Shown here: one piece after another, positions 1-64,000 of the stretch | Layout of the letters: every line of letters begins with the position of its first letter | Numbering within the stretch: position 1 is the stretch's first letter | Origin: an uncultured Methanoregulaceae archaeon | GTDB lineage: Archaea > Halobacteriota > Methanomicrobia > Methanomicrobiales > Methanospirillaceae | Assembly: GCA_963818425.1 (NCBI GenBank) | Contig: CAWFSA010000004.1 | Location: 188,016 to 252,015, forward strand | DNA: 64,000 nucleotides | Direction of reading: 5' to 3' | Notes under the pieces: model-generated | Database searches by the model: none | Told to the model about the DNA's origin: nothing | Seen by the model: the letters and a program-made list of their open reading frames with translations, nothing else | Made by a program: the position numbers and the translations under genes

Positions 1-95
1 TTAGAAATCAAAAAAAAGTTTTCCCGGTGTGATGCCACGCTCTTCAGATTTTCCGTGCTTTTGCAACTTCCCTGACGGCAAATGCCGGCAGGGCA

Positions 96-977
96 TCAGC
101 GGCCGGTCCGAGTTCCCGGGTCAGGTCCGTCCCGGCAAGTCTCCGTAGAAAAGAGCGGGGCACCGATACCGGCAACAATGACCTCCTTTGCATTGGATGA
201 CTGTACGACTTTTTGAACATGGCTGCAGATCATGTCGCGCTGGACAGCCCAGAACTGTTCTGCGATCTGCTCTGCCCCTTCAGTCCCGATCTCGTCAAGG
301 TCTGCACAGACCACGCGGGAAATCCTGCGCAGCGAGGCCTCACGGGTCTTCTCTTTCCTGTCGGGAGTGTCGCAGGTGTAGAGTGCGGGATTGATGTGCC
401 CAAGGATAAGGTGGACATCAGCGCTCGTGGCAAAATACTCAGTGCTTACGGGAGTAGGTACTCCTGCAAGGTCAACGGTGCGGAGGAGCGTCGGAACGCT
501 GGTGCGGAGCATGCCGGTATAGAGGAGGTATCCTGCCTGCAGCCGTTTCGTATCGGTCAGCCCCTTCAGGCTGTCGAAGCGGTTGAGCGGGATGATATCT
601 GCAGTCGTGCTGCCGATATCGAGGAGGACGGCATCCGGGTGCCGGGTGCGGAGATAATCAGCGGATGCAAGCCAGTTGGCTGCGGCAAGCTGGGGTACCG
701 CATGATCATGGAACCGGGCATCCGTACCGTAAAACCGGGCGCCGGGAAATACCTTCCGGACCGCATCGACAATAAATGAGATTCCCTGGAGCTTGTTCTC
801 GAAACAATCGGCAAGTTCCCCGCTCATCACAACTGCCGCAGGCTCGCTGGCGCTTTGTACATACTGCCGGAGCAGTCCGGTGATCGGGGACTGCTCCCAG
901 AGCGGGCAGTAGTGGATATGGACGCCGGCATTATCGACAACCTTGAGGTTTGCCCCCCCGACATCGATCCCAATCAT
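96..977 (-). CDS. Hydantoinase/oxoprolinase-fold protein of the H4MPT-linked C1-transfer pathway family (MfnF-like candidate)
   Basis: 293-aa ORF with an N-terminal MIGIDVGGANLK motif, the ASKHA/hydantoinase-A type. Its start shares ATGA at 974-977 with the stop of the upstream ATP-grasp gene, which is an operon-like arrangement. Confidence 0.5.
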   Translation of the reverse strand: MIGIDVGGANLKVVDNAGVHIHYCPLWEQSPITGLLRQYVQSASEPAAVVMSGELADCFENKLQGISFIVDAVRKVFPGARFYGTDARFHDHAVPQLAAANWLASADYLRTRHPDAVLLDIGSTTADIIPLNRFDSLKGLTDTKRLQAGYLLYTGMLRTSVPTLLRTVDLAGVPTPVSTEYFATSADVHLILGHINPALYTCDTPDRKEKTREASLRRISRVVCADLDEIGTEGAEQIAEQFWAVQRDMICSHVQKVVQSSNAKEVIVAGIGAPLFSTETCRDGPDPGTRTGR

Positions 978-1883
978 AGTTTTGTGACCGTCCCGTTCGT
1001 GTCAAACCGGACCCTGCCCTGAAGATGGACCGCGGCCGGGCCGTCACCTTTCGAAGCTTCGATAAGGAGGTCGGCAATCTCCTCCTCCATGCAGGCAGCA
1101 ATGCCGACAAGGCTGGTCGTTATCCGCGGGTTGACATCGACAACATACACCTTGTCCGCCACAACAACATCTACGCCACAGTACCCCTGGCAGCCGAGTA
1201 CTTCAGTCACCTTTACCGCGGTCCTGATGATCTCTTCCTCGCGATCCGGATGCACCGGGGTCTCACCGCCAAGGTAATGGAACGCCCCGTCATTGTCTGT
1301 CTCAATCTGTTGCCGGTTCACGGCAAGAACGAGCGGGGGATTCCCCTTGAAGTAAAGGCACGCATCCCCGATGATCCGGTTGGGGATGATACTGACGGAA
1401 AAGTTTTCGCCCTCGATAAACCGCTCGGCAAACTCATCCTTCCCCGGTCCGCTTTCCGAGAGCCGGACACCCTGCGCACCGCACCCCTTGACCGGCTTGA
1501 TCACCCGTTTTCCGGGCCCGGATTCCCCCGGCACGGGAATACCGTGCTGCCCGAGGATCTTCTGGGTCTGGACCTTGTTTGCGCAGAGCGCCACGCTCAT
1601 GAAGCCGCAGCCAAGGTTGTGCGTGTGCTGCTCAAGGATCATGGTGAATTTCGAGAGCAGGTGGTCGGGGGCGATCACGAGGCCCATGTCGCACTGCGGG
1701 AGCGAGCCGTTCGATCTCGGCAGCAAAATCGCCTTCATCGGGAAGAACAACATCATAGCCGCATCGCTGGAAACTTGCCTTGAGCACATCGAGCATCGCC
1801 CTGCCCTCGCGGGCAAGCGCCGGGTCGTGCGCGGTCGTATATTCTGCGAGCAGGACTTTCATCTGGTACCCGTATGCTGCCAT
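974..1883 (-). CDS. ATP-grasp ligase (MfnD-like tyramine-glutamate ligase candidate), with an apparent frameshift
   Basis: The pre-ATP-grasp N-terminus (MKVLLAEYTTAHDPAL...DFAAEIERL) lies in the 1632..1883 frame. The ATP-grasp body (CDMGLVIAPDH...HGIPVP...) lies in the 974..1816 frame. The frame change falls at about 1693-1708. Confidence 0.45.
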
Positions 1884-1937
1884 GGAAAATTACCCTATCC
1901 GATCGGTGATTTATTGGGGGAACGGGTGTAATAGCAT

Positions 1938-2723
1938 GTGAATATGCGACCTTCGATCCTGCTGACTAATGATGACGGCGTGAGCTCCATAGGGCTCTGG
2001 GCCGCCTATGAAGCGCTGAAACCTATTGCGGACGTAACGGTTGTTGCTCCCGCCACCCAGCAGAGCGCGGTCGGGAGGTCCATCTCCATCTTCGAGCCCC
2101 TCCGGGCCACTCAGGTCGTGATGAACGGCGAGAATGCCTGGGCTGTTGCAGGAAAACCCACGGATGCTGTGATCATCGGGCTGTATGCCCTGAAGCTCGC
2201 ACCCACGATGGTCGTGAGCGGGATCAATATCGGGGAGAACCTCTCGACTGAGTCCATCATGACCTCCGGCACGGTCGGGGCAGCGCTCGAAGCCTCTAAC
2301 CAGGGGACAAAGGGGATCGCCTTCTCCCTGCAGGTCGAGGACCAGGGAGACAAGTTCGATGACCCCCGGTATCATGCCCAGAATTTCGATGCGGCAAAGA
2401 AGGTTGTGCGGGATGTGGTGGAGCGCGTCCTTCTTCACGGGTTCTGCCCGGATACCGATGTCATCAACGTCAATATCCCTTCACAGATAACAGGAGGGTA
2501 CGAAGTAACCCGCCTCGCCCACAAACTCTTCCATACCGGCGTTGAGAAACGTCTTGACCCCCGGGGACGTCCCTATTTCTGGATTAACGGGCCGCTCGTC
2601 GAGGATGCAGAGGAAGGCACTGATGTCCATGCTATCCGGAAAGGCAACGTTTCTATCACACCGATCACGCTGGACTGCACATCGTACAAAGCCTGCCAGG
2701 CCACAAGGAAGATCTTTTCATAA
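1938..2723 (+). CDS. surE: 5'/3'-nucleotidase SurE
   Basis: 261 aa with the SurE N-terminal signature ILLTNDDGVSS.G and GINIGENL. Confidence 0.85.
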   Translation: MNMRPSILLTNDDGVSSIGLWAAYEALKPIADVTVVAPATQQSAVGRSISIFEPLRATQVVMNGENAWAVAGKPTDAVIIGLYALKLAPTMVVSGINIGENLSTESIMTSGTVGAALEASNQGTKGIAFSLQVEDQGDKFDDPRYHAQNFDAAKKVVRDVVERVLLHGFCPDTDVINVNIPSQITGGYEVTRLAHKLFHTGVEKRLDPRGRPYFWINGPLVEDAEEGTDVHAIRKGNVSITPITLDCTSYKACQATRKIFS

Positions 2724-2794
2724 CTGCAGGATACGGTTTTTCCAAAGAAGGATCACCAGTTTTAATTAACCGCGGGCGGTAAAATATCCCGGTA

Positions 2795-3511
2795 ATGGAC
2801 ACGAAGGCAGAGGCACTTGGAGAGGCAAAGCGTGCGGCCGGTTACCGGGCGGCTGATATGATAGAGGACGGGATGGTAGTCGGGCTCGGCACCGGCTCCA
2901 CGGTGTATTTTGCGATTGAGCGCCTCTCAGAGCGGGTAAAGGGCGGCCTTCGAATCACCGGCATCCCGACATCCTTCCAGACCGCACTCCGGGCACGGGA
3001 AGCAGCGATCCCGCTCACCACGCTCGATGACAACCCGGCAATCGATATCGCAATTGACGGAGCGGATGAAGTCGACCCGAAACTCCGGCTCATCAAGGGA
3101 AGGGGGGCTGCGCACCTGCGGGAAAAATGCGTGGCTGCTGCCGCAAAGCACTTTGTCGTGGTCGTGGACGAACAGAAAGTGGTGAAAATACTGGGGGCAG
3201 CCCCGGTGCCGGTCGAGGTCCTCCCGTTTGCAATCATGCCGGTGTTAAACGAACTCCGCAGGCTCGGGTGCGTCCCGGTCATCCGCGAGGCTGTCAGGAA
3301 AGATGGCCCGGTCATCACAGACAATGGGAATTTTGTGGTTGACTGTACATTTGCTGCTATCGGCAATCCTGAAAAACTGGAAACAGATCTGGCCGCAATC
3401 CCCGGCATTGTCGAAAGCGGGCTCTTCTGCAGGTTTGTGAAGAAGACCACCGTGATTATCGGTGGCCAGAAAAAAGTGAAGATAATCTCTTCAGCGGATA
3501 TAGTCGCGTAA
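2795..3511 (+). CDS. rpiA: Ribose-5-phosphate isomerase A
   Basis: 238 aa with RpiA motifs GLGTGSTV and IDGADEVD...LIKGRGAA. Confidence 0.85.
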   Translation: MDTKAEALGEAKRAAGYRAADMIEDGMVVGLGTGSTVYFAIERLSERVKGGLRITGIPTSFQTALRAREAAIPLTTLDDNPAIDIAIDGADEVDPKLRLIKGRGAAHLREKCVAAAAKHFVVVVDEQKVVKILGAAPVPVEVLPFAIMPVLNELRRLGCVPVIREAVRKDGPVITDNGNFVVDCTFAAIGNPEKLETDLAAIPGIVESGLFCRFVKKTTVIIGGQKKVKIISSADIVA

Positions 3512-3865
3512 TTTCTGGACAAGGGCGAGCTGGTTGTTCGCCTCTTTCTTCTTCTCTTTCTCGATGCTGTCCATGATCTCATGGATCGGTCTTGCGAGTT
3601 CGTAGATCTTGACCGGGCGGCCTTTGCTCTCTGCCTTGCTCTCGCGGCTGGTGATCCAGTCCTGGTCAATCAGGTAGCGCATGGCGATACTGACTTCCGG
3701 CTGCCGGAGATCCGTGCCGCGTTCGATGGCACGGGAGGTTGCCTCGGGTGTGTTTGCAAGGAACACCAGTACCTTTGCAACATTGCGCTTCGTTCCAATC
3801 TCGATAAGAAGATTCGCGAACTCCTCTTCCTTCTCGGTGAAATACATTACATTCTCCGTTCTCAT
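3491..3865 (-). CDS. Winged-helix transcriptional regulator (ArsR/TrmB-like)
   Basis: 124-aa ORF with a central HTH-like segment (TSRAIERGTDLRQPEVSIAMRYLIDQDWI) and a basic or coiled C-terminus. The true start may be the internal Met at 3847. Confidence 0.45.
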   Translation of the reverse strand: MRTENVMYFTEKEEEFANLLIEIGTKRNVAKVLVFLANTPEATSRAIERGTDLRQPEVSIAMRYLIDQDWITSRESKAESKGRPVKIYELARPIHEIMDSIEKEKKKEANNQLALVQKLRDYIR

Positions 3866-4054
3866 ACACTCACATCCACAATATATCTATGACACTTTAC
3901 AGGATTAAATATCCAGTCAATGATATATAGGCTCTGTTATCGTTGGGCAATGCTCGATTGTTTTATATAGAGCATTTTGCGGATGGAAAAGACAAGGGGG
4001 GAACCGGTATAGAGAATAATTAATAAAAATAAAATGTTAACGATTTTAAAAAGA

Positions 4055-4615
4055 TTACATTAAACCCAGGCTGCGGAGATCGGAAAGTATTTTGACAACC
4101 GCTCTCTTGGCATCTTCCGGTTCTTTGCCTCCGGTGATGATCAGTTTGCCAGAACCAAAGAGAAGCACCACTACCTTGGGATCGTCAAGGCGGTAGACAA
4201 GACCGGGGAACTGTTCCGGTTCATACTCGATCTTGTCGAGATTGAATCCTACCGCAATCTTGTTGAGGTTTATCGGTGTTCCGAGGTCAGCGGAGGTAAC
4301 GATATTCTGGATCTTAAAATCCAGTTTTTTCGGGATATCAATTCCCTGTTTGCGCAGCAGTCCGCCAAGGATATTCAGTCCCTTGCCCACATATTCAATG
4401 CTTTTGGCACCGGTCAAAACAACTTTTCCGGACCCGAATACAAGGGCGGCGATCTTGGGATCCTGCATGCGGAGCACTACACCAGGAAACCGTTTCTTGT
4501 TATATTCAGCATCCTTGATTTTTGATGCAAGAACCGGGAGATCCAGATAATCGGTCACCTTTGCGGAGGCAACGATGTTTTCGATCTTGAGGGAGTCCTC
4601 TGGCCTGACCTTCAT
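4055..4615 (-). CDS. tbp: TATA-box binding protein
   Basis: Two TBP repeats: KIENIVASAKV...LDLP and the repeat 2 equivalent QNIVTSADLG. The start is placed at the internal Met MKVRPEDSLKIENIV; the longer ORF to 4699 is an upstream extension. Confidence 0.85.
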   Translation of the reverse strand: MKVRPEDSLKIENIVASAKVTDYLDLPVLASKIKDAEYNKKRFPGVVLRMQDPKIAALVFGSGKVVLTGAKSIEYVGKGLNILGGLLRKQGIDIPKKLDFKIQNIVTSADLGTPINLNKIAVGFNLDKIEYEPEQFPGLVYRLDDPKVVVLLFGSGKLIITGGKEPEDAKRAVVKILSDLRSLGLM

Positions 4616-4619
4616 ATTT

Positions 4620-4660
4620 ATAAATGCCACAAAACAGTATATAAAAAGTTGGTTTGGTTT
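4620..4660 (-). promoter_or_regulatory. Putative archaeal TATA box and promoter for tbp
   Basis: On the minus strand, 5'-tttttatata sits about 22-32 nt upstream of the ATG, within AT-rich flanking sequence. Confidence 0.3.
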
Positions 4661-4673
4661 TCCGGCTTTGCGA

Positions 4674-6588
4674 TTATTCATCAAGCGTCGAAATGTCACC
4701 GGGGTCCATGCCCATCTCTTTTGCTTTCAGCACCCGCCTCATGATCTTGCCGCTGCGGGTCTTTGGCAGTGTGGCTACAAACTCAATTTCTGACGGCATT
4801 GCAATAGGCCCGAGGGTGATCCGCACATGGTACAGGAGCTCGTTTTTCAGCTTATCGGTTGCCATGTGGCCGACACGGAGGATAACAAACGCCTTGATGA
4901 CGTTTCCTTTCATCGCATCCGGTTTACCGATGACCGCAGCTTCAGCAACAGCCTTGTGCGACACCAGCGCGCTTTCCACCTCAGCAGTGCCGATGTTATG
5001 GCCGGCAACAACGATGAGATCATCAGACCGTCCCAGCACCATGATGTACCCCTCCTTGTTCTTCACGGCAAGATCTCCGACAGCGTACCAGCCGGGTATC
5101 GTATTCCAGTATTTCCGGTACCGCTCGTCATCATTATAGACGGTGCGCAGCATCGATGGCCAGGGTTCACGGATTGCCAGGAAGCCCCCGGTACCGGGCG
5201 CCACGGATTTCCCATTCTTGTCTACCACATCGGCAACAACGCCGGGAATACCCTTGCCCGGCAAAACCCGGGTACATCCGCTCCCCGATCATGGTCGTAA
5301 CCATATGCATACCGGTCTCGGTCTGCCACCAGGTATCAACGATCGGGCACCGGTTCTTTCCTATCACGCGGTAATACCACTCAAACGCTTCCGGGTTCAG
5401 TGGCTCGCCGACCGATCCGAGGATGCGCAGGGTACTGAGGTTATATTTATCCGGCCATTGTTCGCCGACTTTCATGAACATGCGGATCGCGGTCGGGGCG
5501 GTGTAAAGGATCGTGACCCCGAACTCTTCAACCATCTTCCAGTACACACCCGGGTCCGGGTAGTCCGGCGGACTTTCCGTGATGATGATCGTTGCACCCA
5601 GTGCAAGCGGACCATAAACAACGTACGAATGCCCGGTAATCCAGCCGGGGTCTGCAGTGCACCAATAGACGTCGTTGTCCTTGATATCAAACACCATTTT
5701 AGTGGTATAATACGTACCGACCATGTACCCGCCACAGGTGTGGACAATCCCCTTGGGGGCACCGGTGGAACCGCTCGTGTACAGGATAAAAAGCGGGTCT
5801 TCGGCATCCATGATCTCGGGTTCGCAATCCGGTTCTGCGTCCTTAATCATGTCATGGAAATCTACCTCCATTTCCTTATGGATCTCGACCGGCTGGTCGC
5901 GTTCCCTTCGTAAGACAACGATATGTTCCACGCTCGGGGCATTGATGATCGCTTCCTCAATGATATGCTTGAGCGGGATGGACTTGCCGCGCCGGTACGT
6001 GACGTCTGCCGTGATCACAACCTTTGCCCCGGCACCCGTGATGCGGCTGTTAAGTGCTGATGCACCGAAACCGCCGAACACGACACTATGGACTGCTCCA
6101 ATCCGGGCGCACGCGAGCATCGAGATGATCTGCTCCGGGACCATCGGCATATAGATACAGACCCGGTCTCCCTTCTCAACACCCAGTTTTTTCAGGCCGT
6201 TGGCTACCCGCATGACTTCACGCAGGAGCTGACGATAGGTATAGATCCGCTCGTTGTCATCCTCGCCTTTCCCGCTGTGTTCTTCGCCTTTCCAGATCAG
6301 AGCCACTTTATTCCGGCGGGAATTCTGCACATGGCGATCAAGGCAGTTGCAGGTAATGTTCATCTTACCATCAACAAACCAGCGTGCGTACGGGTAATTC
6401 CATTCCCTCACTTTCGCGTATGGCGAGAACCAGTGCAGTTCCTTGGCAATCCGGTCCCAGAACGCATCAGGATTATTCAGGAATTCCTCATACGCCTTCT
6501 GGTAGTTGCCTATCCAGCTGTTCTGCTGGTAGGTGGGATCGGGCGTGTAATACTTTTCGGTAAGTCTGACGTTAAAATTTTCAGCCAT
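4674..6588 (-). CDS. acs: Acetyl-CoA synthetase (AMP-forming), interrupted by one frameshift near 5262-5275
   Basis: The N-terminal 473-aa ORF carries Acs hallmarks (YTSGSTG.PKG, WWQTETG). The C-terminal 196-aa ORF has the Acs C-terminus (…[16 protein letters not shown]…[10 protein letters not shown]). The two frames join at tttgccgggcaaggg. Confidence 0.8.
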
Positions 6589-6734
6589 GCAAAACCCCGA
6601 TTTAACACTATTAATAATGTGTAATGGAAATTAAGGATTATCATTTCCCCTTCGCTCACGATTTATAGAAGAACACAACACCGGAAAAGGGGACGAAAAC
6701 ACAAGAGAAAATTGAAGGTTATAAAAAAGCCGTA

Positions 6735-7046
6735 TCAGTCATACTGGCGCCAGGTATGCCCGCACTCTGTGCACCGGAAGAACCGCACCTCGCTCTCATC
6801 TGCTGCCCGGAGCTGGCGGAGCCACCAGATTGCAAGATTATTCTCACATTTTGGGCACTTGATCTGGATGGTGGGCATGGTCCTTTCCTGGCCCTCCTCC
6901 TCAACGATCACAATCTCATTCTCGGTGCGCATCTTCTGGGTTTTCATCTGGTCACTTGCTTCAATCTTCCGGATATACCCGCATTTCCTGCACTTGAGCT
7001 GACCCCCCGATGAGATCATCATCGTCTTACATTCAGGACAAAACAT
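6735..7046 (-). CDS. tfs: Transcription factor S / RNA polymerase subunit M-like zinc ribbon
   Basis: 103 aa with an N-terminal Zn ribbon (CPECK...CRKCG) and a C-terminal TFIIS-type Zn ribbon (CPKCEN...RCTECGHTW). Confidence 0.85.
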   Translation of the reverse strand: MFCPECKTMMISSGGQLKCRKCGYIRKIEASDQMKTQKMRTENEIVIVEEEGQERTMPTIQIKCPKCENNLAIWWLRQLRAADESEVRFFRCTECGHTWRQYD

Positions 7047-7256
7047 CGGTATAGTATGCGTGATTATACAAGATTAACTCTCTTATCCGGGAGATATATT
7101 GTCTTTTTACATCTGCTCCTGGATTTTTCCCGCGTATACTTCCCGTGGGATTTTTTTAAACGATCACTGCTCCCATTCCAGGAGCGGACCGATCAGAAAA
7201 TGCATGACATGTTCATGAGAGAATCCTTTTTTTGGTAACAGGCGAATAAGTCTGTA

Positions 7257-8066
7257 ATGATCGAGTACCTGGTCCTGCTGTCCTGTCTCGGATTTCTTGC
7301 ATTCCTCGTGCCCGGTCGCCACAGGAAATATGCAGCCATTATCGGCTGGATATTTATTGTCCTCTCCCTCTTTGCCAACCTTGACTATTATTTCGAGGAA
7401 AACAATTTCCTGTACCCGTTCATGGCGGCGCTTTCGGTGCCGTTCCTTTTTATCACGGCAAAATACCTCCTGAAAGAAGACGAGCGTGCCCTGAACCTGT
7501 CACGGGCTGCTGCCGTCGCCTTTATCATCTACGCCCCGTTCGAGTATATCCCGGCTGCTGGCGACTGGCTCATCGGCATCGTGGTCGGGCAGATCGTCTG
7601 GGTACTTGACGTTCTCCATTTCAGCGTGAGCCTCGCCGACTGGAATATCATTACACGGAACGATTTCCGGGTTGAGATCATTCTCGGGTGCACCGGCATT
7701 CAGAGTATCGCGATCATGCTTGGTGTCGCAGCTTCGGTTCCGACAACAACAAAACAGAAAATTTTCGCTTTCCTGATCATTACACCTACCATCTATTTCC
7801 TCAACCTGCTCCGGAACGCGTTTGTTATCATGGCTTATACGGAACAGTGGTTCCCGTACTGGCCGGAGATTGCAGGTAACGGCGAGAACGGGTACGAGAG
7901 TTTTTTCTGGGCGCACAATGTCATTGCAGAACTCACTGCCCTTATCCTTCTTGTCATAATCGCATACGGGCTCTTTACGATTATCCCGAAACTGGGGGAC
8001 TTTGCCGATGACCTCTACCAGATGTATGCCGGTGAGGTCAGGAAAGCGTTCGGTAAAGATAAATAA
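7257..8066 (+). CDS. Archaeosortase/exosortase-family integral membrane protein
   Basis: 269 aa and multi-TM. The conserved active-site region ILGCTGIQSIAIMLG (Cys) and LLRNAFVI (Arg) is typical of the exosortase/archaeosortase family. Confidence 0.6.
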   Translation: MIEYLVLLSCLGFLAFLVPGRHRKYAAIIGWIFIVLSLFANLDYYFEENNFLYPFMAALSVPFLFITAKYLLKEDERALNLSRAAAVAFIIYAPFEYIPAAGDWLIGIVVGQIVWVLDVLHFSVSLADWNIITRNDFRVEIILGCTGIQSIAIMLGVAASVPTTTKQKIFAFLIITPTIYFLNLLRNAFVIMAYTEQWFPYWPEIAGNGENGYESFFWAHNVIAELTALILLVIIAYGLFTIIPKLGDFADDLYQMYAGEVRKAFGKDK

Positions 8067-8670
8067 TTCTCTGTATCGCGGACAGGTTCGTGCAGACCGC
8101 AATGATGATGACCGAAGCCCAGATATAACCGGAGATCCCGCCGAGGATAAGAATAAGGAATGTTTCCGGCCGCCCGAAAAAACCCACCCCTTCCAGCGGG
8201 TCATCGATCTTACCTTCAACTTTTTTAAGGTACCCGATCTCGGCATAGACGACCGGCTTGATGAACGTGTTCATGAGCGACCCGGTGATTGCGACAGTGA
8301 CAACGGCGAAATCCGCAATTGGAGGCACGGGCAGGAGCTGGCTGATGATCGGGATACCGGAAAGGCCGATCCCCAGTAAAGCGATCGCATCCACGTATTT
8401 GTCCACGATCCAGTCGAAGACCGCACCAAAATTCGTATGAGCATTCGTTTTGCGGGCAACGCTCCCGTCGATCAGATCGAAAACTGCCGAGACCAGCAGT
8501 GCAAGGCTTCCCAGTAAAAACTCACGTTTGAAAAACAGGAAGGCACAGATACCGCCGGCGATGAGGGCCAGGAGCGAGATCTGGTTGGGGGTGATCCTGA
8601 AACGGACAAAGACCTCTGCGACCGGCTCGAGGTATTTGACGAACCTTGGCCGGAGTGCAGTAATATTCAT
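8038..8670 (-). CDS. CDP-alcohol phosphatidyltransferase family protein (archaetidyl-inositol/serine synthase-like)
   Basis: 210-aa membrane protein with the D..DG..AR....G..FD...D motif (DLIDGSVARKTN...GAVFDWIVDKYVD). Confidence 0.65.
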   Translation of the reverse strand: MNITALRPRFVKYLEPVAEVFVRFRITPNQISLLALIAGGICAFLFFKREFLLGSLALLVSAVFDLIDGSVARKTNAHTNFGAVFDWIVDKYVDAIALLGIGLSGIPIISQLLPVPPIADFAVVTVAITGSLMNTFIKPVVYAEIGYLKKVEGKIDDPLEGVGFFGRPETFLILILGGISGYIWASVIIIAVCTNLSAIQRIIYLYRTLS

Positions 8671-8807
8671 AACTCATTTCATGGGTATACGATCCATTAA
8701 TAGTTGCCTTTCCGGAGTGATTATTCCTGCATCAGCCACGATAATGACCGCCGCTGTCATCACTTTATTTATATCCCCCATCCAATGATACCGGAGAGAA
8801 GAGGACA

Positions 8808-9494
8808 ATGACACAGAAAACCGACCGGCCGCATGTCCTGATGATGTCAGAGATAACGGCAGACGGAAAACTCACCCTGAAAAAGGGTGCTTCCTCAAAG
8901 ATTCTGATGAAATATATGGCACATGAGACCGAGCTCCTGCTCCATGAAACCCGGGCTGCATATGACGCCATCATGGTAGGCGCCAATACTATCCGGATCG
9001 ATAATTCATACCTCACGGTCAGGTATGTCCCGGGAAAAAGCCCGCTGCGGGTCATCCCGTGCAGTATGGCAGACCTCCCGCTCGATGCAAATGTGCTGAA
9101 AAATGATGCACCGACCGCGATTGCTGTCTGCGAGGCTGCACCACCAGACCGTGTTAACGCGATAAAAAAGAAAGGGGCGCAGGTCATTGTTGCCGGTCAA
9201 AAGCATGTCGAACTGCCGCTGCTTATGAAGATCCTCAAAGAAAAATTCGGCGTAAAGAAACTGATGATCGAAGGCGGTCCGACGCTGAACTGGCACATGC
9301 TGCACGACCAGCTCGTGGACGAGATCCGCCTGATTCACCTGCCCTTTATCGTCGGGGGTTCCGATACACCGTCCCTTGTCGGAGGTATGCACATCGATAC
9401 GGAAGACCAGATGATCCGCCTCAACCTGAAAAAATATTACCTGTGCGGCAACAACCTCGTTTCCGAGTTCGATGTCCTGTACCATGAGGCCTGA
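8808..9494 (+). CDS. 2,5-diamino-6-ribosylamino-4(3H)-pyrimidinone 5'-phosphate reductase (archaeal RibD-C/ArfC-like)
   Basis: 228 aa with the RibD C-terminal/DHFR-like reductase fold (VLMMSEITADGKL...MIEGGPTLN...FIVGG). Confidence 0.6.
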   Translation: MTQKTDRPHVLMMSEITADGKLTLKKGASSKILMKYMAHETELLLHETRAAYDAIMVGANTIRIDNSYLTVRYVPGKSPLRVIPCSMADLPLDANVLKNDAPTAIAVCEAAPPDRVNAIKKKGAQVIVAGQKHVELPLLMKILKEKFGVKKLMIEGGPTLNWHMLHDQLVDEIRLIHLPFIVGGSDTPSLVGGMHIDTEDQMIRLNLKKYYLCGNNLVSEFDVLYHEA

Positions 9495-9497
9495 TAT

Positions 9498-10430
9498 ATG
9501 AACGGAAATGACAACCTGTTGCCTCCGGTACCTGAACCTGCCATAAATACAGAACCTCATTTACCTGCAGAAACCGGAGCACCTGCTGAACCTGCAGCTG
9601 CCCGGTCACCTGCAATTCCCACAACCCCTGCTATGCCGGCGCAGAGCCGGTCCAGCGCAGGGTTCAAGTGGTTTCTGATCTTTGTCGTGGGACTTCTCCT
9701 TGTCCTGGGGATATCGGTTGCGTATTATCTCCTCTTTCACCCGGATACCCAGGGGGTCTCTGTTATCCGCATGGAGGGTACGATGGTCACCGGGGAGGCC
9801 TACGACAGCGAGATCATCGGCAGCGAGGTGGTGGGCAGGGAGCTGCGCGAGGCCGCTGACGACCCGATGGTGGAGGCGATTGTCCTGCGGGTGAACAGCC
9901 CTGGCGGTACACCTGCCGCAGCACAGGAAATCATCGGCGACCTTGAATATGCAAAGACCAGGAAGCCGGTTGTCGTGTCCATGGGTGACATGGGGACATC
10001 GGCCGCGTACTACGTGAGCGCCCATGCAGACAGGATCTATGCAAACCCGGATACGTTCACCGCCGGTGTCGGGGTTATCTGGAAATTCTCGGATATCAGC
10101 CACTGGATGGAAAAAGAAGGCTATAATCTCACGGTCATCAAGTCCGGCAGTAAAAAGGATATGGGCTCTACCGCCCGCCCGATAAGTGACGACGAACAGA
10201 TGTATGCCCAGAAGATTGTGACGGACAGTTTTGAGAATTTCATTGCCGATGTGACGGCACAAAGGGTGATCACCCGTTCCGATATCGAGGACGGAAGAGT
10301 GATCCGTGGCGCTGATGCGGTGAAGATCAATGTCGTGGATGAACTCGGCAACCTGAACGATGCAATCGACGGGGCAAAGAAACTGGCACAGTCCCGGTCT
10401 AAATCATCCTTACCGGGTCTGCTTTCATAA
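9498..10430 (+). CDS. sppA: Signal peptide peptidase SppA (36K type)
   Basis: 310 aa. The N-terminal TM is followed by a ClpP/crotonase-fold S49 domain (VLRVNSPGG...MGDMGTSAAYYV...IKSG.KKD). Confidence 0.75.
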   Translation: MNGNDNLLPPVPEPAINTEPHLPAETGAPAEPAAARSPAIPTTPAMPAQSRSSAGFKWFLIFVVGLLLVLGISVAYYLLFHPDTQGVSVIRMEGTMVTGEAYDSEIIGSEVVGRELREAADDPMVEAIVLRVNSPGGTPAAAQEIIGDLEYAKTRKPVVVSMGDMGTSAAYYVSAHADRIYANPDTFTAGVGVIWKFSDISHWMEKEGYNLTVIKSGSKKDMGSTARPISDDEQMYAQKIVTDSFENFIADVTAQRVITRSDIEDGRVIRGADAVKINVVDELGNLNDAIDGAKKLAQSRSKSSLPGLLS

Positions 10431-10523
10431 ATTCCCGGCAGACCGTTGTGGCATAATGGCCAGGGGGGAGGGTGAACCTGAGACGCAGGTTTCCCTCCTC
10501 GACCGCTGACTGGATCTCGGTCC

Positions 10524-11670
10524 TCAGTGCAACAGGGCGCCATGCGCCCTCGAATTTTGTCCGCACAAACGGGATGCCCGTTCGAAATCTTCCGGTGAGA
10601 TACGGTACTCGGCAAGAAGTGCCTCGGTTGCCTGTTCACCGGGCGTTTTTGCCTCAAATTTCTCTTTTCCCGGCATGAAGAGGGCGATGGTGCACCGTCC
10701 GCGTTTCAGATGGATTTTTACCGCACCGCAATTTGCTCCCGTAACGGTGTCCGTCCGCCCGTTGGCAAACAGGAGCCGGTCGCCCGGATGCGGGTCGTCA
10801 AGGGCATACCCGTCATCAATCCGCCGGCTCAGGGCAAGGTTGAACAGGTACGACTGGAATGCCGAGACGAACATGGAGAGCAGTTTTGGGGGAAGTACCT
10901 GCAGCGCTCCCGCATAGTCGCCCGGACACTCAACGAGATGGTGGAGCATGGCCCGCTCGTAATTCATCTGGACCGGCAGGGCATGCAGCGCGGGTGCGGG
11001 ATCCCGGGTTGCACTGAATGCTGAACGGATCGCCTTGATCTCATCGGGCTCACCGGGGAATTCCATGCCGACATACGTCAGGACCGCCTGCTCATAGTCC
11101 CCTTTCAGGATCCATTCACCAACGCGGTGGGTCACCGGGCGGATGGCTCCGAACCGCTGGAGCCCGAAATAATTGGGCACCCCGGCTGCAACCGTTTCTG
11201 AAATGCTGCGCACCCGGCCGGCAAGATCTGCCGATGTCCGGGTCCCGGATAACAATATCAAAGCGGTTTCCCTGCAGGTCGCCAAGCGACAGTCCCTCGT
11301 TTGACTGGGTGAGGGGTTCAAGCGAGATATCCTTCAGGTACACCGCGGCTACCTGTTCGGGGGTCACATTATAGAGGGAGATCCACTGCGTTGTGATCGC
11401 GTTGCGGTCTTTCGTGCCCGCCCAGCCAATCCGGCGGTGGCTGATGCCGAGCCGTTTTGCGATCTCCTTGACCGCGTGCTGGAGCTCCCAGTTCTTCTTG
11501 GTCAGCCGGCAGATCAGGAAAGGACCGCTCGTCTGTTTTTTTTCAAGCGGGATCTCTTCCACAAGGAAGTCCTCAGCAGTTGACCGGAGCCTGCCTCCAA
11601 TCCCTTCGGCATCGCTCGCATAATAGTCCATTCCCAGGTCGCGTTCAAGCGGGAACGTGCTCTGTTTCAT
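10524..11670 (-). CDS. truD: tRNA pseudouridine(13) synthase TruD, interrupted by a frameshift near 11240-11255
   Basis: The upstream ORF has the catalytic GTKDRNAITTQ motif. The downstream ORF has NYFGLQRFG and the rest of TruD. The join is at ccgggacccgg, a homopolymer context. Confidence 0.7.
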
Positions 11671-12029
11671 AAGAGGGAGAGCGAGCCGGTAATCTTGTCG
11701 AGGTCCTCGCTCTTTGCCGGGCCCAGGCCGAGCGCAGTGATGGTGCCGGGCGGGATCTCGGTCATACCGGCATCCTGGATCAGGGATGTCGAGATACCGG
11801 CGCGTTCGGCAATAACCTTGAGCTCAAAGAGCGTCCGCTCGTCGTTTGCCTTGAGGACCACTTTCTTCTGGCCTTCCTGCAGCCATGCCTTCTGAAGGTT
11901 CTTGTCGGCACCGTTATATGCGCCGATAGATGCGTGGCCTGCCTGTGCGCACCGCTTGCCGCAGCTCATCTTCACATCATTCCGGATGATGAGACACTGT
12001 TTGTAACGGAATTCCGGCTCGTGTGCCAT
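11667..12029 (-). CDS. pth: Peptidyl-tRNA hydrolase, archaeal type (Pth2)
   Basis: 120 aa with the Pth2 motifs KQ.IIRNDVKMS.GK..AQAGHAS and GLGP. Confidence 0.8.
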   Translation of the reverse strand: MAHEPEFRYKQCLIIRNDVKMSCGKRCAQAGHASIGAYNGADKNLQKAWLQEGQKKVVLKANDERTLFELKVIAERAGISTSLIQDAGMTEIPPGTITALGLGPAKSEDLDKITGSLSLL

Positions 12030-12105
12030 TTCCGGTATCTTTGGTTCTGTCCCGTCATATACCTATAGCAGGATCATCGCAGATACCAATAAAAGGGAAT
12101 ATTTT

Positions 12106-12948
12106 TTGCGCTCCGGTCACCAATGGTATGAGCGTACTCCCATGGCCTCCCGTGAACATGTCCATCCCCGCACCGGGGCAGTAACAGCAGGAACCATCAT
12201 ACTGCTGCTCATCTTCCTGACGTTTTCCTGCGGATGCCTGGACGTCGAGCCCGAAGAACTCCCCCCCCAAACAACGCCACCGCCACCTCCCATCACCGTT
12301 TCCCCGACGGTATCGGCCAATATCCCGGAGAACATCAGCAGCGTTCCCCTGCCGATCACCATCACCGGCCCGAAACAGACGGTCATCTTCACAGAACAGG
12401 ACTTCCCCTCGGAAGTTGAAAACGCCGTCGGCGATTTTGCGGGAGGCAAAACAACCGATACCATCAACAGGTTCCTCCGCTATGAATCGGTGAGGGCCCG
12501 GACAAACCAGTCGGACGCTTCACGCATCCAGGAGCAGATCCGCCGTATTGATTATGCGGTGTTCAATACAACGGTAAAAGAGAATATCCGTCTTTATACC
12601 GGTGTCAGTGGGGAACAGGCAAAACGGATCCGGAACGACTCGGTCTTTTCAGAGAACGGGTATATCCTTGCATCGTACGACCCGTCGGTAGTTTATCACC
12701 GGCTTGCGAACAGCGGGAGGGATAACGAGGGATACCTCACGATGTGCGTTATCGATTTCAGGCCCGGGAACCGTCTCCTGTTTGTCAACGCCACGGTGCG
12801 GGAGTTCCTCATTCCCCACGACGGCATCTGGGATGTGGCAGGTGAGGAAACGTACGAGCAGCTGGAGTTTTCCGCGGACTCGTTTCCCCGGTACGATGAT
12901 ATAATCCAGACGAAAGTACGACTTATTTACACAAAAGAACATCCCTGA
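12106..12948 (+). CDS. Hypothetical secreted/lipoprotein-like protein
   Basis: 280-aa ORF whose likely start is the internal Met at 12142. It has a hydrophobic leader ending in the lipobox-like FSCGCL, then a Pro/Thr-rich linker and a globular domain of unknown function. Confidence 0.4.
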   Translation: MRSGHQWYERTPMASREHVHPRTGAVTAGTIILLLIFLTFSCGCLDVEPEELPPQTTPPPPPITVSPTVSANIPENISSVPLPITITGPKQTVIFTEQDFPSEVENAVGDFAGGKTTDTINRFLRYESVRARTNQSDASRIQEQIRRIDYAVFNTTVKENIRLYTGVSGEQAKRIRNDSVFSENGYILASYDPSVVYHRLANSGRDNEGYLTMCVIDFRPGNRLLFVNATVREFLIPHDGIWDVAGEETYEQLEFSADSFPRYDDIIQTKVRLIYTKEHP

Positions 12949-13251
12949 TGGCCTAATAACAGACATTATTGTTGTGCACAATGCCGTGCAGGACTATCAC
13001 AACACCATTCTTGCAGGGATTTTGTCCAAGACAGGGCAGCCCCCCGGGACGTATACGAAAATCCGCATCGCTCCGGAGAGGCTCCCCCGGATGCTGACCG
13101 GTGCCAGGTTTGCGATCGAGTATTCCGCAGTGGATGACGGGATGATTACCGTTACTGCACGGAAGGATGCGTGAATCGGGATGATTATTGTACCGTGCAA
13201 TCCTGCCTTCATCCCAGCATTCTTATATTCTGATTTTGGAATATTCCCATC

Positions 13252-14254
13252 ATGGAACCTGCGGACCCGGAACCGGCGATCATCCGTGTCGAGAACCTTG
13301 AACACCGCTACGGGGATTTCAAAGCGGTCGACAATATCAGTTTTTCCGTGAGAAAAGGGGAGATCTTCTCGTTCCTCGGGCCGAACGGGGCCGGCAAGAG
13401 CACGGCAATCAATATCCTCATCACCCTGCTCTCGCTGCAGAAAGGCAGGGCAATGGTTGCAGGATATGATGTGACCAGGGATCCCCAGAGCGTCCGGGAA
13501 TCGATCGGCATCGTCTTCCAGGACATCACGCTCGACCGGGATATGACGGTCTGGGAGATCCTCGAATTTCACGGCAGGCTCTACAATATGCCGGTAGATG
13601 AGCGGAGGGCCCGGATCGATGAACTCCTGCAAGCTGGTCCAGCTCGATGCGAAACGGGACGAACGCATAAAAAACCTGAGCGGGGGCATGAAGCGCCGTC
13701 TCGAGATCGCCCGCGGGCTGATGACCCGGCCCAAAGTCCTCTTCCTCGATGAACCCACGATCGGGCTCGACCCGCAGACGCGGATGCGGATGTGGGATTA
13801 CATCAAGGGGGTCAACAATGAAGGGACGACCATCTTCCTCACCACCCATTACATGGACGAGGCCGACCATCTCTCCGACCGGATCAGTATCATCGATCAC
13901 GGGAAGATCGTTATTTCCGGCACCTCATGGGAACTCAAGAACACGCTCGGGCAGGACATCATTTATCTTGAGACCAATGACAATGAGACGGCCACTCGTC
14001 TGCTGAAAGACCTGCCGTCGATCCGGGATATCAAAATAAAAACCAGGGGGTTCCTGCTCATGGTCAACGAGGACGGGACCAAACTGCTGCCGGGGATCAT
14101 CGACACGCTCCGGAATGCCGGCATTGAGATCACGACCATCAACTTAAAAAAACCCTCCATGGATGACGTTTTTGTCTTTTACACGGGAAAAGAGCTCCGC
14201 GATGAAGGAGCAGCACCGGCAAAACCGGTGTTCCTGCGGGCGGGAGGGCGGTAA
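13252..14254 (+). CDS. ABC transporter ATP-binding protein (ABC-2 subfamily), interrupted by a frameshift near 13633-13640
   Basis: Walker A GPNGAGKST lies in the first ORF. The signature LSGGMKRR and Walker B LFLDEPT lie in the second. A single extra base falls in ctcctgCaagctg. Confidence 0.7.
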
Positions 14255-14255
14255 C

Positions 14256-15093
14256 ATGGCCTACGGGTTCATGACCATTTACTGGCGGGACATGATCCGT
14301 TTCGTCCGGTTCAAGACGCTGCTCGTCTCCTCGCTCCTCCAGCCGGCGCTCTGGCTCGCCTTCTTCGGCATCGCCATGTCGAGCAACTTCGACCAGCTGA
14401 CCGCCGGGCATGCCAGTACCTGCCGGTGCCCACGTGGTCGGGTACCTCACCTTCATGGGCGCCGGGATCATCGCGATGACGACCCTGTTCACGAGCCTCT
14501 TTGGCGGGATCGTGATCCTGTTCGACAAGAACTGGGGGCTCATGCGGGAGATCCTTGCAAGCCCGATGAACCGGAACCACATCATCTTCGGGATCGGTCT
14601 TTCCGGCGTTACCAAGTCATTCATCCAGGCGATCATCATCATGGGTTTCGGCATCCTGATCGGCACGGCATTCTTTGCCGGGTTTACCCCGCTCCAGACC
14701 GTCATCGGGATTGCCGGGATCCTTGCCTTTGTTGCCATGTTCGCGCTCGGCTTCCTGTTCCTCTCCGCCGCAATCGCTATCTCGATGGAGAGTCCCGAAG
14801 GGCTCCAGGGGGTTATCACGCTCCTGACCATGCCGATCTTCTTTGCCAGCAACGCCCTCTACCCGATCGACACCTTCCCCGAGATCCTGAAGATCATGTC
14901 GGTCTATAACCCGATGACGCTGCTTATCACCGGCATCCGGTACTTTGCGATCGGCCCGGACTTTGTCGCGCTGGGAAAGCATTACGTGTATACGCCGATG
15001 GATATCGCATGGGCATTTGGCGGGCTCGTGATCTTTACCGTGATCATGTTCGCATTTGCTTACTGGCGGTTCAGGAAAGCGGTCGTGACGTGA
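14256..15093 (+). CDS. ABC-2 type transporter permease, interrupted by a frameshift near 14400-14412
   Basis: The N-terminus (MAYGFMTIYWRDMIRF...LWLAFFGIAMSSNFDQL) is in one frame and the 6-TM body in the 14410..15093 frame. The start lies 1 nt after the ATPase stop. Confidence 0.6.
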
Positions 15094-15094
15094 G

Positions 15095-15130
15095 CACGGT
15101 GTTCACGTATTTTAATAAATTTTTAAGTGT
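15095..15130 (+). terminator. T-rich archaeal terminator candidate after the ABC permease
   Basis: tattttaataaatttttaag immediately follows the stop codon. Confidence 0.3.
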
Positions 15131-15389
15131 GCCCCCTCCTCGCGAGGACACCTTACCGGTGTCTCGCGGGGTGGATTGCCGGATAACTTTTCAGGGAATT
15201 GATCCGTCGCGAGCGACTCCGTCCGTGTCGCGGCAATCCCCGATAGTGTCCTTCTCTTCCTTGCCGCATATACGGGGAGCGGTCTCTGGCTGTAGCAAGA
15301 GCAGCCGTATCTGAACGGGAACAGGAGTCCCGGACGCTGCCACTTTGCAGGGATTCATTTATGCAGGGCAAAAACCAACATAACCGGCA

Positions 15390-16063
15390 ATGGATCTGCC
15401 TTTTTTACTCATCGACATGGTACTGCATTTTGACAAATACCTGCCGGGGATCATCGAAACCTATGGGTTCTGGACCTACGTTATCCTGTTCGTGATCATC
15501 TTCTGCGAGACCGGCCTTGTGGTAGCACCCTACCTTCCCGGAGACTCCCTGCTCTTCGTTGCCGGTGCGCTGGCAGGTGCCGGCCTGCTGAACATCGAGA
15601 TCCTGATCCTCTCGCTGATCGTTGCCGCGGTGCTCGGCGATTCAGCAAACTACTGGATCGGGCATACCACCGGCATGAAAGTCCTTGACTGGAAGTGTAG
15701 TTTTGTCAAAAAGGAGCACCTTGAGCAGACTCATGAATATTTTAAGAAATACGGCGGGTTCACCATCGTCATCGCCCGCTTCGTCCCGTTCATCCGGACG
15801 TTCGCCCCGTTCCTTGCAGGCGTGGGAAAGATGAGTTACCGGTGGTTCCTTCGTACAATATCCTTGGCGGTGCCCTGTGGATCTGTGCGTTCTCCCTTGT
15901 CGGGTACTTCTTCGGAAGCCTCCCCATCATCAAGGAAAATTTCAGCCTGCTCGTGTACGCAATCATCGGGATTTCCCTCCTCGCGGTTGGTTCGGTCGTC
16001 CTGCAGATCATTCGGTCCGCGAATTCCCCGGAGTGCAGGGTGCTCAAGAATCCTCCGGAATAA
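15390..16063 (+). CDS. DedA/SNARE-associated family membrane protein, interrupted by a frameshift near 15845
   Basis: A DedA core (…APYLPGDSLLFVAGALAG…GFTIVIARFVPFIRTFAPFLAGVGKMSYRWFL) continues in the +1 frame with YNILGGALWICAFSLVGYFFG. Confidence 0.65.
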
Positions 16064-17036
16064 TTTTTCTGGAATCTTTCCGGATTTTTTTAAAAAATTT
16101 TTCCCGTATTTTTTCCCGGATTCCCAGGAAACGTTTGCAGTTCTGTGATGCGGGACCCTGCGGCTGATGCGGCAACAACCGGAAAACCGGAACCGGACCT
16201 GCCCATTGCCAAAAACCCGGGACGGGCAGGCGGTCCGCAACCGGGAAAGAGCCAAGCCGGCAAAGAATCCTGCACCGGGCCGGATGATTTGTCGAATGAT
16301 CAAAAAAACCTGAAGATTTCGTTCGAAGACCTGCAGTTTTCTCCTGTCTCAAGTCCGGGGAAAGGGGGCATTCTGCTGCACCGGGTCGGAGGGGTTTGTT
16401 AAAACCCCGTAGAGGCGATGGGAGGTAATGCCGGCCTTCGACTTCGTGAAGCCCGACGGAGCTGAACGATAAGAAGACGAAGTCTTCGACTTCTGATGAC
16501 CTGTCGCACGTCGGTGGATCCTTCTTTTTGATCACCCCCCGGACAGTATCTTTCAGGCAAAGACAGTTGTTCAAATTGGGTGTATTTTGACAAACAGAGT
16601 CTAAAATGACCGAATCCGATCAAGCCATTTTTCAGATCCCCAAAAGATGTACCTGATTCGCAAAAAACGGTACCAGTTATTTTTCAACCTTCCCTTTTTG
16701 ACCCCTGATAGCCCCGGATCTGCCTTTTCCATGCATTCCGGTGATCGTATTTGTTCGCATTTGGATCGAAAAACGGGGAATATGTCCTGATACAGGATGG
16801 CATCGGGCCGGAAGGGGGTTTTGGGATCGGGATTTTCCGACGGGGGAACGTTGACTACTGTCGGAGGAAATTTTAGGCTGATTCCGCGTTACCCGGGACG
16901 GGTCACCGGACAGTCGAAGAACGCTCCCTCATTCTCCTCCTCCTCCGGGTCTGAAGACCAGTCGGACTGTTGTCCATGTGCTGTCCCCCCACTTCGAGCG
17001 AAACATCCACGAAAAACAGAACTGAAACCTTTTGAT

Positions 17037-17321
17037 CTATAACCGGCCATACTTTTTATGAGCACGCTCGATGGTATCCAGGTAATAGATGAAAACGATA
17101 TTTTTTTCAATACGATACAGTGCGGTGTAACTGTGGCTGATATGTAAACGATAAACGGGTTTTTTGCCCCGGCAGGTGAATTTTTCTTTATCGCCACCTT
17201 TCCCGGGATAGGGGTCCGTCTTAAGGAGAGACAGTTTATTCTTTACGATGTGCCGGGTTTTCTCAGGAAGGTTCTCAAGAAATGCCAGGGGCTCATCCTC
17301 AATTTTAGTGATGAATTTCAC
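17037..17321 (-). CDS. RelE/ParE-family type II toxin
   Basis: 94 aa with a RelE/ParE-like pattern (…DPYPGKGG…YRLHISHSYTALYRIEKNIVFIYYLDTIERAHKKY). Its start overlaps the antitoxin stop by 4 nt. Confidence 0.6.
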   Translation of the reverse strand: MKFITKIEDEPLAFLENLPEKTRHIVKNKLSLLKTDPYPGKGGDKEKFTCRGKKPVYRLHISHSYTALYRIEKNIVFIYYLDTIERAHKKYGRL

Positions 17322-17515
17322 TCTTCAAGCTCCACAAAATGGCCGTCCCGCATTTTACGATCGGCATCCTCGAATAACCGGCGGCGCTTCTCCTGAGTTA
17401 CCATATCTGAAAGGACCTGATCAAACGTCTGGCCGGGTTTCCGGAGTTCGTAAAGTTCCTCCCAGGTACTGGGACGAACCGGGATTCTTTTTGTTGAGCA
17501 TTCCTGAACGGACAT
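17318..17515 (-). CDS. Putative antitoxin partner of the RelE-like toxin
   Basis: 65-aa ORF directly upstream of the toxin with translational coupling (ATGA overlap). Small and charged. Confidence 0.45.
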   Translation of the reverse strand: MSVQECSTKRIPVRPSTWEELYELRKPGQTFDQVLSDMVTQEKRRRLFEDADRKMRDGHFVELEE

Positions 17516-17925
17516 AGATACCCTGTTGGTGCTGTAAAGATTTACTTATTTGCAATAGTTCCCTAATTCCTTTTAAAATGTATGCCTTCGAGTGAAACAT
17601 CCACGAGAACAAGGAGTGAAACTGAAAAAACTGGGGGCTGGATTTATAAAAATCTGGCTTCGAGCAAAACATCCACGAGAACAAGGAGTGAAACTCCGTG
17701 ACACAAGACCCGACCACGACAAGACGCTGCTTCAACGGGTGATGCTGCCAAAGAATGAAAGAAAAAAAACTGCTCGGGAGAAAACATGCTAGAGAAATAA
17801 TCGCTCCCCTTGCGACGAGTCCCGGGTTGACGATCCTGACGAATACTAAAACTGCCTTATCCCTGACAGGATGAGGCAGGCCGAAGCCCATGAAGAATTA
17901 TAACGAGGGGTAATGATTTTTTAAA

Positions 17926-18560
17926 AACATCATTTCGCAATCGGGATCCGATTTTGGAACTGCAATCGCGATCACAATCGCGATCGAAAACCTTTCCGGA
18001 AAAATCAGTAACCGGTTTTCATTTCACAATCGGATCCCGATTTTTGCGGTAAAATCGATCTGCGATTTTCATCTGCAAATCGGATCGCGATTGAAAACCG
18101 GTTTTTTGACCGCAAGTACAGACGGAACGCGAAATCGGATCCTGATTTTCATGTGAAAATCGATCAGCGATTTTGATCTCAAAATCGATCTGCGATTTTC
18201 ATTTCATGCTCTGTAGAAAACATTCGAAATTACTTGACGCTCCAGGGGCTACGCCCCGCCGCTGGGGCGCCCCGGTTGCGATAGTGCTGTATTACCTGTT
18301 AAAAAAATGCGGGAAGTTTCAGGACAGGTAATATTGAGGCATCGCATGCGCCATGAGCCCCCAACGGGGGCAGGGCTGGCGTAAGGGGGGTAACCAAATA
18401 TGAAACAGGTTTTCTACAGAGCATCATTTCACAATCGGATCCTGATTTTAAAAACTGCAATCGCGATCATGATCGCGATTAAAAACCAATCCGGATCAAT
18501 CGCAATCCGATTTTAAACCCAAAAACCGGATCCTGGCTCTTCCGGTAAAATCGTTCCATC
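17926..18560. repeat. Field of short palindromic repeats (AAAATCGATCNGCGATTTT and AATCGGATCCNGATTTT units) bracketed by two ~70-bp direct repeats (17926-17995, 18423-18492)
   Basis: At least seven copies of GATC-centred palindromes sit inside a 2.6-kb non-coding stretch. The two ~85% identical 70-bp segments flank MITE copy 1. Confidence 0.5.
18208..18422. mobile_element. MITE copy 1 (orientation A)
   Basis: The 215-bp element has the TIR GCTCTGTAGAAAAC ... GTTTTCTACAGAGC and is flanked by TCATTTCA on both sides. It matches the other four copies. Confidence 0.6.
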
Positions 18561-18688
18561 CATTTTTTCTCCAGAGCAAAAAAAACCATACCCTTGTTCC
18601 CGCCTTCCCCCCAATGTGACACCTTATAATCCCCACAAACCCAATAATATGCTGCGATCCAGAGTAAAAATCATCGCAGGATCCTGAA

Positions 18689-21257
18689 ATGCTCTCACTG
18701 GATGAACTGAAACCCATTACAGGGACGAATGGTTTAACGACCGGACAGGTCGCGGAGTTCCGTAAAAAATACGGCGCCAATGCCATGACCCCCCCGGTCC
18801 GGGAACCGCTCTGGAAACAGTACCTGGAAAAATTCGACGACCCGATCATACGGATCCTGCTCCTTGCGGTGGCCGTCTCGACGGTTGTCTCGATGGTCAA
18901 GGGCAGCGGACTCCTTGACACTATCGGGATCATCATCGCCATCCTCCTTGCGACCGGCATCGCGTTCTTCAACGAGTACCGGAGCAGCAGGGAGTTCGAT
19001 GTGCTGAATGCCCACCGGGACGATGTCGCGATCAAGGTGATCCGCGACGGGCACCCGACATCGGTTCCATCCCGGGACATCGTGGTCGGCGACCTGATCC
19101 TGCTGGAAGCCGGCGACGCCCTGCCCGCGGACGGATGGGTGATTGCGGCCGATGACCTGTTCTCCGATGAATCGGCATTTACCGGTGAGACCGAGCCGGT
19201 AATGAAGGATCTCCTCGACCGCGTGCTGAAAGGGGCATTCATCACCGCAGGCAAAGGTCATATGGTCGCGGCAGCAGTCGGCGACTCAGCCCAGATGGGC
19301 GTAATCGCCGCATCGCTCGGGATCGACCATGCCACCGCAGACCCCGCTCGAGCAGAAACTGGAGTCCCTGGCCCACTCATCAGCCGCTTCGGGTACGCGA
19401 TGGCCGTCCTCATCTGCAGCACGCTGCTTTATCCGGGGGTTCATGATCGGCGAGGTGACGGGGCTCAATATCGATACCGCAAACAATATCCTCCACTATT
19501 TCATGCTCGCGGTCGTGATCGTTGTCGCTGCAGTACCCGAAGGCCTGCCTATGAGCGTTGCGCTCTCGCTCTCGCTTGCCATGCGGAAGATGACGCGGGC
19601 GAACTGCCTTGTCCGGCGCCTGATCGCCTGCGAGACCATCGGCTCAGCCACGACCATCTGCACGGACAAGACCGGCACGCTCACCAAAAACCAGATGGAG
19701 GTGGTGGAGTCACCGGCCGGGAAACCCGAGAACAGTCAGGATCTCCCGCAGAATCCGGCCCAGTGGATTACGCTCAATGCCGCGGTGAACGGGACAGCAC
19801 ATCTTGAGGAGCGGGACGGGAAGATCATCGTCATCGGCAACTCGACCGAGGGAGCGCTGCTCCGCTGGCTCCGGGAATACCACTACGATTACATGCATAT
19901 CCGCGCTGAGACCCGCACCATCAAACAGTACCTCTTCGACGGTAACCGGAAACGGATGTCCACGGTCGTGGAGATGGGCGACAGGTCATGGCTGCTGGTC
20001 AAGGGTGCCCCGGAGATCGTGGCCGGGCTCTGTACAGAGAAACCGGACCTCACCGGGGTCAGCGCCCTGGCCTCGCGGGCAATGCGGACGCTCGCGTTCG
20101 CCCACAAGGAGGTCACGGGGGGCGACGAGCATGAAACGGGACTGACGTGGGATGGTTTCGTCGGCATCCGCGACCACCTCCGGGATAATATTCCTGAGTC
20201 TGTTGCAACCTGCCGGCACGCGGGAATAAAAGTCAGGATGGTCACCGGGGACAACCCGGAGACCGCCCGGGCGATTGCGCAGGAATCAGGCATCATGCAG
20301 GGCGGCACGGTCATCTCCGGTGCGGAATTCCGCGGGCTTCCGAAAGAAGAGCAGACAAAGGTCTCGCGTAATCTCGATGTGATGGCCCGGGCCGAGCCTA
20401 TGGACAAACTCCTGCTTGTCGAGGCGCTCCAGAGAAACGGGGCGGTTGTAGCAGTGACCGGTGACGGGACCAACGATGCGCCGGCGCTCAAGCACGCAGA
20501 CGTTGGCCTCGCCATGGGTATTGCCGGGACGGAGGTAGCCCGCGAGGCAAGCGACATCATCCTGCTCGATGACTCCTTTGCTTCGATCACGAGTGCTGTC
20601 TGGTGGGGCAGGTCACTGTATGAGAACATCCAGAGGTTCATCCTCTTCCAGCTCACCATCAACTTCTGCGCCTGCTTCCTCGTCTTCATTGCACCGCTCT
20701 TAGGGCTCGCGGAACCCTTCACTATCATCCAGATCCTCTGGATCAATATTATCATGGACACGCTTGCGGCATTCGCCCTTTGTTCCGAGGCCCCGCACCG
20801 CGGCCTGATGAACCATAAGCCGGTACCGCAGGATGCAAAGATCGTCACACCGTTCATGTGGCTCTCCATTATAGTGACGGCGACGTTCCTGATCCTTGCC
20901 GGCCTCCTCCAGCTGGCGACCGGATTCCTCGGGGGTTCAACACCGGAAGAGATAAGTACGGTCTTCTTTGCCGGCTTCATTATGGCTGCGGTCTGGAACG
21001 GGATCAACTGCCGGGCGCTCGACGGGAAGATGCCCCCGTTCTTTAAAGGCAATCCGATCTTCTTTATCGTCATGGGCATCGTGGTCGTAGTCCAGATCGC
21101 CATCGTCCAGTATGGTGGTGCCGTATTTGCCACGGTTCCCCTCTCTGCCACGCAGTGGATAACCATTATCGTTGCCTCCGCAGCGGTGCTCGTGGTCGGG
21201 CTTGTCCTGCGGATCTTTTACGGGTTATTCCGCCACCGGCACGGCCGGAGGGCATAG
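18689..21257 (+). CDS. Cation-transporting P-type ATPase (Ca2+-ATPase-like, P2-type), interrupted by at least 2 frameshifts (about 19340-19440)
   Basis: The motifs TGETEPV, PEGLP, DKTGTLT, TGDN and GDGTNDAPAL are all present. The N-terminal 372-aa ORF and the 642-aa ORF overlap in different frames, with a short third-frame segment (LISRFGYAMAVLI) between them. Confidence 0.75.
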
Positions 21258-21393
21258 TTTTTCCCGGACCTGTTGGTTCCCCCTCCTGCGCTCCCCGTCA
21301 TGCTTTCCCTGATGGTACAGATCCAACCGCAGAACAAGGGAATGCCCCCTTGTTACCGGAAAAAAGGTTCGTAACGTTTTTAAAAAGAAAACG

Positions 21394-24300
21394 GGCGGGA
21401 GGTCAGGAAATACGGTACCCGAGCTTCCGGACCAGAGCAATCATTTCCAGAACCTGCTCTTCCTGCTTATTCGTGAGTTTCCGGCCTTTCTGGATCAGCC
21501 TGCCCATCCTTACGATCTGCATACGCTGGTCCTGCGTAAGCTCCTTGCAATGGTGCGACCATCTGAGCAGATCAAGCCATTGCGCACGGTTGAATGCAAC
21601 ATCCTTTCCACCAACCAGTGGTGCTGCGTCATCAGTATCCGGGGGGAATCCTCATCGTCTTCGATAGTATCTTCGCGGATATTTTCACGGTTATAATGCA
21701 TATCGGAAATGGAGGGAAGATAGTCTTCAAAAAGACTTTCCTCCTGATCAGCTTGACCGGGCAATAAATCCGGCAGCACATCATGTACCGGTTCGGTTAC
21801 CCGTTCCTGGATGATCGATACCCTGGGAATGCCGGCTGACTTTTCCCGGTCATCTTCATCGTCTTCGAACAGGTCCTCGACACTCTGGATATGCGAAGCC
21901 TCCGGTCCGGATACCTTCACCGGATCGATCGCAACGAGAGAGCGGGGGAGAGGATGGATTGCTTCCGGAATGTTGGGAGCTTTCACAATGAGCGAGCGCT
22001 TTTTTATTATTTCTGCTTCCTTTCTCATCCCGGATGACGGTGCCGGCCCTGGCGGCTGTTGCTTTCCGGCAACGGCCTCAAGCCGTTCCTGATCCGTCAT
22101 GTGATCTTCCCACTCATCGGCAAGGGCAACCCGGGCCTGATCGATCTCGGCAGTCAGGGCGGCTGCAACCTGTTCAGCCTCGATCTTTTCCCGGCTCAGG
22201 ACCGTGACCTGCTCTGCAAGGTTCTGGTTCTGCACCTTTGCGGTTTCATGCATCCTGCGCTCGGCACTCAGATCGGCATGCAGGGTTTTGGTCTCCGCTA
22301 CGAACCGTTCGAGTTCCTGCTCCTGCTGCTGCTGCTGGGACAATGCTTCCCTGAGCTGGTCTTCCGATTCCTGCCGGCGAACGGTCTCCTGTTCAAAGCT
22401 GGTTCTTACCCGTTCCAGCTCATCGGCAAGGGAAACGCGCTGCTGCTTTTCTTTCTCCCGTCCTTCTGAGACACTCTCCAGATCCTGACCGATCAGCCGA
22501 ATCTTCTCCTCAGCGAGATGCAGCTTCTCTTCGACTTCTGTTCTTGCGGAAACTGCAGAGTCGAGCTCTTGTTTCGTCTGCTCAAGCAAGGTCGTGTGCG
22601 AGGTAACGGCAGCCCTGGTATTGTCATGAACCCGGAGGAGCTCCCCCAGTTCCCGGTCACGCTGCAGGATTATCACGTTCATGCGTTCTTCGTTGTCTTT
22701 GTACCGGCTCTTTTCCTGATCCAGCTGGCTTTGCAATTCCTTCAGGGACGCAAAAAGCGATTCTGCCTGTACTTCCGCCTTCTCCTTTTCTGCATATACC
22801 CGTGCAAAATCTTCTTTCTGGGAGGTGCTGTTCCTTGTTACTGATTCAAGGGAGGCGTTTGTCTCCGCAAGAGCACGGGAAACGGACGCAAGCTCCTGCT
22901 CTGCGGACTCCCGGGCTGAACGGACCGTCGCAAGTTCAGTGGTGAGTGTTTTTATTGCCTGTTCTGCTTCTTCAAGGAGGGGACGGGTTGTATTAAACCG
23001 GGCCTGCAGGTCAAGAAGGTCCTTCTGTCTTTCCTTCAAGAGAGGTGTTCGTCTCCGCAAGAGCACGGGAAACGGACGCAAGTTCCTGCTCTGCGGACTC
23101 CCGGGCTGAACGGACCGTCGCAAGTTCAGTGGTGAGTGTTTTTATTACCTGTTCCTTTTCTTCAACGTGAGACTTGGCAGTATTAAGGCGGGCCTCCAGC
23201 TCGAGGTTGTCCTTCTTCTTTACGCTCAGGGCTGTGTTCGTTTCCGCAAGAACGCGGGAAACGGACGCAAGCTCCTGCTCTGTGGATTCCCGGGCTGAAT
23301 TAACCGTCGCGATTTCTTCGCTCAGTGTTTTTATTGCCTGTTCCTTTTCTTCAAGCCGGGACCCGGCTGCATCGAACCGGGCCTGCAGGTCGAGAAGATC
23401 CTTCTGTCTTCCTTCAAGAGAGGTGTTCGTCTCTGCAAGAGTACGGGAAACGGACGCAAGCTCCTGCTCTGATGACTCCCGGGCTGAATTGACCGTCGCG
23501 ATTTCTTCGCTCAGTGTTTTTATTGCCTGTTCCTTTTCTTCAAGCCGGGACCCGGCTGCATCGAACCGGGCCTGCAGGTCGAGAAGATCCTTCTGTCTTC
23601 CTTCAAGAGAGGTGTTCGTTTCCGCAAGAGTACGGGAAACGGACGCTAGCTCCTGCTCTGATGACTCCCGGGCTGAATTGACCGTCGCGATTTCTTCGCT
23701 CAGTGTTTTTATTGCCTGTTCCTTTTCTTCAAGCCGGGACCCGGCTGCATCGAACCGGGCCTGCAGGTCGAGAAGATCCTTCTGTCTTCCTTCAAGAGAG
23801 GTGTTCGTCTCTGCAAGAGTACGGGAAACGGACGCAAGCTCCTGCTCTGATGACTCCCGGGCTGAATTGACCGTCGCGATTTCTTCGCTCAGTGTTTTTA
23901 TTGCCTGTTCCTTTTCTTCAAGCCGGGACCCGGCTGTATCGAACCGGGCCTGCAGGTCGAGAAGATCCTTTTGCCCTGCCTCAAAGGTCACCCGGAAAGA
24001 TGCTTCCGCGTGTTCCTTTTCTGAGGTTACCTTATTCAGGTTCTCTTCGGTATTCTGGAGACGGGAACGTTCCGACTCCAGTTCTTCCTGGAAGCGGGTA
24101 CGCTCTGATTCAGAATCTTCCTTAAGCCGGCTCAAAGCGGCAGCTTGCTCTTTGGCCGTATCTTTCAAGTCGTTGATGATCCCCGTCAGGTCCTGTTCAG
24201 ACTGGGTTTTTGCAAGCGGTACCTGCATTCGAGCTCCTGGAGAACTTCCTGTGCCCGGTTCTTTTCCGCACCAAAATTAATCTTCAGCTGCTCATATTCG

Positions 24301-25334
24301 GTAGTAAGGTTCAGGAGCGACTTTTCCACCTGCTCTTTCTGGGTTGCAGTCGTGTAAAGTTCGCTCTCCACCCCTTTCCGCTGGCTGGATTCCCGGGCCA
24401 GTTCCCCATGGGCATGTTCCAGGGCGGGTTTGAGCGTTGCAAGTTCAGAGGACAGGTCGGATACCTGCCTCTGGAGCTGGTCGATGGTAGCCTGATGAGT
24501 GGCCTGCACTTCATCCTTTTCCGATGCAACCCGCTGGATCTCGCTTTGGGCTTCTGTAAGGGCAGATTTTTCTGTGGAAAGATCGCGGGATAATTCATCG
24601 ATAGCCGCAATTTTTTCCCTGACCGTCTGTTCGCTGTTGGAAAGCTGGCTGGTCAATTCCGTTAATTTCTGCTCTTTTGTTTTCAGCGTCTCGTTTATAA
24701 TGCCGATGACCTTGGTGTTTTCATGGACATTTTCTTCAAATTTTCTGATGCTGAAACCAAGGTTCCGGATATCTTCCTGTGCACGGGACAAGTCTGCTGA
24801 TTTATTGACGGCGATCTCGAAGGATGACAGGAGGAATTCAAGGAGTTTGCGGCGATCGGCGGTGACAACGAAGACCTGGTCGTCATGCTTGATCCTGAAC
24901 TGCGTCTTTATCTGCTCGGGGGTCTGGCGTTCAACCGGTATCGTGAGCATCCCTTCAATCAGCGAAAGGAGGTAGGAAGGATCGAAGGGATGAGCGATAA
25001 AATTGTCCGCATTGCAGTCGAGAACCCGCAGAAGGTCCCCCAGATCGGACGCACCGGTAATGAGAAGCAACGGGATGTTCCAGAGATATTCATCCGCTTT
25101 AATCTGCCTGCATACCTCAAACGCATCAGCATCGGGTACGGTTGAATCGCACATGAGCAGGTTGGGTTTTCCGTTCCGGAGTGTTTCAAGGAGGTGGGTG
25201 CCATCGGAAAAAAGGGTAACATAGTATCCTTCGTCCCTGAGCTGTTTTTCCAGTTGGGCGGACAACAGGGAATTCGCGCTTAAAATGAATATGTCAATGA
25301 CAGGTTCATTTCCATCTGACAGGGAAGCATTCAT
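21394..25334 (-). CDS. Large (~1300 aa) CheY-like receiver domain plus coiled-coil repeat protein with a small C-terminal domain, interrupted by 3 frameshifts (about 21645, 23035, 24200)
   Basis: The N-terminus has a REC-like fold: the LLMCD acceptor Asp is present but the acidic pair is replaced in IDIFILSAN. Most of the protein is Q/E/L/S-rich coiled coil built from 63-aa tandem repeats. The frameshifts fall at G6, TTT and TTTTT homopolymers. The C-terminal domain (DDAAPLVGGKDVAFNRAQWLDLLRWSHHCKELTQDQRMQIVRMGRLIQKGRKL...) becomes readable only after the shift at 21641-21646. Confidence 0.55.
22840..23990. repeat. Tandem 189-bp (63-codon) repeats inside the coiled-coil gene: four near-identical plus at least two diverged copies
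   Basis: The landmark acggacgcaagctcctgctct recurs at 22882, 23071, 23263, 23450, 23639 and 23828 with a period of 187-192 bp. The encoded unit is GRQKDLLDLQARFDAAGSRLEEKEQAIKTLSEEIATVNSARESSEQELASVSRTLAETNTSLE. Confidence 0.8.
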
Positions 25335-25485
25335 CTCAATCTCTCGCAGGCTATGGATCCTACCTATTATATGCCTGAATATATGATCTAGTATACTCTT
25401 TTAAAGCACTTCTGGTCGAACGGGATAAAACGCGGCACCTTTGCGACAGGAAAAACGTAAAAAAGCACAGCGGGGGCGGGAGTTT

Positions 25486-26176
25486 TTATTGTTCCCGGCC
25501 ATGCGGGAGGGGTAGCTGCCGCATGAAGACGTCCCGGGCGGCCTCACTCCGCCCTTTTTCCATCCACCAGTCGATCAGCGCCCGGGAAATGCTTGAGTTT
25601 TTCCGGGATGCGGGGAAGATGTTACCGGTCGAACCAGAATGCAGATTCAATCCCGGTTGTATCGACAACCAGCTCCCCCGAGTAAAAATATACGGTAAAA
25701 CCTACCCTGTGCGAGTTCGGGAATGGCCAGTGCCCGCTCCCGAAATAACGGATATTCTTTAACCGTAATCCTGGTTTCTTCAGGAGCTCGCGCACAAGGG
25801 CATGCTCAAGGTCCTCACCGGGATCAACAAATCCTGTTACAAGGCCAAACATCGTGGGGGAAAACCCCGGTGAACGGGCGGGCAGGATCCGGTTGTCCCG
25901 CTGCACCGGCACGATGATGGCCGGGGATACCAGGGGGTAGGTGACAAGCCTGCAGGTACCACACTGCTTTGACCGCTCTGTTCTGAACGGAGACATCTCT
26001 TTTCCGCTCCTGCCACAAAACCGGGTCATCCGGTCAAACCCGGTAATCCTGGCCGCAAAGGCTGCAATGGCAGGTTCTTCATCGGGAATACGCGCGACCG
26101 GTCCTGGTGAGCGATTATCATAACGCTGTCGTACTTTTCGTTCAGACTCATGGTTCTCTTTCCGGAAAAAACTCAC
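25486..26176 (-). CDS. NUDIX hydrolase of the NudC type (NAD+/NADH diphosphatase-like), with a frameshift near 25640-25665
   Basis: A zinc ribbon (CGRSGKEM...CGTCRL) precedes the Nudix box GFVDPGEDLEHALVRELLKK.G. The C-terminal tail (SIARALIDWW) is in another frame. Confidence 0.6.
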
Positions 26177-26242
26177 TCAGATCCAAACGGAGCAGGTCAT
26201 TTTAGCAAAAAGATATACATGATCGCATAAAAATCTACAGTA

Positions 26243-28086
26243 ATGATATCGGTCCTGTACGTTGATGATGAACCGGCCCTGCTCGAACTCTGCCGGATTT
26301 TTCTCGAGCAGACGGGCGAGTTCAGGATTGATACCGCAGGATCCGCAGAGGAAGCACTTGGAGAACTGGAGAAAAAACAGTATGATGCTATTATCTCCGA
26401 TTACCTGTTGCCGGGGATGGATGGCATCAGCTTCTTAAAATACGTCCGGCGGCATGACGACGATATCCCATTTGTCTTTTTTACCGGCAGGGGATACGAG
26501 GAAGGGGTTATCGACGCATTAAACAATGGCGCTGATTATTACCTCCTGAAAGGGGGAGCCCCGAACGTTCAGTTTGTGGAGCTGATGCATAAAATCCGCC
26601 AGGCGGTCGATAAAAGACAGGCCGGGCGGGACCTTCATGCATCAGAGAAACTGCTGACTGATCTTATCAATTTCCTCCCGGATGCAACCTTTGCGATTGA
26701 CCGTGAAGGAAAGGTGATCGCATGGAACCAGACTATTACGGAACTCACCGGGATCCCTGCGGCCAAAATGCTCGGAAAGGGAGACCATGAATACGCGATC
26801 CCGTTCTATGGAGATCGCCGGCCGATCCTTATTGACCGGGTCTTTGAACCGGATGAACAGATACATGAAGATTATTCCGGCATCCGTCGCGAGAACGGGA
26901 TACTCATCGCAGAGACCGATCTCACCCAGCTGCAGGGAAAAAGCTGACGCTCATGGGAAAGGCAAGCCCGCTCTATGACCGGCAGGGTAAGATAAGCGGG
27001 GCTATCGAATCTATCCGGGATATCACCGCCAGTAAACAGAGAGAGGATGCCCTTCGTCTCAGCGAGAGCCAGTACCGCTCCGTTATCGAATATGTTCAGG
27101 ACATGCTCTACCGTACGGACATGGAGGGGAAGATCACGATGATCAGTCCTGCCGGAGCAAAGCTTCCGGGTACGATTCTGCGGAAGAGATGGTAGGCCTT
27201 GACCTGGCCCAGACCTTGTATGCCGATTCGCAGGAGCGAAAAAAGTTCCTTGCAGTCCTTGCAAGAGATGGTTCGGTGAATGCGTATCCCCTCGTTCTCA
27301 GGGGCCGTGACGGGAACCTGTACCATGTAACCGCGAGCAGCCATTATGTTTATGATGCACAGGGAAACGTGCTCGGGATTGAAGGAATCATTCATGACGT
27401 CACTCATCTCAAACGGACGGTTGATGCGCTTAAAGAGGCAAACAGGAGGCTTAACCTGCTGAATAGTGTTACCCGCCATGATGTGGCAAATCAGACTCAT
27501 GGTGCTCCAGGGGTATATCCAGCTGGCGGAAATAAAGAACTCCGACCCTGTCATCAGCGATTTCCTGCAGAAGCTCGATACGGTGGCCGCGACAATCGGG
27601 CGACAGATCGGGTTTTCGAAGACCTATCAGGAACTTGGCGCCCATGCACCCGGATGGTTTAATCTTGACGATATATTTCCAAAGATCAAACCAAAGGACG
27701 TCCTCTTTTCCCATTCGTGCCCGGGAGCAGAGGTCTTTGCGGATCCGATGCTGGAAAAAGTATTTGCCAACCTTTTTGCCAATTCGATTATGCATGGCGA
27801 ACGGGTATCACGAATTACGGTCCGCTGTGAACCGGCAGGTGATGATCTGCTGATCACGGTTGAAGACAATGGTATCGGGATCCCCCTTGACGTAAAGGAG
27901 GGTATATTCAGGAAAGGTTCCGGGAAAAATACCGGCTTTGGCCTCTTTTTAGCCCGCGAGATCCTCGCCATCACCGGCATCTCGATTCACGAGACCGGCA
28001 TGCACGGGACCGGCGCCCGGTTTGAGATAATCGTACCGAAGAACTGCTTCAGGTTCTGCGGGGATTCCGGGAGCCGGAGTGCGTGA
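26243..28086 (+). CDS. Hybrid sensor: receiver (REC), two PAS domains and a histidine kinase, interrupted by 3 frameshifts (about 26940, 27185, 27490)
   Basis: REC (VLYVDDEP...DAIISDYLLPGMDG), PAS, an H-box (RHDVANQ) and HATPase_c (N-box NLFANSIMHG, G-boxes DNGIGI and GFGLFL) are spread over four overlapping ORFs. Confidence 0.7.
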
Positions 28087-28194
28087 AGAGGGATCGTTGT
28101 CCCGGAATTTCAGGGTCTGACATCTGCAGGAACGGAATTGGATACTGTTTTTTAAAGAAATTATTGATATCGGATACCAGCGAACCTTCAGGAG

Positions 28195-29154
28195 ATGCAT
28201 ATGGGCTATACAGTCACTCTGATTTCAACAGATGAGAGGGAGCGTCTCATGGAGGTGCACCTGCCAAGGGTCCGGTACGAGATCAAATCAGACCTGTACG
28301 GCTGCTGTATCAAGCTGATGACGGACGATCACGCCACCAAGGATACCTGGGAGAATAATTTTTATTCCACATCCCAGAACATCCGCTCGCACGGGAGGCT
28401 CCTTATCTTCAAAAATGCTGCCTGTGCACCCGATACCGTCCTGTTCGATCCCTTATCAAGGACTGCATTCCTGTTCAATTTTTCCTACTATGGCTGGATC
28501 AAGTCCATCGCACTCAGCCTTGCCGGGGACATCCTTGAAGACCACCATGGGATATTTTCCGTGCATGGCTCCTGCGTGGATATCGGGGGAAAAGGGCTCT
28601 GCATCATCGGGGCGCCCCGGGCGGGGAAGACAACGCAGACGTACGGCCTGCTCCAGGACCCGCATACCCGGATCGTGGCGGACGACTGGTTCTTTTCAAG
28701 AGTATACGGGCCGGATATCCTTGCCTATAGTTCTGAAAAAAATTTTTACATCGGGGAAGACCTTGGCATAATCTGGAAAGAGTTTGGCGGACTGGTGCCG
28801 GACGGGGACTTTGATCACAATGGCCGGGCAGTAGCCGATATCCGGTGGGTGATCGGCAAGGGAAGAATCCTGCCGATGACCACGCTGAAGACGATTATAG
28901 TCCTGAAACGGGATCCTGCCGACAGCACCATCTCGCGGACGCTTGACCCGGAGAGCGGTCTCAGACTCTTTATCGAAAACAATTATTTCAATCCGCACCT
29001 GCTCGTCCACAATCCGTTCAAGGAACGGATCCGGAACCGGTATGTTGCCGATCTGCTGGACCGGACAACCGTGTACCAGGTCACTACGAACGGGACGCCG
29101 CAGGAAACCCAGAAGATGATCCGGTCGCTCGCCGGGATTCCGCAGAACGGGTAA
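28195..29154 (+). CDS. HPr kinase C-terminal-domain-like P-loop protein (HprK-related)
   Basis: 319 aa. VHGSCVDIGGKGLCIIGAPRAGKTT matches the HprK-C pattern LHG..V...G.GVLI.G.SG.GKS. Confidence 0.5.
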   Translation: MHMGYTVTLISTDERERLMEVHLPRVRYEIKSDLYGCCIKLMTDDHATKDTWENNFYSTSQNIRSHGRLLIFKNAACAPDTVLFDPLSRTAFLFNFSYYGWIKSIALSLAGDILEDHHGIFSVHGSCVDIGGKGLCIIGAPRAGKTTQTYGLLQDPHTRIVADDWFFSRVYGPDILAYSSEKNFYIGEDLGIIWKEFGGLVPDGDFDHNGRAVADIRWVIGKGRILPMTTLKTIIVLKRDPADSTISRTLDPESGLRLFIENNYFNPHLLVHNPFKERIRNRYVADLLDRTTVYQVTTNGTPQETQKMIRSLAGIPQNG

Positions 29155-29451
29155 AAGAGAGCCGAAACGATCAGGAACTCTTACCCGTGCCGGGTGGATT
29201 CCTCGCACGTATTCCCGTGCAGGATGACTAACGGGCCCAAACGGGAGAGGGGATACAGGGTATCGAAATCCATGAGCGGCCGGCATTACCGGGGGTATAG
29301 TTCCCGTTGACGATCACCGGGTATACGTACCCGGGGCCGGCACTGACAGCGGATATACCGGTGCAAAAGCGGCGGGGCAGATCTGCAGAGATAATCCCCA
29401 AAGAGCGTGATAATTTTTTTTAGAGAATTTCCCTCGAGAGCCAGGAGGCCC

Positions 29452-30249
29452 TCATGAGAGGGCTCCCCGTACTGCCTCAGCTGCCTCCTGCTCATCGAAA
29501 TAGGTCTCAAGGTAATCAAGGGTCTCAAGGTCAACGTCCGCATAGGTATGGGCGCCAATCTCGAACGGATTATCCATGTCATGGATCAACAACACCAGAC
29601 CAATCAGCATGCTGCACGTGACCGCAAAGATGATCGTGCCTTCCAGGAGAGGGTCAATCTTCACAAACAGCATCAGGAGGATGACACTCACGGTTGCAAT
29701 CTCGGCAAGCGCATAGGCAGCGGGGATGAAATCCGTCCGAATGATCACCTCGATCCGGTTGGTCATCTTGTCGATAATGCCCAGCTCGTTTCTCAGTTTT
29801 GCGATCAGGGGCGGCGCGACATTTGCAAGAGCAAGGGTCCGGATATCGTTGTTGACCTCATCCATCCCGCTGTTGATGTCCGCAAGATTCCAGCTGTTCT
29901 CCTTAAAGCAACGGATAATGGTCCGATGGAGGTCGCGGACGTGCGTCCTGAAGAGCCGGGCCGGGGCATCATCTGTAAGCGGGAAAACCCGGCTGTCGTT
30001 GTACAGGGCTTTCAGGGCAGCAGCGAGGTCCCCACCGACTTTTTCGCTCTCCTTGAAGTCCGTGAAGGTGCCGGAGAAGATGATCGCAATCGTGAAGATG
30101 GCGCCGGTGATGAACGCGCCCACGACCGGGTTGATCGGCACCGTATCAAAACCAAGGATGTCAATGATGGACCTCGGTATGAGGAGGAGGAGCATAAGGA
30201 CAACGGCCTTGATGATGAGACCCCATTTCTTTCTGGTTTCCAGATCCAT
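29452..30249 (-). CDS. Hypothetical membrane protein (2+2 TM, DUF4239-like topology)
   Basis: The start is placed at Met MDLETRKKWGLIIK; the ORF upstream of it is Ser-rich junk. It has two TM helices near each end. Confidence 0.4.
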   Translation of the reverse strand: MDLETRKKWGLIIKAVVLMLLLLIPRSIIDILGFDTVPINPVVGAFITGAIFTIAIIFSGTFTDFKESEKVGGDLAAALKALYNDSRVFPLTDDAPARLFRTHVRDLHRTIIRCFKENSWNLADINSGMDEVNNDIRTLALANVAPPLIAKLRNELGIIDKMTNRIEVIIRTDFIPAAYALAEIATVSVILLMLFVKIDPLLEGTIIFAVTCSMLIGLVLLIHDMDNPFEIGAHTYADVDLETLDYLETYFDEQEAAEAVRGALS

Positions 30250-30301
30250 AGGACACGTTTGGCTGTAGTGCAATTTAGACAGATCGTTTTGAATGATATC
30301 G

Positions 30302-30952
30302 TCACTTGTGTACGGGCTGGTCGATGCTGTTCCGGAACTGGATGAGCCGGTCGCAGAACTCCCCGAGATACTCGTCCATGGAGAGGCTCCCTTCCTCGAA
30401 TATGCAGTCTCCCTCCTCAATGACCTTGTCGATCCTATCCCGGCTTGGCAGGATCAGATCAAACGGTACACCGGCCTCTTCAGATCCACGGATAAGCGCC
30501 TGCCGGAAGAGACCAATACAATATGCTATACGGAAATGGTAGAGATGCCGGGTCTTGGTAAGATACCCGGCCACCCGTGCGGTCTCGATGCGGAGAAAAT
30601 CATCGAGGACTTTTGGGTCTTTGCATTTGCCCAGCATGTAGTGATAATGGGCATACGGGTACATCTCTTCAAGTTCCGCAGGGACAATCCCGCAGGTTCC
30701 GAAGATGACGAGATGGTATTGGTCCGGTTTCAGGACCTGGGCAATGACCGACCGGATCAGCTGGTGGCTGGGGCTGGCACTGTAGGGTTTCCGGATCGCA
30801 CAGGGCATGAAGATCGCGATATCCCGGGGAACTACCGCATATTCATCGATAATGTACCGGTACGACTTCTCGAACTCCGGCAGGTAGAACGGGGGATCGG
30901 TCAGCAATGCATCCTTCCCCTTCGCTGCACCTTGTCCCTTGTAATCACCCAT
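30302..30952 (-). CDS. Conserved hypothetical protein (possible ArcS-associated/DUF5591-like domain)
   Basis: 216 aa with conserved-looking motifs FMPCAIRKPYS.SPSH and VIFGTCGIVP.ELE. The function is not recognised with confidence. Confidence 0.4.
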   Translation of the reverse strand: MGDYKGQGAAKGKDALLTDPPFYLPEFEKSYRYIIDEYAVVPRDIAIFMPCAIRKPYSASPSHQLIRSVIAQVLKPDQYHLVIFGTCGIVPAELEEMYPYAHYHYMLGKCKDPKVLDDFLRIETARVAGYLTKTRHLYHFRIAYCIGLFRQALIRGSEEAGVPFDLILPSRDRIDKVIEEGDCIFEEGSLSMDEYLGEFCDRLIQFRNSIDQPVHK

Positions 30953-31084
30953 GATCGTTCCTGATCAGATTATCTTCACCATGACAAGAAGGGATCGCAC
31001 CTATCCTGTACGAAACCACCGTCACCGGGTCAAAAAGATAAATTCTTTAATATAATGCACACATCCTCCTAACCAAGGTGAAAA

Positions 31085-32917
31085 ATGGCAGTTCTGGACT
31101 CATTTTTTATCGTTGTCGCATTCCTTGTCGTGGCCTGGTTTATCATCAGGGGATTCAGGCTCGTGCGCGACGATGATGTCGGTATCGTAACAAGGAAGAT
31201 GTTCGGCCCAACACTCCCGCAGGGTCAGATCATCGCAACAAAAGGGGAAGTCGGTGTGCAGGCAGATATCCTGATGCCCGGGCTCTACTGGAGGATCCCT
31301 ATTATCTGGAAGATCGAACGGGCACCCGTAACGAAGATCAAACCGGGGTCCATCGGGGTTGTCGAATCCATTGAGGGAAAACCGATACCCACCGGACGCC
31401 TTCTGGCTGATGAAGTACCCTGCAATTCCTTCCAGGATGCCAAGACATTCCTGAACAACGGGGGATGCAAGGGGCCGCAGGTGGATATCCTCCACCCTGG
31501 TACTTACCGTATCAACACGAAAGTGTTCAAAATACAGGAGGTCCCTGCAACAGAGGTAGGCAGGGAGCAGGTCGGGGTGGCGATCGCCCTCGACGGGATC
31601 TCCCTGCCCAGCGGATTTAACGTTGCACCCGAACCAACTGGCGACCACAAGCATTTCCAGGACGGGCAGGCGTTTATCCGGAACCAGGGATACCGCGGCC
31701 CGCAGCTGGAGACGCTCCAGCCGGGAGAATATTATATCAATCCCCTCCTGTTCGATGTGGCCATGTCGGAGGTTGCCGTCATTCCTCCGGGCTATGTCGC
31801 GGTTATCATCTCCAGTGTAGGCAAGGAACTGGAAAAACCGCAGCATGAAGCACCACCAGTAAGTGCCACCCCCAATCTTGGTCAGCCACTCCATGAAGCT
31901 GCTGAAACCCCCCTTATCACGAGCAAGAGCGAGCGGGGGATTCTCGTGGATCCGATCGCTCCCGGTAAATATAACCTGAACCGGATTGCCTACCGGGCGG
32001 AGATGGTTCCGACCAGTGCAATCACCATTGACTGGGCAGAGAAGAACATCATCCGGGAGACAAGGACGATGATCCCGGGAAGGACTGAATCCGTGGAAAG
32101 CGTGAAAGTCTCCGAGTTCTTCGCCTACAGCCAGCTGAAATTCACGTCAAAAGACGGTTTCCAGCTGGAAGTCGAGGTCCGGCTCATCATCCGCATCCCG
32201 CCGGCAAATGCCCCGTACGTCATTGCCCGGTTCGGAACAGTAACCAACCTGATCGAACAGGTTGCCCACCCCCTGATCGATTCGTCGTTCAGGAACGAGG
32301 CCGGCGACCGGGCGGCAATGGACTTTGTCCACAGCCGCTCCACGATCCAGTCTGCCGCCCTGGAAAAAGTCAGGAGGGAATTCATCAGTTATCATGTCGA
32401 GGTTCAGGGCCTGCTGATTGCGTACATCAAGGTCGATGAGAAACTGCTGGAGACCCAGACCAAGAAGGAGATCGCGGTCCAGCAGCAGCAGCAGTACGAG
32501 CAGGAGGCAAAGGCACAGGAACGCCGCATCGCTGTTGCCGAAAAAACAGCCCGTGCCGATAAACAGATGGACGTTATCACGGCAAAACTGTCCATTGATA
32601 TCGCAACCGACAGGGCCGAAGCGTTCCGCAAAGAGGCAGAGGGGATCCGCGATGCCACCAAAACAAAAGCAGACGGTGTCTCCTACGAAGCACAGAAAGT
32701 CGGTGAAGGTACCGCTGCAGCATACAAGGCCCAGACCGATGTGCTCGGGCCGGAACGTATCGCAGCCATCAAACTGATCCAGGAGATAGCAGCGGGAAAG
32801 GTAACCATAACGCCGAATGTACTGGTAGCCGGGGGGGAGAACACCCAGAGCGGCAACCTTATCAACGCCATCCTTGCCACATGGTTAACGAAAGAGACAC
32901 CGCAAAAACCGGAATAA
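31085..32917 (+). CDS. Flotillin-like SPFH/band-7 domain protein
   Basis: 610 aa with an N-terminal TM and an SPFH domain, then a long Q/E/A-rich coiled-coil (flotillin) region (QQQQQYEQEAKAQERRIAVAEK...). Confidence 0.7.
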   Translation: MAVLDSFFIVVAFLVVAWFIIRGFRLVRDDDVGIVTRKMFGPTLPQGQIIATKGEVGVQADILMPGLYWRIPIIWKIERAPVTKIKPGSIGVVESIEGKPIPTGRLLADEVPCNSFQDAKTFLNNGGCKGPQVDILHPGTYRINTKVFKIQEVPATEVGREQVGVAIALDGISLPSGFNVAPEPTGDHKHFQDGQAFIRNQGYRGPQLETLQPGEYYINPLLFDVAMSEVAVIPPGYVAVIISSVGKELEKPQHEAPPVSATPNLGQPLHEAAETPLITSKSERGILVDPIAPGKYNLNRIAYRAEMVPTSAITIDWAEKNIIRETRTMIPGRTESVESVKVSEFFAYSQLKFTSKDGFQLEVEVRLIIRIPPANAPYVIARFGTVTNLIEQVAHPLIDSSFRNEAGDRAAMDFVHSRSTIQSAALEKVRREFISYHVEVQGLLIAYIKVDEKLLETQTKKEIAVQQQQQYEQEAKAQERRIAVAEKTARADKQMDVITAKLSIDIATDRAEAFRKEAEGIRDATKTKADGVSYEAQKVGEGTAAAYKAQTDVLGPERIAAIKLIQEIAAGKVTITPNVLVAGGENTQSGNLINAILATWLTKETPQKPE

Positions 32918-32983
32918 CAGAAATAATCTTTTTTTTAAAAACGGATATGAATCGTCAGATTCACATCAGAATTATTATAAATT

Positions 32984-33198
32984 GCTCTGTAGAAAACCTG
33001 TTTCATGATATATGATCACCCCCCTTGCGCCAGCCCTACCCCCGTTGGGGGCGGGGGCGCATGTGATGCCTCGGCATTACTTATACAAAAACTCTCTGCA
33101 TTTTTTGTAAACGGGTAATACGGCGCTATCATAATGGGGCGCCCCAGCGGCGGGGCGAAGCCCCTGGAGCGTGTAACTCTAAATGATTTCTACAGAGC
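32984..33198. mobile_element. MITE copy 2 (orientation B)
   Basis: 215 bp with TIRs GCTCTGTAGAAAAC / ATTTCTACAGAGC, flanked by TATAAATT on both sides. Confidence 0.6.
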
Positions 33199-33401
33199 GT
33201 TATAAATTGAAAAAGGGATTTCAAATACAAAAAAGTAATTATTTTTACTTTTAATCACGATGAACCCCGCCGCCCCGAGGGGCGCCCCCGCGGCGGATCA
33301 GTGAGGGAATTAGAGAATGCGTGAAACCTGCATGCCCCGCCGTGCCTCGGAGAAACCCTGACAGGCGGGGAGCCCTCAGTATAATCGACATGGTTTAACT
33401 G

Positions 33402-34238
33402 TTAATACCCGGTGGCATAATAATACCCGCCATCTTCCCGGACACTGAGCGGGACATGGAACAGGTCACCGATTTTTGCATCGGTCAGCATCTCAGCTTT
33501 GGGACCGTCGCCGCAGAACCTGCCGTCCTTCATCAGGACAACCCGGGAGATCTCCGGGATAATGTCATGGAGGTTGTGAGTTACGAGTATGATACCGGTA
33601 CCGGACCGGGCGATCTTCCGCAGCGTCTCACGGAACGTATGGAGTGCGTGGAGGTCGAGACTGTTGGTCGGTTCATCAAGGATAAGCGTCTTCGGGTTGT
33701 GGACCAAGGCCCTGCCGATGAGAAGCCGCCGTGACTCCCCCGAGGACATTGCCGTCATCGGGCGGTCTTGTAAGTGCCCGATCTCCAGGAATGCGAGGAT
33801 CTCATCTGCCTTCCGTTCCATTGCGGGGGTCACTGACCGGTTGAAGAGCCCGACACTGGAGAAGAACCCGGAGAGGATGACCTCTTTGCCGGTGATGGGG
33901 CGGGTGAAGGTATACTGGAGATCGTTTGACACGATCCCGATAGTGGACCGGAGCTCGAACACGTCCCACACATCCTTCCCATGCATCCTGAAGATGACCC
34001 CAACGTCACCCGCTGGGGGATAGAATTCCCGAAGAATGGTCCTGATAAACGAAGATTTACCGGCCCCGTTGGGGCCGAGGATCGCGATGTTCTCGCCTTC
34101 GCGGATCGTGATCGAAAGGGAATCAAGGACTTTTTTTATGCCGTAAAAGACGGTCACCTTCTCAAACTCCAGCAGGGGTTGTCCGTTAGCAGGGCTGCCG
34201 CGGTTCGAAGCGGTCATGACCCGGTCTCCGGTAACCAT
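33402..34238 (-). CDS. ABC transporter ATP-binding protein
   Basis: Walker A GPNGAGKSS, signature MSSGESRR and Walker B LILDEPT. The start is placed at the internal Met MVTGDR. Confidence 0.65.
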   Translation of the reverse strand: MVTGDRVMTASNRGSPANGQPLLEFEKVTVFYGIKKVLDSLSITIREGENIAILGPNGAGKSSFIRTILREFYPPAGDVGVIFRMHGKDVWDVFELRSTIGIVSNDLQYTFTRPITGKEVILSGFFSSVGLFNRSVTPAMERKADEILAFLEIGHLQDRPMTAMSSGESRRLLIGRALVHNPKTLILDEPTNSLDLHALHTFRETLRKIARSGTGIILVTHNLHDIIPEISRVVLMKDGRFCGDGPKAEMLTDAKIGDLFHVPLSVREDGGYYYATGY

Positions 34239-34332
34239 AATCTGCAGGCAATCCAATGGGGGGATCGCTATCCTGAAGGGGGGCGGATGCGAAAGCCCGG
34301 TCAACACCAAAACCACAAGAGGATAATTCACG

Positions 34333-36118
34333 TTATAACCGTCCCAGCGCAATCACAAACCCCCGCATATCGCCGTTTTCCGTACAGGTCAGGGTTCCCC
34401 CGGCACGCTCGCAGAGGCTGGCGAGGAAACTCCGTTTTTGGGGGATTTTTTCTGAACTGACAGTGGAACAATTCCCGGAAAGGGTGACAAACACCCACCG
34501 GTCTTCCCGCCGGATCGTGATCGCAATCCGGTCAGACCCGGTACCGACCAGATCTTCAAGGATATAGGTGACCAGGTCCGCGAAATGATCCTGGTCAACA
34601 GATACGGGAAGCGTCCGGTTTTTTGTATCAAAGGAAAATTTCACATCCTCAAGCAGGGGCCGGGTACCGATCCGGGAGAGCAGGATCTGGATGAACGCTG
34701 CATTGTCATCGGCCGAGGATAACAGGTCCTCGTCCGAACAGGACGGAACCGAAAGCCCGGTCACGATCGCCTCGATCACGGGAACAAGGTCGCATTCGCA
34801 GAGTTCACTGGGGGGGTTGAACCCGCGGAACATGATGATATAATCCGATAACAGGCGGCCGGCCCGTTCTACCAGCGTGGGGTCGATGATGCGCATCACC
34901 TCCTCTTTTTTAAAAGCCCGGTCAAGTTTTGCAATAACCTGCCCGGCTTTCAGGGCAAGGTAAATCGAGTCCCGGGAACGCCGGTGGTGTTCCTCGGCAA
35001 ACGCGGAGAAGGCTTCCAGGAGTTCGTCAATGGTATCTGCGGGGATCAGGGCACCCATCCGGTCCGCTAGAGCGGACTCGCCAAGTTCCTCCATAACATA
35101 AGAGACATAATACAGGCGCCCTGCCATGATTGTGAACAGCTCGTTCACCTGTTCAATACAGTCCTCGGCAAATGCTGCTGCCTGTTCTGCACGCTCGCGG
35201 TTCAGTTCAGCGATATCCGAGAGTGCCTGTGCATCCACCCTGACCGCGGATAACATCCGGGCAGCATCGGGTGCCGTGACCATTCTCCCGTGTCCGGGAC
35301 AGACCGTTGTTATCCCACCACCGTCAATCACGGCCAGCATATGACCAAGAGAATGTATCAGAGCCTCCTGGTCCCACCCGCACATGCCGGCAACACCCGG
35401 GTTTGCGGCAAAGAGAATATCCCCGATAAAGAGCAGTCCGCCGATCCGGATGCAGATGCTGTCCGGGCTGTGGCCGGGAGCATGCCAGAGCTCGAGTGCC
35501 GGACCGGCACCAAACTCCAGCCGCGCATAAGGGAGTCCGCCACCGGCCTCATTCCGGCCATACGTGATCGTCACCGTTGCTCCGTTAGGGAAGGCCATTG
35601 ATACCGCGATGCCGGTATTCGCCTCCCACGAGCGGGGGAAGAGGTTCAGGTCTACCTTCATCGGCGGGTGGGTTTTTCCCTGAAGTTCCGCCGTTGTCAG
35701 CTTTGTATCGCCGCGTTCCATGGCTTCACCCCCCTGTTCCTGCACGGCAAAGACCGCAGTTTCCGACGACGCAAAGGCCGGGATGGGTAAAAACACCGGC
35801 AAAATGATCGATATGCGCGTGGGTCAATATCACGAAAACAGGGCGATCCTGTTCCCGGCGGCATTCCCCGATAACGAGCGCCAGTTGTTCTGCCTGCTCA
35901 GGAAGACCGCCTGGATCGATCAGGAGGATGATATCAGGCGTTGCGATCAGGTAAGAATTGGAGGAGATGGTATCGATCTTTCGTATGAGCGGGTAAACCC
36001 TTGCCCCGTCCGCTCCCGGGACCGGATGCCAGGCAAGGGAGGTTAAGGTGTCACTACCACCCGGCAATGGCTTCTCCCTCAGAAGGACAGATGGAAAATA
36101 TGGAGGTAAACCCTGCAA
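34333..36118 (-). CDS. MBL-fold metallo-hydrolase fused to a C-terminal regulatory-type domain, with a frameshift near 35730-35800
   Basis: The N-terminal ORF has ILTHAHIDHFAG (HxHxDH). The 489-aa ORF continues the MBL fold (HAPGHSPDS, CPGHG) and adds a roughly 300-aa C-terminal domain of uncertain type. Confidence 0.55.
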
Positions 36119-36434
36119 GCTTGAGGATCTTCAGGACTTCTGCTGACAGGCAGCAGAGAGCAAACCGGTCCGCGGGGTTCTTGAGCTTCTTTGCCGTAGC
36201 GAGCAGCACACGGAGCCCCCCGCTGCTTATGTAGGAAACAGAGGAAAAATCCAGCAGGATCTTCCGGTTCCCGTTCTCAATTTCCCTGTTGATGGCGTGT
36301 TCAAGTACCAGTGCTGTCGAAGTATCGACTCTTCCGTTTACGGACAGGATAGTGGCACCTTCCCGGTTCTGTGTTTTTATCTCCAAAATAATCCCACCGC
36401 TCTGGTCAGGTCCTGGTGTGCAGGATCTTTTCAT
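36054..36434 (-). CDS. STAS-domain anti-sigma-factor antagonist-like protein (SpoIIAA/RsbV-like)
   Basis: 126 aa with the pattern ...ATILSVNGRVDTSTALVLEHAI...ILLDFSSVSYISSGGLRVLL. Confidence 0.75.
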   Translation of the reverse strand: MKRSCTPGPDQSGGIILEIKTQNREGATILSVNGRVDTSTALVLEHAINREIENGNRKILLDFSSVSYISSGGLRVLLATAKKLKNPADRFALCCLSAEVLKILKLAGFTSIFSICPSEGEAIAGW

Positions 36435-36561
36435 AGATGTCGGGTTTTTTTTCAGATAATCCTATCCATACACCAGGTTTTGGCAGCATGCCGGTCTATC
36501 CTGATAAGAACGTGACCCTTTATGAGAAACCGTGTGCAATTCCTATAGTACCGGGTGCCAG

Positions 36562-37948
36562 ATGACGGAGTCAACGATTGTTTCATCAATGCTTGTCCTC
36601 CTGCAGCTCATATGCGTCATCATCGTGGTTGCCTACCTCCTCACCCGTAGCCGGATATTTCCGGAGATCCTTGACGGCCATCCTGCACTAAAGACCCGAG
36701 ATTATTCTCGTCCTGCTCTTCGGTATCCTCTCAATCTACGGCACCTTGAGCGGGATCGAGTTTCTGGGAGCATATATTAATGTCCGCGACCTCGGGCCGA
36801 TGCTCGCCGGGCTGCTCGGTGGCCCGTGGGTGGGGCTCGGGGCTGGACTTATCGGAGCAGCGCACCGGATGACTCTTGGAGGGTTCACCGTTTATTCCTG
36901 TTCGCTCGCCACGGTTTTTGCCGGGCTCTTCGGCGGTCTCATCTGGCTGTTTTACAAGCGGAAATTTCCCGGTATCATGATTGCGGTGCTCTTTGCCATC
37001 CTCATGGAAGGGTTCCACATGGCACTCACGCTCATTATGTGCCGCCCGTTCGATCAGGCGCTTATGGTGGTATCAACCGTAGCTTTCCCGATGATCATGG
37101 CCAATGCCGCGGGAATGTTTGTCTTTGCATTCATGGTCGAGAACCTTCAGAACGAGCGGAAAATGCAGGCTGAACGGGATACCCTGGTCCGGGAGATGGA
37201 ACGCAAGAACACCGAGCTTGCCATTGCAGCAGAGATCCAGCAGAGTTTTCTTCCGGATACCATTTCCCAGATTGAGGGGTACGAAATCGCCGCCAGGAGC
37301 GTGATGGCAAAAGAAGTTGGCGGTGACTTTTTCGATGTCATCCCGCTCGAAGTCGTCCCGCTGGGCAAAGGCCAGCTCGGGATCATGATCGCGGATGTCT
37401 CCGGCAAGGGCATTCCTGCTGCCCTGTTCATGGCCCTCTCCCGGATCGTGGTCCGGGTCAATGCAACATGGTACGGGAGAAGACCGGCTGCAGCCATCCG
37501 GGATGCCAACACCATCATCGCAAACGACTCGAAATCCGGCATGTTCGTTACGCTCTTTTACGGGTTCCTGGATTCTGAAACCCATACCCTGACCTATGTC
37601 AACGCCGGGCATAACCCGCCGATCCATTTCAATGCAGGGGATGGCACACTCACGGAGCTCGCTGCAACCGGTATTGCGATGGGTGCGCTTTCGGATTCAG
37701 TATATTCACAGGATATCGTGCAGATGGCACCGGGCGATATCCTGGTGCTGTACACTGACGGTATCACGGAAGCGGAGAATGCAGATCTTGAGATGTTCGG
37801 CCTTGAACGACTGGAAAAAATAATCCTTGCATCATCCCGGTTACCTGCAAACGAGTTGATCCAGGAGATTCTCAATGCCGTCAGGTGCTTTACCGGGGAC
37901 CACCCGCAATCGGATGATATAACGCTGATGGTAATCAGGAGCCTTTAG
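36562..37948 (+). CDS. PP2C-type serine phosphatase (RsbU/SpoIIE family) with an N-terminal 5TM sensor domain, with a frameshift near 36700-36750
   Basis: A 5TMR-LYT-like N-terminus is followed by PP2C motifs (GGDFFDVIPL, IADVSGKGIPAALFMA, YTDGITEA, SDDITLMVI). Confidence 0.7.
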
Positions 37949-37951
37949 ATC

Positions 37952-38368
37952 ATGGCCCAATCCTTTGAGATGGCAATCGGATCGGATATCGAAAAGATCC
38001 CTGCCGTTTCCCTGCGGCTTGAAAAAGCAATGGGAGTAAATGGTTTCTCTGCCGAAGAGATTCTTGATACCCAGCTTGCCGTCGAAGAAGTCATCACCAA
38101 TATCATTATCCACGGGTATAAAAAAACGGGTTATGAGATTCATCTCTCCTGCCGTTTCACCGGTAATCGTATCGAGATTAAGATTGCTGATTCTGCACCA
38201 CGGTTCGACCCGCTCTCGATCCCGGAACCGGAACTTGACGGGGATATTGATGAGCGGAGAATCGGCGGGCTGGGGATATACCTCGTGCGCCATGTCATGG
38301 ATGAGATCTCGTACCGGTACGAGAACGGCAGGAATATCCTGACCCTGGAAAAGAGAAGATCGTCCTGA
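37952..38368 (+). CDS. Anti-sigma regulatory factor-type serine kinase (RsbW/SpoIIAB-like, HATPase_c)
   Basis: 138 aa with the patterns AVEEVITNIIIHGY and IGGLGIYLVRHVMDEI. It lies 3 nt after the phosphatase stop. Confidence 0.75.
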   Translation: MAQSFEMAIGSDIEKIPAVSLRLEKAMGVNGFSAEEILDTQLAVEEVITNIIIHGYKKTGYEIHLSCRFTGNRIEIKIADSAPRFDPLSIPEPELDGDIDERRIGGLGIYLVRHVMDEISYRYENGRNILTLEKRRSS

Positions 38369-38529
38369 AATCAGGCATTCCTGAAGGTATTCCTGATATA
38401 TGCGACCCCGTTCTTTGGTTTTTGCAGGCGGGTGCTGTCGAATTCCGCGTAAGAGGGAGGGGAAAATGTTGAGGTCAGCTGCGAAAGTCGGTTGTTGCCT
38501 CCCTTCTCGTTACCGGGATTCTGATGAAT

Positions 38530-38665
38530 GCCATATCTCATGAGAGATGTGGCAGAGGAAGGTTGGAAAACTTCCTCATATCGAAGGTCATCAGACCCGA
38601 GGAAGGAGAATGCCGCAGCTCATCGGAGATGTGGCAGAGGGAGTCTGGAAAACTCCCTCTTGTTA
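38530..38665. repeat. Two ~40-bp direct repeats, each with a 7-bp-stem hairpin (GAGGNAG-NTTGGAAAAC-CTNCCTC)
   Basis: gagatgtggcagaggaaggttggaaaacttcctc and gagatgtggcagagggagtctggaaaactccctc lie 79 bp apart in a non-coding gap. Confidence 0.3.
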
Positions 38666-38819
38666 AAAAGTCTTCAGCCTTGAGACAGGAGAAGACCATC
38701 GGGTTTTCGACCGAACCGAAAGGATTCTTCGACCCGTGTGCCCGGAAAAACTGCCGTAATGCAAAAGGCAGGGACAATCAGTTACGCACTTCCATAAACG
38801 GGGTCTGGGATGAGGGCAT

Positions 38820-39341
38820 TCATGCCGGGACAAAGACAAGGACGGTTTTTCCGGCAGCATCATAGAACTTCAGGGACGATTCGCTTACGCGGAATGACGA
38901 CGCCTCTGACAGATCGGCAAGAAACGCCGATTCCTGATCCCTGATGCCGGGATCCCAACACAGCATCGATGTGACGGATTCAAAGGACAGATTGATGGCA
39001 TAGTCTTTTGTTGTGTACATTGCAGCATACCCGTTGCACCCGGAATAACCGGTCATCCTGCCATCCTGTCCGAACCGTGCAGTCACATTGCTCCCGCTGA
39101 TAACCGGGATATGGATGCCGGTAGCATCCGTATAGGACTGGAGCGTCCAGTTGGTCTGCGCCATGAGAGCACCGGCATTTGCCCGCACTGCCGGGTAGTT
39201 CAGGAATACCACCATCAGGACGAGGAGCCCGATAAGGGCAAGGGCAGCGTAAAATGAGAACCCCATCTTCTCAGGAGGGCCGGACGGAGTGATCTCCTGA
39301 TCGTCTATGGTTGTATCATTAGCACAGGGATCCTCAGTCAT
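38820..39341 (-). CDS. META/HslJ-like domain protein (DUF306), membrane anchored
   Basis: An N-terminal TM is followed by the META pattern (…GYSGCNGYAAMYTT…SMLCWDP…FL..L). Confidence 0.55.
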   Translation of the reverse strand: MTEDPCANDTTIDDQEITPSGPPEKMGFSFYAALALIGLLVLMVVFLNYPAVRANAGALMAQTNWTLQSYTDATGIHIPVISGSNVTARFGQDGRMTGYSGCNGYAAMYTTKDYAINLSFESVTSMLCWDPGIRDQESAFLADLSEASSFRVSESSLKFYDAAGKTVLVFVPA

Positions 39342-39447
39342 AGCCTGTACTTGACAGGAAATGCATTAACGGTTTTCGGTCACCGCGGGCCCGGGACGCA
39401 CGGTGCTGATGTTTAATACGCCTGACATCCAGTACTGGTAGGATACC

Positions 39448-39663
39448 ATGTCCCTCAGAAAAGTGATAACGCTCCTCGCAGGCATCCTTGCTGCATTTTT
39501 GATCGCGGATGCACTTTCGAATGTCGTTGTCATGCTGAGTGGCCTGAAGGGAGCCGCCGGCATGATTGTCAGTTTTATTGTGTATGCAGTCATCTTCTTT
39601 GCGGTGCTCCATCTCCTTGAGAAATATGCCCATATCGTTTTTTTCGGGTTTGACCGGGATTAA
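39448..39663 (+). CDS. Small hypothetical membrane protein
   Basis: 71 aa with two predicted TM helices. There is no similarity anchor. Confidence 0.3.
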   Translation: MSLRKVITLLAGILAAFLIADALSNVVVMLSGLKGAAGMIVSFIVYAVIFFAVLHLLEKYAHIVFFGFDRD

Positions 39664-39714
39664 TCAGAGGGTATATCCCCCGGTTCAAAAAACCGGGAAT
39701 ACTCAAAAAAAACT

Positions 39715-39944
39715 GCTCTGGAGAAAACCTCTTTTCATAATTATGATAACCCCCCCTTGCGCCAGCCCTGCCCCCATTGGGGGGCTCATGGCGCATAGTG
39801 ATACTTCGGCATTGCCTGTACAGGAAATTTCTCCACGATTGTGTACCGGTAATACGGCACCATCGCAATCAGGGGATGCCACGAGCGTGCGGGGGCGGAG
39901 CCCCCGAGAGTGTCATAGTTGGTATCAAATGATTTCTCCAGAGC
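39715..39944. mobile_element. MITE copy 3 (orientation B, most diverged)
   Basis: 230 bp with TIRs GCTCTGGAGAAAAC / ATTTCTCCAGAGC, flanked by AAAAAAAAC on both sides. Confidence 0.5.
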
Positions 39945-40279
39945 AAAAAAAACAATTCACTGTTTTTATATGCAGGGGGAACGGGCTATCCAGGGAGACG
40001 AGGCGGGGTCCGGATCAGAGGAAAGGATCCATTATGCTGACCCTTTAATCCCTCCCCGTCAGGGTTAACCCGCCGGCATCCCTGCAGCACCGGGCAGTTC
40101 TTCTGAAAACCGGAGAGGAGACGCCGTACGCACTCACGGAGACCAAAAGCACATTTTTACCATGTGCCTGCGGGGCAGAGAAGCAAAAGGAACTGCCGAT
40201 AATAGTATACGTTTTATCATTGCGAGATCAAATAGAGATCAATAGATAACGGGGGATTTTCCCGATCAGGTGATTTTTT

Positions 40280-40804
40280 ATGCTGGATAAAAAAACATCA
40301 TGCCTCCTGAGAGGTATCGTGGGAGTAATCTTCGGGTTTCTGGCCTTGTTACTCCCGGAGGAAGTAACCCTTGGGTTTTATGGCCTGTTCTGGGTCCTTA
40401 TTGGGCTTGGCATACTATTGTTCCTGTTCCTTGCCATCACATCCCGCGGGGACGACTCGGTGCTCTGGTTCGGTCTTTCCGCTGCTCTCCTTTTAATAGG
40501 GGTGATCTCATTCATGATTGCAGGATTTGTGGCAGTCATGCTTATCCTGACGATTGCTGCCATCGCAATTATCAACGGTTTTACCGATATCACCCTTGCA
40601 CTCGAGCACCCCAGGACAAAATATATCCTGATCCCCGGCATGATCATCACCGGTATCCTTCTCATGGGGGGCCTGTTCTATTACTTCCCCGGTTTCGAGA
40701 AGTACCTCTTCCTTTCCGTTGTGGGGACATTTGCACTGGCATTCGGCTTCTTCTCCATACTCCTGGGATTCTATAAAACGGACGAGCCGGCTGCAGAGGA
40801 ATAA
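40280..40804 (+). CDS. HdeD/DUF308-family membrane protein
   Basis: 174 aa with six hydrophobic helices and the DUF308-like pattern GIV.VIFG.LAL..P. Confidence 0.5.
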   Translation: MLDKKTSCLLRGIVGVIFGFLALLLPEEVTLGFYGLFWVLIGLGILLFLFLAITSRGDDSVLWFGLSAALLLIGVISFMIAGFVAVMLILTIAAIAIINGFTDITLALEHPRTKYILIPGMIITGILLMGGLFYYFPGFEKYLFLSVVGTFALAFGFFSILLGFYKTDEPAAEE

Positions 40805-40910
40805 CATTTTTTCATCAGTTATGCAACCGATGGGATCGGCCGGTAAAAAACATAAAAACCGTGATTTGTGCCGGATCTCCGCCGGTAATCAGAACCGGCA
40901 GGGTGCTAAA

Positions 40911-42060
40911 ATGAAGTATGATGTGATCGTTGCAGGGGCAGGCCCTGCAGGCAGTGCGGCTGCACGGGAATGTGCACAGCTCGGGATTTCCGTGCTCTGC
41001 CTGGAGGAGCACGGGACCATAGGATACCCGGTCCAGTGCGCCGGACTCCTCTCCACTGCGGCTTTTGCCGAATGCCGGGTCCCGTCAGAAAGATCTGTCC
41101 TTAATAAAGTCACGGGTGCCCGCGTGATATCCGGTGCAGGCAGCGAACTGCTCATCGATGCAAAGACCACCAGGGCAGTCGTTGTCGACCGGGGTACACT
41201 CGACCGCGAGATGGCAGAAGCTGCGGCAGATGCCGGAGCCGAATTCCGGCTGAGAACTGCTGTGTACGATGTCCAGGGAAATACCGTCTTCACCCGGGGC
41301 GTGAACGGGCACGAGGAGATCGGGTTCGATATCCTCGATAGCTGCCGACGGTCCCCGGAGTACCATTGCGCGCCTCTCGGGTATGGAGCGGGCGCGGACA
41401 TACCTTGCCGGCATCCAGGCAGATATGCCGGGCGTTTGCGATCCGCGGTATGTCGAAATCTATCCGGATGCATCACCGGAGTTTTTCGGCTGGTCTATCC
41501 CGACCGGCCCGGGGCGTATCCGGGCAGGCATGTGTGGCAGGTCGCAGGTGATGGAACGATTTGCTCTGTTTGCCAGAAAATTCGGGGCTAATACAACCCA
41601 TTTTGTTACCGGCACCCTTCCGCTCGGCGTGATGAAACGGACCTATAAAAACCGGACGCTTTTTGTCGGTGATGCTGCTGGCTTTCCCAAACCAACATCC
41701 GGCGGGGGCATCTATACCGGCATCCGCTCTGCCCGGCATGCTGCAGCAGTTGCCGCCCGTGCCTGCGAGGAGGGACGGTATGACGATACCGTTCTTGCCG
41801 ATTATGAACGCCGGTGGCAGGAGGACTTCGGGCGCGAACTGGAGTTCGGGTACCGCCTTTTTGAGATGCGGCAGAAGATGTCGGCGGAAGATACCGATGC
41901 ACTGATCCGGGCGCTCAATACTCCTTCAATCCTGCGTACGATTGAAAAATACGGGGATATGGACCGCCCCGGTGCCCTGATAAAAAAACTGCTGGTGAAC
42001 CCCGCGATGCTCCGGCTCGCAGGACCGCTCATGCAGGCCGGCCTGCATGCCCTGTTCTGA
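40911..42060 (+). CDS. Geranylgeranyl reductase-family FAD-dependent oxidoreductase, with a frameshift near 41330-41345
   Basis: The FAD site MKYDVIVAGAGPAGS is followed by ...IIAADGPRS-like text at the frame junction. The downstream ORF carries the GDAAGF.KPTSGGGI motif. Confidence 0.7.
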
Positions 42061-42126
42061 CCTCTGTTACCTCAGTACAAGTGTATGTTATTAAAGAGAA
42101 AACCAAGGTATATTTTATAAAATTCT

Positions 42127-42343
42127 GCTCTGGAGAAATCATTAAGAGTTACACGCGCCAGGGGCTTCGCCCCGCCGCTGGGGCGCCCCAATTATGATGG
42201 CGCTGCATTACCCGTTTACAAAAAACTAAGAGAGTTTTTGTAGAGGTAATACTGAGGCATCACATGCGCCCCCGCCCCCAACGGGGGCAGGGCTGGCGCA
42301 AGGGGGGTAATCATATATCATGAAACAGGTTTTCTAAAGAGCA
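42127..42343. mobile_element. MITE copy 4 (orientation A)
   Basis: 217 bp with TIRs GCTCTGGAGAAATC / GTTTTCTAAAGAGC, flanked by AAAATTC on both sides. Confidence 0.6.
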
Positions 42344-42395
42344 CAAAATTCACAAAAGAATACCGGGCTGTTTTTTCACAGATTCCCGTACCGGT

Positions 42396-42692
42396 TTATG
42401 ATGCGGGCCTCTTTTTTTCTTCAACCGCTGCAAGTACTTTTCCCTTGACGTCATGAGGGAGGTTCAGCCCCTCCAGTGCCCGCGACAGGACAAGCCGCGC
42501 CATTTCCTGTCCTTCGGGCGTTGAGAGGTACGTATCCATGGTCCTTTTACCTTCAGGGGATGCCAGGTAGTTCCGAATGGTTTCCTGTCCCTTGGGCGAT
42601 GCGATATATCCTGCGATCATCCCCTGCATGCAATCGAGCTGTACCATAACCTGGCTCCAAATACCTGAGCAGTGTGGATCGGAATTCCCCAT
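42396..42692 (-). CDS. Small hypothetical protein with three ~13-aa repeats (ASPKGQETIRNYL / ASPEGKRTMDTYL / STPEGQEMARLVL)
   Basis: 98 aa, lying 34 bp downstream of the nitroreductase gene. Confidence 0.3.
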   Translation of the reverse strand: MGNSDPHCSGIWSQVMVQLDCMQGMIAGYIASPKGQETIRNYLASPEGKRTMDTYLSTPEGQEMARLVLSRALEGLNLPHDVKGKVLAAVEEKKRPAS

Positions 42693-42725
42693 AAAACCGC
42701 CGGCATCATGAAAGGAATACCCGCA

Positions 42726-43400
42726 TCAGGGAAGCCAGACCGTTACGTCATCAACCGGCGGCCGGATCGCGGGGGACAACTCGTCCGCAGGATACCCTAC
42801 AGCGCACCCCATGAGTTCCCATTCTCCGGAGGGGAGGCCTAAGAGAGAACAGAAATCCGCATCTGACGACATCGGTGAGGTGAGGGAGACGAGCTGGAAC
42901 CCCAGGCCCAGGGCAGTTGCTTTCAGCCACATGTTCTCAAGGCAATGCGCCAGCGACTGCAATTCAACCGGAGGATATCCTCTGCGTTCAGCAACCACGA
43001 TATAATACGGTGCCGTCCCGATCCCGGGAACAAATGCGGCCTCCCGCATCATGGAGAGCCTGCGGACGAATCCTGCTGCTTTTGCGCGAAGTGACGGATC
43101 GTTCTGCATCCCGCTCTCAAGATCCGCAGACATCTTCTGTATCTGCCGCATCGCGAGGGGGATCGCCGCGTTCATGCTCTCCGACCCTTTGCGCAGCACA
43201 AAGAAACGACGGAAATAATCATGCGAGTTCCCCACAGCAGCAGCCGCAAACGGGGCGAGGAGCCCGGCATGAAGGATGCGCCGGACTTCATCTTCACTGC
43301 AAAAATCCGGCCTGAACCGCCGGTGAGATCGCCGCTCCGCGAGGACCTGATCAAGAAACACATTTTTCTGGACGCTTATATCAGAACACATGAGCATCAA
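42726..43400 (-). CDS. Nitroreductase-family protein
   Basis: 224 aa with RRSHRRF near the N-terminus, typical of the FMN nitroreductase fold. Confidence 0.65.
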   Translation of the reverse strand: MMLMCSDISVQKNVFLDQVLAERRSHRRFRPDFCSEDEVRRILHAGLLAPFAAAAVGNSHDYFRRFFVLRKGSESMNAAIPLAMRQIQKMSADLESGMQNDPSLRAKAAGFVRRLSMMREAAFVPGIGTAPYYIVVAERRGYPPVELQSLAHCLENMWLKATALGLGFQLVSLTSPMSSDADFCSLLGLPSGEWELMGCAVGYPADELSPAIRPPVDDVTVWLP

Positions 43401-43505
43401 CCTAGGACAGTTTTATATCCGGGCGGGAACTTGAAGGTTGCTGATGAGGACAAGGATCTCCTGCCGGGAATGGGTCAGGGAACCCGCAACCTTCAGGAAC
43501 CGCAA

Positions 43506-44102
43506 TTATTTTCGTTCTGCGTGAAGAACACCCATGACACCGAGGATGTCATGGCAGGGCTTCCGGTCGATCTCGAAATCATAGAAGCGGCCGATATAGT
43601 CAAGAAGGGCCGGGTCCGGAGGTCCGCTGATGGGAGGGGTGTGGATCTCCATCTCAATACGGCGGACATTCCGCAGCTCGCAGGGGTTGATGAGCCATTC
43701 GGCACCTTCGCAATCACATTTTAAAAAATCACACCCGCCGCTCATCGTAATAAGGTCTTTGAGCGGGTACGTGGGAGCGACAACACGACAGTCGTCCCAG
43801 CAGATCTCCGCTGGTTTCCCGTTGCCGAGTGCACCGGCGATTACCTGAACGGAAACATTGTTTGCGCGGATATTTTCAAGGAGCAGCGGGGTGGTCACCG
43901 GTTCCACCGCGGTGACATGCCCGCCTATTCTCGCAGCCCGGATACAGAATCCGCCAACATTGGCACCGATATCAAGGACCCGGTCATCGGGCCGGATATC
44001 ATCGAACCGGTACTCGGGCACCGAGGTTATCTGGCGATAAGGTGTGGCTGCAGCAGAGAAAACTATATCCGGTTCTTCAGAAAAGAAAGTGCGGGACGGC
44101 AT
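43506..44102 (-). CDS. FkbM-family SAM-dependent methyltransferase
   Basis: Carries the motif VLDIGANVGGF. Confidence 0.6.
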   Translation of the reverse strand: MPSRTFFSEEPDIVFSAAATPYRQITSVPEYRFDDIRPDDRVLDIGANVGGFCIRAARIGGHVTAVEPVTTPLLLENIRANNVSVQVIAGALGNGKPAEICWDDCRVVAPTYPLKDLITMSGGCDFLKCDCEGAEWLINPCELRNVRRIEMEIHTPPISGPPDPALLDYIGRFYDFEIDRKPCHDILGVMGVLHAERK

Positions 44103-44116
44103 CTTTGAACCTTTAC

Positions 44117-44983
44117 CTACCGGATCATGCCTTCTTTTTTGATAAAGGTCCCGTCAGCATATTCCTGGTAGGCACGGTGCAGTTCCTCGCGGGTGTTCAT
44201 GACAATGGGGCCGCGCCATGCTACCGGTTCTCCGATGGGTTTTCCGGATAAGAAGAGAAAGCGTATTCCGGGACCAAACGACCGGACCCGGAAGGAAGAG
44301 CCGTCGCCGAACAGGATAAGGTCCCGGTTGCCCATACGGTGGCCTTCCTTTTCATCAAACGTCCCTTCACCGCCAATGATATAGGCGAGTGCAGTGTGAC
44401 CGGGTTTTACCGGGTGTTTAAACGACGTATCCGGGCCGAGCGTTATATCCAGAAATTCCGGGTCTGCCACAATATCCCGAACCGGCCCGTCGATACCGTT
44501 TACCCTGCCGGCGATCACGCGGACACTGATATCATTGCGGGGCTCAAGAACCGGGATTTTATCACTTTTTATTTCCTGGTACCGCGGATCCATCATTTTG
44601 CCGGCCCGGGGGAGGTTGACCCAGAGCTGGAACCCGCCCATGCGGTCATTGACCGGCCCCGGCATTTCCTGGTGAATGATCCCGGAACCCGCTGTCATCC
44701 ACTGGACATCCCCGGCGCTGATGCTGCCGGCATTTCCCATGCTGTCTTCATGGTCCATGGTCCCTTCAAGCATGTAGGTAACCGTCTCGATACCCCGGTG
44801 CGGGTGCCGGGGAAAACCGGCAAGGTAATCCTCCGGCTTCTCTGAACGGAAGTCATCGAGCATAAGGAACGGATCGAATTGCGGCACTTCATAATACCCG
44901 AATGCCCGGTGCAACCTGACACCGGCCCCTTCCACCGTTGCATATGCCCTGATCACGCGCTCAACTGCCCGCACCTGCTCCAT
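44117..44983 (-). CDS. Pirin-family cupin protein
   Basis: 288 aa with N-terminal cupin His/Glu ligands (FPRHPHRGIETVTYMLEG...H.D) and a typical pirin C-terminal cupin. Confidence 0.8.
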   Translation of the reverse strand: MEQVRAVERVIRAYATVEGAGVRLHRAFGYYEVPQFDPFLMLDDFRSEKPEDYLAGFPRHPHRGIETVTYMLEGTMDHEDSMGNAGSISAGDVQWMTAGSGIIHQEMPGPVNDRMGGFQLWVNLPRAGKMMDPRYQEIKSDKIPVLEPRNDISVRVIAGRVNGIDGPVRDIVADPEFLDITLGPDTSFKHPVKPGHTALAYIIGGEGTFDEKEGHRMGNRDLILFGDGSSFRVRSFGPGIRFLFLSGKPIGEPVAWRGPIVMNTREELHRAYQEYADGTFIKKEGMIR

Positions 44984-45113
44984 AATGAAGGAACAGGAAG
45001 TGCCGGCTCATTAAGATATGGGTGGCTGTCACTATCAGTCATCCACCGCCAGGGTCGCTCTCTGTTTACAGGAATCTGTTAATACGAGGAGAGGGCGTAC
45101 GTATCCGGTAGCT

Positions 45114-46037
45114 ATGGGTTTACAAGACCAGCTTGCGGACAAACTCCCGGCAGAGGTATTGCCGTATGTGTCCGACCATTTCGAGGTCATCGGGAACATA
45201 GCAGTACTCTCCCTTCCTGCTGAACTGGACCCCTACAAACAAACGATAGCACAGGTTATTGTTTCGCGCCGGAAGAACATCACGGTCATCCTCAACAAGA
45301 AGGAAAAGGTTTCAGGCGATTCACGCACGGCCCGGTATGAAGTCCTGCGGGGGAAGACAACGGTCACGGTGCACCACGAATCCGGGTTTGCGTACCGTCT
45401 CGATGTCGGCAGGGCGTTCTTTTCAACCCGCATGGCACATGAACGGAAACGGGTGACCGGCCAGATTGGACCGGGTGAACGGGTGTATATCCCTTTTGCA
45501 GGGGTCGGACCGTTCGTCATCCCTGCCGCGGCACGGGGGGCGGAGGTAGTTGCCGTAGAAAATAATCCCGATGCGTACCGGTACCTTCGTGAAAATGCCG
45601 CACTCAACCATGTTACTGAAACCTGCCATCTCCTTTTGGGTGATGCTTTCGATACCGGACTGTCTCCCGCACAAGGAATTTAACCGGATCATCATCCCGA
45701 CACCCTACGGGATGGACCATGCGCTCGAAACCTTCCTCCCGCTCCTTGCAAGGGGGGCAGGGTCCACTTCTATACGTTCAAGGCAAAGGAACAGATCCCC
45801 GGTCTTATCGCTGCGTATGAAGGAAAAGGGCTCACGGTCACCTATTCCTCCCGCTGCGGGAACGTTGCACCCGGGATCAGCCGCTGGGTTTTTGATATGA
45901 CCCTGCCCACCGGAAGCCCGTCACGGGATACCCGACAGAGGGAGAACAGTCCAGGTCTTCTCCACTCACCGGTAACTGATGGTAACGGTTCGGTACTAAA
46001 AAACCAGAGAGATAGCATGATATCCGAAGAAAAATAA
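45114..46037 (+). CDS. tRNA (guanine37-N1)-methyltransferase Trm5/Taw2 (Met-10+) family, with about 2 frameshifts (about 45660, 45760); the 3' end is uncertain (45900 or 46037)
   Basis: The N-terminus has FEVIGNIAVLSLP. The class I MTase core has IPFAGVGPFVIPAA. The C-terminal part (NRIIIPTPYG…) and then (VHFYTFKAKEQ…YSSRCGNVAPGISRWVFD) lie in shifted frames. Confidence 0.5.
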
Positions 46038-46054
46038 CTCCTAATGATCGAGAG

Positions 46055-47980
46055 ATGAAGAACGGGAAGGTCACGATCGGTCTTATCCAGATGAGCGTGG
46101 AGAATGACCGGGAGGCAATGCTCAAAAAAGCATTAGCGAGGGTGGAAGAGGCAATAAAAGCCGGTGCAGACATCATCTGCCTTCCCGAGCTCTACCGGAC
46201 CCGGTATTTCCCCGGCATATCGGAGGTGATACCTTTTCTCTGGCCGAAACTGTCCCGGGCGAGTCCACCCATTTTTTCTCAAGGATAGCAAAGGAGCACC
46301 AGGTTGTCATCATTATCCCGCTGTACGAGAAGGCTCCTGACGGGAACTTTTACAATTCGGCGGTTGTCATCAACACGGACGGCACAACGAATATTCCTTA
46401 TCACAAAGTCCATATCCCGCAGGACCCGGGTTTTTTTGAGAAAGGATATTTCTATCCCGGGAATTCCTACCAGGTCATTTCCACGCAGTTTTGCCGCATC
46501 GCGGTCCTTATCTGTTACGACCAGTGGTTCCCTGAAGCCGCCCGCTGCGTTGCTCTTGAAGGGGCAGAGATCATCTTCTATCCGACCGCCATAGGGCATC
46601 CGACAGGCGACATTCCCTTTGAAGGAGACTGGCAGGACGCGTGGGAACTGATCCAGCGGAGCCATGCCGTTGCAAACAGTGTCCACGTAGCCGCCGTAAA
46701 CCGTGTCGGGCAGGAAGGGGCCTGCGAATTCTTTGGCGGGTCCTTTGTGTGTGATGCATTCGGAAAAATCCTTGCGCATGCCACTGACCGGGAGGAGATA
46801 CTCCTGAGCACGGTGGATCTCTCCATGAACCACGAGGTCCGGGAATCCTGGGGATTCTTCCGGAACCGCAGGCCGGACACGTACGGGAAAATTTCCGTGC
46901 CGTTCCCCGGAGAATCCGGTGTATTCCCGGCCCTTCGCGAAGGGGATACCCCACAGAACCGGGGGTTCCATATGCCGGCCGAGTGGGAACCCCACGAGGC
47001 TGTCTGGCTCTCGTGGCCCCATAACCAGACGACCTTCCCCCACCTTGCCGAAGTAGAAAATGCCTATTATGCCTTTATCCGGGCAGTCCATGGAACAGAG
47101 CGGATCGAACTTTTCGTCCCTACTGCGGTCATCCACCGTAAAGTGAGGGCACGGCTCCGCGAGATGGACGTGGACCTCTCGCAGCATTATTCTGCATACC
47201 AGTGAATATGCCGATATCTGGATGAGGGATTATGGCCCGACGTTCGTGATCAACCGCGTCCTGAATAAAACTGCCCTGGTCCGGTGGAATTTCAATGCAT
47301 GGGGTAACAAGTACGAGAACCAGATTGCGGACGGGAAGATGCCCCATGTCATGAACAGGCGTCTCTGTCTCCCGATGTTTGAGCCGGGCATTGTGCTGGA
47401 AGGCGGGTCTATCGATGTGAACGGGCGGGGAACGGTACTCACCACCCGTGCCTGCCTCCTCAACCCCAACCGTAACCCGTTGTTATCTGCCGGCCAGATA
47501 GAGGATAAACTTAAAAGTTACCTGGGGGTGGAAAAGGTGATCTGGCTGAACGAAGGGGTTGTCGGCGACGATACCGACGGGCATATCGACGATATTGCCC
47601 GTTTTGTCGGGCCCTCGACGGTCGTATGCGCCTATGAGACCGATAGTTCCGATGCGAATTTCAAAGCCCTGCACGATAATTACGAGATCCTGCAAAGATC
47701 AAGCGACCAGGACGGAACCCCCCTCACGGTCATCAGGCTCCCCATGCCGGCAAAAGTCACCGACAGCGATGAGCGGTACCCGGCGAGTTACACGAACTTC
47801 TATATCGGCAATACGGTAGTGGTCGTTCCCGTCTTTGCCGACCCGCATGACGCGGAAGCGCTGCGTATCATTCAGGAGATATTCCCCGACCGCACGGTTG
47901 TAGGGATCGAAGCCCGGGCACTGGTTGAAGGGTACGGGACATTCCATTGTGCTACCCAGCAGCAGCCGCGAATCGTCTGA
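46055..47980 (+). CDS. Apparent fusion of N-carbamoylputrescine amidase (CN-hydrolase, AguB-like) and agmatine deiminase (AguA-like), with frameshifts near 46225 and 47190
   Basis: The nitrilase-superfamily N-terminus (GLIQMSV...ICLPELYRTRYFP) and body (…IAVLICYDQWFPEAAR…) run in frame into the AguA N-terminus (HMPAEWEPHEAVWLSWPHN) with no stop. The AguA C-terminal part (MRDYGPTFV…GTFHCATQQ) is in the 47222 frame. Confidence 0.6.
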
Positions 47981-48107
47981 TTCCTTATGACGGGGCACTC
48001 AAAAAAAATGTTCGCCCTCTGATGGAAAAAGGGGCTTCATCCACGCAGATAAAAAATGTGAAATGCAGTGAAGAGGTTTCATACCAGAAAAGAACGGCAT
48101 TTTTTTT

Positions 48108-48325
48108 GCTCTGGAGAAAACCAGTTTCATGGTATATGATTACCCCCCTTGCGCCAGCCCAGCCCCCGTTGGGGGAGGGGGCGCATGTGATGCCTCGGTA
48201 TTACCTATACAAAAACTCTCTCGCATTTTTTGTAAACGGGTACTACGGCGCTATCATTATCGGGGCGCCCCCGGCGGCGGGGTGAAGCCACTGGAGCGTG
48301 TAACCCTGAATAATTTCTCCAGAGC
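48108..48325. mobile_element. MITE copy 5 (orientation B)
   Basis: 218 bp with TIRs GCTCTGGAGAAAAC / ATTTCTCCAGAGC, flanked by ATTTTTT(T) on both sides. Confidence 0.6.
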
Positions 48326-48332
48326 AGATTTT

Positions 48333-49292
48333 TTAAAAAGACTTTTTTTCCTGCGTATCCTCTTCCCGCTTACAAACGCTCGTGCTTGTCGGCACGATGC
48401 TGACCGTGCTCCGGGGGATCTGCGTCTCAAGGGACACCTTGATCCGGTCAATGACCTGCTGCACTTCGCACATCCGCTTCCCGCCGTCGAATTCCAGGAA
48501 TATCTCGATATACACGTTGCTGCCGGAGCGGCGGGAGCGGACACCGTGCAGTTCTGAGTAGTCGTCGAAGAACTGTGCAAGGTGCCGGACGATCACCATC
48601 TGGAGTTCCTCGTCAAGGGTCTTATCGAGCAGGTCCGGGAGGGACGAGCGGATCACCCGGGTGCCGGAGAGGAGGAGGACGGCGACAATGAAGAAGGAAG
48701 CGATGGGGTCAATATAGAACGACCAGGCATAGTGGGAGAGGAGGAGGGAGAAGATGAGTGAGAGGAGGACGGCAAAGTCCGAGAATGCTTTGGTACGGAA
48801 GAGGCGCCACTGGGAGTCCATGATAGGCGAGGGCTCCTTCAGGTACAGCCGCTCGTTCTTCTTCCAGAGGAACGTGTTCATGGAGACCCCGAGGATCATT
48901 AAAAATATCCCAAGGTACGCACCTTCATGGACGATCGATTCCGGTATGGCAATGCGATAGATGGCAACAAAGAAAACGAGCACGAGCGAGATGAGCATAA
49001 TCCCGCCCGTGATGATCGATATAACCGTTTCGAACTTTCCCATGCCGTAATCATATGCCCCCGCCCCGCCTTTTGCCATCTTCCGGAGGGTGAGGTACGC
49101 AAAGAACGTGGCAAGGATCTCGTTCAAACACTTCACCGCATCGGCAAAGAGGACGATCGACATGGACAGGATCGCGGCAAAAACGTCCGGGATCCAGAGG
49201 ATGAAATCGATGATGAGGCTGACAAGGACGGTCCGCTGCCTCTCGGCAAGGGAATCTCCTCCCCCGTCTCCTGCTGGAACGGCGTGCGACAT
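48333..49292 (-). CDS. Cation diffusion facilitator (CDF) family metal efflux transporter
   Basis: 319 aa with the CDF TM core (…SLIIDFIL…D…HYAWSFYIDPIASF…) and a C-terminal cytoplasmic domain. Confidence 0.75.
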   Translation of the reverse strand: MSHAVPAGDGGGDSLAERQRTVLVSLIIDFILWIPDVFAAILSMSIVLFADAVKCLNEILATFFAYLTLRKMAKGGAGAYDYGMGKFETVISIITGGIMLISLVLVFFVAIYRIAIPESIVHEGAYLGIFLMILGVSMNTFLWKKNERLYLKEPSPIMDSQWRLFRTKAFSDFAVLLSLIFSLLLSHYAWSFYIDPIASFFIVAVLLLSGTRVIRSSLPDLLDKTLDEELQMVIVRHLAQFFDDYSELHGVRSRRSGSNVYIEIFLEFDGGKRMCEVQQVIDRIKVSLETQIPRSTVSIVPTSTSVCKREEDTQEKKSF

Positions 49293-49508
49293 GATGGTTG
49301 TACAGAATGCTCGTTGCTGGAAAATAAAAGGACGTCGGGTTTGATACGGGAATCCCGTCAGAGAAGATCATTCCGGAAAAATTTTTTAAAAGAGTTCTCG
49401 ATCAGAAAAAATATATCCGGGCTGCTCTTCCTTTCCAGGATCGCGATGCATTTTTGCCTTGCTGCATGAGATCCTAAAGATCCAAAAAAATTGGGCAGTG
49501 ACAAGAAT

Positions 49509-50391
49509 TCAGACGTTCACATTCAGGAATTCCCGGATAACAAGACCGATCACAAAGGAGATCGCTGCTATGCTGAGGCAGATGCCGGCCATTTCAGCGA
49601 ACCGCCGCCAGAACGGGAGATCTTTTGCTACCGCGATGTAGAACGTGAACACCAGGATGACGAGAACTGCCCCTGCAAGGGTCAGGGCCAGCGCACCGTA
49701 GAGACTCTGGATGAGGAGATAGGGCAGGATCAGCAGTACAACGGTCAGGATATAGGCTGCTCCCGTGTAGAGCGATGCTTTCAGGGGGTCGGTCTGCCGG
49801 CCATCCGACCGCTGCGACAGGTACTCGGAAGCCCCCATGGAGAGTGAAGCAGCAACACCGGTGATAAGGCCGGCCATTGCAATGATCCGGGTATTCTGGA
49901 GGGCAAACGTAAGCCCGGCCAGGGTGCCGGTAAATTCAATAAGTGCGTCATTTAAACCCAGCACCACGGAACCAGTGTATTTCAGCCGTTCTTCATCGAT
50001 GAGCGCGATCAGGTCCTGTTCATGAACCTTCTCGTTTGCCAGCATCTGCGGCATCTCGGGGATGAGGTCGATAAAGGACTGGTCAACGGACTGTGCACGC
50101 CGCTCCATTCCCTCCATGAGTCTGATCGCAAACGTCAGTCCGAAGATGCGGGCAACCAGATAATAGAACCAGATCCGCTTCCGGTCGGGCGCTACTTCCT
50201 GCCCGGTGTAGCGCTTCCAGATCCCGTAGTGCTCGAGTCTCTTGTGCTGCGATCCGGATCAGCACCTCGCGGTTACCGGGTTCCGGCGTTGCTGCAGCGA
50301 TCTTCGTATAGATATGGTGCTCGGTGATCTCGCTTCTCTGGAGGGGCAGGATTTTTGTTACCAGCTGCGCATCAGTGTCCGTTCCCGGCAT
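49509..50391 (-). CDS. VIT1/CCC1-family iron transporter with an N-terminal ferritin-like (rubrerythrin-type) domain, with a frameshift near 50150-50180
   Basis: The 50083..50391 ORF has a ferritin-like EITEHHIYTKIAA...IAAQE segment. The VIT1 membrane domain lies in the 49509..50117 frame, and its extension reads HYGIWKRYTGQEVAPDRKRIWFYYLVARIFG. Confidence 0.6.
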
Positions 50392-50499
50392 AGATAATCA
50401 ACTGGTTGCCGTTAAACAGGGATATTTGTTATTATCCGGCAGGGATCGGGATATGCCGGGAGACCGCAGGGGTGTCCTCATACGATTGCCAAAAAGGGT

Positions 50500-51717
50500 T
50501 CAGGTATACCGGGATCGGCAGATGAAGAGGAGTGCAAGTCCTGCCAGCGCGATAACCGGCGGCACGGCTGCCTGCCGGGTTGCGGCAGGGGTGGTGCCGG
50601 AAGGAGGGGGCGTTGCCGCAGACGTCGTGACCGATACCGGTGTTGTCACCGGTGGCGGGGTTGCTGACGTTGGTATCGCGGTAGTTATTGGCAGGGTAAA
50701 CTGCGACTTTGAGAAGCCGTACACCGCAGATGCATCAACCGCTGCAATCACGGAGCCGTCGCCGCTCACGGCAACCGAACGGGTTTTGATCGAATTTTTG
50801 GCCGTGAAGGAGCCCAGTTTTGTCCCGGCCCGGTCATAGACAGACAGGGTTTTGTCCATGCTGCCTGCGGCAATCGTGTTCCCGTCATCGGACACCGCAA
50901 CGCTGGTGATCCAGTGTGCAGCACGCGCTGTCCAGAGCAGGGTACCATCGCGGTCCAGTGCCTGCACGGTGTTATCATCCCTGCCGACAACAATCGTTGA
51001 ACCGTCACGCGAGTAGGCAAACGCCAGGGCATTCCCGCCGGGGAGACTCCGTTCCCATTGCAGGTTCCCGTCCCGGGTGTACAGCCGGATACGGTTATTG
51101 GTCACGGTCACAAATGAGGACCCATCGGCAGCAACCTCAAGGAAGTCCTGGGTCATATTCTCGTCTGCCCATTCAGAATAGAGGGTTAAATTCGATAGCT
51201 GGATACCGTTTTTTGTGGTAATGACAACCTGGTCGCCTTCCGGAAAGAGCCGGATATGGTTGACGGGGATGGAATTATTCTGCCGGAGACTGTCTCCCGA
51301 ACCACTGATGAGCCGTACCCGGCTCCCGCCGCCAGCTGCGATGAGGGACGCATCCGGCATCATGGCCAGGTCCGTGACAGGAACCTCGAGCGATACATCC
51401 CAGAGCAGGGTACCGGAACCGGAGATCATGCGGACGGTCTGGCCCCGCGAAGTTAAAATATACTTCCCGTTACGGCTGATTGCAAGACCCGTACCGGACC
51501 AGCCGGTCCAGAGCTTCCTGCCGTCACGGGACAGTGCGATCAGCTGGTCGCCTCCGGCAACAATGGTCGACCCGTCAGCAGAGATGACGATACCGGATAA
51601 TTCACCGGAGGTGGTAGCAGCCTGGGTCCAGAGTGGATCAACGGCACCTGCCAGGGGTACGAGCAGACCGGCGAGAGTAAAGAGCCCGCAGAGAATTACA
51701 AGACGAGAGGAGTTCAT
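50500..51717 (-). CDS. Secreted beta-propeller repeat protein (PQQ/WD40-like) with a Thr/Pro-rich stalk and a C-terminal TM anchor tail
   Basis: A signal peptide is followed by repeated D(G/D)(S/N)(T/L)I..G..D motifs. The C-terminus reads ...TPPPVTTPVSVTTSAATPPPSGTTPAATRQAAVPPVIALAGLALLFICRSRYT. Confidence 0.6.
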   Translation of the reverse strand: MNSSRLVILCGLFTLAGLLVPLAGAVDPLWTQAATTSGELSGIVISADGSTIVAGGDQLIALSRDGRKLWTGWSGTGLAISRNGKYILTSRGQTVRMISGSGTLLWDVSLEVPVTDLAMMPDASLIAAGGGSRVRLISGSGDSLRQNNSIPVNHIRLFPEGDQVVITTKNGIQLSNLTLYSEWADENMTQDFLEVAADGSSFVTVTNNRIRLYTRDGNLQWERSLPGGNALAFAYSRDGSTIVVGRDDNTVQALDRDGTLLWTARAAHWITSVAVSDDGNTIAAGSMDKTLSVYDRAGTKLGSFTAKNSIKTRSVAVSGDGSVIAAVDASAVYGFSKSQFTLPITTAIPTSATPPPVTTPVSVTTSAATPPPSGTTPAATRQAAVPPVIALAGLALLFICRSRYT

Positions 51718-51787
51718 ACAATCCCAAGGAGAGATGGCGACCGGAACCGCGATAAAGATTCCTGCAGGAGGGTCAGGTAAAAAAATT

Positions 51788-53036
51788 TCAGGTCTTTTTG
51801 GACCGGCAGAGGAACAGGAGTCCGAGCGCCGCCAGCGGGACTGCCAGCGGCAGGGGTGTTTCGGGGGTTTCGCTCGCGGTCGGCCGGGGGGTTGGAATGG
51901 TCGTTATCCTGGTAGTAACCTTCCGGGTCGTTGTTGCAGGAAGGCGCGTCGTTACCGTTTCCACGGGCGTTCCGGGAGAGGTCCCGGTTATCGATTCTTC
52001 GGGAACTCCCCCGGTGAACGACGACCGCGAGAAGCCGTACACTGCAGTTTCGTCCACGACAACGATCAGCGAACCGTCCCCGGTCATGGCAACGGAATTG
52101 AACTTGATCGCGCTCTGGGCAGTAAAGGTTCCGAGCCGGGTGCCGGCACGGTTATAGACAGAGAGTTTTCTGTCCAGGCTCCCCGCGGCAATGGTATTCC
52201 CGTCATCCGATACTGCAACGCAGGTGATCCAGTTTGCGGCAGTTGCTGTCCAGAGCGATGTGCCGTAATGGTTCAGCACCTGCAGGCTGTTGTCGTCCAT
52301 ACCGATGACGATCAGCGAACCGTCACGGGAATAGGCAAGGGCCTCCGCATTCCCGCCCGCGAACTTTTTATCCCAGATAAGTTTCCCGGTCCCGCTGTAC
52401 ATCCGGACACGGTTGGCGGCCGCGGTCACGAAGGTTGACCCGTCGGGAGCGAGTGCAATAAGATTCTGGGTCGAGTTTGTGATCCGACCATTCCGGTATG
52501 AGGGTTAAATTCGACAACTGGACGTTATTGTTCGTGGTGATGAGGACCCGGTCTCCACCAGGCATGATCCTGATATGGTTGACGGCCAGGGTTGAGTTCG
52601 ATGCAATGTCTCCTCCCGATAACCTCATGAGCATTACCTTGCCCCCGCCGGTTGCTGCGATGATGGATGCATCGGGTGTCATCGATAAATCCGTGAGGGT
52701 GATACCCATGGGCTTTTCCCAGATCAGGGTGCCTGCACCGGAGATGAGACGGAGATCCTGGCCCTTGGAAGCGAGAATATAATCCCCGTTATTGCTGATG
52801 GCCAGGGAAGTTGCGGACCAGCCGGCCCAGCGCTTCCTTCCTTCGGGAGTGAGGGAGATCACCAGATCACCTCCCACAAGGATGGTCGATCCATCTGCAG
52901 ATATGACCACGCCTTCCAGCTCGCTGCTCGTGGGGCCGGCTTCCCTCCAGAGCGGGGTTACCGCGCACGATGCCGGCACGACCAGGCAAAGAAGGAGTGC
53001 AACCCCGCAAAGAACCGCAAGACGGTAGTATTTCAT
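51788..53036 (-). CDS. Paralogous secreted beta-propeller repeat protein, with a frameshift near 52430-52520
   Basis: A signal peptide plus propeller lies in 52368..53036. The remaining propeller and the C-terminus (...ETPETPLPLAVPLAALGLLFLCRSKKT) lie in 51788..52429. Confidence 0.55.
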
Positions 53037-53257
53037 CAGACTCTTTAGTGAGTTGGTAACCTGTTATTCAAAGTCTTTCCCTGTGCAGGGTACCTGCGGG
53101 AACAATACCACGGCATACAGGAAACGGGGAGACCGGCAATCTGATGCCGGGTGCACCAGAGTTTGTCAGGATATATGCGATAAGAAAACCCGGGCATATA
53201 CCCGTGGCGATACCTCCCGACTGGCGCCGATACGGTTTGCTTCCGGGCAAAAAAGGG

Positions 53258-55105
53258 TTATTGTTTCCTGCGCCCGCATGCAAGGAAAATCCCAAAAATG
53301 GCAAAAGCCACGGTGACAGGGAATATGGTCAGGGAAGCCTTTGTTGTTACCGGCAGCCCGGTAAGCCCGAGTGCAACCGGCGTGCTCCGGCCACCGATAA
53401 CGGTAACGGTCTGGGAAGCGTCGGTATATCCTGCCTGCCGGGCAGTCACGACATGCGAACCGGCCGGAATATCTGAAAGCGTAACCGGTGTAATTCCCCG
53501 GAAGGTATTATCAAGGAACAACTCGGCACCGGCCGGCGTTGAAACGATCATGATCTGTCCGGTCGTATCCGGTGTTGGTGATGGTCCGTCGGGTGTGAGC
53601 TCGGCGTTCACGGTCGTGACCTGCCCGCCTTTGACGAACACGGTCTGGGTATAGTCACGGTAATCCGTCATCCGTATAAGGATTGTATGGTATCCCGGCA
53701 GGATGCTCGTGAGATCGAAATAACCCCCCTGCGGGATCTGTCCCATGTAGTTCCCGTCAAGGGAGAGGGATGACCCTGCAGGAGTTGATCCCACTTCGAT
53801 GGACCCCACGGTCATCTGCTGGGGAGTAAACGTGTACGACGAGCGGGGTCTGCTGTCCCGATACTATCGTGACAGGAGAGAAGTATTCATCATAACCGGC
53901 CTTGTGGAGCCGGAGGAGGTGCGACCCGGAGGCAAGGTTGGTGACCACATACGGACTTTCGGCAATATAGTTCCCGTCCAGATAGATATCCGCCCCCTGA
54001 GGCAAGGTGAGCGATATTGAGTGAACCGGTCTGGGGATACGGGGTATCGGGAACAAGATATGCATTCACGGTAAAGGTTTCACCTGCCGTTACGTACGCT
54101 GACGTCCCGTATGGCTGGTAGCCGCTCATGGTGATCTGGAGGTAATGGCTGGTGCCCGAACGTACGGATGTGAAGGTTGCCGGCGTATACTGCCAGCTGC
54201 CGCCGTCAAGGGTCACCACGGCTCCGGAGGGATGGGAGATAACCTGTATGTTCCCAGATGCGGGCGTTGGTTCCGGGTTCAGGGTTGCATACAGGTTCAC
54301 GGTCCCGCCTTTTGCCGGCCATGAGGTCACGGAGCCGGTGAAGAGGCTGTAGCCGGGCTTCTGGACGGTAAACGTCCGGAACGGCGTACTGGTAGTCCCA
54401 ACCTCGGTATCGCAGGACCCCCCGGTGATCGTGCATCCCAGGGAGAGATCGTCAAAGGATACCGTGGCGCCATTTACATTGCAGTTCACCCGGATCCAGC
54501 CCTTGTCACAGCCGATACACGGGGGTGAGGGGCTGGATGTCGGCACTTCGGTTGCGCGGGTTGTAATTCTGGTCGTCGGGACGGTTGTAACCGGTACCGG
54601 GGTCAGCGTTACATCGACGGCCCCCTGCTCACCGGCATGGAGTTCTTTTTCGGTCTGGTAAATTTCATAACCTGCCATGGTGATCCGTACAGCGTGGGTG
54701 CCGCTTCCCAGTTCCCTGCCGGTGACGGGGGTTATCCCTGCCGTACTCCCGTCGATCGAGACCTCTGCACCGGAAGGCGTTGAAAGGATGGTCAGCCACC
54801 CGACCTGCGGTCCCGGGGGATTCCGTGATCGTGACCGTTTTTTCCGTTGGCATTGTCACCGGTTTCTCCGGAGTCTCGGTGACGATATGCAGGCTTGTCG
54901 GAGGGACGATGGTCTCCTTGGTTGGTTCTTTTGTAGGTTCAAGGGTTACAATGCGGGTGATTTTCGTGGTCGGTTCCGGAACGGGTTCAAGGGTTACTCC
55001 CCTGATGATTTCCTGGGTCACATCCGGTCCTGTTTCGGCTGCCGCTGCGGGCAGAGCCGGCATGACCAGAAGGAGGAAGCAGATAAGTACTACCGTGGGT
55101 TTCAT
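53258..55105 (-). CDS. PEGA-domain surface protein with a signal peptide and C-terminal TM anchor, interrupted by at least 3 frameshifts (about 54815, 54025, 53820)
   Basis: A signal peptide (MKPTVVLICFLLLVMPALPAAAA) and a T/P/E-rich linker precede at least six PEGA repeats (e.g. AGYDEYFSPVTIVSGQQTPLVVHVY, AGYTDASQTVTVIGGRSTPVAL). The C-terminus reads ...IFPVTVAFAIFGIFLACGRRKQ. Confidence 0.6.
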
Positions 55106-55293
55106 AGCATCTCTTTTGTTATTGATAGCGTATTACCGTTTAATGATACCGAAAAATGTCCTTAAACCCGGTGTCCCGGGTACGGTGTCAACCGATCCCG
55201 ATGAATACGTTACCGATCAGCCCCGCTGGTGCAACGAATGATGCTCCGGGGGATCCGGATAATAAAAAAGCTGACCCGGGGTAAACCCGGTAC

Positions 55294-55854
55294 TCACTTC
55301 TTCCGGTAGTTCTTTCCGGCAAAGAATGCTTTATCGATCTGTTTCCCGACATGCCAGTAGGCAGACTGGGCGTACACGATCGGGTCGGTTTTTACCGTAT
55401 CCGGCTTACCGTCCGTGACACAGGCTGCATCGGCATGAATCTCCACAACCTCCCCGATATACAGCAGGTGGCTCCCGCAGTCAACGGACCTGAAGAGTTT
55501 ACATTCAATGTTGACCGGGCACTCCTTTGCCAGGGGGGCGGTCTTCAGCTTGCCGTAAAAGGACGCAAAGACCATTGACTTGTCTTCCTGTGCACCGGAG
55601 ACGAGGCCGCAGTGGTCGGTCTCGACCACGTGCTTTGCAGAGGGTACGTTCAGGCTGAACGTTTTGTTCTCTTCGATCCCCTTCACCGTGTACCGGGCCT
55701 TGTTGAGCGCAACGCAGACCATCGGCGGCGCCATGCAGGCAACCGTGGCCCACGCAGCGGTCATATAATTCGGTTTTCCCTTCACGTTTGCCCCCACGAG
55801 CAGCGTGGGCATGACACTCATGTACGGCATCGGGCCGAGCGTGATCTTGTCCAT
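55294..55854 (-). CDS. Flavin reductase-like FMN-binding domain protein
   Basis: 186 aa with the split-barrel flavin reductase pattern (…MPTLLVGANVKGKPNYMTAAWATV…). Confidence 0.6.
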   Translation of the reverse strand: MDKITLGPMPYMSVMPTLLVGANVKGKPNYMTAAWATVACMAPPMVCVALNKARYTVKGIEENKTFSLNVPSAKHVVETDHCGLVSGAQEDKSMVFASFYGKLKTAPLAKECPVNIECKLFRSVDCGSHLLYIGEVVEIHADAACVTDGKPDTVKTDPIVYAQSAYWHVGKQIDKAFFAGKNYRKK

Positions 55855-56258
55855 ATTTGAGTTTCTCCGTCATAGTGTTATACGGGGTGCAGTAAAGAGT
55901 ATTCCCCCCGGACTACCCGGGTTGTTTCAAACGATGTCTCAAGTTCTGAAAATCAGGAAAGATTCTATCATATAATCCGGTTTACCGTCAAAGGGGACCA
56001 ACGGTTCTCCTCTCGCCGTGAAACCCTACAACCCACCTTCGGCTTGCCGTTTTGGCTTCACAGCAGGACCGGGACTGATCCAGGCAGATATTTCTGCCCG
56101 GCACATCCTTCCTCCAGACCTGCCACATCGGTTTGGTTCTCGTGATCGTGTATGGCGTGATTGGCAGGGTCGCGGGAACATGGTCGGATCCTCTGAGCCG
56201 GAAAACCGGAAATCCCAAACTTTTTTTTCATGAATGACACCAGTTCCGTAAGACTATC

Positions 56259-56540
56259 ATGACCTACCTGAACTGGGGATGCGATCCTCTGGAAGAAGAA
56301 TGTGAATCCTGTCTCGATGCCTTATGCAAAGTATGCAATGAAGAGTTCAAAAAGAAGTCCGGGAATAATGAGATCCCTGAAGGTGCCGGCGGGATGGATC
56401 TGGATGCCTGTGAACCGGATTGTGAAAATTGCGATCCGGAAAAAAAGCCTGATTGTTCCCGTTGTGAAATTGTCCTGGATGTATGCCTGAATTGCGGCGA
56501 GAATAAATCGTGCGAGTTCAGGATCTGCGGACCCGGCTGA
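56259..56540 (+). CDS. Small cysteine-rich acidic protein (16 Cys in 93 aa; multiple CxxC pairs)
   Basis: The pairs CESC, CKVC, CEPDCENC, CSRC and CLNC are present. GC content is lower (about 47%) than the flanks. Long non-coding regions lie on both sides (400 bp and 700 bp). Confidence 0.4.
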   Translation: MTYLNWGCDPLEEECESCLDALCKVCNEEFKKKSGNNEIPEGAGGMDLDACEPDCENCDPEKKPDCSRCEIVLDVCLNCGENKSCEFRICGPG

Positions 56541-57256
56541 TCAACCGGATCTCTCCAAGTTTTTTAACCGGACTCTGGCTGTGAAAATTTGCAATGGAAA
56601 ATTACCGGCCCGGAATGATTTCTTATGCGCAAACCGATTCGCAGGTTTTTGCGATACGGATTATCGTACTCACGAACCGATCCTGGATCCTGTCCGTCAT
56701 ATCCACGACAATGAAAACCGTGACATGAACCTCATCTCCCGCGGGAGTCCCCCCCGAGCCCTCCTGTCGGCCCCACAGTCACAGTTCTCAGTTTTTCCGT
56801 CGAAAAAAAGACCGCGTTTCCCCCCTCCCGGGATCCCTGTTTTATTTTCGGTCATTACGGGCACCGGCCAGACCCGGGTTTGCCCCACAACCAGCAGGCA
56901 AGCCGTTTTTGCGCAAAACGGAGGGTTGCTAAATAGCACGGCCTGAATCCGTTTAAAATGCTCCTTTTCTAAAAATAAGGCAATATAACAATATTTTCCT
57001 CCGGTGTTGGCACCGCTTCCACTGCCGAATTTCCGGGTAGAGCACCAACCGGTCCTGTCTCCGTCAGAGAACCGATCTACGGGGACTTACCATCCTCCGG
57101 ACCCCTGTTATAAAGAAGTGCCGGGCCGGCTCCCGGGAGGAGCCGGAAGCATAAGTCTATGAGGCCCGGCCGGAAATATCCGGTTGAAAGCACCTGCCGG
57201 GACTTTTTCCGGAAAATTTCAACACAATTCCGGCAGATGAGAGAGGACCCATCGCC

Positions 57257-57622
57257 ATGAGAGACCAGTTTACAACCATCGATGAGTACATCGCATCATT
57301 CCCGCCGGACGTTCAGGAGAAGCTGCGGGGCATCAGGACCGTGATTCACCAGGCAGCGCCGGATGCGGAGGAGGCGATCCGGTATGGGATCCCCACGTTC
57401 CGGCTGGAGGGCCGCAACCTCGTCCACTTTGCGGCGTTCAGGGACCACCTGAGTTTTTTCCCCACGGCATCCGGTGTCGAACATTTCCAGAAGGAACTCT
57501 CAGCCTACAAACTGGGCAGGGGCACCATACAGATCCCGCTGAACGGGCCGGTGCCGTACGATCTCGTGGAACGGATAGCACGGTTCCGCGCCGGTGAAAC
57601 CCGGAAGAAAAAGAAGGCGTGA
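57257..57622 (+). CDS. DUF1801-domain protein (YdhG-like)
   Basis: 121 aa with the pattern TIDEYIASFPPDVQEKL..IR.VIHQAAPDAEE.IRYGIPTF. Confidence 0.55.
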   Translation: MRDQFTTIDEYIASFPPDVQEKLRGIRTVIHQAAPDAEEAIRYGIPTFRLEGRNLVHFAAFRDHLSFFPTASGVEHFQKELSAYKLGRGTIQIPLNGPVPYDLVERIARFRAGETRKKKKA

Positions 57623-57635
57623 GCGGTCTGTTTGG

Positions 57636-57860
57636 TTACTCCCGGAAATTATGCCGGAAATCCTCAACATCGATTCCGGCCAGTTTGAGAATACCAAGAA
57701 GGGTACTTCTTTTTAATTCCCAATGAAGCGGTACGGAAAAAACACGCCACTCCTTTTGTATAACAACATGGCTCGAAGTTTGTCGCTTTACCTCGAATCC
57801 ATGCCTTGCGAGATACTTCACAAGGTCTTCTCCGGAAATAACCGGAAATTTATGCGACAT
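57636..57860 (-). CDS. hicA: HicA-family toxin (YcfA-like mRNA interferase)
   Basis: The start is at Met MSHKFPVISGEDLVKYLARHGFEVKRQTSSHVV...LKLAGIDVEDF. The ATG lies inside the last codons of the upstream hicB. Confidence 0.65.
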   Translation of the reverse strand: MSHKFPVISGEDLVKYLARHGFEVKRQTSSHVVIQKEWRVFSVPLHWELKRSTLLGILKLAGIDVEDFRHNFRE

Positions 57861-58075
57861 CAGCCACTTCAACCTTTGAGATCTCGCGGTGCAGGGTGGA
57901 TGATTTTTTATGTAACTCCTCGCGCTGGACTTCCAGGACAAGTTCTATTGCTTCTTTGATATTGGCGAGGGCTTCCTCCCCGGGTCTCGCCTTGGCTTAT
58001 CGCGCCGGGGATCTCCACGCACTGGACGGTAAAACCGCCTTCGTCCTGGGGCTCGAGTACCACGGTATATTTCAT
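57850..58075 (-). CDS. hicB: HicB-family antitoxin, with a 1-nt frameshift in a CCCGGGG run (about 57975)
   Basis: The sequence MKYTVVLEPQDEGGFTVQCVEIPGAISQGETR continues in the next frame as EEALANIKEAIELVLEVQREELHKK...VADVA and ends 8 nt inside hicA. Confidence 0.55.
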
Positions 58076-58214
58076 ATGTACCAATTATTCCGGAAGACTA
58101 TACATTTTTTCTCAGTATCCCCATGGTTTTCGCAGGATTCTCTCGCATCAGTCCCGGGCGTGCGGGTTCACGTACTCGTCCGGGTTCCAGAACCCGATCT
58201 CGCCAACGGCAACA

Positions 58215-58529
58215 TCATAGGACCCGGAGCCTCCGGAAGGTCCGCTCGTGCTGGGTGCGGAGCCAGATCTCGCGGGGCATCCATGGCGGGAACGGCAGGG
58301 CACGGACCTCGCGGAGATCGTCTGCCAGCAGGTCTTCGTAAAACGCGTCCGGGTCGATGTGGTTGCGCACCACCCGGACTTTCACGAGCATCGCGTAGCC
58401 GTCCTTGAAGGCGATAAAGTCGTACGCGAGCTCCGGGTTGTCCGTGTTCTCCTGCCACCGGTAGCCCATCTTCTCCGCGAATTTTTTTGCATCGCGGATT
58501 GCTGCCGACGGTTTCTTGCCGCGGGTCAT
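58215..58529 (-). CDS. Small PD-(D/E)xK-like (Hjc/VRR-NUC-like) nuclease-fold protein
   Basis: 104 aa. DFIAFKDGYAMLVKVR resembles the Hjc-type motif D-h-h-A-x-K-x-G-x(3)-h-h-E-V-K. The overlapping longer ORF (58168..58647) is Arg/Pro-rich junk. Confidence 0.35.
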   Translation of the reverse strand: MTRGKKPSAAIRDAKKFAEKMGYRWQENTDNPELAYDFIAFKDGYAMLVKVRVVRNHIDPDAFYEDLLADDLREVRALPFPPWMPREIWLRTQHERTFRRLRVL

Positions 58530-58702
58530 TCTTCACTTTATATATCAGTGAGGAGTTGAAGGGTTTGTGGTCCGACAGGTTCATGGAACCTGGTGTGAGG
58601 AGAATCCGCGGGTTGGTCGGAATCACGCTTGAGAAGAGGTGAGGCACTGACAGACCTTCAACAGGAGCCCAAAACGAACCTTTGACAGAGGGGGGGTGTT
58701 GT

Positions 58703-59173
58703 CATCCGGGCGCGGTACGGATCCGGTGTTCGGCAGTCACTTCCCCGACCTCGGCAAACATCGCGGCGATCGGGCAGAGCCGGGTCAGCGTCTGTTCGAT
58801 GATCGTTCGAGACCATCGCATCGTCCGCATCGGCCCGGAGCGTGATAGTCAGGTGGACGTGATCGAAGAACGCGGGCATGGTCTTTTTCCGGGTCCCGTG
58901 GATCCCGATCGTCAGCTCTTCCGGGACAATGCCGTTGTCGGAGAGGGCAAGGAGGATCTTCACGCCGACGCACCCGCCGAGCGATCCGACCAGGTACTGG
59001 ATGGGATTGGGTACATTCCCGTGCCCGCCCATGCCGACCGGGGCTTCCATCGGGAAGGTAATCGCACCGGATGACGTGCTGGCAGTAAATTCCATGTTCC
59101 CGTTGTAGGTGACGGTCATGTCAACCGGTTTCCACTCCATCCGCGATTTGTCCCAGGGGATCTCTGTGCTCAT
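58703..59173 (-). CDS. OsmC/Ohr-family peroxiredoxin-like protein, with a frameshift near 58790-58800
   Basis: The N-terminal part has NPIQYLVGSLGGCVGVKI. The C-terminus (TIIEQTLTRLCPIAAMFAEVGEVTAEHRI) lies in an adjacent frame and ends at 58703. Confidence 0.6.
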
Positions 59174-59486
59174 GATGTACCGGTTGTTGCTGGGAGATAA
59201 GAAGGCACGCAGGCGGGATTGGAGATGAAGGAACTAGACTACCCCTCCTCACCCACGGTCCTTCATGGGTATCGCATAGCTGTTCCTCGTCGCCATGAAA
59301 TCGTCGGATTGAGGCGGGGTTTCCCGGTTCTGTTCAGATTCCCCCTCCCTCTGAGCCAAGAGGTACAGGAAGAGGTTCGTTCTGCTTCCCGGCGTATGCC
59401 AGCTTTTTATTGAGAATCCAAAAGTACCGGCTGTGTTTAACGAACGTGTCAAAGAATTAAAATCCCCGGCATAATGATACTTCTGT

Positions 59487-59843
59487 ATGACTCCAAAATT
59501 TTGCAGCAATTGTGGTGCGGAACTTGTTCAGGGAGTGGAGATCTGTCTGAAATGTCACAGCCCTGTTTTTCCAACAGCAACGGGCAAAAAGCAGTACCCA
59601 AAGGATACGCCGGAGAACCGCGCCAGGAAGATGAGGGAATACAAAGTTATCGTTTTTGACGAGGTCGCGGATGCGGCAAGTAAGGGAAAATATGATAAAA
59701 CAAGGTTGGAAACCACGCTGAACTCCCTCGGTCTGGAGGGGTGGAGTCTGAAAAAAACCCGTATGAGACAAATCCCGGGACTTGTCTCTTCCACCATTGA
59801 ATTTATCATGATTTTTGAACGCGATATGCCATTGGAGGCCTAG
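59487..59843 (+). CDS. Zinc-ribbon plus DUF4177-domain protein
   Basis: An N-terminal C..C...C..C ribbon precedes a C-terminal DUF4177-like region (EYKVIVFDE...LNSLGLEGWSL). Confidence 0.5.
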   Translation: MTPKFCSNCGAELVQGVEICLKCHSPVFPTATGKKQYPKDTPENRARKMREYKVIVFDEVADAASKGKYDKTRLETTLNSLGLEGWSLKKTRMRQIPGLVSSTIEFIMIFERDMPLEA

Positions 59844-59852
59844 GTCAGGAAA

Positions 59853-60092
59853 TTGAATCTTTATAATTTAAAAAAATCTATTATAAATTTAGTATTACAG
59901 CGAGAAAGCGTGGATTTGCTTACAACTGGAGCACAATTTATTGTATGGTCTCGTGATAATGGAACATCCTTCCTGAATTTCAATAATGAATCTGATCCTA
60001 ATGACCTGTTACCTGAAGGAGATGTGAAAAAGCAACTTTGGAAAATAAAATTCGACTCAATCAATCAAGGGATTATGGAAATGAATTTTTAA
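59853..60092 (+). CDS. Hypothetical small protein in the AT-rich island
   Basis: 79-aa ORF in sequence of about 33% GC, with no homology anchor. Confidence 0.25.
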   Translation: MNLYNLKKSIINLVLQRESVDLLTTGAQFIVWSRDNGTSFLNFNNESDPNDLLPEGDVKKQLWKIKFDSINQGIMEMNF

Positions 60093-60208
60093 TATATCTG
60101 GTGAACATTTCAGAAAATATTTCGTTGATTACTTAAAATAGGGAAATGTGAATCATTTGGTTTTTTCTTTTTATAACAGTCTCATGCAAATAATGCAGGT
60201 GGATAATA

Positions 60209-61180
60209 ATGGATGAAATGGGCTTATCACCAGGATCTGTTCAATCCATAATTGATTCAAAAAAAGCAGTTGAGCGATACCAGCATAGATTGGACTATTG
60301 TTATGCATATTTGTCGGAAAACAACTTCCCCGATAAGCATTTTCAACAGCAAATTGAACCTGAATTAGTTTCTATATTGAAAAAAAATGGGAAATCTAAA
60401 AAATGTATTCAGAAAGAAATCCGCGAAACAAATCGGAGGTGGGGTTTTTTAGCCCTAACAAAATCCCAGTTTTTAATTCGTCTAAATCATTTGATACCTG
60501 AGGAATTGGACAGCGCCAAGTGGGTGAATACGTATTGTCATGATGTTCCGTTTGGTTGCGTGACGAAAGATGCTACCGATAAATTGACTCCTGAACAAAT
60601 TCAACGGTGGTCAGATGGAAACCTTCTCATGTATCATAAAAACAGTTCGTACATCAATCTTACTGGTGTATTGTTATCCGAAAATTTTTTTGTAATTGAA
60701 ACGTTATGTAGAACAATATTATTTGGGAGTTGTCTTGAATTCGCACTTAAATCACTAGATGAAAAGACAACCGTTCAACACAAGGAAATTTATCAATCAT
60801 TAAAAAGAATGGGTGATGCAAATAGTGATAAAATTATTTGTAAACTATGTTCTTTTAACAAGCGCTGTAAAAAATGTGCAGATTTTTTAATTTTAGCCCA
60901 AGTTTATGAATTATTCTATCATTTACGGGTAATTAAGGATTATAAGATGGAATTTTGGGATATGGAACTATTCTCCCCGTTATTCAGTCAAAAGAATTTG
61001 GAATACATGTTTAACATCGTAATAAAGGTTCAACAAATTGACACTCGAATTTATAACGGGTATTGGCGATCCCCTTTCCATCTCTATAAGGATAATCAAA
61101 GAATTGATACACTTATTCAAGATTTCGATAGATGGCGTTCTTCGAAAAGTAAAAGAGAGCGAATCGAACCATTGGTGTAA
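60209..61180 (+). CDS. Hypothetical protein in the AT-rich island, probably horizontally acquired
   Basis: 323-aa ORF with strongly AT-biased codon usage, unlike the rest of the window. No domain is recognised. Confidence 0.45.
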   Translation: MDEMGLSPGSVQSIIDSKKAVERYQHRLDYCYAYLSENNFPDKHFQQQIEPELVSILKKNGKSKKCIQKEIRETNRRWGFLALTKSQFLIRLNHLIPEELDSAKWVNTYCHDVPFGCVTKDATDKLTPEQIQRWSDGNLLMYHKNSSYINLTGVLLSENFFVIETLCRTILFGSCLEFALKSLDEKTTVQHKEIYQSLKRMGDANSDKIICKLCSFNKRCKKCADFLILAQVYELFYHLRVIKDYKMEFWDMELFSPLFSQKNLEYMFNIVIKVQQIDTRIYNGYWRSPFHLYKDNQRIDTLIQDFDRWRSSKSKRERIEPLV

Positions 61181-61238
61181 AAGTGTTGCTATGGCGATTT
61201 GGACTTGAAAATTAAAAAAAATATATATACTGATGTAT

Positions 61239-62420
61239 TTAAAAGTCAGTCATGATCCTGAACTGGTCGATCTCTTCGCGGTCGAGCTGCTCTAAGAACT
61301 CGTCCGCCGCATGCGACACATCCTTCGAAGCGGTGATCGCACGCCCAACGACAAGAATATCGGCACCGGCCTTCAGCGCATCCTTCACAACGTTGACGCG
61401 GATGCCGCCGGCAGTTGCGACAAGAAGCTTGCCGCCGGCTGCTTTCTTGAGCGCCGGGATGTCACCCCAGGCATGGGCGGTCTCCTCGACATCGATGGCA
61501 CGGTGGAGTTCCACGATGTCCGGCTTGACTTTTAAGTTCTGGATGATTTTTACCGGGTTCGCAACGTTCAGCATGTCGATGACGGAGTAAATGCCGACCT
61601 TCTTCGCCTCGATTATAGCCTTTTCAATGGTGGATGTGGGGGCAAGACCGGAGATGACGACTGCGTCAGCAGTTGCATCGGCTGCCATGCGGGCTTCGAG
61701 GTTGCCGGTGTCAAGGATCTTCAGGTCAGCGATGATGAACGCGTTGGGCTTGATCTTCCGGATATCGGAGAGGACGGAGAGGCCGAACTTCTTGACGAGC
61801 GGGGTTCCCGCCTCGATGATGAGGTGGTCGTTCTCCGGGAGTGCCGACAGGACTGAATTGAGCTTGTTCATGTCGACAATATCGCATGCCACCTGCAGGT
61901 ACGGCGGGTCCCAGAGGCGCTGCACCTTGAATCCCATGATCGCGTGGGCAGCCCGGTCTTTCTCCTTGAGAAGTGTCCTGGTGTCCGGGAATGATTCCAT
62001 GGCGCGGGTGATGGCAAGCTTGGTTGCACCGTAGTTGAAGCGGTAGAGCTTGTTGTAGTCCTTTGCATCCGGGTGGACAAAAGCGGAAACAAGGATAACC
62101 AGGCTCTCGGTGTCAGCAGTGCCAAACGCCCCTTCTTCGAGGCTGTCAGCAACGGCCTTTGCAACCGCTGCCTGCACGGGGCCGAACATCTCGTTGACCT
62201 GGTCAATATTCTTTAAGGTAACTTTCGGGATGACGAGCGTCACCGGCTTTGTCAGCAGGTTCGGGCGTACGACCGCGAGCAGCGGGGTATGCCCGACAGA
62301 CAACTGCGAGATCGCATTTGCAAACGCGGATCCAATGGGACCTTCCTTCTCTCCCATCAACAGATCGATGTGCGCCAGTTCTGCGCCTTCGCCAATAAGT
62401 GCTTCTCCAACTAAATACAT
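61239..62420 (-). CDS. fae-hps: Bifunctional formaldehyde-activating enzyme / 3-hexulose-6-phosphate synthase (Fae-Hps)
   Basis: The N-terminal Fae reads MYLVGEALIGEGAELAHIDLLMGEKEGPIGSAFANA. The C-terminal OMPDC-fold Hps reads …IIADLKILDTGNLEARMAADA…VGIYSVIDML…LVVGRAIT. Confidence 0.8.
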   Translation of the reverse strand: MYLVGEALIGEGAELAHIDLLMGEKEGPIGSAFANAISQLSVGHTPLLAVVRPNLLTKPVTLVIPKVTLKNIDQVNEMFGPVQAAVAKAVADSLEEGAFGTADTESLVILVSAFVHPDAKDYNKLYRFNYGATKLAITRAMESFPDTRTLLKEKDRAAHAIMGFKVQRLWDPPYLQVACDIVDMNKLNSVLSALPENDHLIIEAGTPLVKKFGLSVLSDIRKIKPNAFIIADLKILDTGNLEARMAADATADAVVISGLAPTSTIEKAIIEAKKVGIYSVIDMLNVANPVKIIQNLKVKPDIVELHRAIDVEETAHAWGDIPALKKAAGGKLLVATAGGIRVNVVKDALKAGADILVVGRAITASKDVSHAADEFLEQLDREEIDQFRIMTDF

Positions 62421-62600
62421 GGAACTCTCCGTATGTTGAGTACTATGTGCCCGTAATATATGATAAAGTTACTAAGGGCAGGAGGATCATCCCGGGGATG
62501 GGTTCATTACCCGGTTCTCCCGTGCAGGAAACCGGAGTATACAACGGATGCATGAAGAGCAGCACTGCCAAAAAACAACAAAAAAACTCTTAAGAAAACG

Positions 62601-62768
62601 TGGGGTTGGTGAGATTTGAACTCACGATCGACGGGTCTCTCCGACATGCATCAGTGCTCCAACGGGTCATCATCTTGTTTTCAGGAGACCCATTGTTCAT
62701 CATCTGCGAGCACAAAGAACGCAAAGACCGCTGGAGCCCGTCGCCATACCGGGCTAGGCCACAACCCC
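62601..62768 (-). tRNA. tRNA-Trp(CCA) with a 94-nt intron after position 37
   Basis: The rc reads GGGGTTG-TG-GCC…GGC-G-ACGGG-CTCCAG[intron]A-CCCGT-CGATC-GTGAG-TTCAAAT-CTCAC-CAACCCC-A. The acceptor, T-arm and anticodon stems all pair. The anticodon is CCA. CCA is not encoded at the 3' end. Confidence 0.75.
62637..62730 (-). ncRNA. Intron-encoded box C/D sRNA guiding 2'-O-methylation of pre-tRNA-Trp positions 34 and 39
   Basis: The intron carries C (AGATGATGA), D' (CTGA), C' (AGATGATGA) and D (CTGA). The guide upstream of D (TTGGAGCA) pairs with GCTCCA of the anticodon loop and places C34 at the 5th position. The guide upstream of D' (GGGTCTC) pairs with GAGACCC across the 3' splice junction and places nt 39 at the 5th position. 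Confidence 0.65.
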
Positions 62769-63091
62769 GTTCTTTAAGTCATCAGGACGGATTTTTTCCT
62801 GACTCAATAAAATCGCAGTGTATAAACTTAAGAGTTGTGCTGCTTGCGGCACCGCCGGAATGTGCCGGGCGGGAGGATGTGCCAACAGGTTATAAACACG
62901 TCCCTGATGGCGCAGATCCGGTTGTCTCTTCCTGAAAATGTGGCGTGGGATATCAGGGTGCACCAGACCGGAAAACCGGACTGCACCACACCACCGGGTT
63001 AAATCACTACCCATATATGATCCGGTTTCCCACCTTTTACCAATGATTGAGGGCAGTTATATATGCGGGACATCAGGGGTTCCCCTGCTGG

Positions 63092-64000
63092 GAATGACTA
63101 TCAGCGAGATGGTCGACAGTATCGCGGCAAAATACCCGGACACCGAGGCTGTCGTATCCGTGCACCAGAACATCCGGTGGACGTACCGGGAATTTGCGGA
63201 GCAGGTGAACCTGGCAGCCCGCGCCCTCATGGGGCTTGGCGTTGAGAAGGGCGACCGTGTCGGTATCTGGGCCATGAATTATGCCGAATGGGTGGTAGTC
63301 CAGTTCGCCACCTCCAAGATCGGCGCAATCATGGTGAACATCAACCCGGCGTACCGCACGTACGAGCTCGAGTACGTGCTCAAGCAGGCCGAGATCTCGA
63401 CCCTGATCGTGCAGGGCCGGTTCAAGACCTCGGACTACGTGGGGATGTTCTACGAGGCCTGCCCCGAGGCGTACGAGGCCAAGCCCGGCAGGATCTCAAG
63501 CGAGAAGTTCCCGTTTTTGAAAAATGCAGTATTCATGGGCGACATCCCGTATAACGGCATGTACACGTGGAAAGACTTCATGAAAAAGGCGGACGAGATG
63601 TCGATGGACGATATCGCCGAGCGGGGCGAAGGACTCTCGTTCGACGACCCGATCAATATCCAGTACACGAGCGGCACCACGGGCTTTCCCAAGGGAGTTG
63701 TCTTAACCCACCACAATGTCCTCAACAACGGTTTCATCATCGGCGAGGGCATGGGATTTACGGAAAAGGACCGGCTCTGCATTCCCGTCCCGTTCTACCA
63801 TTGCTTCGGCATGGTCCTCTCCAACCTTGCCTGCGTCACCCACGGCACGACCATGGTACTGCCCGCCCCGACGTTCGATGCCGAAGAGGTGTTAAAGACC
63901 ATCGAGAAGGAGCGCTGCACGGCTGTCCACGGCGTCCCGACCATGTTCATCGCCGAGCTCACCCACCCCAACTTCTCCAAGTACGACCTTTCGACCCTCC
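63092..64000 (+). CDS. AMP-dependent acyl-CoA synthetase/ligase (FadD-like), N-terminal part; it continues beyond the window
   Basis: Translation from the ATG at 63092 ([21 protein letters not shown]…) stays open to the window end. It contains the AMP-binding signature [18 protein letters not shown]. It is absent from the ORF track only because it has no stop in the window. Confidence 0.8.

What the first reader, a model, noticed from the sequence alone, without database searches (positions are those of the whole stretch)
1..64000. About 29 single-base frameshifts split around 20 otherwise intact genes, suggesting assembly indel errors
Frameshifts interrupt acs, truD, both ABC-2 subunits, dedA, the P-type ATPase, the REC-coiled-coil gene, nudC, the REC-PAS-HK sensor, the MBL gene, the PP2C phosphatase, the geranylgeranyl reductase-family gene, trm5, aguB-aguA, VIT1, the second beta-propeller, the PEGA protein, osmC, hicB and the ATP-grasp gene. 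In every case both halves keep strongly conserved motifs and the join can be placed within 10-20 nt. Many joins sit in homopolymer runs, including GGGGGG at 21641, CCCGGGG in hicB, CCGGGACCCGG in truD and TTT or TTTTT inside the 189-bp repeats. A rate near one shift per 2 kb across essential genes such as acetyl-CoA synthetase and TruD does not fit real pseudogenisation. It is what uncorrected long-read or 454/Ion-type data produce.
Basis: partly seen in the sequence, partly recalled or inferred. Interest (0 to 1): 0.55.

Follow-up and report, generated by a model that had tools for sequence, protein, structure and literature searches.

The report
Frameshift errors in a long-read genome assembly
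This stretch of an uncultured methanogen (Methanoregula) genome carries 36 single-base insertions or deletions that break 22 otherwise healthy genes, and every test I could run says they are mistakes in the deposited assembly rather than real gene loss, so the finding is ordinary but a warning for anyone annotating this genome.

Summary
I find 36 single-base frameshifts, plus one nonsense codon, in 22 of about 60 genes (0.68 per kb of coding sequence). Two more are broken: a hydantoinase-family gene and a small hypothetical gene.

The frameshifts are in the deposited assembly. The truncated products are exact singleton database entries on one NCBI/ENA contig of 347,335 bp. Close Methanoregula relatives (86-97% nucleotide identity, syntenic) have every one of these genes intact.

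Evidence for an artefact:
- After repair the proteins align end to end with orthologues (Acs 98.9%, TruD 97.2%).
- dN/dS downstream of the shifts (0.107) equals that of intact genes (0.106).
- Hits per gene follow gene length.
- Extra bases outnumber missing ones 27:9.
- Indels outnumber nonsense codons 36:1.
- Among 36 comparison contigs, only two Microflora Danica MAG contigs, probably Nanopore-only assemblies, show a similar density.

The sites are no richer in homopolymers than random positions, so 454/Ion chemistry is not supported. The best fit is a noisy, probably low-coverage, long-read consensus. nudC, with four lesions, is the only candidate real pseudogene. Reads were not available, so this is not proven.

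The parts
140..140 (-). +1 (extra base) in hydantoinase/oxoprolinase-family gene (47-977).
   Evidence: L115 is 95.6% nt identical and has a single gap here. DP alignment to the intact 310-aa orthologue gives 94.8% identity.
1694..1701 (-). +1 in ATP-grasp gene = tyramine-L-glutamate ligase MfnD (977-1862).
   Evidence: The repaired 294-aa protein hits intact 295-aa orthologues at 95% identity and 100% coverage. Confirmed by nt gap and DP.
5257..5259 (-). +1 (CC->CCC) in acetyl-CoA synthetase (4677-6588).
   Evidence: Pfam split. L115 gap. Repaired protein is 98.9% identical to the intact 637-aa Acs.
10571..10573 (-). -1 in truD (10402-11670).
   Evidence: L005, L006 and L008 (95-96% nt identity) all show the gap. 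DP.
11232..11233 (-). +1 in truD. The extra base sits between T and G, not in a homopolymer.
   Evidence: Repaired TruD is 423 aa, 96-97% identical to intact 423-aa orthologues.
13630..13632 (+). +1 in ABC transporter ATPase (13252-14254).
   Evidence: ABC_tran profile 2-90 / 91-136 in two frames. tblastn and DP.
14406..14408 (+). +1 (GG->GGG) in ABC-2 permease (14256-15093).
15850..15851 (+). -1 in DedA/VTT-domain gene (15390-16060).
19337..19337 (+). +1 in P-type ATPase (18689-21257).
   Evidence: 11 of 11 covering relatives show it. DP.
19375..19377 (+). -1 in P-type ATPase.
19430..19430 (+). +1 (TT->TTT) in P-type ATPase.
21641..21646 (-). -1 next to a G6 run in the REC-coiled-coil gene (21409-25334).
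23030..23032 (-). +1 (TT->TTT) at a copy boundary of the 189-bp tandem repeat (22845-23970) in the REC-coiled-coil gene.
   Evidence: Alignment of the six repeat copies. TRF.
24223..24223 (-). +1 in REC-coiled-coil gene.
   Evidence: 6 of 6 relatives show it. DP.
24230..24231 (-). +1 in REC-coiled-coil gene, 7-8 nt from the previous one.
25593..25594 (-). +1 in nudC (about 25400-26176).
   Evidence: 5 of 5 relatives show it. DP has identical flanks LPRIPEKLSISRALID. The orthologue has NUDIX, Zn_ribbon_NUD and NUDIX-like domains.
25624..25626 (-). In-frame stop in nudC (GAA->TAA). It is the only nonsense codon found inside a conserved gene.
25755..25757 (-). +1 in nudC.
25781..25785 (-). -1 in nudC. 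It pairs with 25757, leaving about 8 codons out of frame.
26937..26941 (+). -1 in REC-PAS-histidine-kinase gene (26243-28086).
   Evidence: 4 of 4 relatives show it. PAS_4 profile is split across frames.
27164..27168 (+). -1 in REC-PAS-HK gene.
27495..27495 (+). +1 in REC-PAS-HK gene.
   Evidence: 7 of 7 relatives show it. DP.
35778..35791 (-). +1 in metallo-beta-lactamase-fold gene (34342-36130).
   Evidence: The orthologue has a Lactamase_B domain.
36697..36698 (+). +1 in 5TMR-LYT/SpoIIE (PP2C) phosphatase (36535-37948).
41336..41337 (+). +1 in geranylgeranyl-reductase-family flavoprotein (40911-42060).
45660..45661 (+). +1 in trm5/TYW2-type methyltransferase (45018-45917).
   Evidence: The reference is only 62% identical, so the position is approximate.
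45738..45749 (+). -1 in trm5.
46206..46213 (+). -1 (TTTT->TTT) in the N-carbamoylputrescine amidase part of the fused aguB-aguA gene (46049-47980).
47183..47185 (+). +1 in the agmatine deiminase part of aguB-aguA.
   Evidence: PAD_porph profile 1-65 / 65-321 in two frames..
50238..50239 (-). +1 in VIT1-family gene (49509-50391).
   Evidence: 11 of 12 relatives show it. DP.
52481..52482 (-). +1 in the second WD40 beta-propeller gene (51788-53039).
53834..53840 (-). +1 in PEGA-domain gene (53258-55105).
54009..54011 (-). +1 in PEGA-domain gene.
54820..54820 (-). +1 next to a G5 run in the PEGA-domain gene.
   Evidence: 6 of 6 relatives show it. DP.
57978..57984 (-). +1 (GGG->GGGG on the gene strand) in hicB (about 57861-58075). 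hicA follows at 57636-57860.
   Evidence: Three-frame translation reads ...GAISQGETR | EEALANIKEAIELVLE.... No orthologue was available, so this rests on inspection only.
58218..58221 (-). +1 near the 3' end of a conserved hypothetical gene (58148-58529).
   Evidence: 5 of 5 relatives show it. DP flanks RLRVYDVAVGEI are identical.
58804..58811 (-). +1 in OsmC-family gene (58720-59173).

Best explanation
The window is part of a 347-kb contig of an uncultured Methanoregula genome recovered from a metagenome. Its consensus sequence contains residual single-base insertion and deletion errors, about 0.7 per kb of coding sequence. Each error shifts the reading frame, so gene callers split or truncate the gene. 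The organism's real genes are almost certainly intact.

Shown:
- The indels exist and are in the deposited record.
- They are absent from all relatives.
- They behave like a function-blind random process.
- They left no evolutionary trace.
- The same signature occurs in two Microflora Danica MAG contigs from the same family.

Inferred:
- The source assembly is a long-read, most likely Nanopore, consensus of modest coverage.
- The two Microflora Danica comparison contigs are Nanopore-only assemblies.
- The bases are wrong at the read or consensus level.
For: 1. Truncated products (TruD 184 aa, Acs 473 aa, DedA 252, REC-PAS 234, REC-cc 382, PEGA 146, MfnD 260) are exact database entries. Each is a singleton on one NCBI/ENA contig of 347,335 bp. 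The same 90% cluster holds intact 637-aa Acs from JGI, Logan, NCBI and ENA.
2. Syntenic relatives at 86-97% nt identity carry every affected gene intact. L115 aligns to window 10-9980 in one block at 95.6% with only three in-CDS gaps, each a single base.
3. Repaired proteins are colinear and full length: TruD 423/423 aa at 97.2%, Acs 637 aa at 98.9%, MfnD 93.6%, P-type ATPase 90.9%.
4. Pooled dN/dS is 0.106 for intact genes, 0.095 upstream of shifts and 0.107 downstream.
5. 22 genes are hit against 24.7 +/- 2.2 expected if 36 events fall in proportion to gene length. Hit genes are twice as long as unhit ones (p=6e-5). Hits per gene track length. mfnD, a methanofuran biosynthesis gene (its role is textbook knowledge, not tested here), is hit like any other.
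6. There are 27 extra bases against 9 missing (binomial p=0.004) and 36 indels against 1 nonsense codon.
7. Events are mildly clustered: 5 neighbour distances of 100 nt or less against 1.9 expected, P=0.036. Several carry adjacent mismatches.
8. Control on 36 other contigs of 14 kb or more: the window scores 0.44 junctions per kb. This is matched only by L110 (MFD01476.bin.2.27, contig_68060; 0.44) and approached by L101 (MFD01476.bin.2.40; 0.31). Most other contigs score 0. L110 shows the same excess of extra bases outside homopolymers.
9. The Microflora Danica long-read MAGs are Nanopore-only Flye assemblies with one round of Medaka (PMC12313526). Nanopore consensus indels are a documented cause of frameshifted, fragmented gene calls below about 40x coverage (PMC9262707).
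Against: - No reads, coverage or platform metadata could be obtained. The tools withhold the source contig.
- The error profile, an excess of extra bases with no homopolymer enrichment, is not the textbook Nanopore R9 profile of homopolymer deletions.
- The link to a platform rests on contig length and on resemblance to two MFD MAG contigs. That those two contigs belong to the Nanopore-only set is my inference from their names, because 'MFD01476' does not occur in PMC12313526.
- The platforms of the other 34 comparison contigs were not checked one by one. One older JGI contig, L084, also scores 0.30 per kb.
- The nearest references are 95-97% identical, not the same strain, so a very recent real mutation cannot be excluded for any single site.
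- nudC carries four lesions in about 780 nt, including the only nonsense codon. That is more than the random model predicts.
Confidence: 0.93

Rival explanations
1. The frameshifts are real. This Methanoregula lineage is undergoing very recent, genome-wide gene inactivation, for example after a shift to a host-restricted life or in a mutator background.
For: - The indels are in the deposited sequence.
- nudC has four lesions including a nonsense codon.
- No same-strain reference is available to exclude recent events.
- Reduced, pseudogene-rich methanogen endosymbionts of ciliates are known (my own knowledge, not checked here).
Against: - dN/dS is not relaxed downstream of the shifts (0.107 vs 0.106).
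- There are 36 indels against 1 nonsense codon, and extra bases outnumber missing ones 27:9. Real prokaryotic pseudogenes are usually deletion-biased and carry many nonsense mutations (general knowledge).
- Hits are proportional to gene length and include mfnD, acs and trm5.
- The truncated forms are singletons among about 15 billion proteins.
- The same pattern occurs in two unrelated Microflora Danica MAG contigs.
- About 38% of genes broken would leave a free-living methanogen without methanofuran.
Confidence: 0.03
2. The errors come from flow-based chemistry (454 or Ion Torrent), which miscounts homopolymer lengths, as the first reader offered as an alternative.
For: A minority of sites are run-length changes: CC->CCC at 5257, GG->GGG at 14406, TT->TTT at 19430 and 23030, TTTT->TTT at 46206, GGG->GGGG in hicB.
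Against: - Homopolymer context at the 36 sites equals random expectation: mean 2.53 vs 2.53, and runs of 4 or more at 17% vs 15%, P=0.49.
- Many extra bases differ from both neighbours, e.g. 11233, 27495, 47183, 50238 and 52481.
- A 347-kb metagenomic contig is unlikely from 454 or Ion data (inference).
Confidence: 0.03
3. The frames are restored in vivo by programmed ribosomal frameshifting or transcriptional slippage.
For: None specific. A borderline excess of AGAC/GTCT (9 vs 2.0, Bonferroni 0.045) and CGAG near the sites shows some sequence-context bias.
Against: - Both +1 and -1 changes occur.
- There is no shared slippery motif, and only 4 of 36 sites lie near a run of 5 or more.
- None of the shifts is conserved in any orthologue. 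All relatives encode the protein in one frame.
Confidence: 0.005
4. Mixed case: nearly all events are consensus errors, but nudC is a genuine pseudogene in this population.
For: - nudC has three indels plus the only in-frame stop in about 780 nt, against about 0.5 events expected.
- Its repaired product is only 70% identical to the best orthologue.
- A zinc-ribbon cysteine is replaced: GRCGHE -> GRSGKE.
Against: - References for this region are only about 80% nt identical, so the low identity is not unusual.
- Error clusters of similar density occur in the P-type ATPase, with 3 events in 94 nt.
- Flanking residues remain perfectly conserved.
Confidence: 0.2

Closest known systems
Residual consensus indels in long-read (Nanopore) assemblies and MAGs, which cause truncated ORFs. 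This is the problem measured by the IDEEL test and corrected by short-read polishing or tools such as proovframe (PMC9262707).
   Same: - Single-base indels split otherwise conserved genes at roughly one per 1-2 kb.
- Orthologues are full length.
- The contig is long (347 kb).
- Density and signature match two Microflora Danica MAG contigs of the same family.
   Different: - The classic description stresses deletions in homopolymers. Here extra bases dominate 3:1 and homopolymers are not enriched.
- The platform and coverage of the source could not be verified.
Genuine genome decay with mass pseudogenisation (e.g. Mycobacterium leprae, Sodalis, methanogen endosymbionts of ciliates). Named from my own knowledge.
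   Same: A large fraction of genes (about 38%) is interrupted.
   Different: - Most genes carry one clean single-base lesion.
- There are almost no nonsense codons and no large deletions.
- dN/dS is not relaxed.
- Core genes are not spared.
- The bias is toward insertions.
454/Ion Torrent homopolymer miscalls
   Same: They produce single-base frameshifts.
   Different: There is no homopolymer enrichment, and many inserted bases differ from both neighbours.
Programmed frameshifting (prfB, dnaX and IS-element type). Named from my own knowledge.
   Same: The protein is encoded in two frames.
   Different: There is no conserved site or motif, no conservation in orthologues, and the directions are mixed.

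Membership tests
Long-read assembly consensus indel artefact | Single-base indels interrupt genes whose two parts are both homologous to one full-length orthologue. | tested here: met
   Pfam profile coordinates are consecutive across frames. The frameshift-aware alignments are full length.
Long-read assembly consensus indel artefact | The indels are specific to one assembly and absent from independent assemblies of close relatives. | tested here: met
   Truncated products are singletons on one contig. All covering relatives lack each indel, e.g. 11/11, 7/7 and 6/6.
Long-read assembly consensus indel artefact | Placement is blind to function: proportional to sequence length, with no signature of selection. 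| tested here: met
   22 genes hit against 24.7 +/- 2.2 expected. dN/dS downstream 0.107 against 0.106 for intact genes.
Long-read assembly consensus indel artefact | The assembly derives from noisy long reads without accurate polishing. | not testable with these tools
   The source record is withheld. Only the contig length of 347,335 bp is known, plus the resemblance to Microflora Danica MAG contigs L110 and L101.
Long-read assembly consensus indel artefact | Raw reads do not consistently support the assembled indel. | not testable with these tools
   No read data are accessible.
Long-read assembly consensus indel artefact | Errors concentrate in homopolymers (classic R9 Nanopore description). 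| tested here: not met
   Mean longest run is 2.53 vs 2.53 random, and runs of 4 or more occur at 17% vs 15% of sites. Control contig L110 also shows shifts outside long homopolymers, by inspection of the printed contexts.
454/Ion Torrent homopolymer error | Indels are run-length changes in homopolymers, increasingly so with run length. | tested here: not met
   Non-homopolymer insertions at 11233, 27495, 47183, 50238 and 52481.
Genuine pseudogenes / genome decay | Relaxed constraint (dN/dS rising toward 1) in inactivated genes, especially downstream of the lesion. | tested here: not met
Genuine pseudogenes / genome decay | A mixed lesion spectrum (nonsense codons, larger deletions, deletion bias) that spares essential genes. 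| tested here: not met
   36 indels against 1 nonsense codon, and 27 extra against 9 missing bases. mfnD, acs and trm5 are hit.
Programmed frameshift / transcriptional slippage | A conserved slippery motif at the site and conservation of the two-frame arrangement in orthologues. | tested here: not met
   Orthologues are single-frame. There is no shared motif and only borderline 4-mer biases.

The most novel reading that the evidence does not exclude
The indels are real, and this Methanoregula population is caught in the first moments of genome-wide gene inactivation. About 38% of genes would be frameshifted, including methanofuran biosynthesis (mfnD). That could follow a switch to a dependent or endosymbiotic life or a mutator event, before any secondary decay has accumulated.
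Probability: 0.03. Interest if true: 0.65.

Novelty: not a real feature. Interest (0 to 1): 0.07.

Why it matters
This matters as a data-quality flag, not as biology.

About 38% of genes in this window are miscalled as fragments in the public record, and by extrapolation a similar fraction across the MAG. The fragments have already entered protein databases as singleton clusters.

Consequences:
- Metabolic reconstruction from this genome will be distorted, with apparent loss of acs, mfnD, truD, trm5 and polyamine synthesis.
- Pseudogene counts, completeness estimates and orphan-gene statistics will also be affected.

The practical lesson is that homopolymer-aware correction would not fix this assembly, because most errors lie outside homopolymers. 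Read-based or reference-based frameshift correction is needed.

Tried and rejected
- A self-trained codon-usage HMM segmented the window into frames. It could not by itself tell frameshifts from ordinary gene boundaries, and antisense frames scored well. I used it only to choose fragments.
- Attempts to fetch the source contig failed. Exact look-ups of window proteins and of P0121 returned nothing or only other contigs. The genome-contig scan returned relatives only, at 91% or less. Platform and coverage therefore stay unknown.
- Pfam gave no hit for several fragments (14148-14906, 21513-23141, 58218-32, 1635-1889). These were resolved with orthologues instead.
- Junctions found with stop-to-stop reference ORFs include false positives. 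They come from upstream non-coding extensions or antisense ORFs (8801, 13192, 30980, 31081, 37948, 40279, 40841, 44906, 55861, 59219, 63030). I excluded them as intergenic.
- In the control, the apparent frameshifts in L107 and L099 turned out to be reciprocal effects of using the error-rich L110 and L101 as references.
- I considered that the indels were spiked artificially into the window. This is rejected because the truncated ORFs are in the public protein collection.
- A k-mer search for an error motif, such as a methylation site, gave only borderline signals: AGAC/GTCT 9 vs 2.0 (Bonferroni 0.045), CGAG 10 vs 3.0, AGCT 5 vs 0.7.

Full report
**What the window is.** The window has 54% G+C. 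ARAGORN finds no tRNA. Its proteins place it in Methanoregula. A hand-repaired TruD hits intact 423-aa TruD proteins of Methanoregula MAGs at 96% identity and full coverage. The window also encodes a Fae-Hps fusion. Intact proteins of the window are exact entries in the public protein collection. Each is seen on an NCBI/ENA contig of 347,335 bp. The tools would not return that contig.

**Checking the observation.** I cut the window into stop-to-stop ORF fragments chosen with a self-trained codon model. I scanned them against Pfam.
- Neighbouring fragments on one strand but in different frames match consecutive parts of the same profile. Examples are TruD 2-139 / 140-366 / 365-412, ABC_tran 2-90 / 91-136, E1-E2_ATPase 7-135 / 133-180, PAD_porph 1-65 / 65-321 and AMP-binding followed by AMP-binding_C.
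- I then fetched syntenic contigs of relatives. L001-L004 are 86% nt identical. L005-L012 are 92-98%. L007 and L013-L116 complete the set, including L115 at 95.6% over window 10-9980.
- In these contigs every affected gene is one intact ORF. Their proteins map onto the window in two to four frames.
- A frameshift-aware protein-to-DNA dynamic programme that I wrote places each shift. It shows conserved, often identical, residues on both sides.
- Nucleotide alignments show that all relatives covering a site agree on the gap, e.g. 11/11, 7/7 and 6/6.
- hicB rests on inspection only.
- The shift inside the 189-bp repeat was found by aligning the six copies.

The total is 36 single-base events in 22 of about 60 genes, or 0.68 per kb of CDS. 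The additions are a hydantoinase-family gene (position 140), a hypothetical gene (58220), and extra events in the P-type ATPase (3), nudC (3) and others. The ATP-grasp gene is tyramine-L-glutamate ligase (MfnD). aguB-aguA is one fused ORF in relatives.

**Is it more than chance?** I ran the same junction test on 36 other Methanoregulaceae contigs of at least 14 kb. Most gave zero. The window gave 0.44 per kb.

**Are the shifts in the public record or introduced later?** They are in the record. The N-terminal truncated products are exact entries in the protein collection: TruD 184 aa, Acs 473, DedA 252, REC-PAS 234, REC-cc 382 and PEGA 146. Each is a singleton on the 347,335-bp contig. The window's own 260-aa MfnD fragment is there too.

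**Artefact or biology?** Eight lines of evidence point to an artefact.
1. Repaired proteins are full length and as similar to orthologues as intact neighbours are: Acs 98.9% over 637 aa, TruD 97.2% over 423 aa.
2. Pooled dN/dS is 0.106 for intact genes, 0.095 upstream of shifts and 0.107 downstream. Sequence that would be untranslated is still under full purifying selection.
3. The number of genes hit (22) matches the 24.7 +/- 2.2 expected when 36 events are dropped in proportion to gene length. Hit genes are twice as long as unhit genes (p=6e-5). mfnD, a methanofuran biosynthesis gene, is hit like any other.
4. Extra bases outnumber missing bases 27:9 (p=0.004). This is opposite to the deletion bias generally seen in real prokaryotic mutations (general knowledge).
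5. Only one nonsense codon occurs against 36 indels.
6. Events cluster mildly. There are three within 94 nt in the P-type ATPase and two 7-8 nt apart in the REC gene. Five neighbour gaps are 100 nt or less against 1.9 expected (P=0.036). Several have adjacent mismatches, as in a locally noisy consensus.
7. In the control, the only contigs with a comparable density are L110 (MFD01476.bin.2.27, contig_68060) and L101 (MFD01476.bin.2.40). L110 shows the same excess of extra bases, at sites that by inspection lie outside long homopolymers. The Microflora Danica long-read MAGs are Nanopore-only Flye assemblies polished once with Medaka (PMC12313526). I infer that L110 and L101 belong to that set from their names and contig naming. 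The sample name itself does not occur in that paper.
8. Consensus indels that fragment gene calls are a documented property of such assemblies below about 40x coverage (PMC9262707).

- The sites are not enriched in homopolymers. The mean longest run at the sites is 2.53, against 2.53 at random positions. Runs of 4 or more occur at 17% of sites against 15% (P=0.49).
- In truD the extra base lies between T and G, a few bases outside the CCGGGACCCGG motif.
- The 454/Ion alternative is therefore not supported.
- A weak sequence-context bias exists: AGAC/GTCT 9 vs 2.0 and CGAG 10 vs 3.0. It might reflect systematic base-calling errors but is only borderline.

**Residual doubt.**
- No reads or metadata were accessible, and no same-strain reference exists. 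An individual site could be real.
- nudC is the outlier. It has three indels and a GAA->TAA stop in about 780 nt, and a zinc-ribbon cysteine is replaced. It may be a true pseudogene or simply the noisiest spot.
- Programmed frameshifting is excluded by mixed directions, lack of a motif and lack of conservation.

**Verdict.** This is a real property of the deposited sequence but not of the organism. It is an ordinary long-read assembly artefact. It is of low scientific interest and of practical importance for annotation.

Noticed in passing
window 62601-62768 (-): A tRNA gene has a 98-nt intron that contains a box C/D sRNA (Rfam sR3, 61.8 bits). The anticodon-loop sequence suggests tRNA-Trp. 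ARAGORN missed it. This is the known archaeal pre-tRNA-Trp arrangement, named from my own knowledge.
   Followed up: partly
window 46049-47980 (+): N-carbamoylputrescine amidase (CN_hydrolase) and agmatine deiminase (PAD_porph) form one fused ORF of about 650 aa in the relatives (L043 666 aa, L044 652 aa stop-to-stop). They are not two genes.
   Followed up: partly
window 22845-23970 (-), within gene 21409-25334: Six tandem copies of a 189-bp (63-codon) unit, 90% alike, lie inside a response-regulator protein of about 1300 aa with a very long coiled coil. Relatives have a comparable but differently repeated region.
   Followed up: partly
window 59200-61240: A low-GC island (42% against 54%) has no counterpart in any fetched relative. 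It holds an orphan 323-aa ORF (60209-61180, no Pfam hit) and a zinc-ribbon/DUF4177 ORF (59487-59843). It is possibly horizontally acquired.
   Followed up: no
window 16050-18680: A 2.6-kb stretch is mostly non-coding and largely absent from relatives. L001 has a glycosyltransferase-like gene at this position instead. The stretch contains a RelE/ParE-like toxin (17037-17321) with an upstream small ORF (17318-17515), and a 25-bp 2.5-copy repeat at 18144-18206.
   Followed up: no
window 25400-26176 (-): nudC carries four lesions: three indels and a GAA->TAA stop at 25624-25626. A zinc-ribbon Cys is replaced by Ser. It is the only gene that looks more damaged than the random-error model predicts.
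   Followed up: partly
window 4048, 6723, 8802 (intergenic): Single-base length differences from the 95-97% identical relatives occur in intergenic tracts. Examples are A8 against A5 at 4048 and A9 against A6 at 6723. They could be natural variation or homopolymer errors and cannot be told apart here.
   Followed up: no
all 36 frameshift sites: There is a borderline excess of the 4-mers AGAC/GTCT (9 sites vs 2.0 expected), CGAG/CTCG (10 vs 3.0) and AGCT (5 vs 0.7) within 5 nt of the sites. This may hint at context-specific, perhaps methylation-linked, base-calling error.
   Followed up: partly
L110 (CAWBMY010000024.1) and L101 (OY970361.1): Two public Methanoregulaceae MAG contigs from Microflora Danica sample MFD01476 show frameshift densities of 0.31-0.44 per kb in conserved genes. 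The problem is therefore not confined to the window's assembly.
   Followed up: partly
window 4677-6588 versus L001 14975-17338: The acs gene is present here and in L115. In the L001-L003 relatives an alpha/beta hydrolase and a UbiA-family gene occupy that position. This is a small synteny difference within the genus.
   Followed up: no

Follow-up and report, generated by a model that had tools for sequence, protein, structure and literature searches.

That toxin-antitoxin (TA) modules stabilise CRISPR-Cas loci is a long-standing proposal. To our knowledge, the TA-CRISPR associations described so far either lie among cas genes or are RNA-based, as in CreTA. In the Sulfolobales, vapBC pairs are interspersed in CRISPR-cas cassettes and have been proposed to help maintain these systems (PMC4390879). 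Large non-spacer inserts between repeats are very rare irregularities; in CRISPR locus F of S. solfataricus, an 899-bp fragment of a pNOB8-like plasmid lies between two repeats (PMC4390879). Further described systems are CreTA, a CRISPR-regulated RNA toxin-antitoxin, and the hicA-CRISPR-hicB 'CCTA' arrangement found with Cas13a (PMC13448076; PMC10097628).

The locus studied here lies in a 64-kb stretch of archaeal DNA, which was analysed as a whole and is referred to as the window. It holds three copies of a 37-nt repeat, R1 to R3, with a TA operon between R1 and R2 and a single 35-nt spacer between R2 and R3. We think it probable, with good confidence, that the locus represents a Methanoregula type I-B array eroded down to its trailer end, in which a 557-nt relBE-type TA operon fills the spacer position between R1 and R2. 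Like the Sulfolobales vapBC pairs, this is a type II TA pair physically tied to an archaeal CRISPR locus, but vapBC sits among the cas genes whereas the TA pair of the window sits inside the array, precisely between two repeats. With S. solfataricus locus F it shares an insert of hundreds of base pairs that has an intact repeat on either side, in an array that is regular apart from this; there, however, the insert is a plasmid fragment of a single strain, and here it is an intact operon under selection at a synonymous divergence (dS) of up to 0.8. Orphan and degenerate CRISPR arrays offer another parallel, with their cas-associated repeat family, canonical lengths, point mutations and cas-free neighbourhood. 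In contrast to these arrays, the window retains a single regular repeat-spacer-repeat unit, has a protein-coding operon of 557 nt in a spacer slot, and shows a layout that is conserved across the genus.

The resemblance to CreTA and CCTA consists of interleaved TA and CRISPR parts, with degenerate repeats adjoining the toxin gene. CreTA, which is situated inside a cas operon, combines an RNA toxin with a crRNA-like antitoxin that has a partial match to the toxin promoter. We rejected membership in this class, as the toxin of the window is a protein, no cas operon is present in the window, and the best self-match of the spacer in the window (22/35) is at the level of shuffled spacers, with nothing at the TA promoter. 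In CCTA, the topology is reversed and the toxin is of another family: the array separates the toxin gene from the antitoxin gene, next to cas13a. This class was likewise rejected, since the TA genes of the window are contiguous between repeats and the toxin is RelE-like rather than HicA.

The repeats and their type I-B family

R1 (16992-17028), R2 (17586-17622) and R3 (17658-17694) all lie on the + strand and can be compared with the family consensus CTTCGAGCGAAACATCCACGAGAACAAGGATTGAAAC. R1 is a degenerate repeat that matches it at 32 of 37 positions (5 mismatches), and R2 (C8T, T31G) and R3 (G9A, T31G) each match at 35 of 37 (2 mismatches). R1 is 31/37 identical to both R2 and R3. R2, the spacer (17623-17657, + strand, 35 nt, TGAAAAAACTGGGGGCTGGATTTATAAAAATCTGG) and R3 form one regular unit with a 72-nt period, and the R1-R2 interval is 594 nt. 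The original prediction had placed the three repeats, the 35-nt spacer and the 557-nt gap correctly throughout, but it gave the identity of R2 and R3 as 36/37; it is 35/37, with differences at repeat positions 8 and 9. Most array callers accept three repeats as a minimum. The repeats are not a product of chance, as no match arose in 100 shuffles and the expected number of 37-mers in the window at 32/37 or better to the consensus is 7.6e-10. No additional copies with up to 12 mismatches occur in the 64-kb window.

Both R2 (32.8 bits, E 5e-4) and R3 (28.6 bits, E 7e-3) match the Rfam family CRISPR-DR7 (RF01320) on the + strand, each below its gathering score of 37. The window repeat is unstructured, and lack of structure is usual for Cas6b-type repeats. 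The normal 8-nt handle of the family is ATTGAAAC, and both R2 and R3 carry AGTGAAAC, with T31G falling inside the handle. The GTGAAAC ending, which had been read as typical of archaeal type I/III repeats, does belong to genuine CRISPR repeats, but AGTGAAAC is a mutated form of the normal handle.

Related Methanoregula loci supply the context that the window lacks. The consensus 37-mer builds an array of 47 repeats in L015, which adjoins cas6b-cas1-cas2-cas4 and a leader of ~105 nt, and an array of ~59 repeats in L006 and L013, which adjoins cas5-cas3-cas6b-cas1 in L006. These cas-linked arrays have a regular periodicity of 71-78 nt and unique spacers. A search for the same repeat beside cas genes elsewhere, proposed as a check at the outset, was therefore successful in both L015 and L006. 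Judged by their sequence, the 37-mers of the window are true repeats of the Methanoregula type I-B CRISPR family. This bears directly on the suggestion that the 37-mers are attachment-site or target-site duplications around an integrated element carrying the TA pair, a reading to which we assign practically no probability. Direct repeats do bracket a small accessory operon, and a MITE-like element lies 500 nt away. Against this, a third copy stands at CRISPR spacing, a screen of 20 larger ORFs, among them those within 12 kb of the locus, gave no integrase-family match, and the sole tRNA detected in the window (62601-62768) is ~45 kb away. Above all, the identical 37-mer is the unit of the 47- to ~59-repeat arrays beside cas1/2/4/6b/3/5, and the att-type alternative named in the original prediction is refuted by this multi-copy, cas-linked occurrence.

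The polarity of the array is given by the cas and leader side of the L015 array, by the degenerate last repeat in L015 and by the Rfam strand call. It puts R2-R3 at the trailer-side terminus and assigns R1 to the main leader-side array, so that R1 is the last surviving leader-side repeat and R3 the last recognisable trailer-side repeat. In L022, at least nine regular repeats are still present on the R1 side, spaced at 71-75 nt and running up to the toxin stop codon, with degenerate repeats beyond the TA block.

The toxin-antitoxin operon between R1 and R2

The 557-nt gap between R1 and R2 is a two-gene operon whose genes overlap by GTGA at 17318-17321. The RelE-family toxin gene (17037-17321, - strand, 94 aa, GTG start) is antisense to the direction of array transcription, and the end of R1 lies 8 nt from its stop codon. 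The AlphaFold2 model of the toxin (pLDDT 90.6, pTM 0.81) has as its best Foldseek match the archaeal RelE 1wmi_A (E 3e-6, TM 0.74/0.79), and the top matches comprise RelE, YoeB, YafQ and HigB. A profile search against the PDB also retrieved 1wmi_A over the full length (E 0.0033). The toxin scores below the TIGR02385 RelE_StbE cutoff (17.4 versus 27.9 bits), has no Pfam match, and belongs to a small family for which 35 clusters were found. Overall, the toxin has a RelE fold. Its putative partner is a 65-aa product encoded at 17318-17515 (- strand), where the TGA stop overlaps the GTG start of the toxin gene. Every locus conserves this product together with the toxin, at 91-97% amino-acid identity; it has no significant family in PADLOC, Pfam or NCBIfam, and a PDB profile search returned only noise. 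We infer its role as the antitoxin. Relative to related loci, dN/dS is 0.10-0.21 for the toxin and 0.03-0.07 for the antitoxin at a dS of 0.29-0.84, and both genes are under purifying selection, which is strong for the antitoxin.

Among characterised TA systems, the module is comparable to aRelE-aRelB of Pyrococcus horikoshii (PDB 1wmi), which is also an antitoxin-first two-gene operon with overlapping stop and start codons. In both, the toxin has a RelE fold and a length of ~90 aa, and sequence profile and structure agree on 1wmi_A as the best match to the toxin of the window. However, the toxin of the window is only ~22% identical to aRelE, and no similarity of its antitoxin to RelB or to another family was detectable. 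The earlier claim that the gap holds a translationally coupled RelE-type TA pair is borne out by the GTGA overlap, the predicted structure and the PDB profile match.

Between the antitoxin ATG and R2 lies a putative TA promoter/operator region (17516-17585, - strand). It contains an A/T-rich box, AAATAAGTAAAT on the - strand, ~24-35 nt upstream of the antitoxin ATG. Alignment A1 shows almost no variation at columns 17533-17562, and other loci conserve the segment as well; the final ~25 nt before R2 differ between loci. A promoter function is suggested by these sequence features.

The repeat-TA-repeat layout across Methanoregula

The repeat-TA-repeat layout was found in 17 distinct loci including the window, and the TA block is 83-91% identical at the nucleotide level in related loci. 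In all 17, the position equivalent to R1 is occupied by a repeat or relic ending GATTGAAAC, and the TA block starts at offset 0 after the repeat end ...GATTGAAAC. In 17/17 the block is also followed by a repeat or repeat relic, with derived substitutions common to most of the relics. L019, L020 and L023 have an R3 identical to the consensus, and the trailer-side spacers differ between lineages. Paralogous TA pairs without flanking repeats were found at 47-52% identity (L026, L027 and the second pair of L001) and at 36% (L009). Since these paralogous pairs lack repeat flanks, the association with repeats is specific to the orthologous block. MazE/PIN, PIN and Fic/Doc genes also adjoin the array remnant in related loci.

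The layout common to 17 loci, together with a dS from the window of up to 0.3-0.8, indicates that the insertion is ancient. Its shared borders and the regular repeats of L022 up to the toxin stop further indicate that it predates the lineages and sits near the trailer end. The original prediction, in which a terminal repeat of a decayed array had been split off by insertion of the module, thus holds for a decayed array containing a TA pair, but the insertion was not an event of this genome and it is R2-R3 that is terminal. Under our preferred reading, the arrangement would have a single origin, in a common ancestor of many lineages of Methanoregula. A regular leader-side array is still present in some descendants, and the window keeps only R1, the TA operon and the R2-spacer-R3 unit, with the leader-side array and the cas genes missing from the 64 kb. 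The operon's own promoter would be included in the 557-nt insert. The pair would act as a standard type II module, with RelE as a ribosome-dependent mRNA endonuclease restrained by the small antitoxin encoded upstream, which probably also represses the conserved promoter. Because loss of the operon would free a stable toxin, the operon and its abutting repeats would resist deletion by repeat-repeat recombination, and hence would outlast the array.

The same comparison raises the question of whether the repeat-flanked block is a mobile cassette that moves between arrays with the same repeat by homologous recombination, either within a genome or after horizontal transfer. The block does occupy two or more distinct array sites: a Trm56 / ATP-grasp / TFIIE-alpha neighbourhood surrounds it in most loci, L001 carries the block at a purB site, and the purB site of L015 has a full cas-linked array without the TA pair. 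Moreover, at least three repeat sub-variants flank the same TA block, the trailer-side spacers are unrelated between lineages, and the neighbour genes of the window match no other locus. However, the right-hand repeat bears the same derived substitutions (CAAATGCAACAT) in most lineages, which indicates that it travelled with the block, and rearrangement in a variable, TA-rich and MITE-bearing region can yield differing contexts. No pair of empty and filled sites was found. Lineage-specific trailer spacers can likewise reflect differential loss from a longer ancestral trailer or exchange of array segments. We therefore consider such mobility unlikely while giving it appreciable weight; it concerns the spread of the block and is compatible with the main reading of the locus. 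Gene conversion of the window R2 towards the consensus was also considered and is unneeded, as a neighbour-joining tree sets the window outside the clade with extra R2 substitutions.

A stronger coupling can be envisaged, in which the array captured the TA operon as a 'giant spacer' and the two are functionally linked. Together they would make up an addiction module embedded in the array, which would stabilise CRISPR memory and be able to move between arrays via the repeats. In this scheme, a leader-driven pre-crRNA would run antisense through relBE, Cas6b would cut in R1 and R2 to release a handle-tagged antisense RNA of ~0.6 kb, and the TA pair would penalise repeat-repeat deletions that remove the trailer. 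We regard this scheme as very doubtful.

Present state of the array and its significance

Within the 64-kb window the array is an orphan, and it is eroding. Type I-B and I-C Cas proteins from related loci gave no tblastn hit at E<0.01 across the whole window, and cas families are absent by Pfam from its 20 large ORFs; small ORFs and type III genes were covered less than exhaustively in this screen. The absence of nearby cas genes, first noted for at least 45 kb on one side, is thereby supported across the 64 kb at that coverage. Nothing similar to the leaders of L015 and L006 lies upstream of R1 or R2. Upstream of R1, a conserved segment (16496-16905, no strand assigned) is ~79% identical to a segment upstream of the array remnant in Methanoregula L012. 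It does not look protein-coding, as its tblastx scores are alike in all six frames. A gene ending ...VVDEQLISAGDR, which follows the array in L004, L009 and L012, was undetectable in the window.

A search of the spacer against viruses, recommended with the original prediction, gave no target: viral contigs contain no exact match to either of its two 20-mers, a comparison that mismatched protospacers would escape. A 25-mer of the repeat also has no exact match in viral contigs. In L012, the first 13 nt of the spacer are found again immediately upstream of the lone repeat. The 5' end of the spacer also has a 13-nt match in the acs gene (6182-6194), which was judged to be chance, with ~0.04 expected by a rough estimate.

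Taken together, the lack of cas genes in the window, the change of the handle from ATTGAAAC to AGTGAAAC in both repeats and a spacer without a detectable target indicate that the R2-spacer-R3 unit probably gives no immunity now. Should the genome encode a matching Cas6b/Cascade at another site, the unit could still be processed. On this point one must weigh the proposal that the mini-array is still functional, in which case a Cas6b encoded outside the window would cut the transcript of R2-spacer-R3, and possibly a giant one of R1-TA-R2, to yield a crRNA that would serve immunity or crRNA-like regulation in the manner of CreA and Cas-regulating RNAs. One line of evidence for it is also a difficulty for a relic: R2 and R3 carry 2/37 changes each, fewer than neutral decay predicts at a dS of 0.3-0.8, and are thus preserved far beyond the neutral divergence of the locus. 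In addition, R3 matches the consensus perfectly in three related loci, the spacing and spacer length are canonical, and matching type I-B systems are encoded in related genomes. Constraint may still act on the trailer repeats, or a cognate array or cas system in another part of the genome may homogenise them, and the label 'relic' could understate the activity of R2 and R3. Nonetheless, no cas genes were found in the 64 kb, T31G falls within the 8-nt handle of both repeats, and no leader like those of L015 and L006 precedes R1 or R2. The spacer is also not conserved between lineages and has neither a viral match nor an above-chance partial match in the window, the TA promoter included. On balance, we judge continued function to be improbable.

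In sum, the window contains what is left of an orphan, eroding array, retained next to an addictive TA operon, and this is an uncommon version of things already known. For the window alone the finding is a modest one, a remnant without evidence of current immune function. Its interest lies in a protein TA operon that occupies a spacer slot within an array and has been retained through deep divergence in a methanogen genus, with the array around it ranging from intact to almost erased depending on the lineage. Array callers and models of spacer turnover assume uniform spacers, and such a locus will be split or missed. The lineage series constitutes a natural experiment on the origin of orphan mini-arrays, and on whether an embedded addiction module shields neighbouring repeats from deletion.

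CRISPR repeats in the window and their cas-linked relatives

The window carries three 37-nt direct repeats on the plus strand, R1 (16992-17028), R2 (17586-17622) and R3 (17658-17694), at the positions given in the original prediction. A 35-nt spacer lies between R2 and R3, which are identical at 35/37 positions, one fewer than the 36/37 first claimed, and mismatch at positions 8 and 9 of the repeat; R1 is identical to either copy at 31/37. A scan of the window found no further copy with 12 or fewer mismatches elsewhere in the 64 kb. Chance origin of the repeats is excluded, with 0 matches in 100 shuffles and 7.6e-10 matches expected at 32/37 or better.

The repeat part common to all three copies was scanned against one genome per prokaryotic species, which returned Methanoregula metagenome-assembled genomes. 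The array at locus L015 consists of 47 copies of the consensus CTTCGAGCGAAACATCCACGAGAACAAGGATTGAAAC with unique spacers and a period of 71-76 nt, and cas6b, cas1, cas2, cas4 and a ~105-nt leader lie upstream of it. The consensus is also repeated ~59 times across L006 and L013, adjoining blocks of a single contig, and cas5, cas3, cas6b and cas1 are present in L006. The cas gene layout at L015 and L006 is type I-B-like. Array polarity is set by the cas/leader side, the degenerate last L015 repeat and the Rfam plus-strand call, and the repeat 3′ end is the usual 8-nt handle ATTGAAAC. R1, R2 and R3 differ from the consensus at 5, 2 and 2 positions, respectively; R2 and R3 share T31G within the handle, which gives the window handle AGTGAAAC. 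Rfam CRISPR-DR7 matches R2 (E 5e-4) and R3 (E 7e-3), both under the gathering score, and the repeat RNA is essentially unstructured. These comparisons show that the window repeats are genuine CRISPR repeats, members of a real type I-B repeat family. The reading of the 37-mers as att sites is refuted because the same repeat builds cas-linked arrays at L015 and L006/L013; the original prediction had proposed a search for such arrays. A hybrid array was also observed at L011 (1693-1861): its units contain a 30-nt repeat of another kind, GTTTGAAGCGGACTAAATTAGGATTGAAAT, except for the terminal one, a single 37-nt copy placed at normal spacing.

Two 20-mers of the 35-nt spacer gave no exact hit among viral contigs, and the spacer has no above-chance match inside the window. 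Its first 13 nt recur just upstream of the lone repeat in L012, a sequence likeness hinting that the spacer is old.

A RelE-type operon between R1 and R2

The R1-R2 interval is 557 nt long and contains two minus-strand ORFs, a 94-aa toxin ORF with a GTG start (17037-17321) and a 65-aa putative antitoxin ORF (17318-17515), whose stop codon overlaps the toxin start as GTGA. Pfam contains no family for either protein, and NCBIfam gives only a sub-threshold RelE/StbE match to the toxin. The toxin family is small (35 clusters found, part of them labelled RelE by IMG), and its 15-member profile matches the Pyrococcus horikoshii archaeal RelE (1wmi_A) along the entire length (E 0.0033). The AlphaFold2 model of the toxin (pLDDT 90.6) superimposes best on 1wmi_A (E 3e-6, TM 0.74/0.79), followed by RelE, YoeB, YafQ and HigB structures. 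The model thus shows a predicted RelE fold, and the coupled RelE-type pair originally recognised between R1 and R2 is upheld by this fold, the 1wmi_A match and the GTGA overlap. For the 65-aa partner, no family was detected in Pfam, NCBIfam or a profile search of the PDB; we infer that it is the antitoxin from gene order, the overlap and its strict co-conservation with the toxin. Comparison with four related loci gives dN/dS values of 0.10-0.21 (toxin) and 0.03-0.07 (antitoxin), with dS of 0.29-0.84 for these genes. These values show that purifying selection maintains both genes, and the lineages compared are old.

Repeat-operon borders shared by deeply diverged lineages

The 557-nt block was found again in genome, metagenome and assembly loci at 83-91% nucleotide identity. 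Its start is identical in 17/17 distinct versions (the window counted), directly behind the repeat 3′ end, and the last 9 nt before it agree with GATTGAAAC to within 0-3 mismatches, also in loci whose repeat is otherwise unrecognisable. A repeat or its relic lies on the other side, with derived substitutions CAAATGCAACAT common to most lineages. Six loci (L004, L019-L023) share the R1-operon-R2-spacer-R3 pattern of the window at 594/73 spacing, with an additional partial repeat upstream and a degenerate repeat downstream. L022 has a run of at least nine regular repeats (71-75-nt period) that reaches the toxin stop codon and extends to the contig end, and three degenerate repeats lie behind the operon. 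This arrangement places the operon within the array, antisense to its transcription and separated from the trailer by a few units. The repeats of other lineages have nearly vanished, for example at L028-L030 (HGW-Methanomicrobiales-1), where 2.6 kb separate the operon from a type I-C-like cas operon. In a neighbour-joining tree of the block, L001 is deepest, the window is next and all remaining loci form one clade. Paralogous toxin-antitoxin pairs (36-52% identity) have no flanking repeats. The comparison shows that deeply diverged lineages have exactly the same repeat-operon-repeat borders and that a regular leader-side array persists in at least one of them. Additional cassette-like insertions are hinted at in two loci. 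In L021 (1568-2107), R1 is separated from a near-consensus repeat by another gap large enough for a gene, ~540 nt long and containing a 107-aa ORF. In L001 (5480-6460), a second, paralogous pair is flanked on both sides by ~130 nt of duplicated purB 5′ sequence.

The majority of loci occupy a single variable region, bounded by HcyBio/Fer4/ApbE-type genes on one side and by Trm56, ATP-grasp, TFIIE-alpha and HD genes on the other; the region also carries MazE-PIN and PIN genes. L001 lies elsewhere, at the purB site where L015 has its cas-linked array without the operon, and a Fic/Doc gene adjoins its remnant. Neighbouring genes in the window encode an ABC transporter, a DedA/VTT protein and a P-type ATPase. 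No cas homologue was found anywhere in the 64 kb by tblastn with type I-B and I-C Cas proteins or by Pfam analysis of 20 large ORFs, in line with the absence of nearby cas genes first noted. The window shares with L012 just a ~400-nt stretch (16496-16905), ~79% identical to sequence upstream of the L012 array remnant. None of its six reading frames stands out in score, so it is non-coding; an old leader or an RNA gene would be candidates.

Four window genes are apparently frameshift-split into overlapping ORFs, namely acetyl-CoA synthetase (4674-6588; assigned from ORF translations), an ABC-2 permease (14163-15093), the DedA/VTT protein (15390-16148) and the P-type cation ATPase (18689-21257), which suggests either that the assembly is prone to indels or that several pseudogenes surround the locus. 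The window also has five copies of a ~215-nt element at 76-80% identity (18207-18423, 32983-33213, 39714-39945, 42126-42343 and 48107-48326), the first copy 500 nt downstream of the mini-array. Its terminal inverted repeats GCTCTGKAGAAA...TTTTCTMCAGAGC, GC-rich core and A/T-rich flanks make it look like a MITE; it has no Rfam match and was not found in the related loci compared. The ~1 kb from R3 to the ATPase gene also contains a cluster of six palindromic AATCGGATCCCGATT-type motifs, arranged in tandem and inverted orientation around the first copy (17917-18520; 0.4 expected by chance). Six tandem copies of a 189-nt unit (22845-23970, 90% matches) lie within a long, coiled-coil-looking minus-strand ORF without a Pfam family. 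A 323-aa plus-strand ORF (60209-61180), without a Pfam or PADLOC family, has a seemingly atypical composition and is possibly foreign. A minus-strand tRNA gene (62601-62768) holds a C/D-box sRNA inside its intron (Rfam sR3, 61.8 bits); this arrangement is typical of euryarchaea and fits the archaeal origin of the window.

Origin and meaning of the locus

A single ancient event probably placed the operon in a spacer slot, by insertion into a spacer or by integration like a spacer. The toxin stop codon follows R1 at a distance of just 8 nt, and the ~25 nt leading up to R2 are variable. The window lineage would later have lost its cas genes and leader-side array, with the operon kept because its loss would be toxic and the adjoining repeats preserved incidentally. 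A caveat runs against this reading: R2 and R3 have changed less than expected from the synonymous divergence, and three loci have an R3 that equals the consensus exactly. These repeats may be under constraint, or a cognate system encoded at another place in the genome may homogenise them. The original prediction, of a decayed array split by insertion of the operon, had the objects and their names right; its history is replaced by an inherited layout found in 17 versions.

Orphan and eroded CRISPR arrays are common. Archaeal CRISPR-cas cassettes with linked toxin-antitoxin pairs have been reported, and large inserts between two repeats are described as very rare, with an 899-bp plasmid fragment in Sulfolobus solfataricus as precedent (PMC4390879). 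CreTA (PMC10097628) and hicA-CRISPR-hicB (PMC13448076) interleave toxin-antitoxin and CRISPR parts differently, and the defining features of neither are found here. A limited search of full-text literature returned no account of a toxin-antitoxin operon in spacer position or of this Methanoregula locus, which weakly suggests that the arrangement is novel. The locus is an inherited, genus-wide architecture at a late stage of erosion, its layout ancestral and not a local accident, and it would be of greater interest only if array transcription and the operon were functionally coupled.

Follow-up and report, generated by a model that had tools for sequence, protein, structure and literature searches.

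MITEs of an uncultured Methanoregula archaeon and an IS5-family element that very probably mobilises them

Miniature elements of the kind considered here are known from several archaea and bacteria. The archaeal MITEs, such as SM1-SM4 of Sulfolobus and those of haloarchaea, are small, non-coding, multi-copy and intergenic, with terminal inverted repeats (TIRs) copied from a resident insertion sequence (IS) and target-site duplications (TSDs) of the length that this IS makes. The Correia elements of Neisseria are likewise short, TIR-bounded and intergenic repeats, which form long hairpins and duplicate the dinucleotide TA, and an influence on neighbouring transcripts has been suggested for them; we know of no partner transposase identified in their case. 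Elements mobilised by Y1 transposases have, to our knowledge, neither TIRs nor TSDs. Our literature search found no description of Methanoregula MITEs, while archaeal MITEs in general are mentioned in PMC13343696. The features listed for the IS5/ISH1 subgroup of IS are a length of 900-1150 bp, an 8-bp direct repeat (DR) and 1 ORF (table row for ISTth7, PMC6352166).

An earlier note had described five repeats as a MITE family in the window, which is the whole stretch of 64,000 nucleotides of DNA that was analysed. According to our analysis these repeats, which belong to an uncultured Methanoregula archaeon, are very probably MITEs and as such non-autonomous DNA transposons, mobilised by an IS5-family transposase. 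The MITE interpretation is supported by termini shared in sequence and polarity, a common 8-bp TSD, dispersed copies in 20 species, empty sites and an intact transposase ORF. From the sequences we further infer that the transposase acts on the MITEs in trans, in either a cut-and-paste or a copy mode, and that the IS is present in the window's genome.

Elements of the window and their target sites

The five copies were recovered within ±1 nt of the positions given in the earlier note, the true ends lying one base further out on each side (TGCTCTG…CAGAGCA), and, as that note had stated, three of them (copies 2, 3 and 5) have one orientation and two (copies 1 and 4) the other. In addition to these copies, the window contains a sixth same-ended element of 808 bp and the relic of a second GC-rich repeat module.

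17771-18578, no strand assigned: 808-bp non-coding element; termini TGCTCGGGAGAAAAC … TTTTCTCCAGAGCA as in the MITEs; perfect TSD AAAAAAAC at 17763-17770 and 18579-18586
18207-18423, + strand: MITE copy 1, 217 bp, within the 808-bp element; perfect TSD TCATTTCA at 18199-18206 and 18424-18431
32983-33199, - strand: MITE copy 2, 217 bp; perfect TSD TTATAAAT at 32975-32982 and 33200-33207
33258-33378, no strand assigned: relic of the second GC-rich repeat module ("module B", CCCCGCCGCCCCGAGGGGCGCCCCCGCGGCGG…), here without recognisable termini
39714-39945, - strand: MITE copy 3, 232 bp, the most divergent; perfect TSD AAAAAAAC at 39706-39713 and 39946-39953
42126-42343, + strand: MITE copy 4, 218 bp; TSD TAAAATTC at 42118-42125 versus CAAAATTC at 42344-42351, 7 of 8 positions alike
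48107-48326, - strand: MITE copy 5, 220 bp; flanks ATTTTTTT at 48099-48106 and GATTTTTT at 48327-48334, with a common 7-mer offset by 1 nt

The copies (nhmmer E-values from 1.5e-56 to 2e-73) align with one another over their full length, the homology ending exactly at the inverted termini, and the flanks of different copies are unrelated to one another. Clear TIRs, as claimed before, are present in all five copies in the form TGCTCTG(G/T)AGAAA … TTTCT(A/C)CAGAGCA, in which the G/T variant at TIR position 8 covaries with its partner position at the opposite end. With up to 2 mismatches allowed, the window has 17 occurrences of the TIR motif versus 2.17 expected and a maximum of 7 in shuffles. 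At 217-232 bp the copies lie within the size range of MITEs, which are shorter than about 600 bp and lack the capacity to encode a transposase. The pairwise identity, previously put at about 85-90%, reaches this level in copies 2, 4 and 5 (88-92%) and is lower for copy 1 (78-81% to the others) and copy 3 (71-77%); a divergence of 8-29% among the window copies suggests that most of the insertions are old.

The statement that all copies are intergenic needs one correction: copy 1 is nested in the 808-bp element and thus sits inside a second mobile element, not in ordinary intergenic sequence. The interior of this host element is an array of short GATC-rich repeats, and similar arrays were found in eight other Methanoregula loci. 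Module B matches 25 loci, and in other genomes it is found inside ~450-bp elements with the same termini as the MITEs.

Direct duplications of AT-rich sequence do flank the copies, although their length is uniformly 8 bp rather than 7-9 bp as had been reported. They are perfect for copies 1-3 and the 808-bp element and nearly so for copy 4 (7/8), while the flanks of copy 5 have the 7-mer in common. These repeats stand under careful alignment, and dozens of copies in other genomes are likewise surrounded by perfect 8-bp AT-rich duplications. When the window and the other loci are taken together, 18 distinct elements with these termini (TIR-A) have perfect TSDs, which are 85% A+T, and flanking 8-mers with at most one mismatch were obtained for 33 of 141 candidate end pairs versus 0 in a displaced-flank control.

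Empty sites in relatives, which the earlier note had named as a way to confirm the TSDs, were found for copy 3 and, by way of a paralogous repeat unit, for copy 1, and both keep a single copy of the target. Removal of copy 1 together with one TSD yields GATTTTCATTTCACAATCGGATCCTGATTTT, which matches the repeat unit at about 18013-18043, and the empty site of copy 3 is in the relative L091. Copy 2 has no counterpart in L091, where the syntenic intergenic region measures 32 bp versus 466 bp here, the footprint not being that of a clean excision. At the intergenic spot occupied by copy 4, the locus L035 holds a copy that is oppositely oriented and differs in its far flank. This copy was rejected as an orthologous insertion and could represent an independent insertion or a rearrangement. 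The locus L063 was discarded as an empty/filled comparison since synteny breaks at the element, leaving no clean site.

An IS5-family element with the same ends

In agreement with the earlier note, which had reported no transposase in the window, a tblastn search of the window with the partner transposase gave no homolog (best E-value 1.4). The IS with the same TIRs that this note had envisaged as the autonomous partner was found in related genomes (L075, L092/L093 and L094-L096), where same-ended IS5-family elements of 997-998 bp contain one DDE transposase ORF. In L075 (638-1634) a single frame is open over the entire element, and its product matches Pfam DDE_Tnp_1 (PF01609) at 2.4e-18 as well as NCBIfam NF033579 (IS5 family) with 188.7 bits versus a cut-off of 140. 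The TSD register of this IS copy is blurred by an A/T run, and its start codon is TTG or GTG, not ATG. Two more IS insertions have perfect 8-bp TSDs, namely GAATAAAT around a copy of 998 bp and TTAAATTG around a copy of 997 bp. Transposase homologs number 944 at E <= 1e-20, several of them named as IS5 family transposase of Methanoregula sp. The DDE residues, as read from the transposase sequences rather than mapped onto a solved structure, are contained in AIDSSGF, VMDRGYDS and YPRRQLVENKFSVLK, and the Y-x2-R-x3-E-x6-K motif is present in the intact transposase ORF.

On the left, the MITE terminus TGCTCTGKAGAAATCAT is similar to that of the IS, TGCTCTGTAGAAATCCT, and the right ends are identical at 17 of 17 positions. 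Altogether, 13-17 terminal bases are identical between MITE and IS, with matching left/right polarity, and the two have no other similarity. The proteins P0189 and P0190 do not differ until the end of …EVFYRA, the translation of the right TIR, and diverge beyond it; they therefore represent two insertions of one recently active IS. The transposase ORF reads through the right inverted repeat and stops only in the flanking DNA, which results in variable C-termini and lengths of 304-400 aa. The two insertions are identical and probably belong to the same genome as the window, outside the window itself, the link to this genome being circumstantial.

According to the proposed mechanism, the DDE transposase of the IS, made elsewhere in the genome, would bind both MITE ends and either cut the element out or copy it. 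The element would then be inserted into an A/T-rich 8-mer, typically an oligo-A/T tract downstream of genes or between convergent genes, via cuts staggered by 8 bp, and repair of the gaps would produce the 8-bp duplication.

Several other candidates for a longer or autonomous relative were rejected. The presumed long element of L029 (2016-3474, 1459 bp) has a right "TIR" that is a poor chance match and a 207-aa ORF without family, and the long end pairs in L028 and L011 enclose ordinary genes between unrelated copies. Multi-copy ORFs in the 613 kb of loci turned out to be housekeeping paralogs only.

The palindromic core and alternative explanations

The terminal ~15-17 bp of each MITE are the inverted repeats of the ~1-kb IS, and the part between them is a GC-rich imperfect palindrome of ~155 bp without relationship to this IS. 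The self-complementary nature of this GC-rich interior, already remarked upon in the earlier note, is reflected in folding energies of -88 to -91 kcal/mol (MFE), the z-scores being -4 to -5 for either strand. In a set of 28 copies collected independently of the search motif, conservation of the core equals that of the TIRs, the variable portions being the subterminal and the apical ones. The same core is found in ~450-bp composites and in a second MITE family of about 315 bp with 8-bp TSDs and other termini (TIR-B, GGGTAAAGTGT…ACTTTACCC). An apparent pair of TIR-B ends in the window (2934-3902) is a chance match that encloses RpiA and a MarR-like gene.

The strong conservation of the core and the fact that a MITE family with different termini contains it as well go beyond what the transposition model alone explains. 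Together with the stable fold and the position of four of the window's five copies, which follow a gene or lie between two convergent ones, they are compatible with a core that is functional itself, as a small RNA, a terminator or regulatory element or a protein-binding cruciform, so that the backbones merely spread it and the copies matter to the host. We consider this improbable, since the copies gave no Rfam match at the gathering score and only chance-level matches at E <= 10, and since the two strands behave alike. The mean MFE by strand is -71.2 versus -70.2 kcal/mol (p = 0.08, n = 75), and in the Watson-Crick-only consensus structure used for the strand test G-U accounts for 274 and A-C for 287 of 4908 cells, an even split that points to a decaying DNA palindrome and not to an RNA selected on one strand; compensatory change is seen in few pairs. 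RNAalifold on MAFFT/HMM alignments of all subfamilies was left out of this test since it yielded a poor consensus (12-15 pairs) and a one-strand choice. Moreover, the motif is restricted to one archaeal family and missing from viral contigs, and a close relative lacks copy 3 at the corresponding site. The earlier proposal of structured small RNAs transcribed from the copies thus finds no support in either the Rfam search or the strand-symmetric pairing. Most likely, the core has no cellular role and behaves as a DNA palindrome that is exchanged as a module among MITE backbones. It seems unlikely, though worth stating, that the core is an independently selected module, either cruciform or protein-binding DNA or an element of a transcript from either strand, that was captured by at least two backbones with the unrelated termini TIR-A and TIR-B; if so, the Methanoregula MITEs would be vehicles spreading a functional cassette through intergenic terminator regions.

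A different transposase as the agent of mobility was considered because GGCTCT-like ends and 8-bp duplications are found in several IS families. Termini similar to GGCTCTGTAGAAA are those of IS6100 (GGCTCTGTTGCAAA…), ISL3 members (GGCTCTTC…) and the ISH4 group (CGCTCTT), each of which generates 8-bp duplications, so that a transposase of the ISL3, IS6/IS26 or IS1595/ISH4 group might move the MITEs while the ends of the IS5-family element are alike by convergence. This is very unlikely, given that the IS5-family element agrees exactly with the MITEs in the 13-17 terminal bases of either end and in polarity, and has an 8-bp TSD and a host of the same genus, whereas no ISL3, IS6/IS26 or IS1595/ISH4 element with these termini was found in the 613 kb of Methanoregula loci, where the elements that combine these ends with a TSD are all either non-coding or of the IS5 family. 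ISL3, IS6/IS26 and IS1595/ISH4 were accordingly dropped as partners once the IS5-family element with the exact termini had been found. It is extremely unlikely that the copies are not transposons at all but segmental duplications, or REP/PATE-like hairpins that owe their spread to recombination or to a Y1 (IS200/IS605-type) transposase. Their GC-rich hairpins and intergenic location look superficially REP-like, but REP/PATE elements are recognised by the lack of TIRs and TSDs, both of which are present here. Furthermore, the homology stops exactly at the inverted termini, every copy has its own 8-bp duplication of a different target, and the flanks are unrelated, with empty sites that keep one target copy. 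Mobilisation of the MITEs by the IS5-family transposase is hence the explanation that we favour.

Distribution of the family and comparison with known systems

Further copies elsewhere, as predicted by the earlier note, are numerous: the strict internal motif was found at 90 loci in 20 species genomes or assemblies, all of them from Methanoregula or Methanoregulaceae, with at least 22-23 loci in each of two MAGs, and many of the loci in other genomes have perfect 8-bp TSDs. No copy of the motif was found in viral contigs. Same-ended elements with TSDs fall into size classes of about 200, 440-460, 506, 687 and 808 bp, all of them non-coding, and the 64-kb window itself accounts for 5 copies and 1 larger element. 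Many contigs of one Illumina MAG terminate inside a MITE copy, which points to these repeats as a cause of breaks in assemblies from short reads. With an HMM of the family, such breaks could be flagged and contigs scaffolded, and filled and empty sites could serve as population markers. Since the preferred targets are oligo-A/T tracts downstream of genes, the location of archaeal termination signals, the insertions could also alter read-through.

With these results a defined MITE/IS pair, which represents an ordinary kind of mobile DNA, is available for Methanoregula, a peatland methanogen genus represented almost exclusively by metagenome-assembled genomes. Similar to REP/BIME sequences with their RAYT (Y1) proteins, the Methanoregula MITEs are GC-rich, intergenic, multi-copy hairpins, but they have TIRs of a kind absent from REP/BIME sequences and a target duplication that these do not make. 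They share with Correia elements the TIR-bounded, hairpin-forming and intergenic character, and differ from them in the 8-bp TSD and the identified partner IS; in addition, their strand-symmetric folding and pairing gave no evidence of a function at the transcript level.

The partner IS is similar to the members of the ISH1 subgroup (ISH1 of Halobacterium salinarum and ISTth7 of Thermus) in its length of 997-998 bp, 1 ORF and 8-bp TSD (features listed in PMC6352166), a placement based on general features (length, ORF, DR) and not on phylogeny. It differs from this subgroup in that its transposase runs through the right inverted repeat into the flanking DNA, and the window holds only non-autonomous derivatives. 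Finally, the window copies resemble, by description, SM1-SM4 and the haloarchaeal MITEs in being small, non-coding, multi-copy and intergenic and in having IS-like TIRs and TSDs, while host lineage and partner family differ. In contrast to those archaeal MITEs, the interior of the Methanoregula MITEs is not a deletion derivative of the IS, with which only the 13-17 terminal bases are shared. An interior that is not derived from the IS and is common to MITE families with different ends would represent an exchange of modules among non-autonomous elements.

Copies of the element and their target sites

Reading and alignment of the five stretches in the window showed one repeat family of 217-232 bp whose homology ends abruptly at both edges (TGCTCTG(G/T)AGAAA … TTTCT(A/C)CAGAGCA), and an HMM made from the five copies recovered all of them (E = 1.5e-56 to 2e-73), so that the five-copy family described in the earlier note was borne out with small corrections. 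The terminal motif, allowing up to 2 mismatches, occurs 17 times in the window compared with an expectation of 2.17 and at most 7 in any of 100 shuffles. Among these occurrences, the two at 17772 and 18577 bound a sixth, larger element.

Elements with MITE termini in the window (MITE coordinates take in an extra terminal T/A; TSD, target-site duplication)
18207-18423, +, MITE copy 1, TSD TCATTTCA
32983-33199, -, MITE copy 2, TSD TTATAAAT
39714-39945, -, MITE copy 3, TSD AAAAAAAC
42126-42343, +, MITE copy 4, flanks TAAAATTC/CAAAATTC
48107-48326, -, MITE copy 5, flanks ATTTTTTT/GATTTTTT
17771-18578, 808-bp element, perfect 8-bp TSD AAAAAAAC

The TSDs of copies 1-5, previously given as 7-9 bp, read uniformly as 8 bp. 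The former identity value of 85-90% was too generous, since only copies 2, 4 and 5 are that similar to each other (88-92% pairwise), while copy 1 shares 78-81% and copy 3 71-77% identity with the others.

Empty sites, proposed earlier as confirmation of the TSDs, were found for copies 3 and 1. A JGI metagenome contig (L091) with ~87% nucleotide identity to the window and the same gene order reads GGGATTACCAAAAAAAGTTCATTGTTTTG at the site of copy 3, where the window has GGGAATACTCAAAAAAAAC, the MITE and AAAAAAACAATTCACTGTTTTTA, and thus carries a single target that is duplicated in the window. For copy 1, which sits within one unit of an array of short GATC-rich repeats inside the 808-bp element, deletion in silico of the copy and one TSD yields GATTTTCATTTCACAATCGGATCCTGATTTT, near-identical to the adjacent intact unit (~18013-18043); this paralogous unit serves as an empty site within the window. 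Copy 2 is also missing from L091 (intergenic region of 32 bp vs 466 bp in the window), with no clean footprint because the window additionally contains a module relic there. This relic of the GC-rich module B (CCCCGCCGCCCCGAGGGGCGCCCCCGCGGCGG…, 33258-33378) adjoins copy 2 and matches 25 loci, in which it lies inside ~450-bp elements with MITE termini. The ~4.6 kb from an ABC-transporter gene to a META-domain gene (34193-38814) are likewise missing from the otherwise syntenic L091, a difference that would represent either an insertion in the window or a deletion in L091.

Genomic surroundings of the insertions

Copies 2, 4 and 5 lie between convergent 3' ends, those of Band_7/ABC transporter genes, of an unnamed gene pair and of agmatine deiminase-like/cation efflux genes, respectively. 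A small gene is followed by a hairpin and an A-run and, ~50 bp downstream, by copy 3, and the 808-bp element is followed after 110 bp by a frameshift-split P-type ATPase gene. Judged from these gene contexts, oligo-A/T tracts in gene-distal intergenic DNA are the favoured targets. The P-type cation ATPase gene (18689-21257, +) is divided between an ORF at 18689-19807 and a second one, overlapping it in another frame, at 19329-21257; as the break falls within the E1-E2 domain, either the gene is a frameshifted pseudogene or the assembly is in error here.

The GATC-rich arrays (window 17900-18540; their units include TTTCATTTCACAATCGGATCCCGATTTT and AATCGCGATC) also occur in several Methanoregula genomes (loci L010, L019, L020, L033, L034, L044, L045 and L055), and MITEs have repeatedly inserted into them. 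Just upstream of the 808-bp element, a 53-nt sequence (…CTTCGAGYRAAACATCCACGAGAACAAGGAGTGAAACT) is present three times (16977-17029, 17571-17623 and 17643-17695), each copy terminating in a Shine-Dalgarno-like GGAGTG; these repeats may be leaders of tandem small ORFs. In another species, a locus (L035, 3741-3954) carries a MITE in opposite orientation at the same intergenic spot as copy 4, next to an ortholog (~81% identical) of the window gene at 42396-42692 and bordered on its far side by a GATC-repeat array. It could be an independent hit at a hot spot, or it could date from an old insertion with subsequent rearrangement.

Elsewhere in the window, a tRNA gene (62601-62768, -), not detected by ARAGORN, is interrupted by a long intron matching the C/D-box sRNA sR3 (61.8 bits vs a gathering score of 41), the arrangement of an intron-encoded guide RNA found in archaea; it identifies the window as archaeal. 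A 189-bp unit repeated six times in tandem (22841-24086; copies 62-83% identical; AT skew strongly negative) lies inside a 405-aa ORF (23011-24228, -), whose matches in Pfam, all weak and of coiled-coil type, suggest that it probably encodes a protein with 63-residue repeats. The GC content of 60001-62000 is 0.42 (window mean ~0.54), and a 323-aa ORF at 60209-61180 had no Pfam match.

A palindromic core shared with a second family

GC-rich and imperfectly palindromic, the ~155-bp core of the MITE has two side hairpins (GGGGCTTCGCCCC and GCCCCCAACGGGGGC) and a fold energy of -88 to -91 kcal/mol on both strands (z-scores of -4 to -5). The suggestion that the copies are transcribed as structured small RNAs found no support, as an Rfam search of the core returned no family and neither strand was favoured: the mean MFE across 75 copies was -71.2 vs -70.2 kcal/mol between strands (p = 0.08), and in a Watson-Crick-only consensus structure, in which 75% of 4908 pair cells were canonical, the non-canonical cells were balanced (274 G-U vs 287 A-C). 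Such strand symmetry of pairing fits a decaying DNA palindrome, unlike an RNA selected on one strand.

The same core occurs in ~450-bp composites bearing module B and in a second MITE family, whose termini differ (GGGTAAAGTGT…ACTTTACCC) and whose copies have 8-bp TSDs of their own (TTTCCTTT and TTTTTTTT, for example).

Second MITE family, ~315 bp, ends GGGTAAAGTGTAATTTTAACCCCTGA … TTAGGGGCTAAGTTGATACTTTACCC
L079, 4985-5300
L073, 3946-4248
L068, 113-429
L042, L047 and others

We read this occurrence in elements with different ends as an exchange of modules between non-autonomous elements. A less favoured alternative is that the core is functional in its own right. Transposition alone leaves unexplained both the sharing with the second family and the composites and the conservation of the core: in 28 copies that had not been picked out by the search motif, it is as well conserved as the termini, whereas variation is seen in subterminal and apical parts. 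The shared core is the sole feature that merits follow-up.

Distribution among Methanoregula and the IS5-family partner

A strict 30-nt internal motif, scanned against one genome per species (185,579 species), matched 90 stretches in 20 assemblies, all of them uncultured Methanoregula or Methanoregulaceae MAGs, two of which had at least 22-23 matches each. The window's own genome is not among these loci; the viral contigs searched contained no MITE copy. The loci include 40 full-length copies with the same termini, the majority flanked by perfect AT-rich 8-bp TSDs. The flanking repeats held up, with at most 1 mismatch between flanking 8-mers in 33 of 141 candidate end pairs vs none when the flanks were shifted by 10 bp; the 18 perfect TSDs have an A+T content of 85%. 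Elements with these ends and an 8-bp TSD fall into size classes of about 200, 440-460, 506, 687 and 808 bp. Taken together, the interpretation of the five-copy family as MITEs is supported. MITEs that have an IS partner are well known, also in archaea, and this Methanoregula family appears to be without prior description in the literature searched.

None of the short elements across 613 kb of loci has coding capacity, and the window contains no homolog of the partner transposase (best tblastn E-value 1.4), in agreement with the earlier note. The autonomous partner that it proposed to search for was found in related genomes as an IS5-family element with MITE ends and an 8-bp TSD. At 638-1634 of locus L075, a 997-bp element with these ends has a single frame open from end to end, and its product matches Pfam DDE_Tnp_1 (2.4e-18) and the NCBIfam IS5-family model NF033579 (188.7 bits vs a cut-off of 140).

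Further insertions of the partner IS
L092/L093 (GCA_028679125.1), 998 bp, TSD GAATAAAT
L094-L096, 997 bp, TSD TTAAATTG

The left ends are alike (TGCTCTGKAGAAATCAT in the MITE vs TGCTCTGTAGAAATCCT in the IS) and the right ends identical over 17 bases (AGGTTTTCTACAGAGCA), with no match between MITE and IS beyond the terminal sequences. With the L075 product as query, a database search gave 944 proteins (E <= 1e-20), of which the top 120 show identities of 77-92%. Several entries carry the name IS5 family transposase [Methanoregula sp.], and the majority come from ~1-kb contigs, as is typical of collapsed repeats. The motifs AIDSSGF, VMDRGYDS and YPRRQLVENKFSVLK, read directly from the sequences, correspond to the DDE residues and the Y-x2-R-x3-E-x6-K signature. 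With no stop codon within the IS, the ORF continues across the right inverted repeat (…VFYRA) and on into the flanking sequence, so that each insertion gives a protein with a different C-terminal tail (protein lengths of 304 to 400 aa in P0121-P0240 and P0189/P0190). Two of these transposases, P0189 and P0190, are identical through 306 residues to …EVFYRA, the translated right terminal inverted repeat, and diverge right after it, and thus represent a single, recently active IS inserted at two sites. Both proteins and the window protein P0001 are each a single-member NCBI+ENA entry on a large contig; the evidence placing the partner IS elsewhere in the window's own assembly is circumstantial and not proof. 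In general features, namely its length, single ORF and 8-bp repeats, the partner IS resembles the ISH1 subgroup of IS5, for which the table row with ISTth7 gives 900-1150 bp, direct repeats of 8 bp and 1 ORF (PMC6352166).

Follow-up and report, generated by a model that had tools for sequence, protein, structure and literature searches.

The window (the whole 64,000-nt stretch of DNA analysed here) carries on its minus strand, between positions 21403 and 25334, open reading frames (ORFs) of 382, 405 and 537 aa and an 81-aa tail, placed in two alternating frames. This raises the question of whether the four pieces are one gene and what such a gene would encode. A preliminary description had read the locus as a single protein of ~1300 aa. 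The single gene stands, since the orthologues from other Methanoregula contigs, L002 (1066 aa), L003 (at least 965 aa), L006 (1065 aa) and P0099 (1308 aa) have uninterrupted ORFs that span all four pieces. However, the window itself holds no ORF of that length, and its four pieces are interrupted by indels.

The gene was reconstructed with four 1-nt corrections: three inserted bases were deleted (24231; 24222/3; an A within 23030-23032), and the C6 run at 21641-21646 was followed by one added base. The corrected frame is free of stops, runs from an ATG at 25334-25332 to a TGA at 21405-21403 (the gene end had earlier been put at 21394) and is collinear with the uninterrupted ORF of each of L002, L003 and L006. 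The repaired product has 1309 aa and is 80.3% identical to the L006 protein over 1054 aligned positions; the difference in length between them is mainly one 252-aa in-frame block that equals four 63-aa units. From N- to C-terminus it consists of a pseudo-receiver, a conserved neck, a heptad rod of ~895 aa, an acidic disordered linker and a basic three-helix tail. Taken as a whole, the most probable explanation is that of a single gene with the fixed architecture of its family, whose rod was lengthened in frame, whose indels are errors and whose product would be a scaffold or tether of the FrzS/AglZ type.

Domains of the reconstructed protein

The head (aa 1-132; 24939..25334, minus strand) was delimited by a Pfam match, alignment to CheY, family columns and PDB profile matches. 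Its assignment as a CheY-like receiver was borne out by a match to Response_reg (PF00072) at aa 21-126 (E=6.6e-15; 55.7 bits against a cutoff of 30.2), and the PDB profile matches are receiver domains, among them 3gt7 (4.8e-19) and that of FrzS (2gkg, 1.2e-10). By alignment to CheY, D63 corresponds to the acceptor D57 and T93 to T87, so both residues are kept. S19 and A20 replace the acidic pair D12/D13, just as had been noticed from the sequence, and the Lys is lost as well, H115 being the equivalent of K109. The aromatic switch position is F112. Thus, among the canonical receiver features, the acceptor Asp is present, the acidic pair is absent, and only Thr remains of the Thr and Lys pair.

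The same pattern extends to the 43 homologues aligned. The first position of the acidic pair is S or C in 39/40, and neither D nor E occurs at the second; the Lys position is taken by H, R, Y or L, but never by K. Asp and Thr are present in 41/43 and 40/43, respectively, while D110, N111, F112 and P116 are invariant. A pseudo-receiver has been defined as a receiver fold that lacks at least one of five catalytic residues (PMC12632262). With three of the five (DD and K) missing family-wide, the head qualifies as one on its aligned residues, in agreement with the earlier suggestion of an atypical or pseudo-receiver.

The near-invariance of D63 and T93 leaves room for some phospho-chemistry that could persist in this head. 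A working response regulator, in which D63 would be phosphorylated (e.g. by the divergent REC-PAS histidine kinase at 26231-28104) and would control rod assembly, is nevertheless unlikely in our view. The conservation of D63 and T93 speaks for it, and so does a hybrid histidine kinase that adjoins the pair formed by a NUDIX gene and the present gene in the window and in L001-L003. However, both Mg2+-binding acidic positions and the Lys are missing throughout the family, which places the head among pseudo-receivers under the definition cited above, and FrzS, without a comparable residue set, binds neither Mg2+ nor BeF3- (PMC1974792). Moreover, the histidine kinase neighbourhood is missing in the distant orthologues L004 and L005. 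The order hybrid histidine kinase <-> NUDIX -> gene is kept among close relatives only and differs in those two loci. A NUDIX hydrolase, the hybrid histidine kinase and a P-type ATPase are the neighbours seen, with DUF2099 in distant orthologues. A neighbourhood of such limited conservation does not point to any partner.

Behind the pseudo-receiver lies a neck (aa 133-180; 24795..24938, minus strand; PVERQTPEQIKTQF...RRKLLEFLLSSFEIAVN), which was recognised in the family alignment by the invariant residues Q145, F146, A159, R162, L165, L168, S170 and F172. A PDB profile search returned no sequence relative for it (best E=0.15).

The rod follows at aa 181-1075 of the repaired protein (22107..24794, minus strand) and was defined by heptad and Fourier analysis. 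The Fourier peak at 3.5 residues is confined to these residues. The preliminary description of ~1000 aa of heptad coiled coil was accurate as to the periodicity; the length is closer to 895 aa, and a 170-aa linker separates the rod from the tail. If fully helical, the rod would be about 133 nm long. Its Pfam coiled-coil matches are all below threshold (Filament PF00038, 17 bits against a cutoff of 40).

The linker (aa 1076-1245 of the repaired protein; 21598..22106, minus strand) was delimited by composition, family alignment and an AlphaFold2 model of a homologue. Its 170 residues are Pro-rich, with a net charge of -23, and contain the short conserved motifs ALADEWEDHMTD, KKRSLIVKxPNIP...LPRSMVAIDP, SVEDLFEDDE and VSIIQEPxxEPVxDVLPD. 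The equivalent linker of the homologue P0066 gave a low-confidence AlphaFold2 model, and the linker has no match in Pfam or NCBIfam.

The tail (aa 1246-1309; 21406..21597, minus strand), identified by conservation, AlphaFold2 and database searches, agrees with the small basic C-terminal domain proposed before, with 64 aa and a net charge of +7. It is modelled by AlphaFold2 as a three-helix bundle (pLDDT 84.8), contains 19 invariant columns across 31 homologues and lies always at the extreme C-terminus in the 123 family members. Neither Pfam nor NCBIfam has a match for the tail; at E <= 0.01 no Pfam model fits the C-terminal module, the archaeal output domains MetOD1 and MetOD2 included, and a PDB profile search found no sequence relative (best E=0.63). 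Judged by its conserved columns and these searches, the tail is a small conserved domain that was previously undescribed.

Frame breaks and the tandem array

The four 1-nt indels lie at three places on the minus strand. The first break (24216..24236) comprises two insertions 9 nt apart, a C at 24231 and a G at 24222/24223, in comparison with CTGAATGCAGTAC in L003. The second (23030..23032) is one surplus A at the boundary of the repeat units u6 and u7, which reads GGAAAGAC against GGAAGAC in the other units. At the third (21640..21646) a base is absent after the C6 run, with TTCCCCCC-GG here and TTCCCCCCTGG in L003. Programmed frameshifting was considered and rejected, since the orthologues show no change of frame and the sites differ from them by ordinary single bases only.

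Other genes of the window are broken too. Acs (4674-6588), TruD (10524-11670) and the P-type ATPase (18689-21257) are each divided between frames, a histidine kinase shifts frame three times and a reductase once; the P-type ATPase is unbroken in L006. Because these nearby genes are also frameshifted, the indels in the repeat gene are likely assembly errors, and we think that all four most likely reflect a noisy assembly and not biology. The opposite view, that the frameshifts are genuine and this copy is a pseudogene decaying in the source strain, has some points in its favour: four indels are packed into 3.9 kb, three of the four are outside long homopolymers, and the public record holds an identical 382-aa fragment (P0001) and hence the same break. 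We find it improbable, given that the housekeeping genes for acetyl-CoA synthetase and TruD and at least three more genes in 64 kb show similar 1-nt breaks. Indels aside, the gene is still 80% identical to L006 at the amino-acid level and its corrected frame is free of stops, and the differences between units u3 and u4 are all synonymous, which argues against decay. With assembly error as the preferred reading, the locus illustrates how a noisy assembly turns a single long repeat-bearing gene into several annotated "proteins".

The central part of the rod is encoded by a tandem array at 22842..23976 (minus strand), established by repeat detection and unit alignment. It has six in-frame units of 189 bp, each of 63 aa or nine heptads, in keeping with the "at least six" first reported. 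The units are u2 (23788-23976), u3 (23599-23787), u4 (23410-23598), u5 (23221-23409), u6 (23032-23220) and u7 (22842-23030), all on the minus strand. Position 23031 belongs to the AAA run with the extra base at the u6/u7 boundary. Tandem Repeats Finder reported one array at 22845-23970 with a period of 189, 6.0 copies, 90% matches and 0% indels, and a separate repeat search gave six copies with spacings of 190, 189, 189, 189 and 189. The 378 aa of the array keep a single unbroken heptad register, with 74% hydrophobic residues at a/d positions against 19% elsewhere, a value that 0/2000 shuffles equalled. A 368-aa plus-strand ORF at 23174-24280 was discarded as a gene, being an antisense mirror of the repeat, Ser/Arg/Ala-rich and of low complexity.

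The units are less uniform than the preliminary description had it, which counted four as about 98-100% identical. The closest, u2, u3 and u4, differ from each other at 3-7/189 nt (96.3-98.4% identity). Unit u5 differs from these three at 16-21 nt (89-92%), though it matches u3 and u4 perfectly over its first 107 nt; u6 and u7 are 76-83% identical to the remaining units and 84% to each other. Substitutions between units are specific and mostly synonymous, and there are no internal indels. Copy number varies among close relatives, with 1, 1, 2 (L006), at least 2.5 (P0004) and 6 (the present gene) units. The proposal of a recent expansion thus gains support as a lineage-specific event, with 1-2 units in the closest relatives against six here. 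An exact 41-mer from the unit had no match in metagenome contigs, and megablast of the array against plasmids gave none.

Near-identical repeats had also been flagged as an assembly hazard, and many public copies of the family do end at or near contig ends or are split. Could the array, or its copy number, be an artefact of collapse or spurious expansion? The 96-98% identity of u2-u4 over about 570 bp, an error-prone assembly and the frequency with which relatives are cut or split in the repeat region would all allow it. Yet the units are told apart by their specific, mostly synonymous substitutions without internal indels, and the array preserves both the reading frame and the heptad phase exactly. 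The independent occurrence of a two-unit array in L006 and of no fewer than 2.5 units in P0004, and tandem amplification common to the whole family, also weigh against an artefact, which we regard as unlikely. Furthermore, the random 1-nt indels and the 347-kb contig suggest that the assembly was made from long reads, able to span the 1.1-kb array.

That the pieces represent three or four distinct genes, each with a true stop, is extremely improbable: the ORF calls in the window and the public record list the 382-, 405- and 537-aa products individually, but the four orthologous loci (L002, L003, L006 and P0099) have a continuous ORF over each junction, the junctions differ from them solely by single-base indels, and head and tail are both present in 35/35 long family members.

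Family distribution and a proposed scaffold role

A search of 1.84 billion cluster representatives gave 123 matches, and those of at least 900 aa have the N-terminal head in 35/35 cases. All named members are Methanoregula sp., and a scan of genome contigs returned two relatives only. On these matches, the gene is part of a small, uncharacterised family that appears restricted to Methanoregula. The search for the same architecture in related genomes was successful: lengths range from 962 to 1527 aa, and the order pseudo-receiver, neck, rod, linker, tail is fixed. An offset-identity scan found rod repeats of many periods at differing locations among members, the periods of the amplified blocks being mostly congruent to 0, 1, 3 or 4 modulo 7. 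Comparison of the members shows that their variation in length arose, as far as their sequences tell, from tandem amplification of different rod segments in different lineages. The family is a clean natural series for the evolution of coiled-coil length.

It is hardly credible that the gene is an OmpR-family DNA-binding regulator or an SMC-like chromosome segregation ATPase: P0004, P0101, P0103 and P0227 carry JGI names of the former kind or, in one, of the latter, and there is a weak similarity to the SMC coiled coil of TIGR02168 (56 bits against a cutoff of 567), but Pfam and NCBIfam detect no Trans_reg_C/wHTH and no SMC_N/ABC ATPase head, and such matches are limited to the receiver or the coiled coil with scores far below cutoffs. 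These generic names are unsupported for the family.

We propose instead that the protein is of the FrzS/AglZ type and would serve in the cytoplasm as a coiled-coil scaffold or tether. The head would be unable to perform canonical Mg2+-dependent phosphotransfer and may work in protein interaction or regulation by way of its invariant alpha4-beta5-alpha5 face, while the tail would dock the rod to a partner. Unequal recombination or slippage could gain or lose repeats and so alter how far the tail lies from the head, by ~9.4 nm per step. FrzS and AglZ are the closest analogues as to function, and the organisation (pseudo-receiver, long coiled coil, tail) is theirs, by a likeness in organisation only, and the role of a "signalling-controlled filament or tether" put forward earlier is one that we infer from the architecture alone.

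AglZ, from the gliding motility of Myxococcus xanthus, has an overall size of about 1,400 aa, comparable to the present family. It carries a pseudo-receiver head on a very long coiled coil and resembles FrzS in domain structure (PMC1974792). The likeness is one of domain description only, between a bacterial protein and an archaeal (methanogen) family whose neck, linker motifs and C-terminal domain are its own. FrzS, involved in social motility of the same bacterium, also joins an N-terminal receiver-fold head without phosphotransfer residues to a coiled coil and a C-terminal tail, all three of which are needed for localisation; its head is not phosphorylated, and the alpha4-beta5-alpha5 face is essential (PMC1974792). 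The FrzS receiver domain matches the family profile (2gkg, E=1.2e-10) at profile positions 15-120 only. FrzS differs in being bacterial and in having a coiled coil of just 258 residues, whereas the tail of the present family is a folded, conserved three-helix domain after an acidic linker. The residues lost differ as well: in FrzS the acceptor Asp and the Thr are replaced (Ala53 and Gly88, respectively) and the Lys is kept, while the present family keeps Asp and Thr and loses the acidic pair and the Lys.

Other systems share parts of this organisation. In crescentin, FilP and Scy, which are bacterial and intermediate-filament-like, a long heptad rod is dominant too, but they are without a receiver head, and the similarity to PF00038 found here is weak and sub-threshold. 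Streptococcal M proteins, bacterial virulence factors that are secreted, anchored to the cell wall and subject to immune selection, vary in rod size by gain or loss of tandem in-frame heptad-compatible blocks. The present family varies its rod in a similar way through tandem in-frame blocks. The hallmarks associated with M proteins are absent from it, however: its sequences begin with MNASL/MNDPP immediately at the head, and inspection by eye showed no hydrophobic stretch. To our knowledge, very few coiled-coil cytoskeletal elements have been characterised in archaea.

Methanoregula has been described as rich in receivers with lineage-specific output domains (Galperin et al. 2018, PMC5847659). 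The archaeal response regulators MetOD1-5 and HalX likewise fuse a receiver to an uncharacterised, lineage-restricted archaeal C-terminal module, and the parts of that census consulted do not mention the combination of a pseudo-receiver, a ~900-aa rod and a three-helix tail. It is tempting to propose, although we hold this as a doubtful extension, that this is the first archaeal family of long coiled-coil scaffolds headed by a pseudo-receiver, a Methanoregula-specific cytoskeletal spacer or tether in which tandem amplification of heptad-compatible rod segments would tune the head-to-tail distance rapidly and repeatedly, here in ~9 nm steps, and whose basic tail would be the anchor to a cellular structure. 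If the scaffold reading is true, a methanogenic archaeon would have independently built the FrzS/AglZ solution, in which a long coiled coil bears a degenerate receiver head, and the family would add a new conserved tail domain and a handle on archaeal cell organisation.

Finally, the 150-nt intergenic region upstream of the ATG contains, at 25360..25410 on the minus strand, AT-rich TATA-like boxes (TTTAAAAG and ATATAATA), which were judged by eye and may be the gene's own archaeal promoter.

Gene model and domain organisation

The preliminary description had proposed a protein of about 1300 aa with a receiver domain and a coiled coil encoded by near-perfect 189-bp tandem repeats. This observation is partly confirmed, and its interpretation partly supported. 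The minus strand from 25334 to 21403 is not spanned by any one ORF. ORF calling yielded three pieces, of 382 aa (25334-24186), 405 aa (24228-23011) and 537 aa (23123-21510), and an open stretch of 81 codons ends at the TGA at 21405-21403, the pieces alternating between two minus-strand frames. The protein is therefore not present as an open frame in the window, where four 1-nt indels break it into four pieces. Each of four related loci carries one ORF collinear with every piece, which argues for one gene and not several: Methanoregula MAGs L002 (JBAZHD010000004.1, 1066 aa) and L003 (PMKW01000134.1, at least 965 aa), JGI metagenome contig L006 (1065 aa) and P0099/L004 (GCA_037975395.1, 1308 aa). 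By tblastn, matches to the L003 ORF run through frames -3, -2, -3 and -2 of the window. The L006 gene also has the same neighbours: NUDIX lies upstream, and the P-type ATPase is convergent.

We placed the frame breaks by local DNA alignments. At J1, two 1-nt insertions lie 9 nt apart (24231 and 24222/3); J2 (23030-23032) has one A too many; J3, after a C6 run at 21641-21646, is one base short. Correction of these four positions gave a stop-free protein of 1309 aa, 80.3% identical to that of L006 over 1054 aligned positions. The main length difference between the two is an in-frame 252-aa block, that is, four additional repeat units.

The head (aa 1-132) matches Response_reg (PF00072, E=6.6e-15). 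Aligned with CheY, D63 corresponds to D57, T93 to T87, F112 to Y106 and H115 to K109, while the "ED" pair of receiver 3gt7 falls opposite the family consensus "sk" and S19/A20 in our protein. In a set of 43 homologues, S or C occupies the first acidic position in 39/40, the second position is acidic in none, and the Lys position is never K. The phospho-acceptor Asp is kept in 41/43 and the Thr in 40/43, and D110, N111, F112 and P116 are invariant. Of the five catalytic residues, the head is missing three, while its output face is strongly conserved. According to the definition of PMC12632262, it is a pseudo-receiver, in agreement with the atypical or pseudo-receiver with a retained Asp suspected earlier; the Lys is also gone. 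It is followed by a conserved neck (aa 133-180) with eight invariant residues and no sequence relative in the PDB.

The rod (aa 181-1075) is rich in E (16%), L (12%), A (11%), S (9.5%), T (8%) and Q (8%), with just three Pro. Its Fourier spectrum peaks sharply at 3.5 residues, a signal absent from head, linker and tail. A single heptad register runs through the 378 aa of the array, whose a/d positions are 74% hydrophobic vs 19% elsewhere, a value matched by 0/2000 shuffles. Peak and register together bear out the heptad coiled coil. A rise of 0.1485 nm per residue would give a rod of ~133 nm, with ~9.4 nm added by each unit. The rod is followed by an acidic linker (aa 1076-1245; net -23, 10% Pro) with short conserved motifs; AlphaFold2 models its counterpart in homologue P0066 with low confidence. 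The small basic C-terminal domain announced earlier is found at aa 1246-1309 (net +7). This tail has 19 invariant columns among 31 homologues and is predicted by AlphaFold2 as a three-helix bundle (pLDDT 84.8). Pfam, NCBIfam and a PDB sequence-profile search yielded no match to this previously undescribed domain.

The protein family and its possible mode of action

A linker plus tail profile retrieved 123 cluster representatives among 1.84 billion (117 at E<=1e-10), with the linker/tail domain at the extreme C-terminus in every case. Since all matches of at least 900 aa (35/35; 962-1527 aa) also have the head and neck at the N-terminus, the architecture of the family is fixed. Source-named members are all from "Methanoregula sp." or "Methanomicrobiales archaeon". 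They are annotated as response regulator, hypothetical protein, OmpR-family regulator or chromosome segregation ATPase, the last two names having no backing from any domain match. Many public copies are fragmentary, ending near contig ends or split by frameshifts. The family is genuine, uncharacterised and genus-restricted.

Close relatives share a gene neighbourhood (window 25595-28104; L001, L002, L003 and L006), in which a divergent hybrid REC-PAS-PAS histidine kinase precedes a NUDIX (NudC-like) hydrolase, the immediate upstream neighbour of the coiled-coil gene, and the convergent P-type ATPase lies on the downstream side.

We hypothesize that the protein serves in the cytoplasm as a coiled-coil scaffold or tether. 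In this view the head would be a regulatory or protein-binding module and not a phosphoacceptor, the tail could dock to a partner, and unequal recombination or slippage inside the array would alter the span of the protein. FrzS of Myxococcus xanthus is the best-studied parallel. Its receiver-fold head binds neither Mg2+ nor BeF3-, and the putative Asp is dispensable (PMC1974792). The alpha4-beta5-alpha5 face is essential, as is the C-terminal tail that accompanies its coiled coil (PMC1974792), and AglZ resembles FrzS in domain structure (PMC1974792). A PDB search with the family profile recovered the FrzS receiver domain (E=1.2e-10), but other ordinary receivers score better, and the heads of FrzS and of this family lack different subsets of catalytic residues. 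The likeness is one of organisation and receiver domain, suggesting that our protein may work like FrzS and not that it belongs with it; the observed neighbours of the window gene are unrelated to motility. In its organisation the family echoes a known bacterial kind, to which it adds the undescribed tail and a striking history of repeated changes in rod length.

The chief alternative for its function is residual phospho-signalling via D63 and T93, with the adjoining hybrid kinase as a possible source. The conservation of both residues and the nearby kinase speak for it, but the distant orthologues L004 and L005 lack this neighbourhood, with DUF2099 upstream instead, and we consider it unlikely compared with a binding role of the head.

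Tandem repeats and rod length

Tandem Repeats Finder (TRF) reported one array at 22845-23970 (period 189, 6.0 copies, 90% matches, no indels, score 1658). A second search gave six copies with spacings of 190, 189, 189, 189 and 189, the 190 being one of the frame breaks of the gene. Numbered by gene order, the units are u2 (23788-23976), u3 (23599-23787), u4 (23410-23598), u5 (23221-23409), u6 (23032-23220) and u7 (22842-23030). The six-copy array is thus present, although less perfect than claimed, as its best three units (u2, u3 and u4) are 96-98% identical, differing pairwise at 3-7/189 positions. u5 shows 16-21 differences from them, none in its first 107 nt relative to u3 and u4, whereas u6 and u7 share 84% identity between themselves and 76-83% with the remaining units. 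Because the units differ pairwise, and the three differences between u3 and u4 are all synonymous and third-position, the copies are distinct, coding and real.

By an offset-identity scan, most full-length members contain tandem blocks, which vary in period and rod position: 38 aa x 3.7 in L002 (114 bp x 3.1 by TRF; 1066 aa), 53 aa in P0099 (159 bp x 5.0; 1308 aa), 95 aa x 2.8 in the fragment P0008, 109 aa x 7.4 in P0167 (1416 aa), 109 aa x 5 in P0177 (1527 aa), 106 aa x 3.5 in P0182 (1506 aa), and 42 or 45 aa in several members of various lengths. About ten members have no tandem blocks, and since most of these are at the short end (962-1030 aa), repeats largely explain how members come to differ in length. 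The 63-aa unit occurs once in L002 and L003, twice in L006 (189 bp x 1.9 at 91%), at least 2.5 times in P0004 before the sequence ends, and six times in the window. By these comparisons, the window array is a recent, local case of a family-wide repeat trait.

The periods found in this rough scan of related samples (P0099-P0197, L002, L004) were 21, 32, 36, 38, 42, 45, 53, 60, 63, 64, 67, 85, 95, 106, 109, 116 and 145 aa, most of them congruent to 0, 1, 3 or 4 modulo 7. Such periods are in phase or correspond to tolerated coiled-coil discontinuities (skip, stammer, stutter). This is as expected under selection for an intact coiled coil, though only suggestive given the non-independent samples.

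A second, smaller variable repeat of the rod, of 33 bp (11 aa, ESERARLQEEL-like), lies just upstream of the 189-bp array (window 24090-24150; L002 11212-11284, x2.2; L006 2655-2757, x3.1). The window is one copy short of L006, as seen by an 11-aa alignment gap.

Frame breaks across the window and other observations

Frame breaks also affect an acetyl-CoA synthetase (4674-6588, minus; AMP-binding and AMP-binding_C in different frames), TruD (10524-11670, minus; profile positions 2-139 and 140-366 in different frames), the P-type ATPase (18689-21257, plus), split between frames and an unbroken 856-aa ORF in L006, a REC-PAS histidine kinase (26231-28104, plus; three frame changes) and a FAD-dependent reductase (40911-42057, plus; one). 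Several of the breaks consist of a single inserted base that lies in no homopolymer, and the window as a whole has the look of an unpolished assembly rich in indels. As housekeeping genes are also broken, we attribute the frameshifts to a noisy, probably long-read assembly and not to specific decay of the gene. That they are genuine and the copy a true pseudogene is quite improbable with so many frameshifted genes in the same 64 kb, even if the public record has the same break, its 382-aa piece being protein P0001 on a 347-kb contig.

In L005, a public ENA contig, the orthologous gene (8001-11541) is in 630 + 569 aa parts and adenine deaminase (1884-3559) in several, which is noisy-assembly fragmentation of the same sort. 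A plus-strand ORF of 368 aa antisense to the array (23174-24280), with a repetitive product rich in Ser, Arg and Ala, was rejected as a gene, being an artefact that mirrors the stop-poor strand encoding the coiled coil.

Elsewhere in the window, Rfam identified a tRNA not detected by ARAGORN (62601-62768, minus, 168 nt) and, inside it, the C/D-box sRNA sR3 (RF01133, 62649-62707, minus, 61.8 bits). This is an archaeal intron-containing tRNA with a guide sRNA encoded in its intron.

Follow-up and report, generated by a model that had tools for sequence, protein, structure and literature searches.

The window analyzed here, a stretch of 64,000 nucleotides of DNA from a Methanoregula-like methanogen, contained a pre-tRNA-Trp(CCA) gene consisting of exon 1, a 94-nt intron, and exon 2 at 62601..62768 on the minus strand. 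With a probability of roughly 92%, the intron is a dual-guide box C/D sRNA that would methylate C34 and C39 before splicing. The anatomy of the locus, the registers of both guides, their conservation and covariation, and the capacity to form a bulge-helix-bulge were all read from the sequence. The coordinates given for this locus in the first-pass annotation held for all elements, and the strand, which had been left unstated there, was the minus strand.

A search of the whole window with Rfam gave two matches only, a tRNA and the sRNA family sR3, the latter nested inside the former on the same strand. The tRNA model (RF00005) matched 62768..62601 (minus strand) with 49.6 bits and an insert of 98 nt in the anticodon loop. 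ARAGORN in intron mode (-i) called a tRNA-Trp(cca) with a 94-nt intron, and the spliced 74-mer formed the full cloverleaf of a tRNA-Trp(cca); in the default bacterial mode, no tRNA was found in the whole window by the same program. From Rfam, ARAGORN, and direct reading, exon 1 (62731..62768) comprised tRNA positions 1-37 with one extra D-loop base and carried the anticodon CCA (62734-62732). Exon 2 (62601..62636), assigned from Rfam and direct reading, comprised positions 38-73 with discriminator A and without an encoded CCA. The intron (62637..62730) lay at the canonical 37/38 site, in agreement with the earlier proposal of a 94-nt intron after position 37. Because AG ends both exon 1 and the intron, its boundary was ambiguous by at most 2 nt from sequence alone, and an identical spliced tRNA was obtained from three boundary placements (62730/62731, 62636/62637). 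A boundary that destroyed the boxes or the guides described below, on whose absence the earlier proposal depended, was not found; the alternative boundary of ARAGORN, 2 nt upstream of 37/38, was a shift within the AG/AG repeat that left the spliced tRNA identical and the boxes and guides unaffected. The predicted bulge-helix-bulge geometry favors the 37/38 placement over that of ARAGORN. A tRNA pseudogene was ruled out by the intact cloverleaf and by exons identical to those of relatives. Two open reading frames, one of 111 aa at 62600-62935 (plus strand) and one of 86 aa at 62754-63014 (minus strand), spanned the tRNA gene and its leader. A protein-coding reading of these frames was rejected on the basis of the conserved RNA gene, and the ORFs across the tRNA gene are probably spurious.

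Within the intron, the sR3 model (RF01133) gave a match at 62649..62707 (minus strand) with 61.8 bits (gathering score, 41; E = 6.2e-13), and model positions 1-55 of 55 were covered. This covariance-model result bore out the first-pass annotation, in which canonical C, D', C', and D boxes had been recognized in the intron. All four boxes were read directly on the minus strand: box C (AUGAUGA) at 62697..62703, box D' (CUGA) at 62681..62684, box C' (AUGAUGA) at 62667..62673, and box D (CUGA) at 62651..62654. The 12-nt D' guide, ACAAUGGGUCUC, occupied 62685..62696, the 12-nt D guide, CCCGUUGGAGCA, occupied 62655..62666, and the spacer between D' and C' was 7 nt (62674-62680). The arrangement was that of an archaeal box C/D sRNA: a box C of the RUGAUGA form lay toward the 5' end and a box D (CUGA) toward the 3' end, D' and C' were located between them, and the C-D' and C'-D guide spacers were both exactly 12 nt, the expected length being approximately 12 nt. 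By direct reading, the stem adjoining boxes C and D was GCA/UGC, just 3 bp with a 1-nt offset; UGCA/UGCA or GUGCG/CGCAC was present at the same place in relatives, and the ends of the intron were joined by a longer imperfect helix in the minimum-free-energy (MFE) fold. As read from these elements, the intron is a predicted dual-guide box C/D sRNA of the sR3 family.

Both guides were complementary to the precursor that contains them. The D guide formed a duplex of 10 contiguous base pairs, including one G37.U wobble, with G31-G37 and intron bases 1-3 (62728..62737, minus strand), and the D' guide formed 9 contiguous base pairs with intron bases -3 to -1 and A38-U43 (62631..62639, minus strand). 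C34 (62734) and C39 (62635) each faced the fifth guide base upstream of box D and box D', respectively, and these are the bases predicted to be methylated. The same two pairings had been described previously, the D guide on the anticodon loop with C34 at the methylation position and the D' guide across the 3' exon junction with position 39 in that place, and both stood with respect to pair number, fifth-base register, and the covariation reported below. Because both duplexes contain intron bases, the mature tRNA could not serve as the substrate, which would have to be the precursor.

When random 12-mers of the composition of the intron were matched to the 168 nt in every register, 3.6% of trials for D and 10.7% for D' gave runs as long as those observed, and complementarity in any register was for this reason dropped as standalone evidence. 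In the required register, the chance values were 8e-5 for the D guide at C34 and 2.6e-4 for the D' guide at C39. It could be argued that the sRNA mainly guides methylation of RNAs other than its host, for instance rRNA or different tRNAs, and that the match to its host is incidental, since matches of 9-10 bp with G.U pairs allowed occurred at approximately 20-70 sites per guide in the 64-kb window and the D' guide of Methanobacteriales had no match to position 39. However, the guide positions covaried specifically with intron and exon bases of the host, and the guide register fell on the two documented sites, which leaves hardly any probability for this explanation. For the predicted pairing with the host, the sR3 covariance-model score and the comparative data settled the question against chance complementarity.

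Reference genomes were scanned with a pattern in which CTCCA, TGGAG, and boxes C, C', and D all had to be present in register, and at least 120 tRNA-Trp introns of the same build, spanning five orders, were found in this sample of lineages with non-divergent boxes. The listed introns came from Methanoregulaceae and other Methanomicrobiales, Methanothrix, Archaeoglobales, Thermoplasmata/Aciduliprofundum, and Methanobacteriales, and no haloarchaeal locus was present among the matches listed by the pattern scan. A tRNA-Trp anticodon arm was followed by such an intron in every listed locus (at least 120). Introns of 61-134 nt were fully parsed in 119/120 listed loci, and the remaining locus (L084) ended at a contig end. 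The sR3 model matched 10/10 tested loci from Methanomicrobiales, Methanothrix, other Methanosarcinales-type archaea, Archaeoglobales, and Thermoplasmata, and each match overlapped the intron region of the pattern match; in the 7 tested loci in which the tRNA model also scored, sR3 was located inside the tRNA match in all. No sR3 match was obtained in two tested Methanobacteriales loci and in L035.

For the analysis of covariation, four 12-nt segments (D target, D' guide, D guide, and D' target) were cut in register, and counts were made over 56 distinct guide/target combinations. D-guide positions 2-11 were paired in 56/56 distinct combinations, a count in which the columns fixed by the pattern (CTCCA, TGGAG, and boxes C, C', and D), five per side, carry no independent weight. 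In the D duplex, 11, 7, and 4 cells at the three intron positions showed double changes, as did 3 cells at position 31. Double changes in the D' duplex numbered 28 cells, and positions 43-45 accounted for 25 of these. The overall number of double-change cells was 53 compared with 19.9 +/- 3.3 in shuffles, and 0/500 shuffles reached 53. Paired cells amounted to 77.8%, compared with 26-50% when the partners were slid by 1-3 columns. The comparison confirmed that both predicted guide-target duplexes, intron bases included, have been maintained through compensatory change in at least four orders. As the covariation at intron positions shows, pairing with the unspliced precursor is under selection.

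These data also bear on whether the intron is an inactive relic that is just spliced out, with C34 and C39 either unmodified or methylated by protein-only enzymes. Deletion of the Haloferax intron had no effect on growth (PMC11408192, PMC7714728), as a relic would lead one to expect. On the other hand, all four boxes in the present intron were canonical, the sR3 score was well above the threshold, and compensatory changes had preserved the register of both guides in at least four orders, which points to ongoing selection on the pairing. We consider a relic very improbable and retain the reading of the intron as a functional guide for C34 and C39.

Several lineage-specific features were observed in the same loci. 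The guide base opposite position 37 (62659 with 62731) was U in most lineages: guide position 8 formed a G37.U wobble in 45/56 combinations and a G-C pair in 8/56, and an A-U pair was found in three loci that have A37 (L099, L106, and L108; alignment A1 columns 8/35). The introns of Methanobacterium/Methanobrevibacter (L039, L041, L046, L052, L104, and L111) kept the D guide for C34, had a degenerate first box (UGAAGA), and scored below the sR3 gathering score; their D' guide was not complementary to position 39, a U in these tRNAs. These introns may guide C34 only, or their D' guide may have another target. Methanothrix-type introns (e.g., L003, L018, L036, and L093) reached 134 nt in length; between D' and C' they contained an additional G+C-rich hairpin (GGCCUCUCGACGGGGAGGCC), and a further one followed box D. 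In the Methanothrix-type loci an unrelated tRNA gene was located directly upstream, and in L018 there was an Rfam sR41 match approximately 500 nt away.

A canonical 3-4-3 bulge-helix-bulge (hBHBh') could be formed at the exon-intron junctions, with two 3-nt bulges and a 4-bp CUCC/GGAG Watson-Crick helix. Its 5' half (62730..62736, minus strand) consisted of the helix strand C32-C35 and a bulge of A36, G37, and C with the 5' splice site between G37 and C, and its 3' half (62636..62642, minus strand) consisted of the helix strand GGAG and a bulge of A, G, and A38 with the 3' splice site between G and A38. The splice sites were thus located after the second base of each bulge. The anticodon stem served as one flanking helix, and the outer helix beside the 5' bulge was weak (G-C, G.U, and U.G). 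Folding constrained to the bulge-helix-bulge gave -62.4 kcal/mol compared with -65.6 kcal/mol for the MFE fold, a cost of 3.2 kcal/mol. The geometry was conserved, and the central helix had four Watson-Crick pairs in 92/120 listed relatives. Because the strands and bulges of this motif are made up of the target bases of the guides, one molecule cannot hold the guide duplexes and adopt the splice-competent fold at the same time. The two guides could also pair with each other: the D' guide formed 9 bp with the end of box C' and the D guide (62695-62687 with 62668-62660, minus strand; CAAUGGGUC / GACCCGUUG), and this pairing was used in the MFE fold. A guide-guide duplex of at least 7 bp was possible in 99/119 relatives and was absent in Thermoplasmata and Methanobacteriales. 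Guide-guide interactions were reportedly linked to sequential methylation by Singh et al. in 2008. The guide-target, guide-guide, and bulge-helix-bulge pairings could together enforce an order of C34 methylation, C39 methylation, and splicing, so that the intron would act as a quality-control timer and not just as a guide, a speculation that we regard as doubtful. In the predicted folds, the competing alternative pairings are possible and widespread.

To our knowledge, L7Ae, Nop5, and fibrillarin are universal in archaea, and in the mechanism that we propose these proteins would bind the boxes on the unspliced transcript and carry out SAM-dependent 2'-O-methylation. The C/D-side guide would pair with G31-G37 and the first three intron bases, leading to 2'-O-methylation of the wobble base C34, and the C'/D'-side guide would pair with the last three intron bases and A38-U43, leading to 2'-O-methylation of C39. 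Methylation should come first. The precursor would then refold into the bulge-helix-bulge, and cleavage by the splicing endonuclease, ligation of the exons by RtcB, and circularization of the intron would follow. The binding of the proteins, the presence of the methyl groups, the sequence of steps, and circularization are suggested in this scheme by analogy with the literature on Haloferax, Pyrococcus, and Thermococcus (PMC7994747, PMC11408192, PMC7714728, PMC9014305).

The first-pass annotation had identified the locus with the cis-acting guide known from Haloferax and other Euryarchaeota. The identity stood, since sR3 scored above its threshold and lay inside the tRNA-Trp intron in every relative for which both were reported. 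The term cis-acting may not hold, as this mode of action is contested in reviews. In a strictly cis mode, the RNP assembled on a precursor would methylate only that molecule, its guides folding back onto their own anticodon arm. The guides and targets are indeed on one transcript, 45-60 nt apart, and cis action was the original proposal (Clouet d'Orval 2001 and Bortolin 2003, as cited in PMC7994747 and PMC11408192); for the pre-tRNA-Trp of Pyrococcus abyssi, it was reported in vitro by Bortolin 2003, as cited in PMC7994747. However, nothing in the sequence requires cis action, and later in vitro work by Singh et al. 2004, as cited in PMC7994747 and PMC11408192, provided evidence for trans action, with the methylating RNP supplied by another precursor or by the excised intron. 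In addition, circular tRNA-Trp introns accumulate in H. volcanii and T. kodakarensis (PMC7714728, PMC9014305), and a trans-acting pool would therefore be available. A strictly cis mode seems to us unlikely, and following the published in vitro work we lean toward an RNP that acts in trans, from another pre-tRNA or from the excised intron.

On the 3' side of the tRNA gene, a T-rich tract (T4, T7, and T6) was read directly at 62570..62598 (minus strand) and may be an archaeal terminator; CGTTTTCT was conserved in Methanoregula relatives. Upstream of the tRNA, a promoter-like motif, CTCTTAAGTTTATA, was located at 62821..62834 (minus strand), with a putative function suggested by the presence of the same motif class upstream of tRNA-Trp in other Methanomicrobiales. 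In most Methanomicrobiales the motif was CTTAAGT, ATTAAAT, or CTTATAC and preceded the 5' end of tRNA-Trp by approximately 29-38 nt. For Methanoregulaceae this distance was approximately 30 nt greater, and the gap contained a conserved block, GCGATTTTATTGAGTCAG, and after it a hairpin with a stem that differed in sequence among species. The leader region of the window (62769-62840, minus strand) was compared with those of L025, L080, L004, L053, L090, L091, L068, L086, L088, L114, L042, L054, L057, L105, L055, L092, and L060. In single-sequence folds, the hairpin was at the same place in most of 14 relatives, with modest z-scores of 0.3 to -2.5. RNAalifold gave no consensus structure for the upstream leader of the 14 relatives because the hairpin lengths differed and MAFFT misaligned them. 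The conserved block and the hairpin suggest a lineage-specific structured 5' leader in Methanoregulaceae, which might add a further layer to an ordered pathway.

The gene downstream of the tRNA on the same strand (61239-62420, minus strand) encoded a Fae-Hps fusion with Pfam Fae and OMPdecase/HUMPS domains, and a divergent gene for an AMP-binding enzyme began upstream near 63043 (plus strand) and ran off the window. The flanking genes had 88-90% DNA identity to Methanoregula assemblies, which assigns the window to Methanoregula or a close relative, and the neighborhood of Fae-Hps and tRNA-Trp recurred across Methanomicrobiales. The G+C content was 0.42 at 60001-62000 compared with approximately 0.54 elsewhere, and an ORF of 323 aa in this stretch (60209-61180, plus strand) had no Pfam match. 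The low-G+C stretch beside the Fae-Hps gene may be of foreign origin or may be evolving rapidly.

The locus should be annotated as a tRNA-Trp(CCA) gene with a 94-nt intron encoding an sR3-family box C/D sRNA, and the overlapping ORFs should be dropped. Bacterial-mode tRNA finders miss this gene, and beyond its correct annotation the locus is of little importance. As a modest addition, the compensatory change in duplexes that include intron bases confirmed, at the level of sequence comparison, the unspliced precursor as the selected substrate.

The locus is an already known system, described in 2001, in one more methanogen, and its differences from the Haloferax prototype are minor. The euryarchaeal pre-tRNA-Trp guide was described by Clouet d'Orval et al. 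2001, Singh et al. 2004, and Joardar et al. 2008, as cited in PMC7994747, PMC11408192, and PMC7714728. Haloferax tRNA-Trp carries Cm34 and Um39, and both are lost on deletion of the intron (PMC7994747, PMC11408192, PMC7714728, PMC9014305); under standard conditions, neither the intron nor either methylation is required (PMC11408192). [quoted passage not shown] As in published descriptions of the Haloferax guide, both duplexes span exon-intron junctions and the bulge-helix-bulge overlaps the targets. Unlike Haloferax, which has U39 and Um39, the present tRNA has C39, with Cm39 as the predicted product, and the intron is 94 nt compared with approximately 103-105 nt in Haloferax. The consensus of the sR3 family (RF01133) likewise carries both guides, and the present intron differs from it in no respect other than a D'-C' spacer that is 4 nt longer. 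The predicted 2'-O-methylation of the first anticodon base by a C/D RNA is shared with sR50 in the pre-tRNA-Trp intron of Pyrococcus and with the guides for tRNA-Leu and tRNA-Met (PMC7994747). However, the position-34 guides for tRNA-Leu and tRNA-Met are free-standing and act in trans (PMC7994747), whereas the guide described here lies inside its own substrate. Eukaryotic intron-encoded box C/D snoRNAs are similar in that a guide housed in an intron is released by processing of the host transcript; they reside in spliceosomal pre-mRNA introns and target other RNAs, whereas the present guide would reside in a protein-spliced tRNA intron and target its host.
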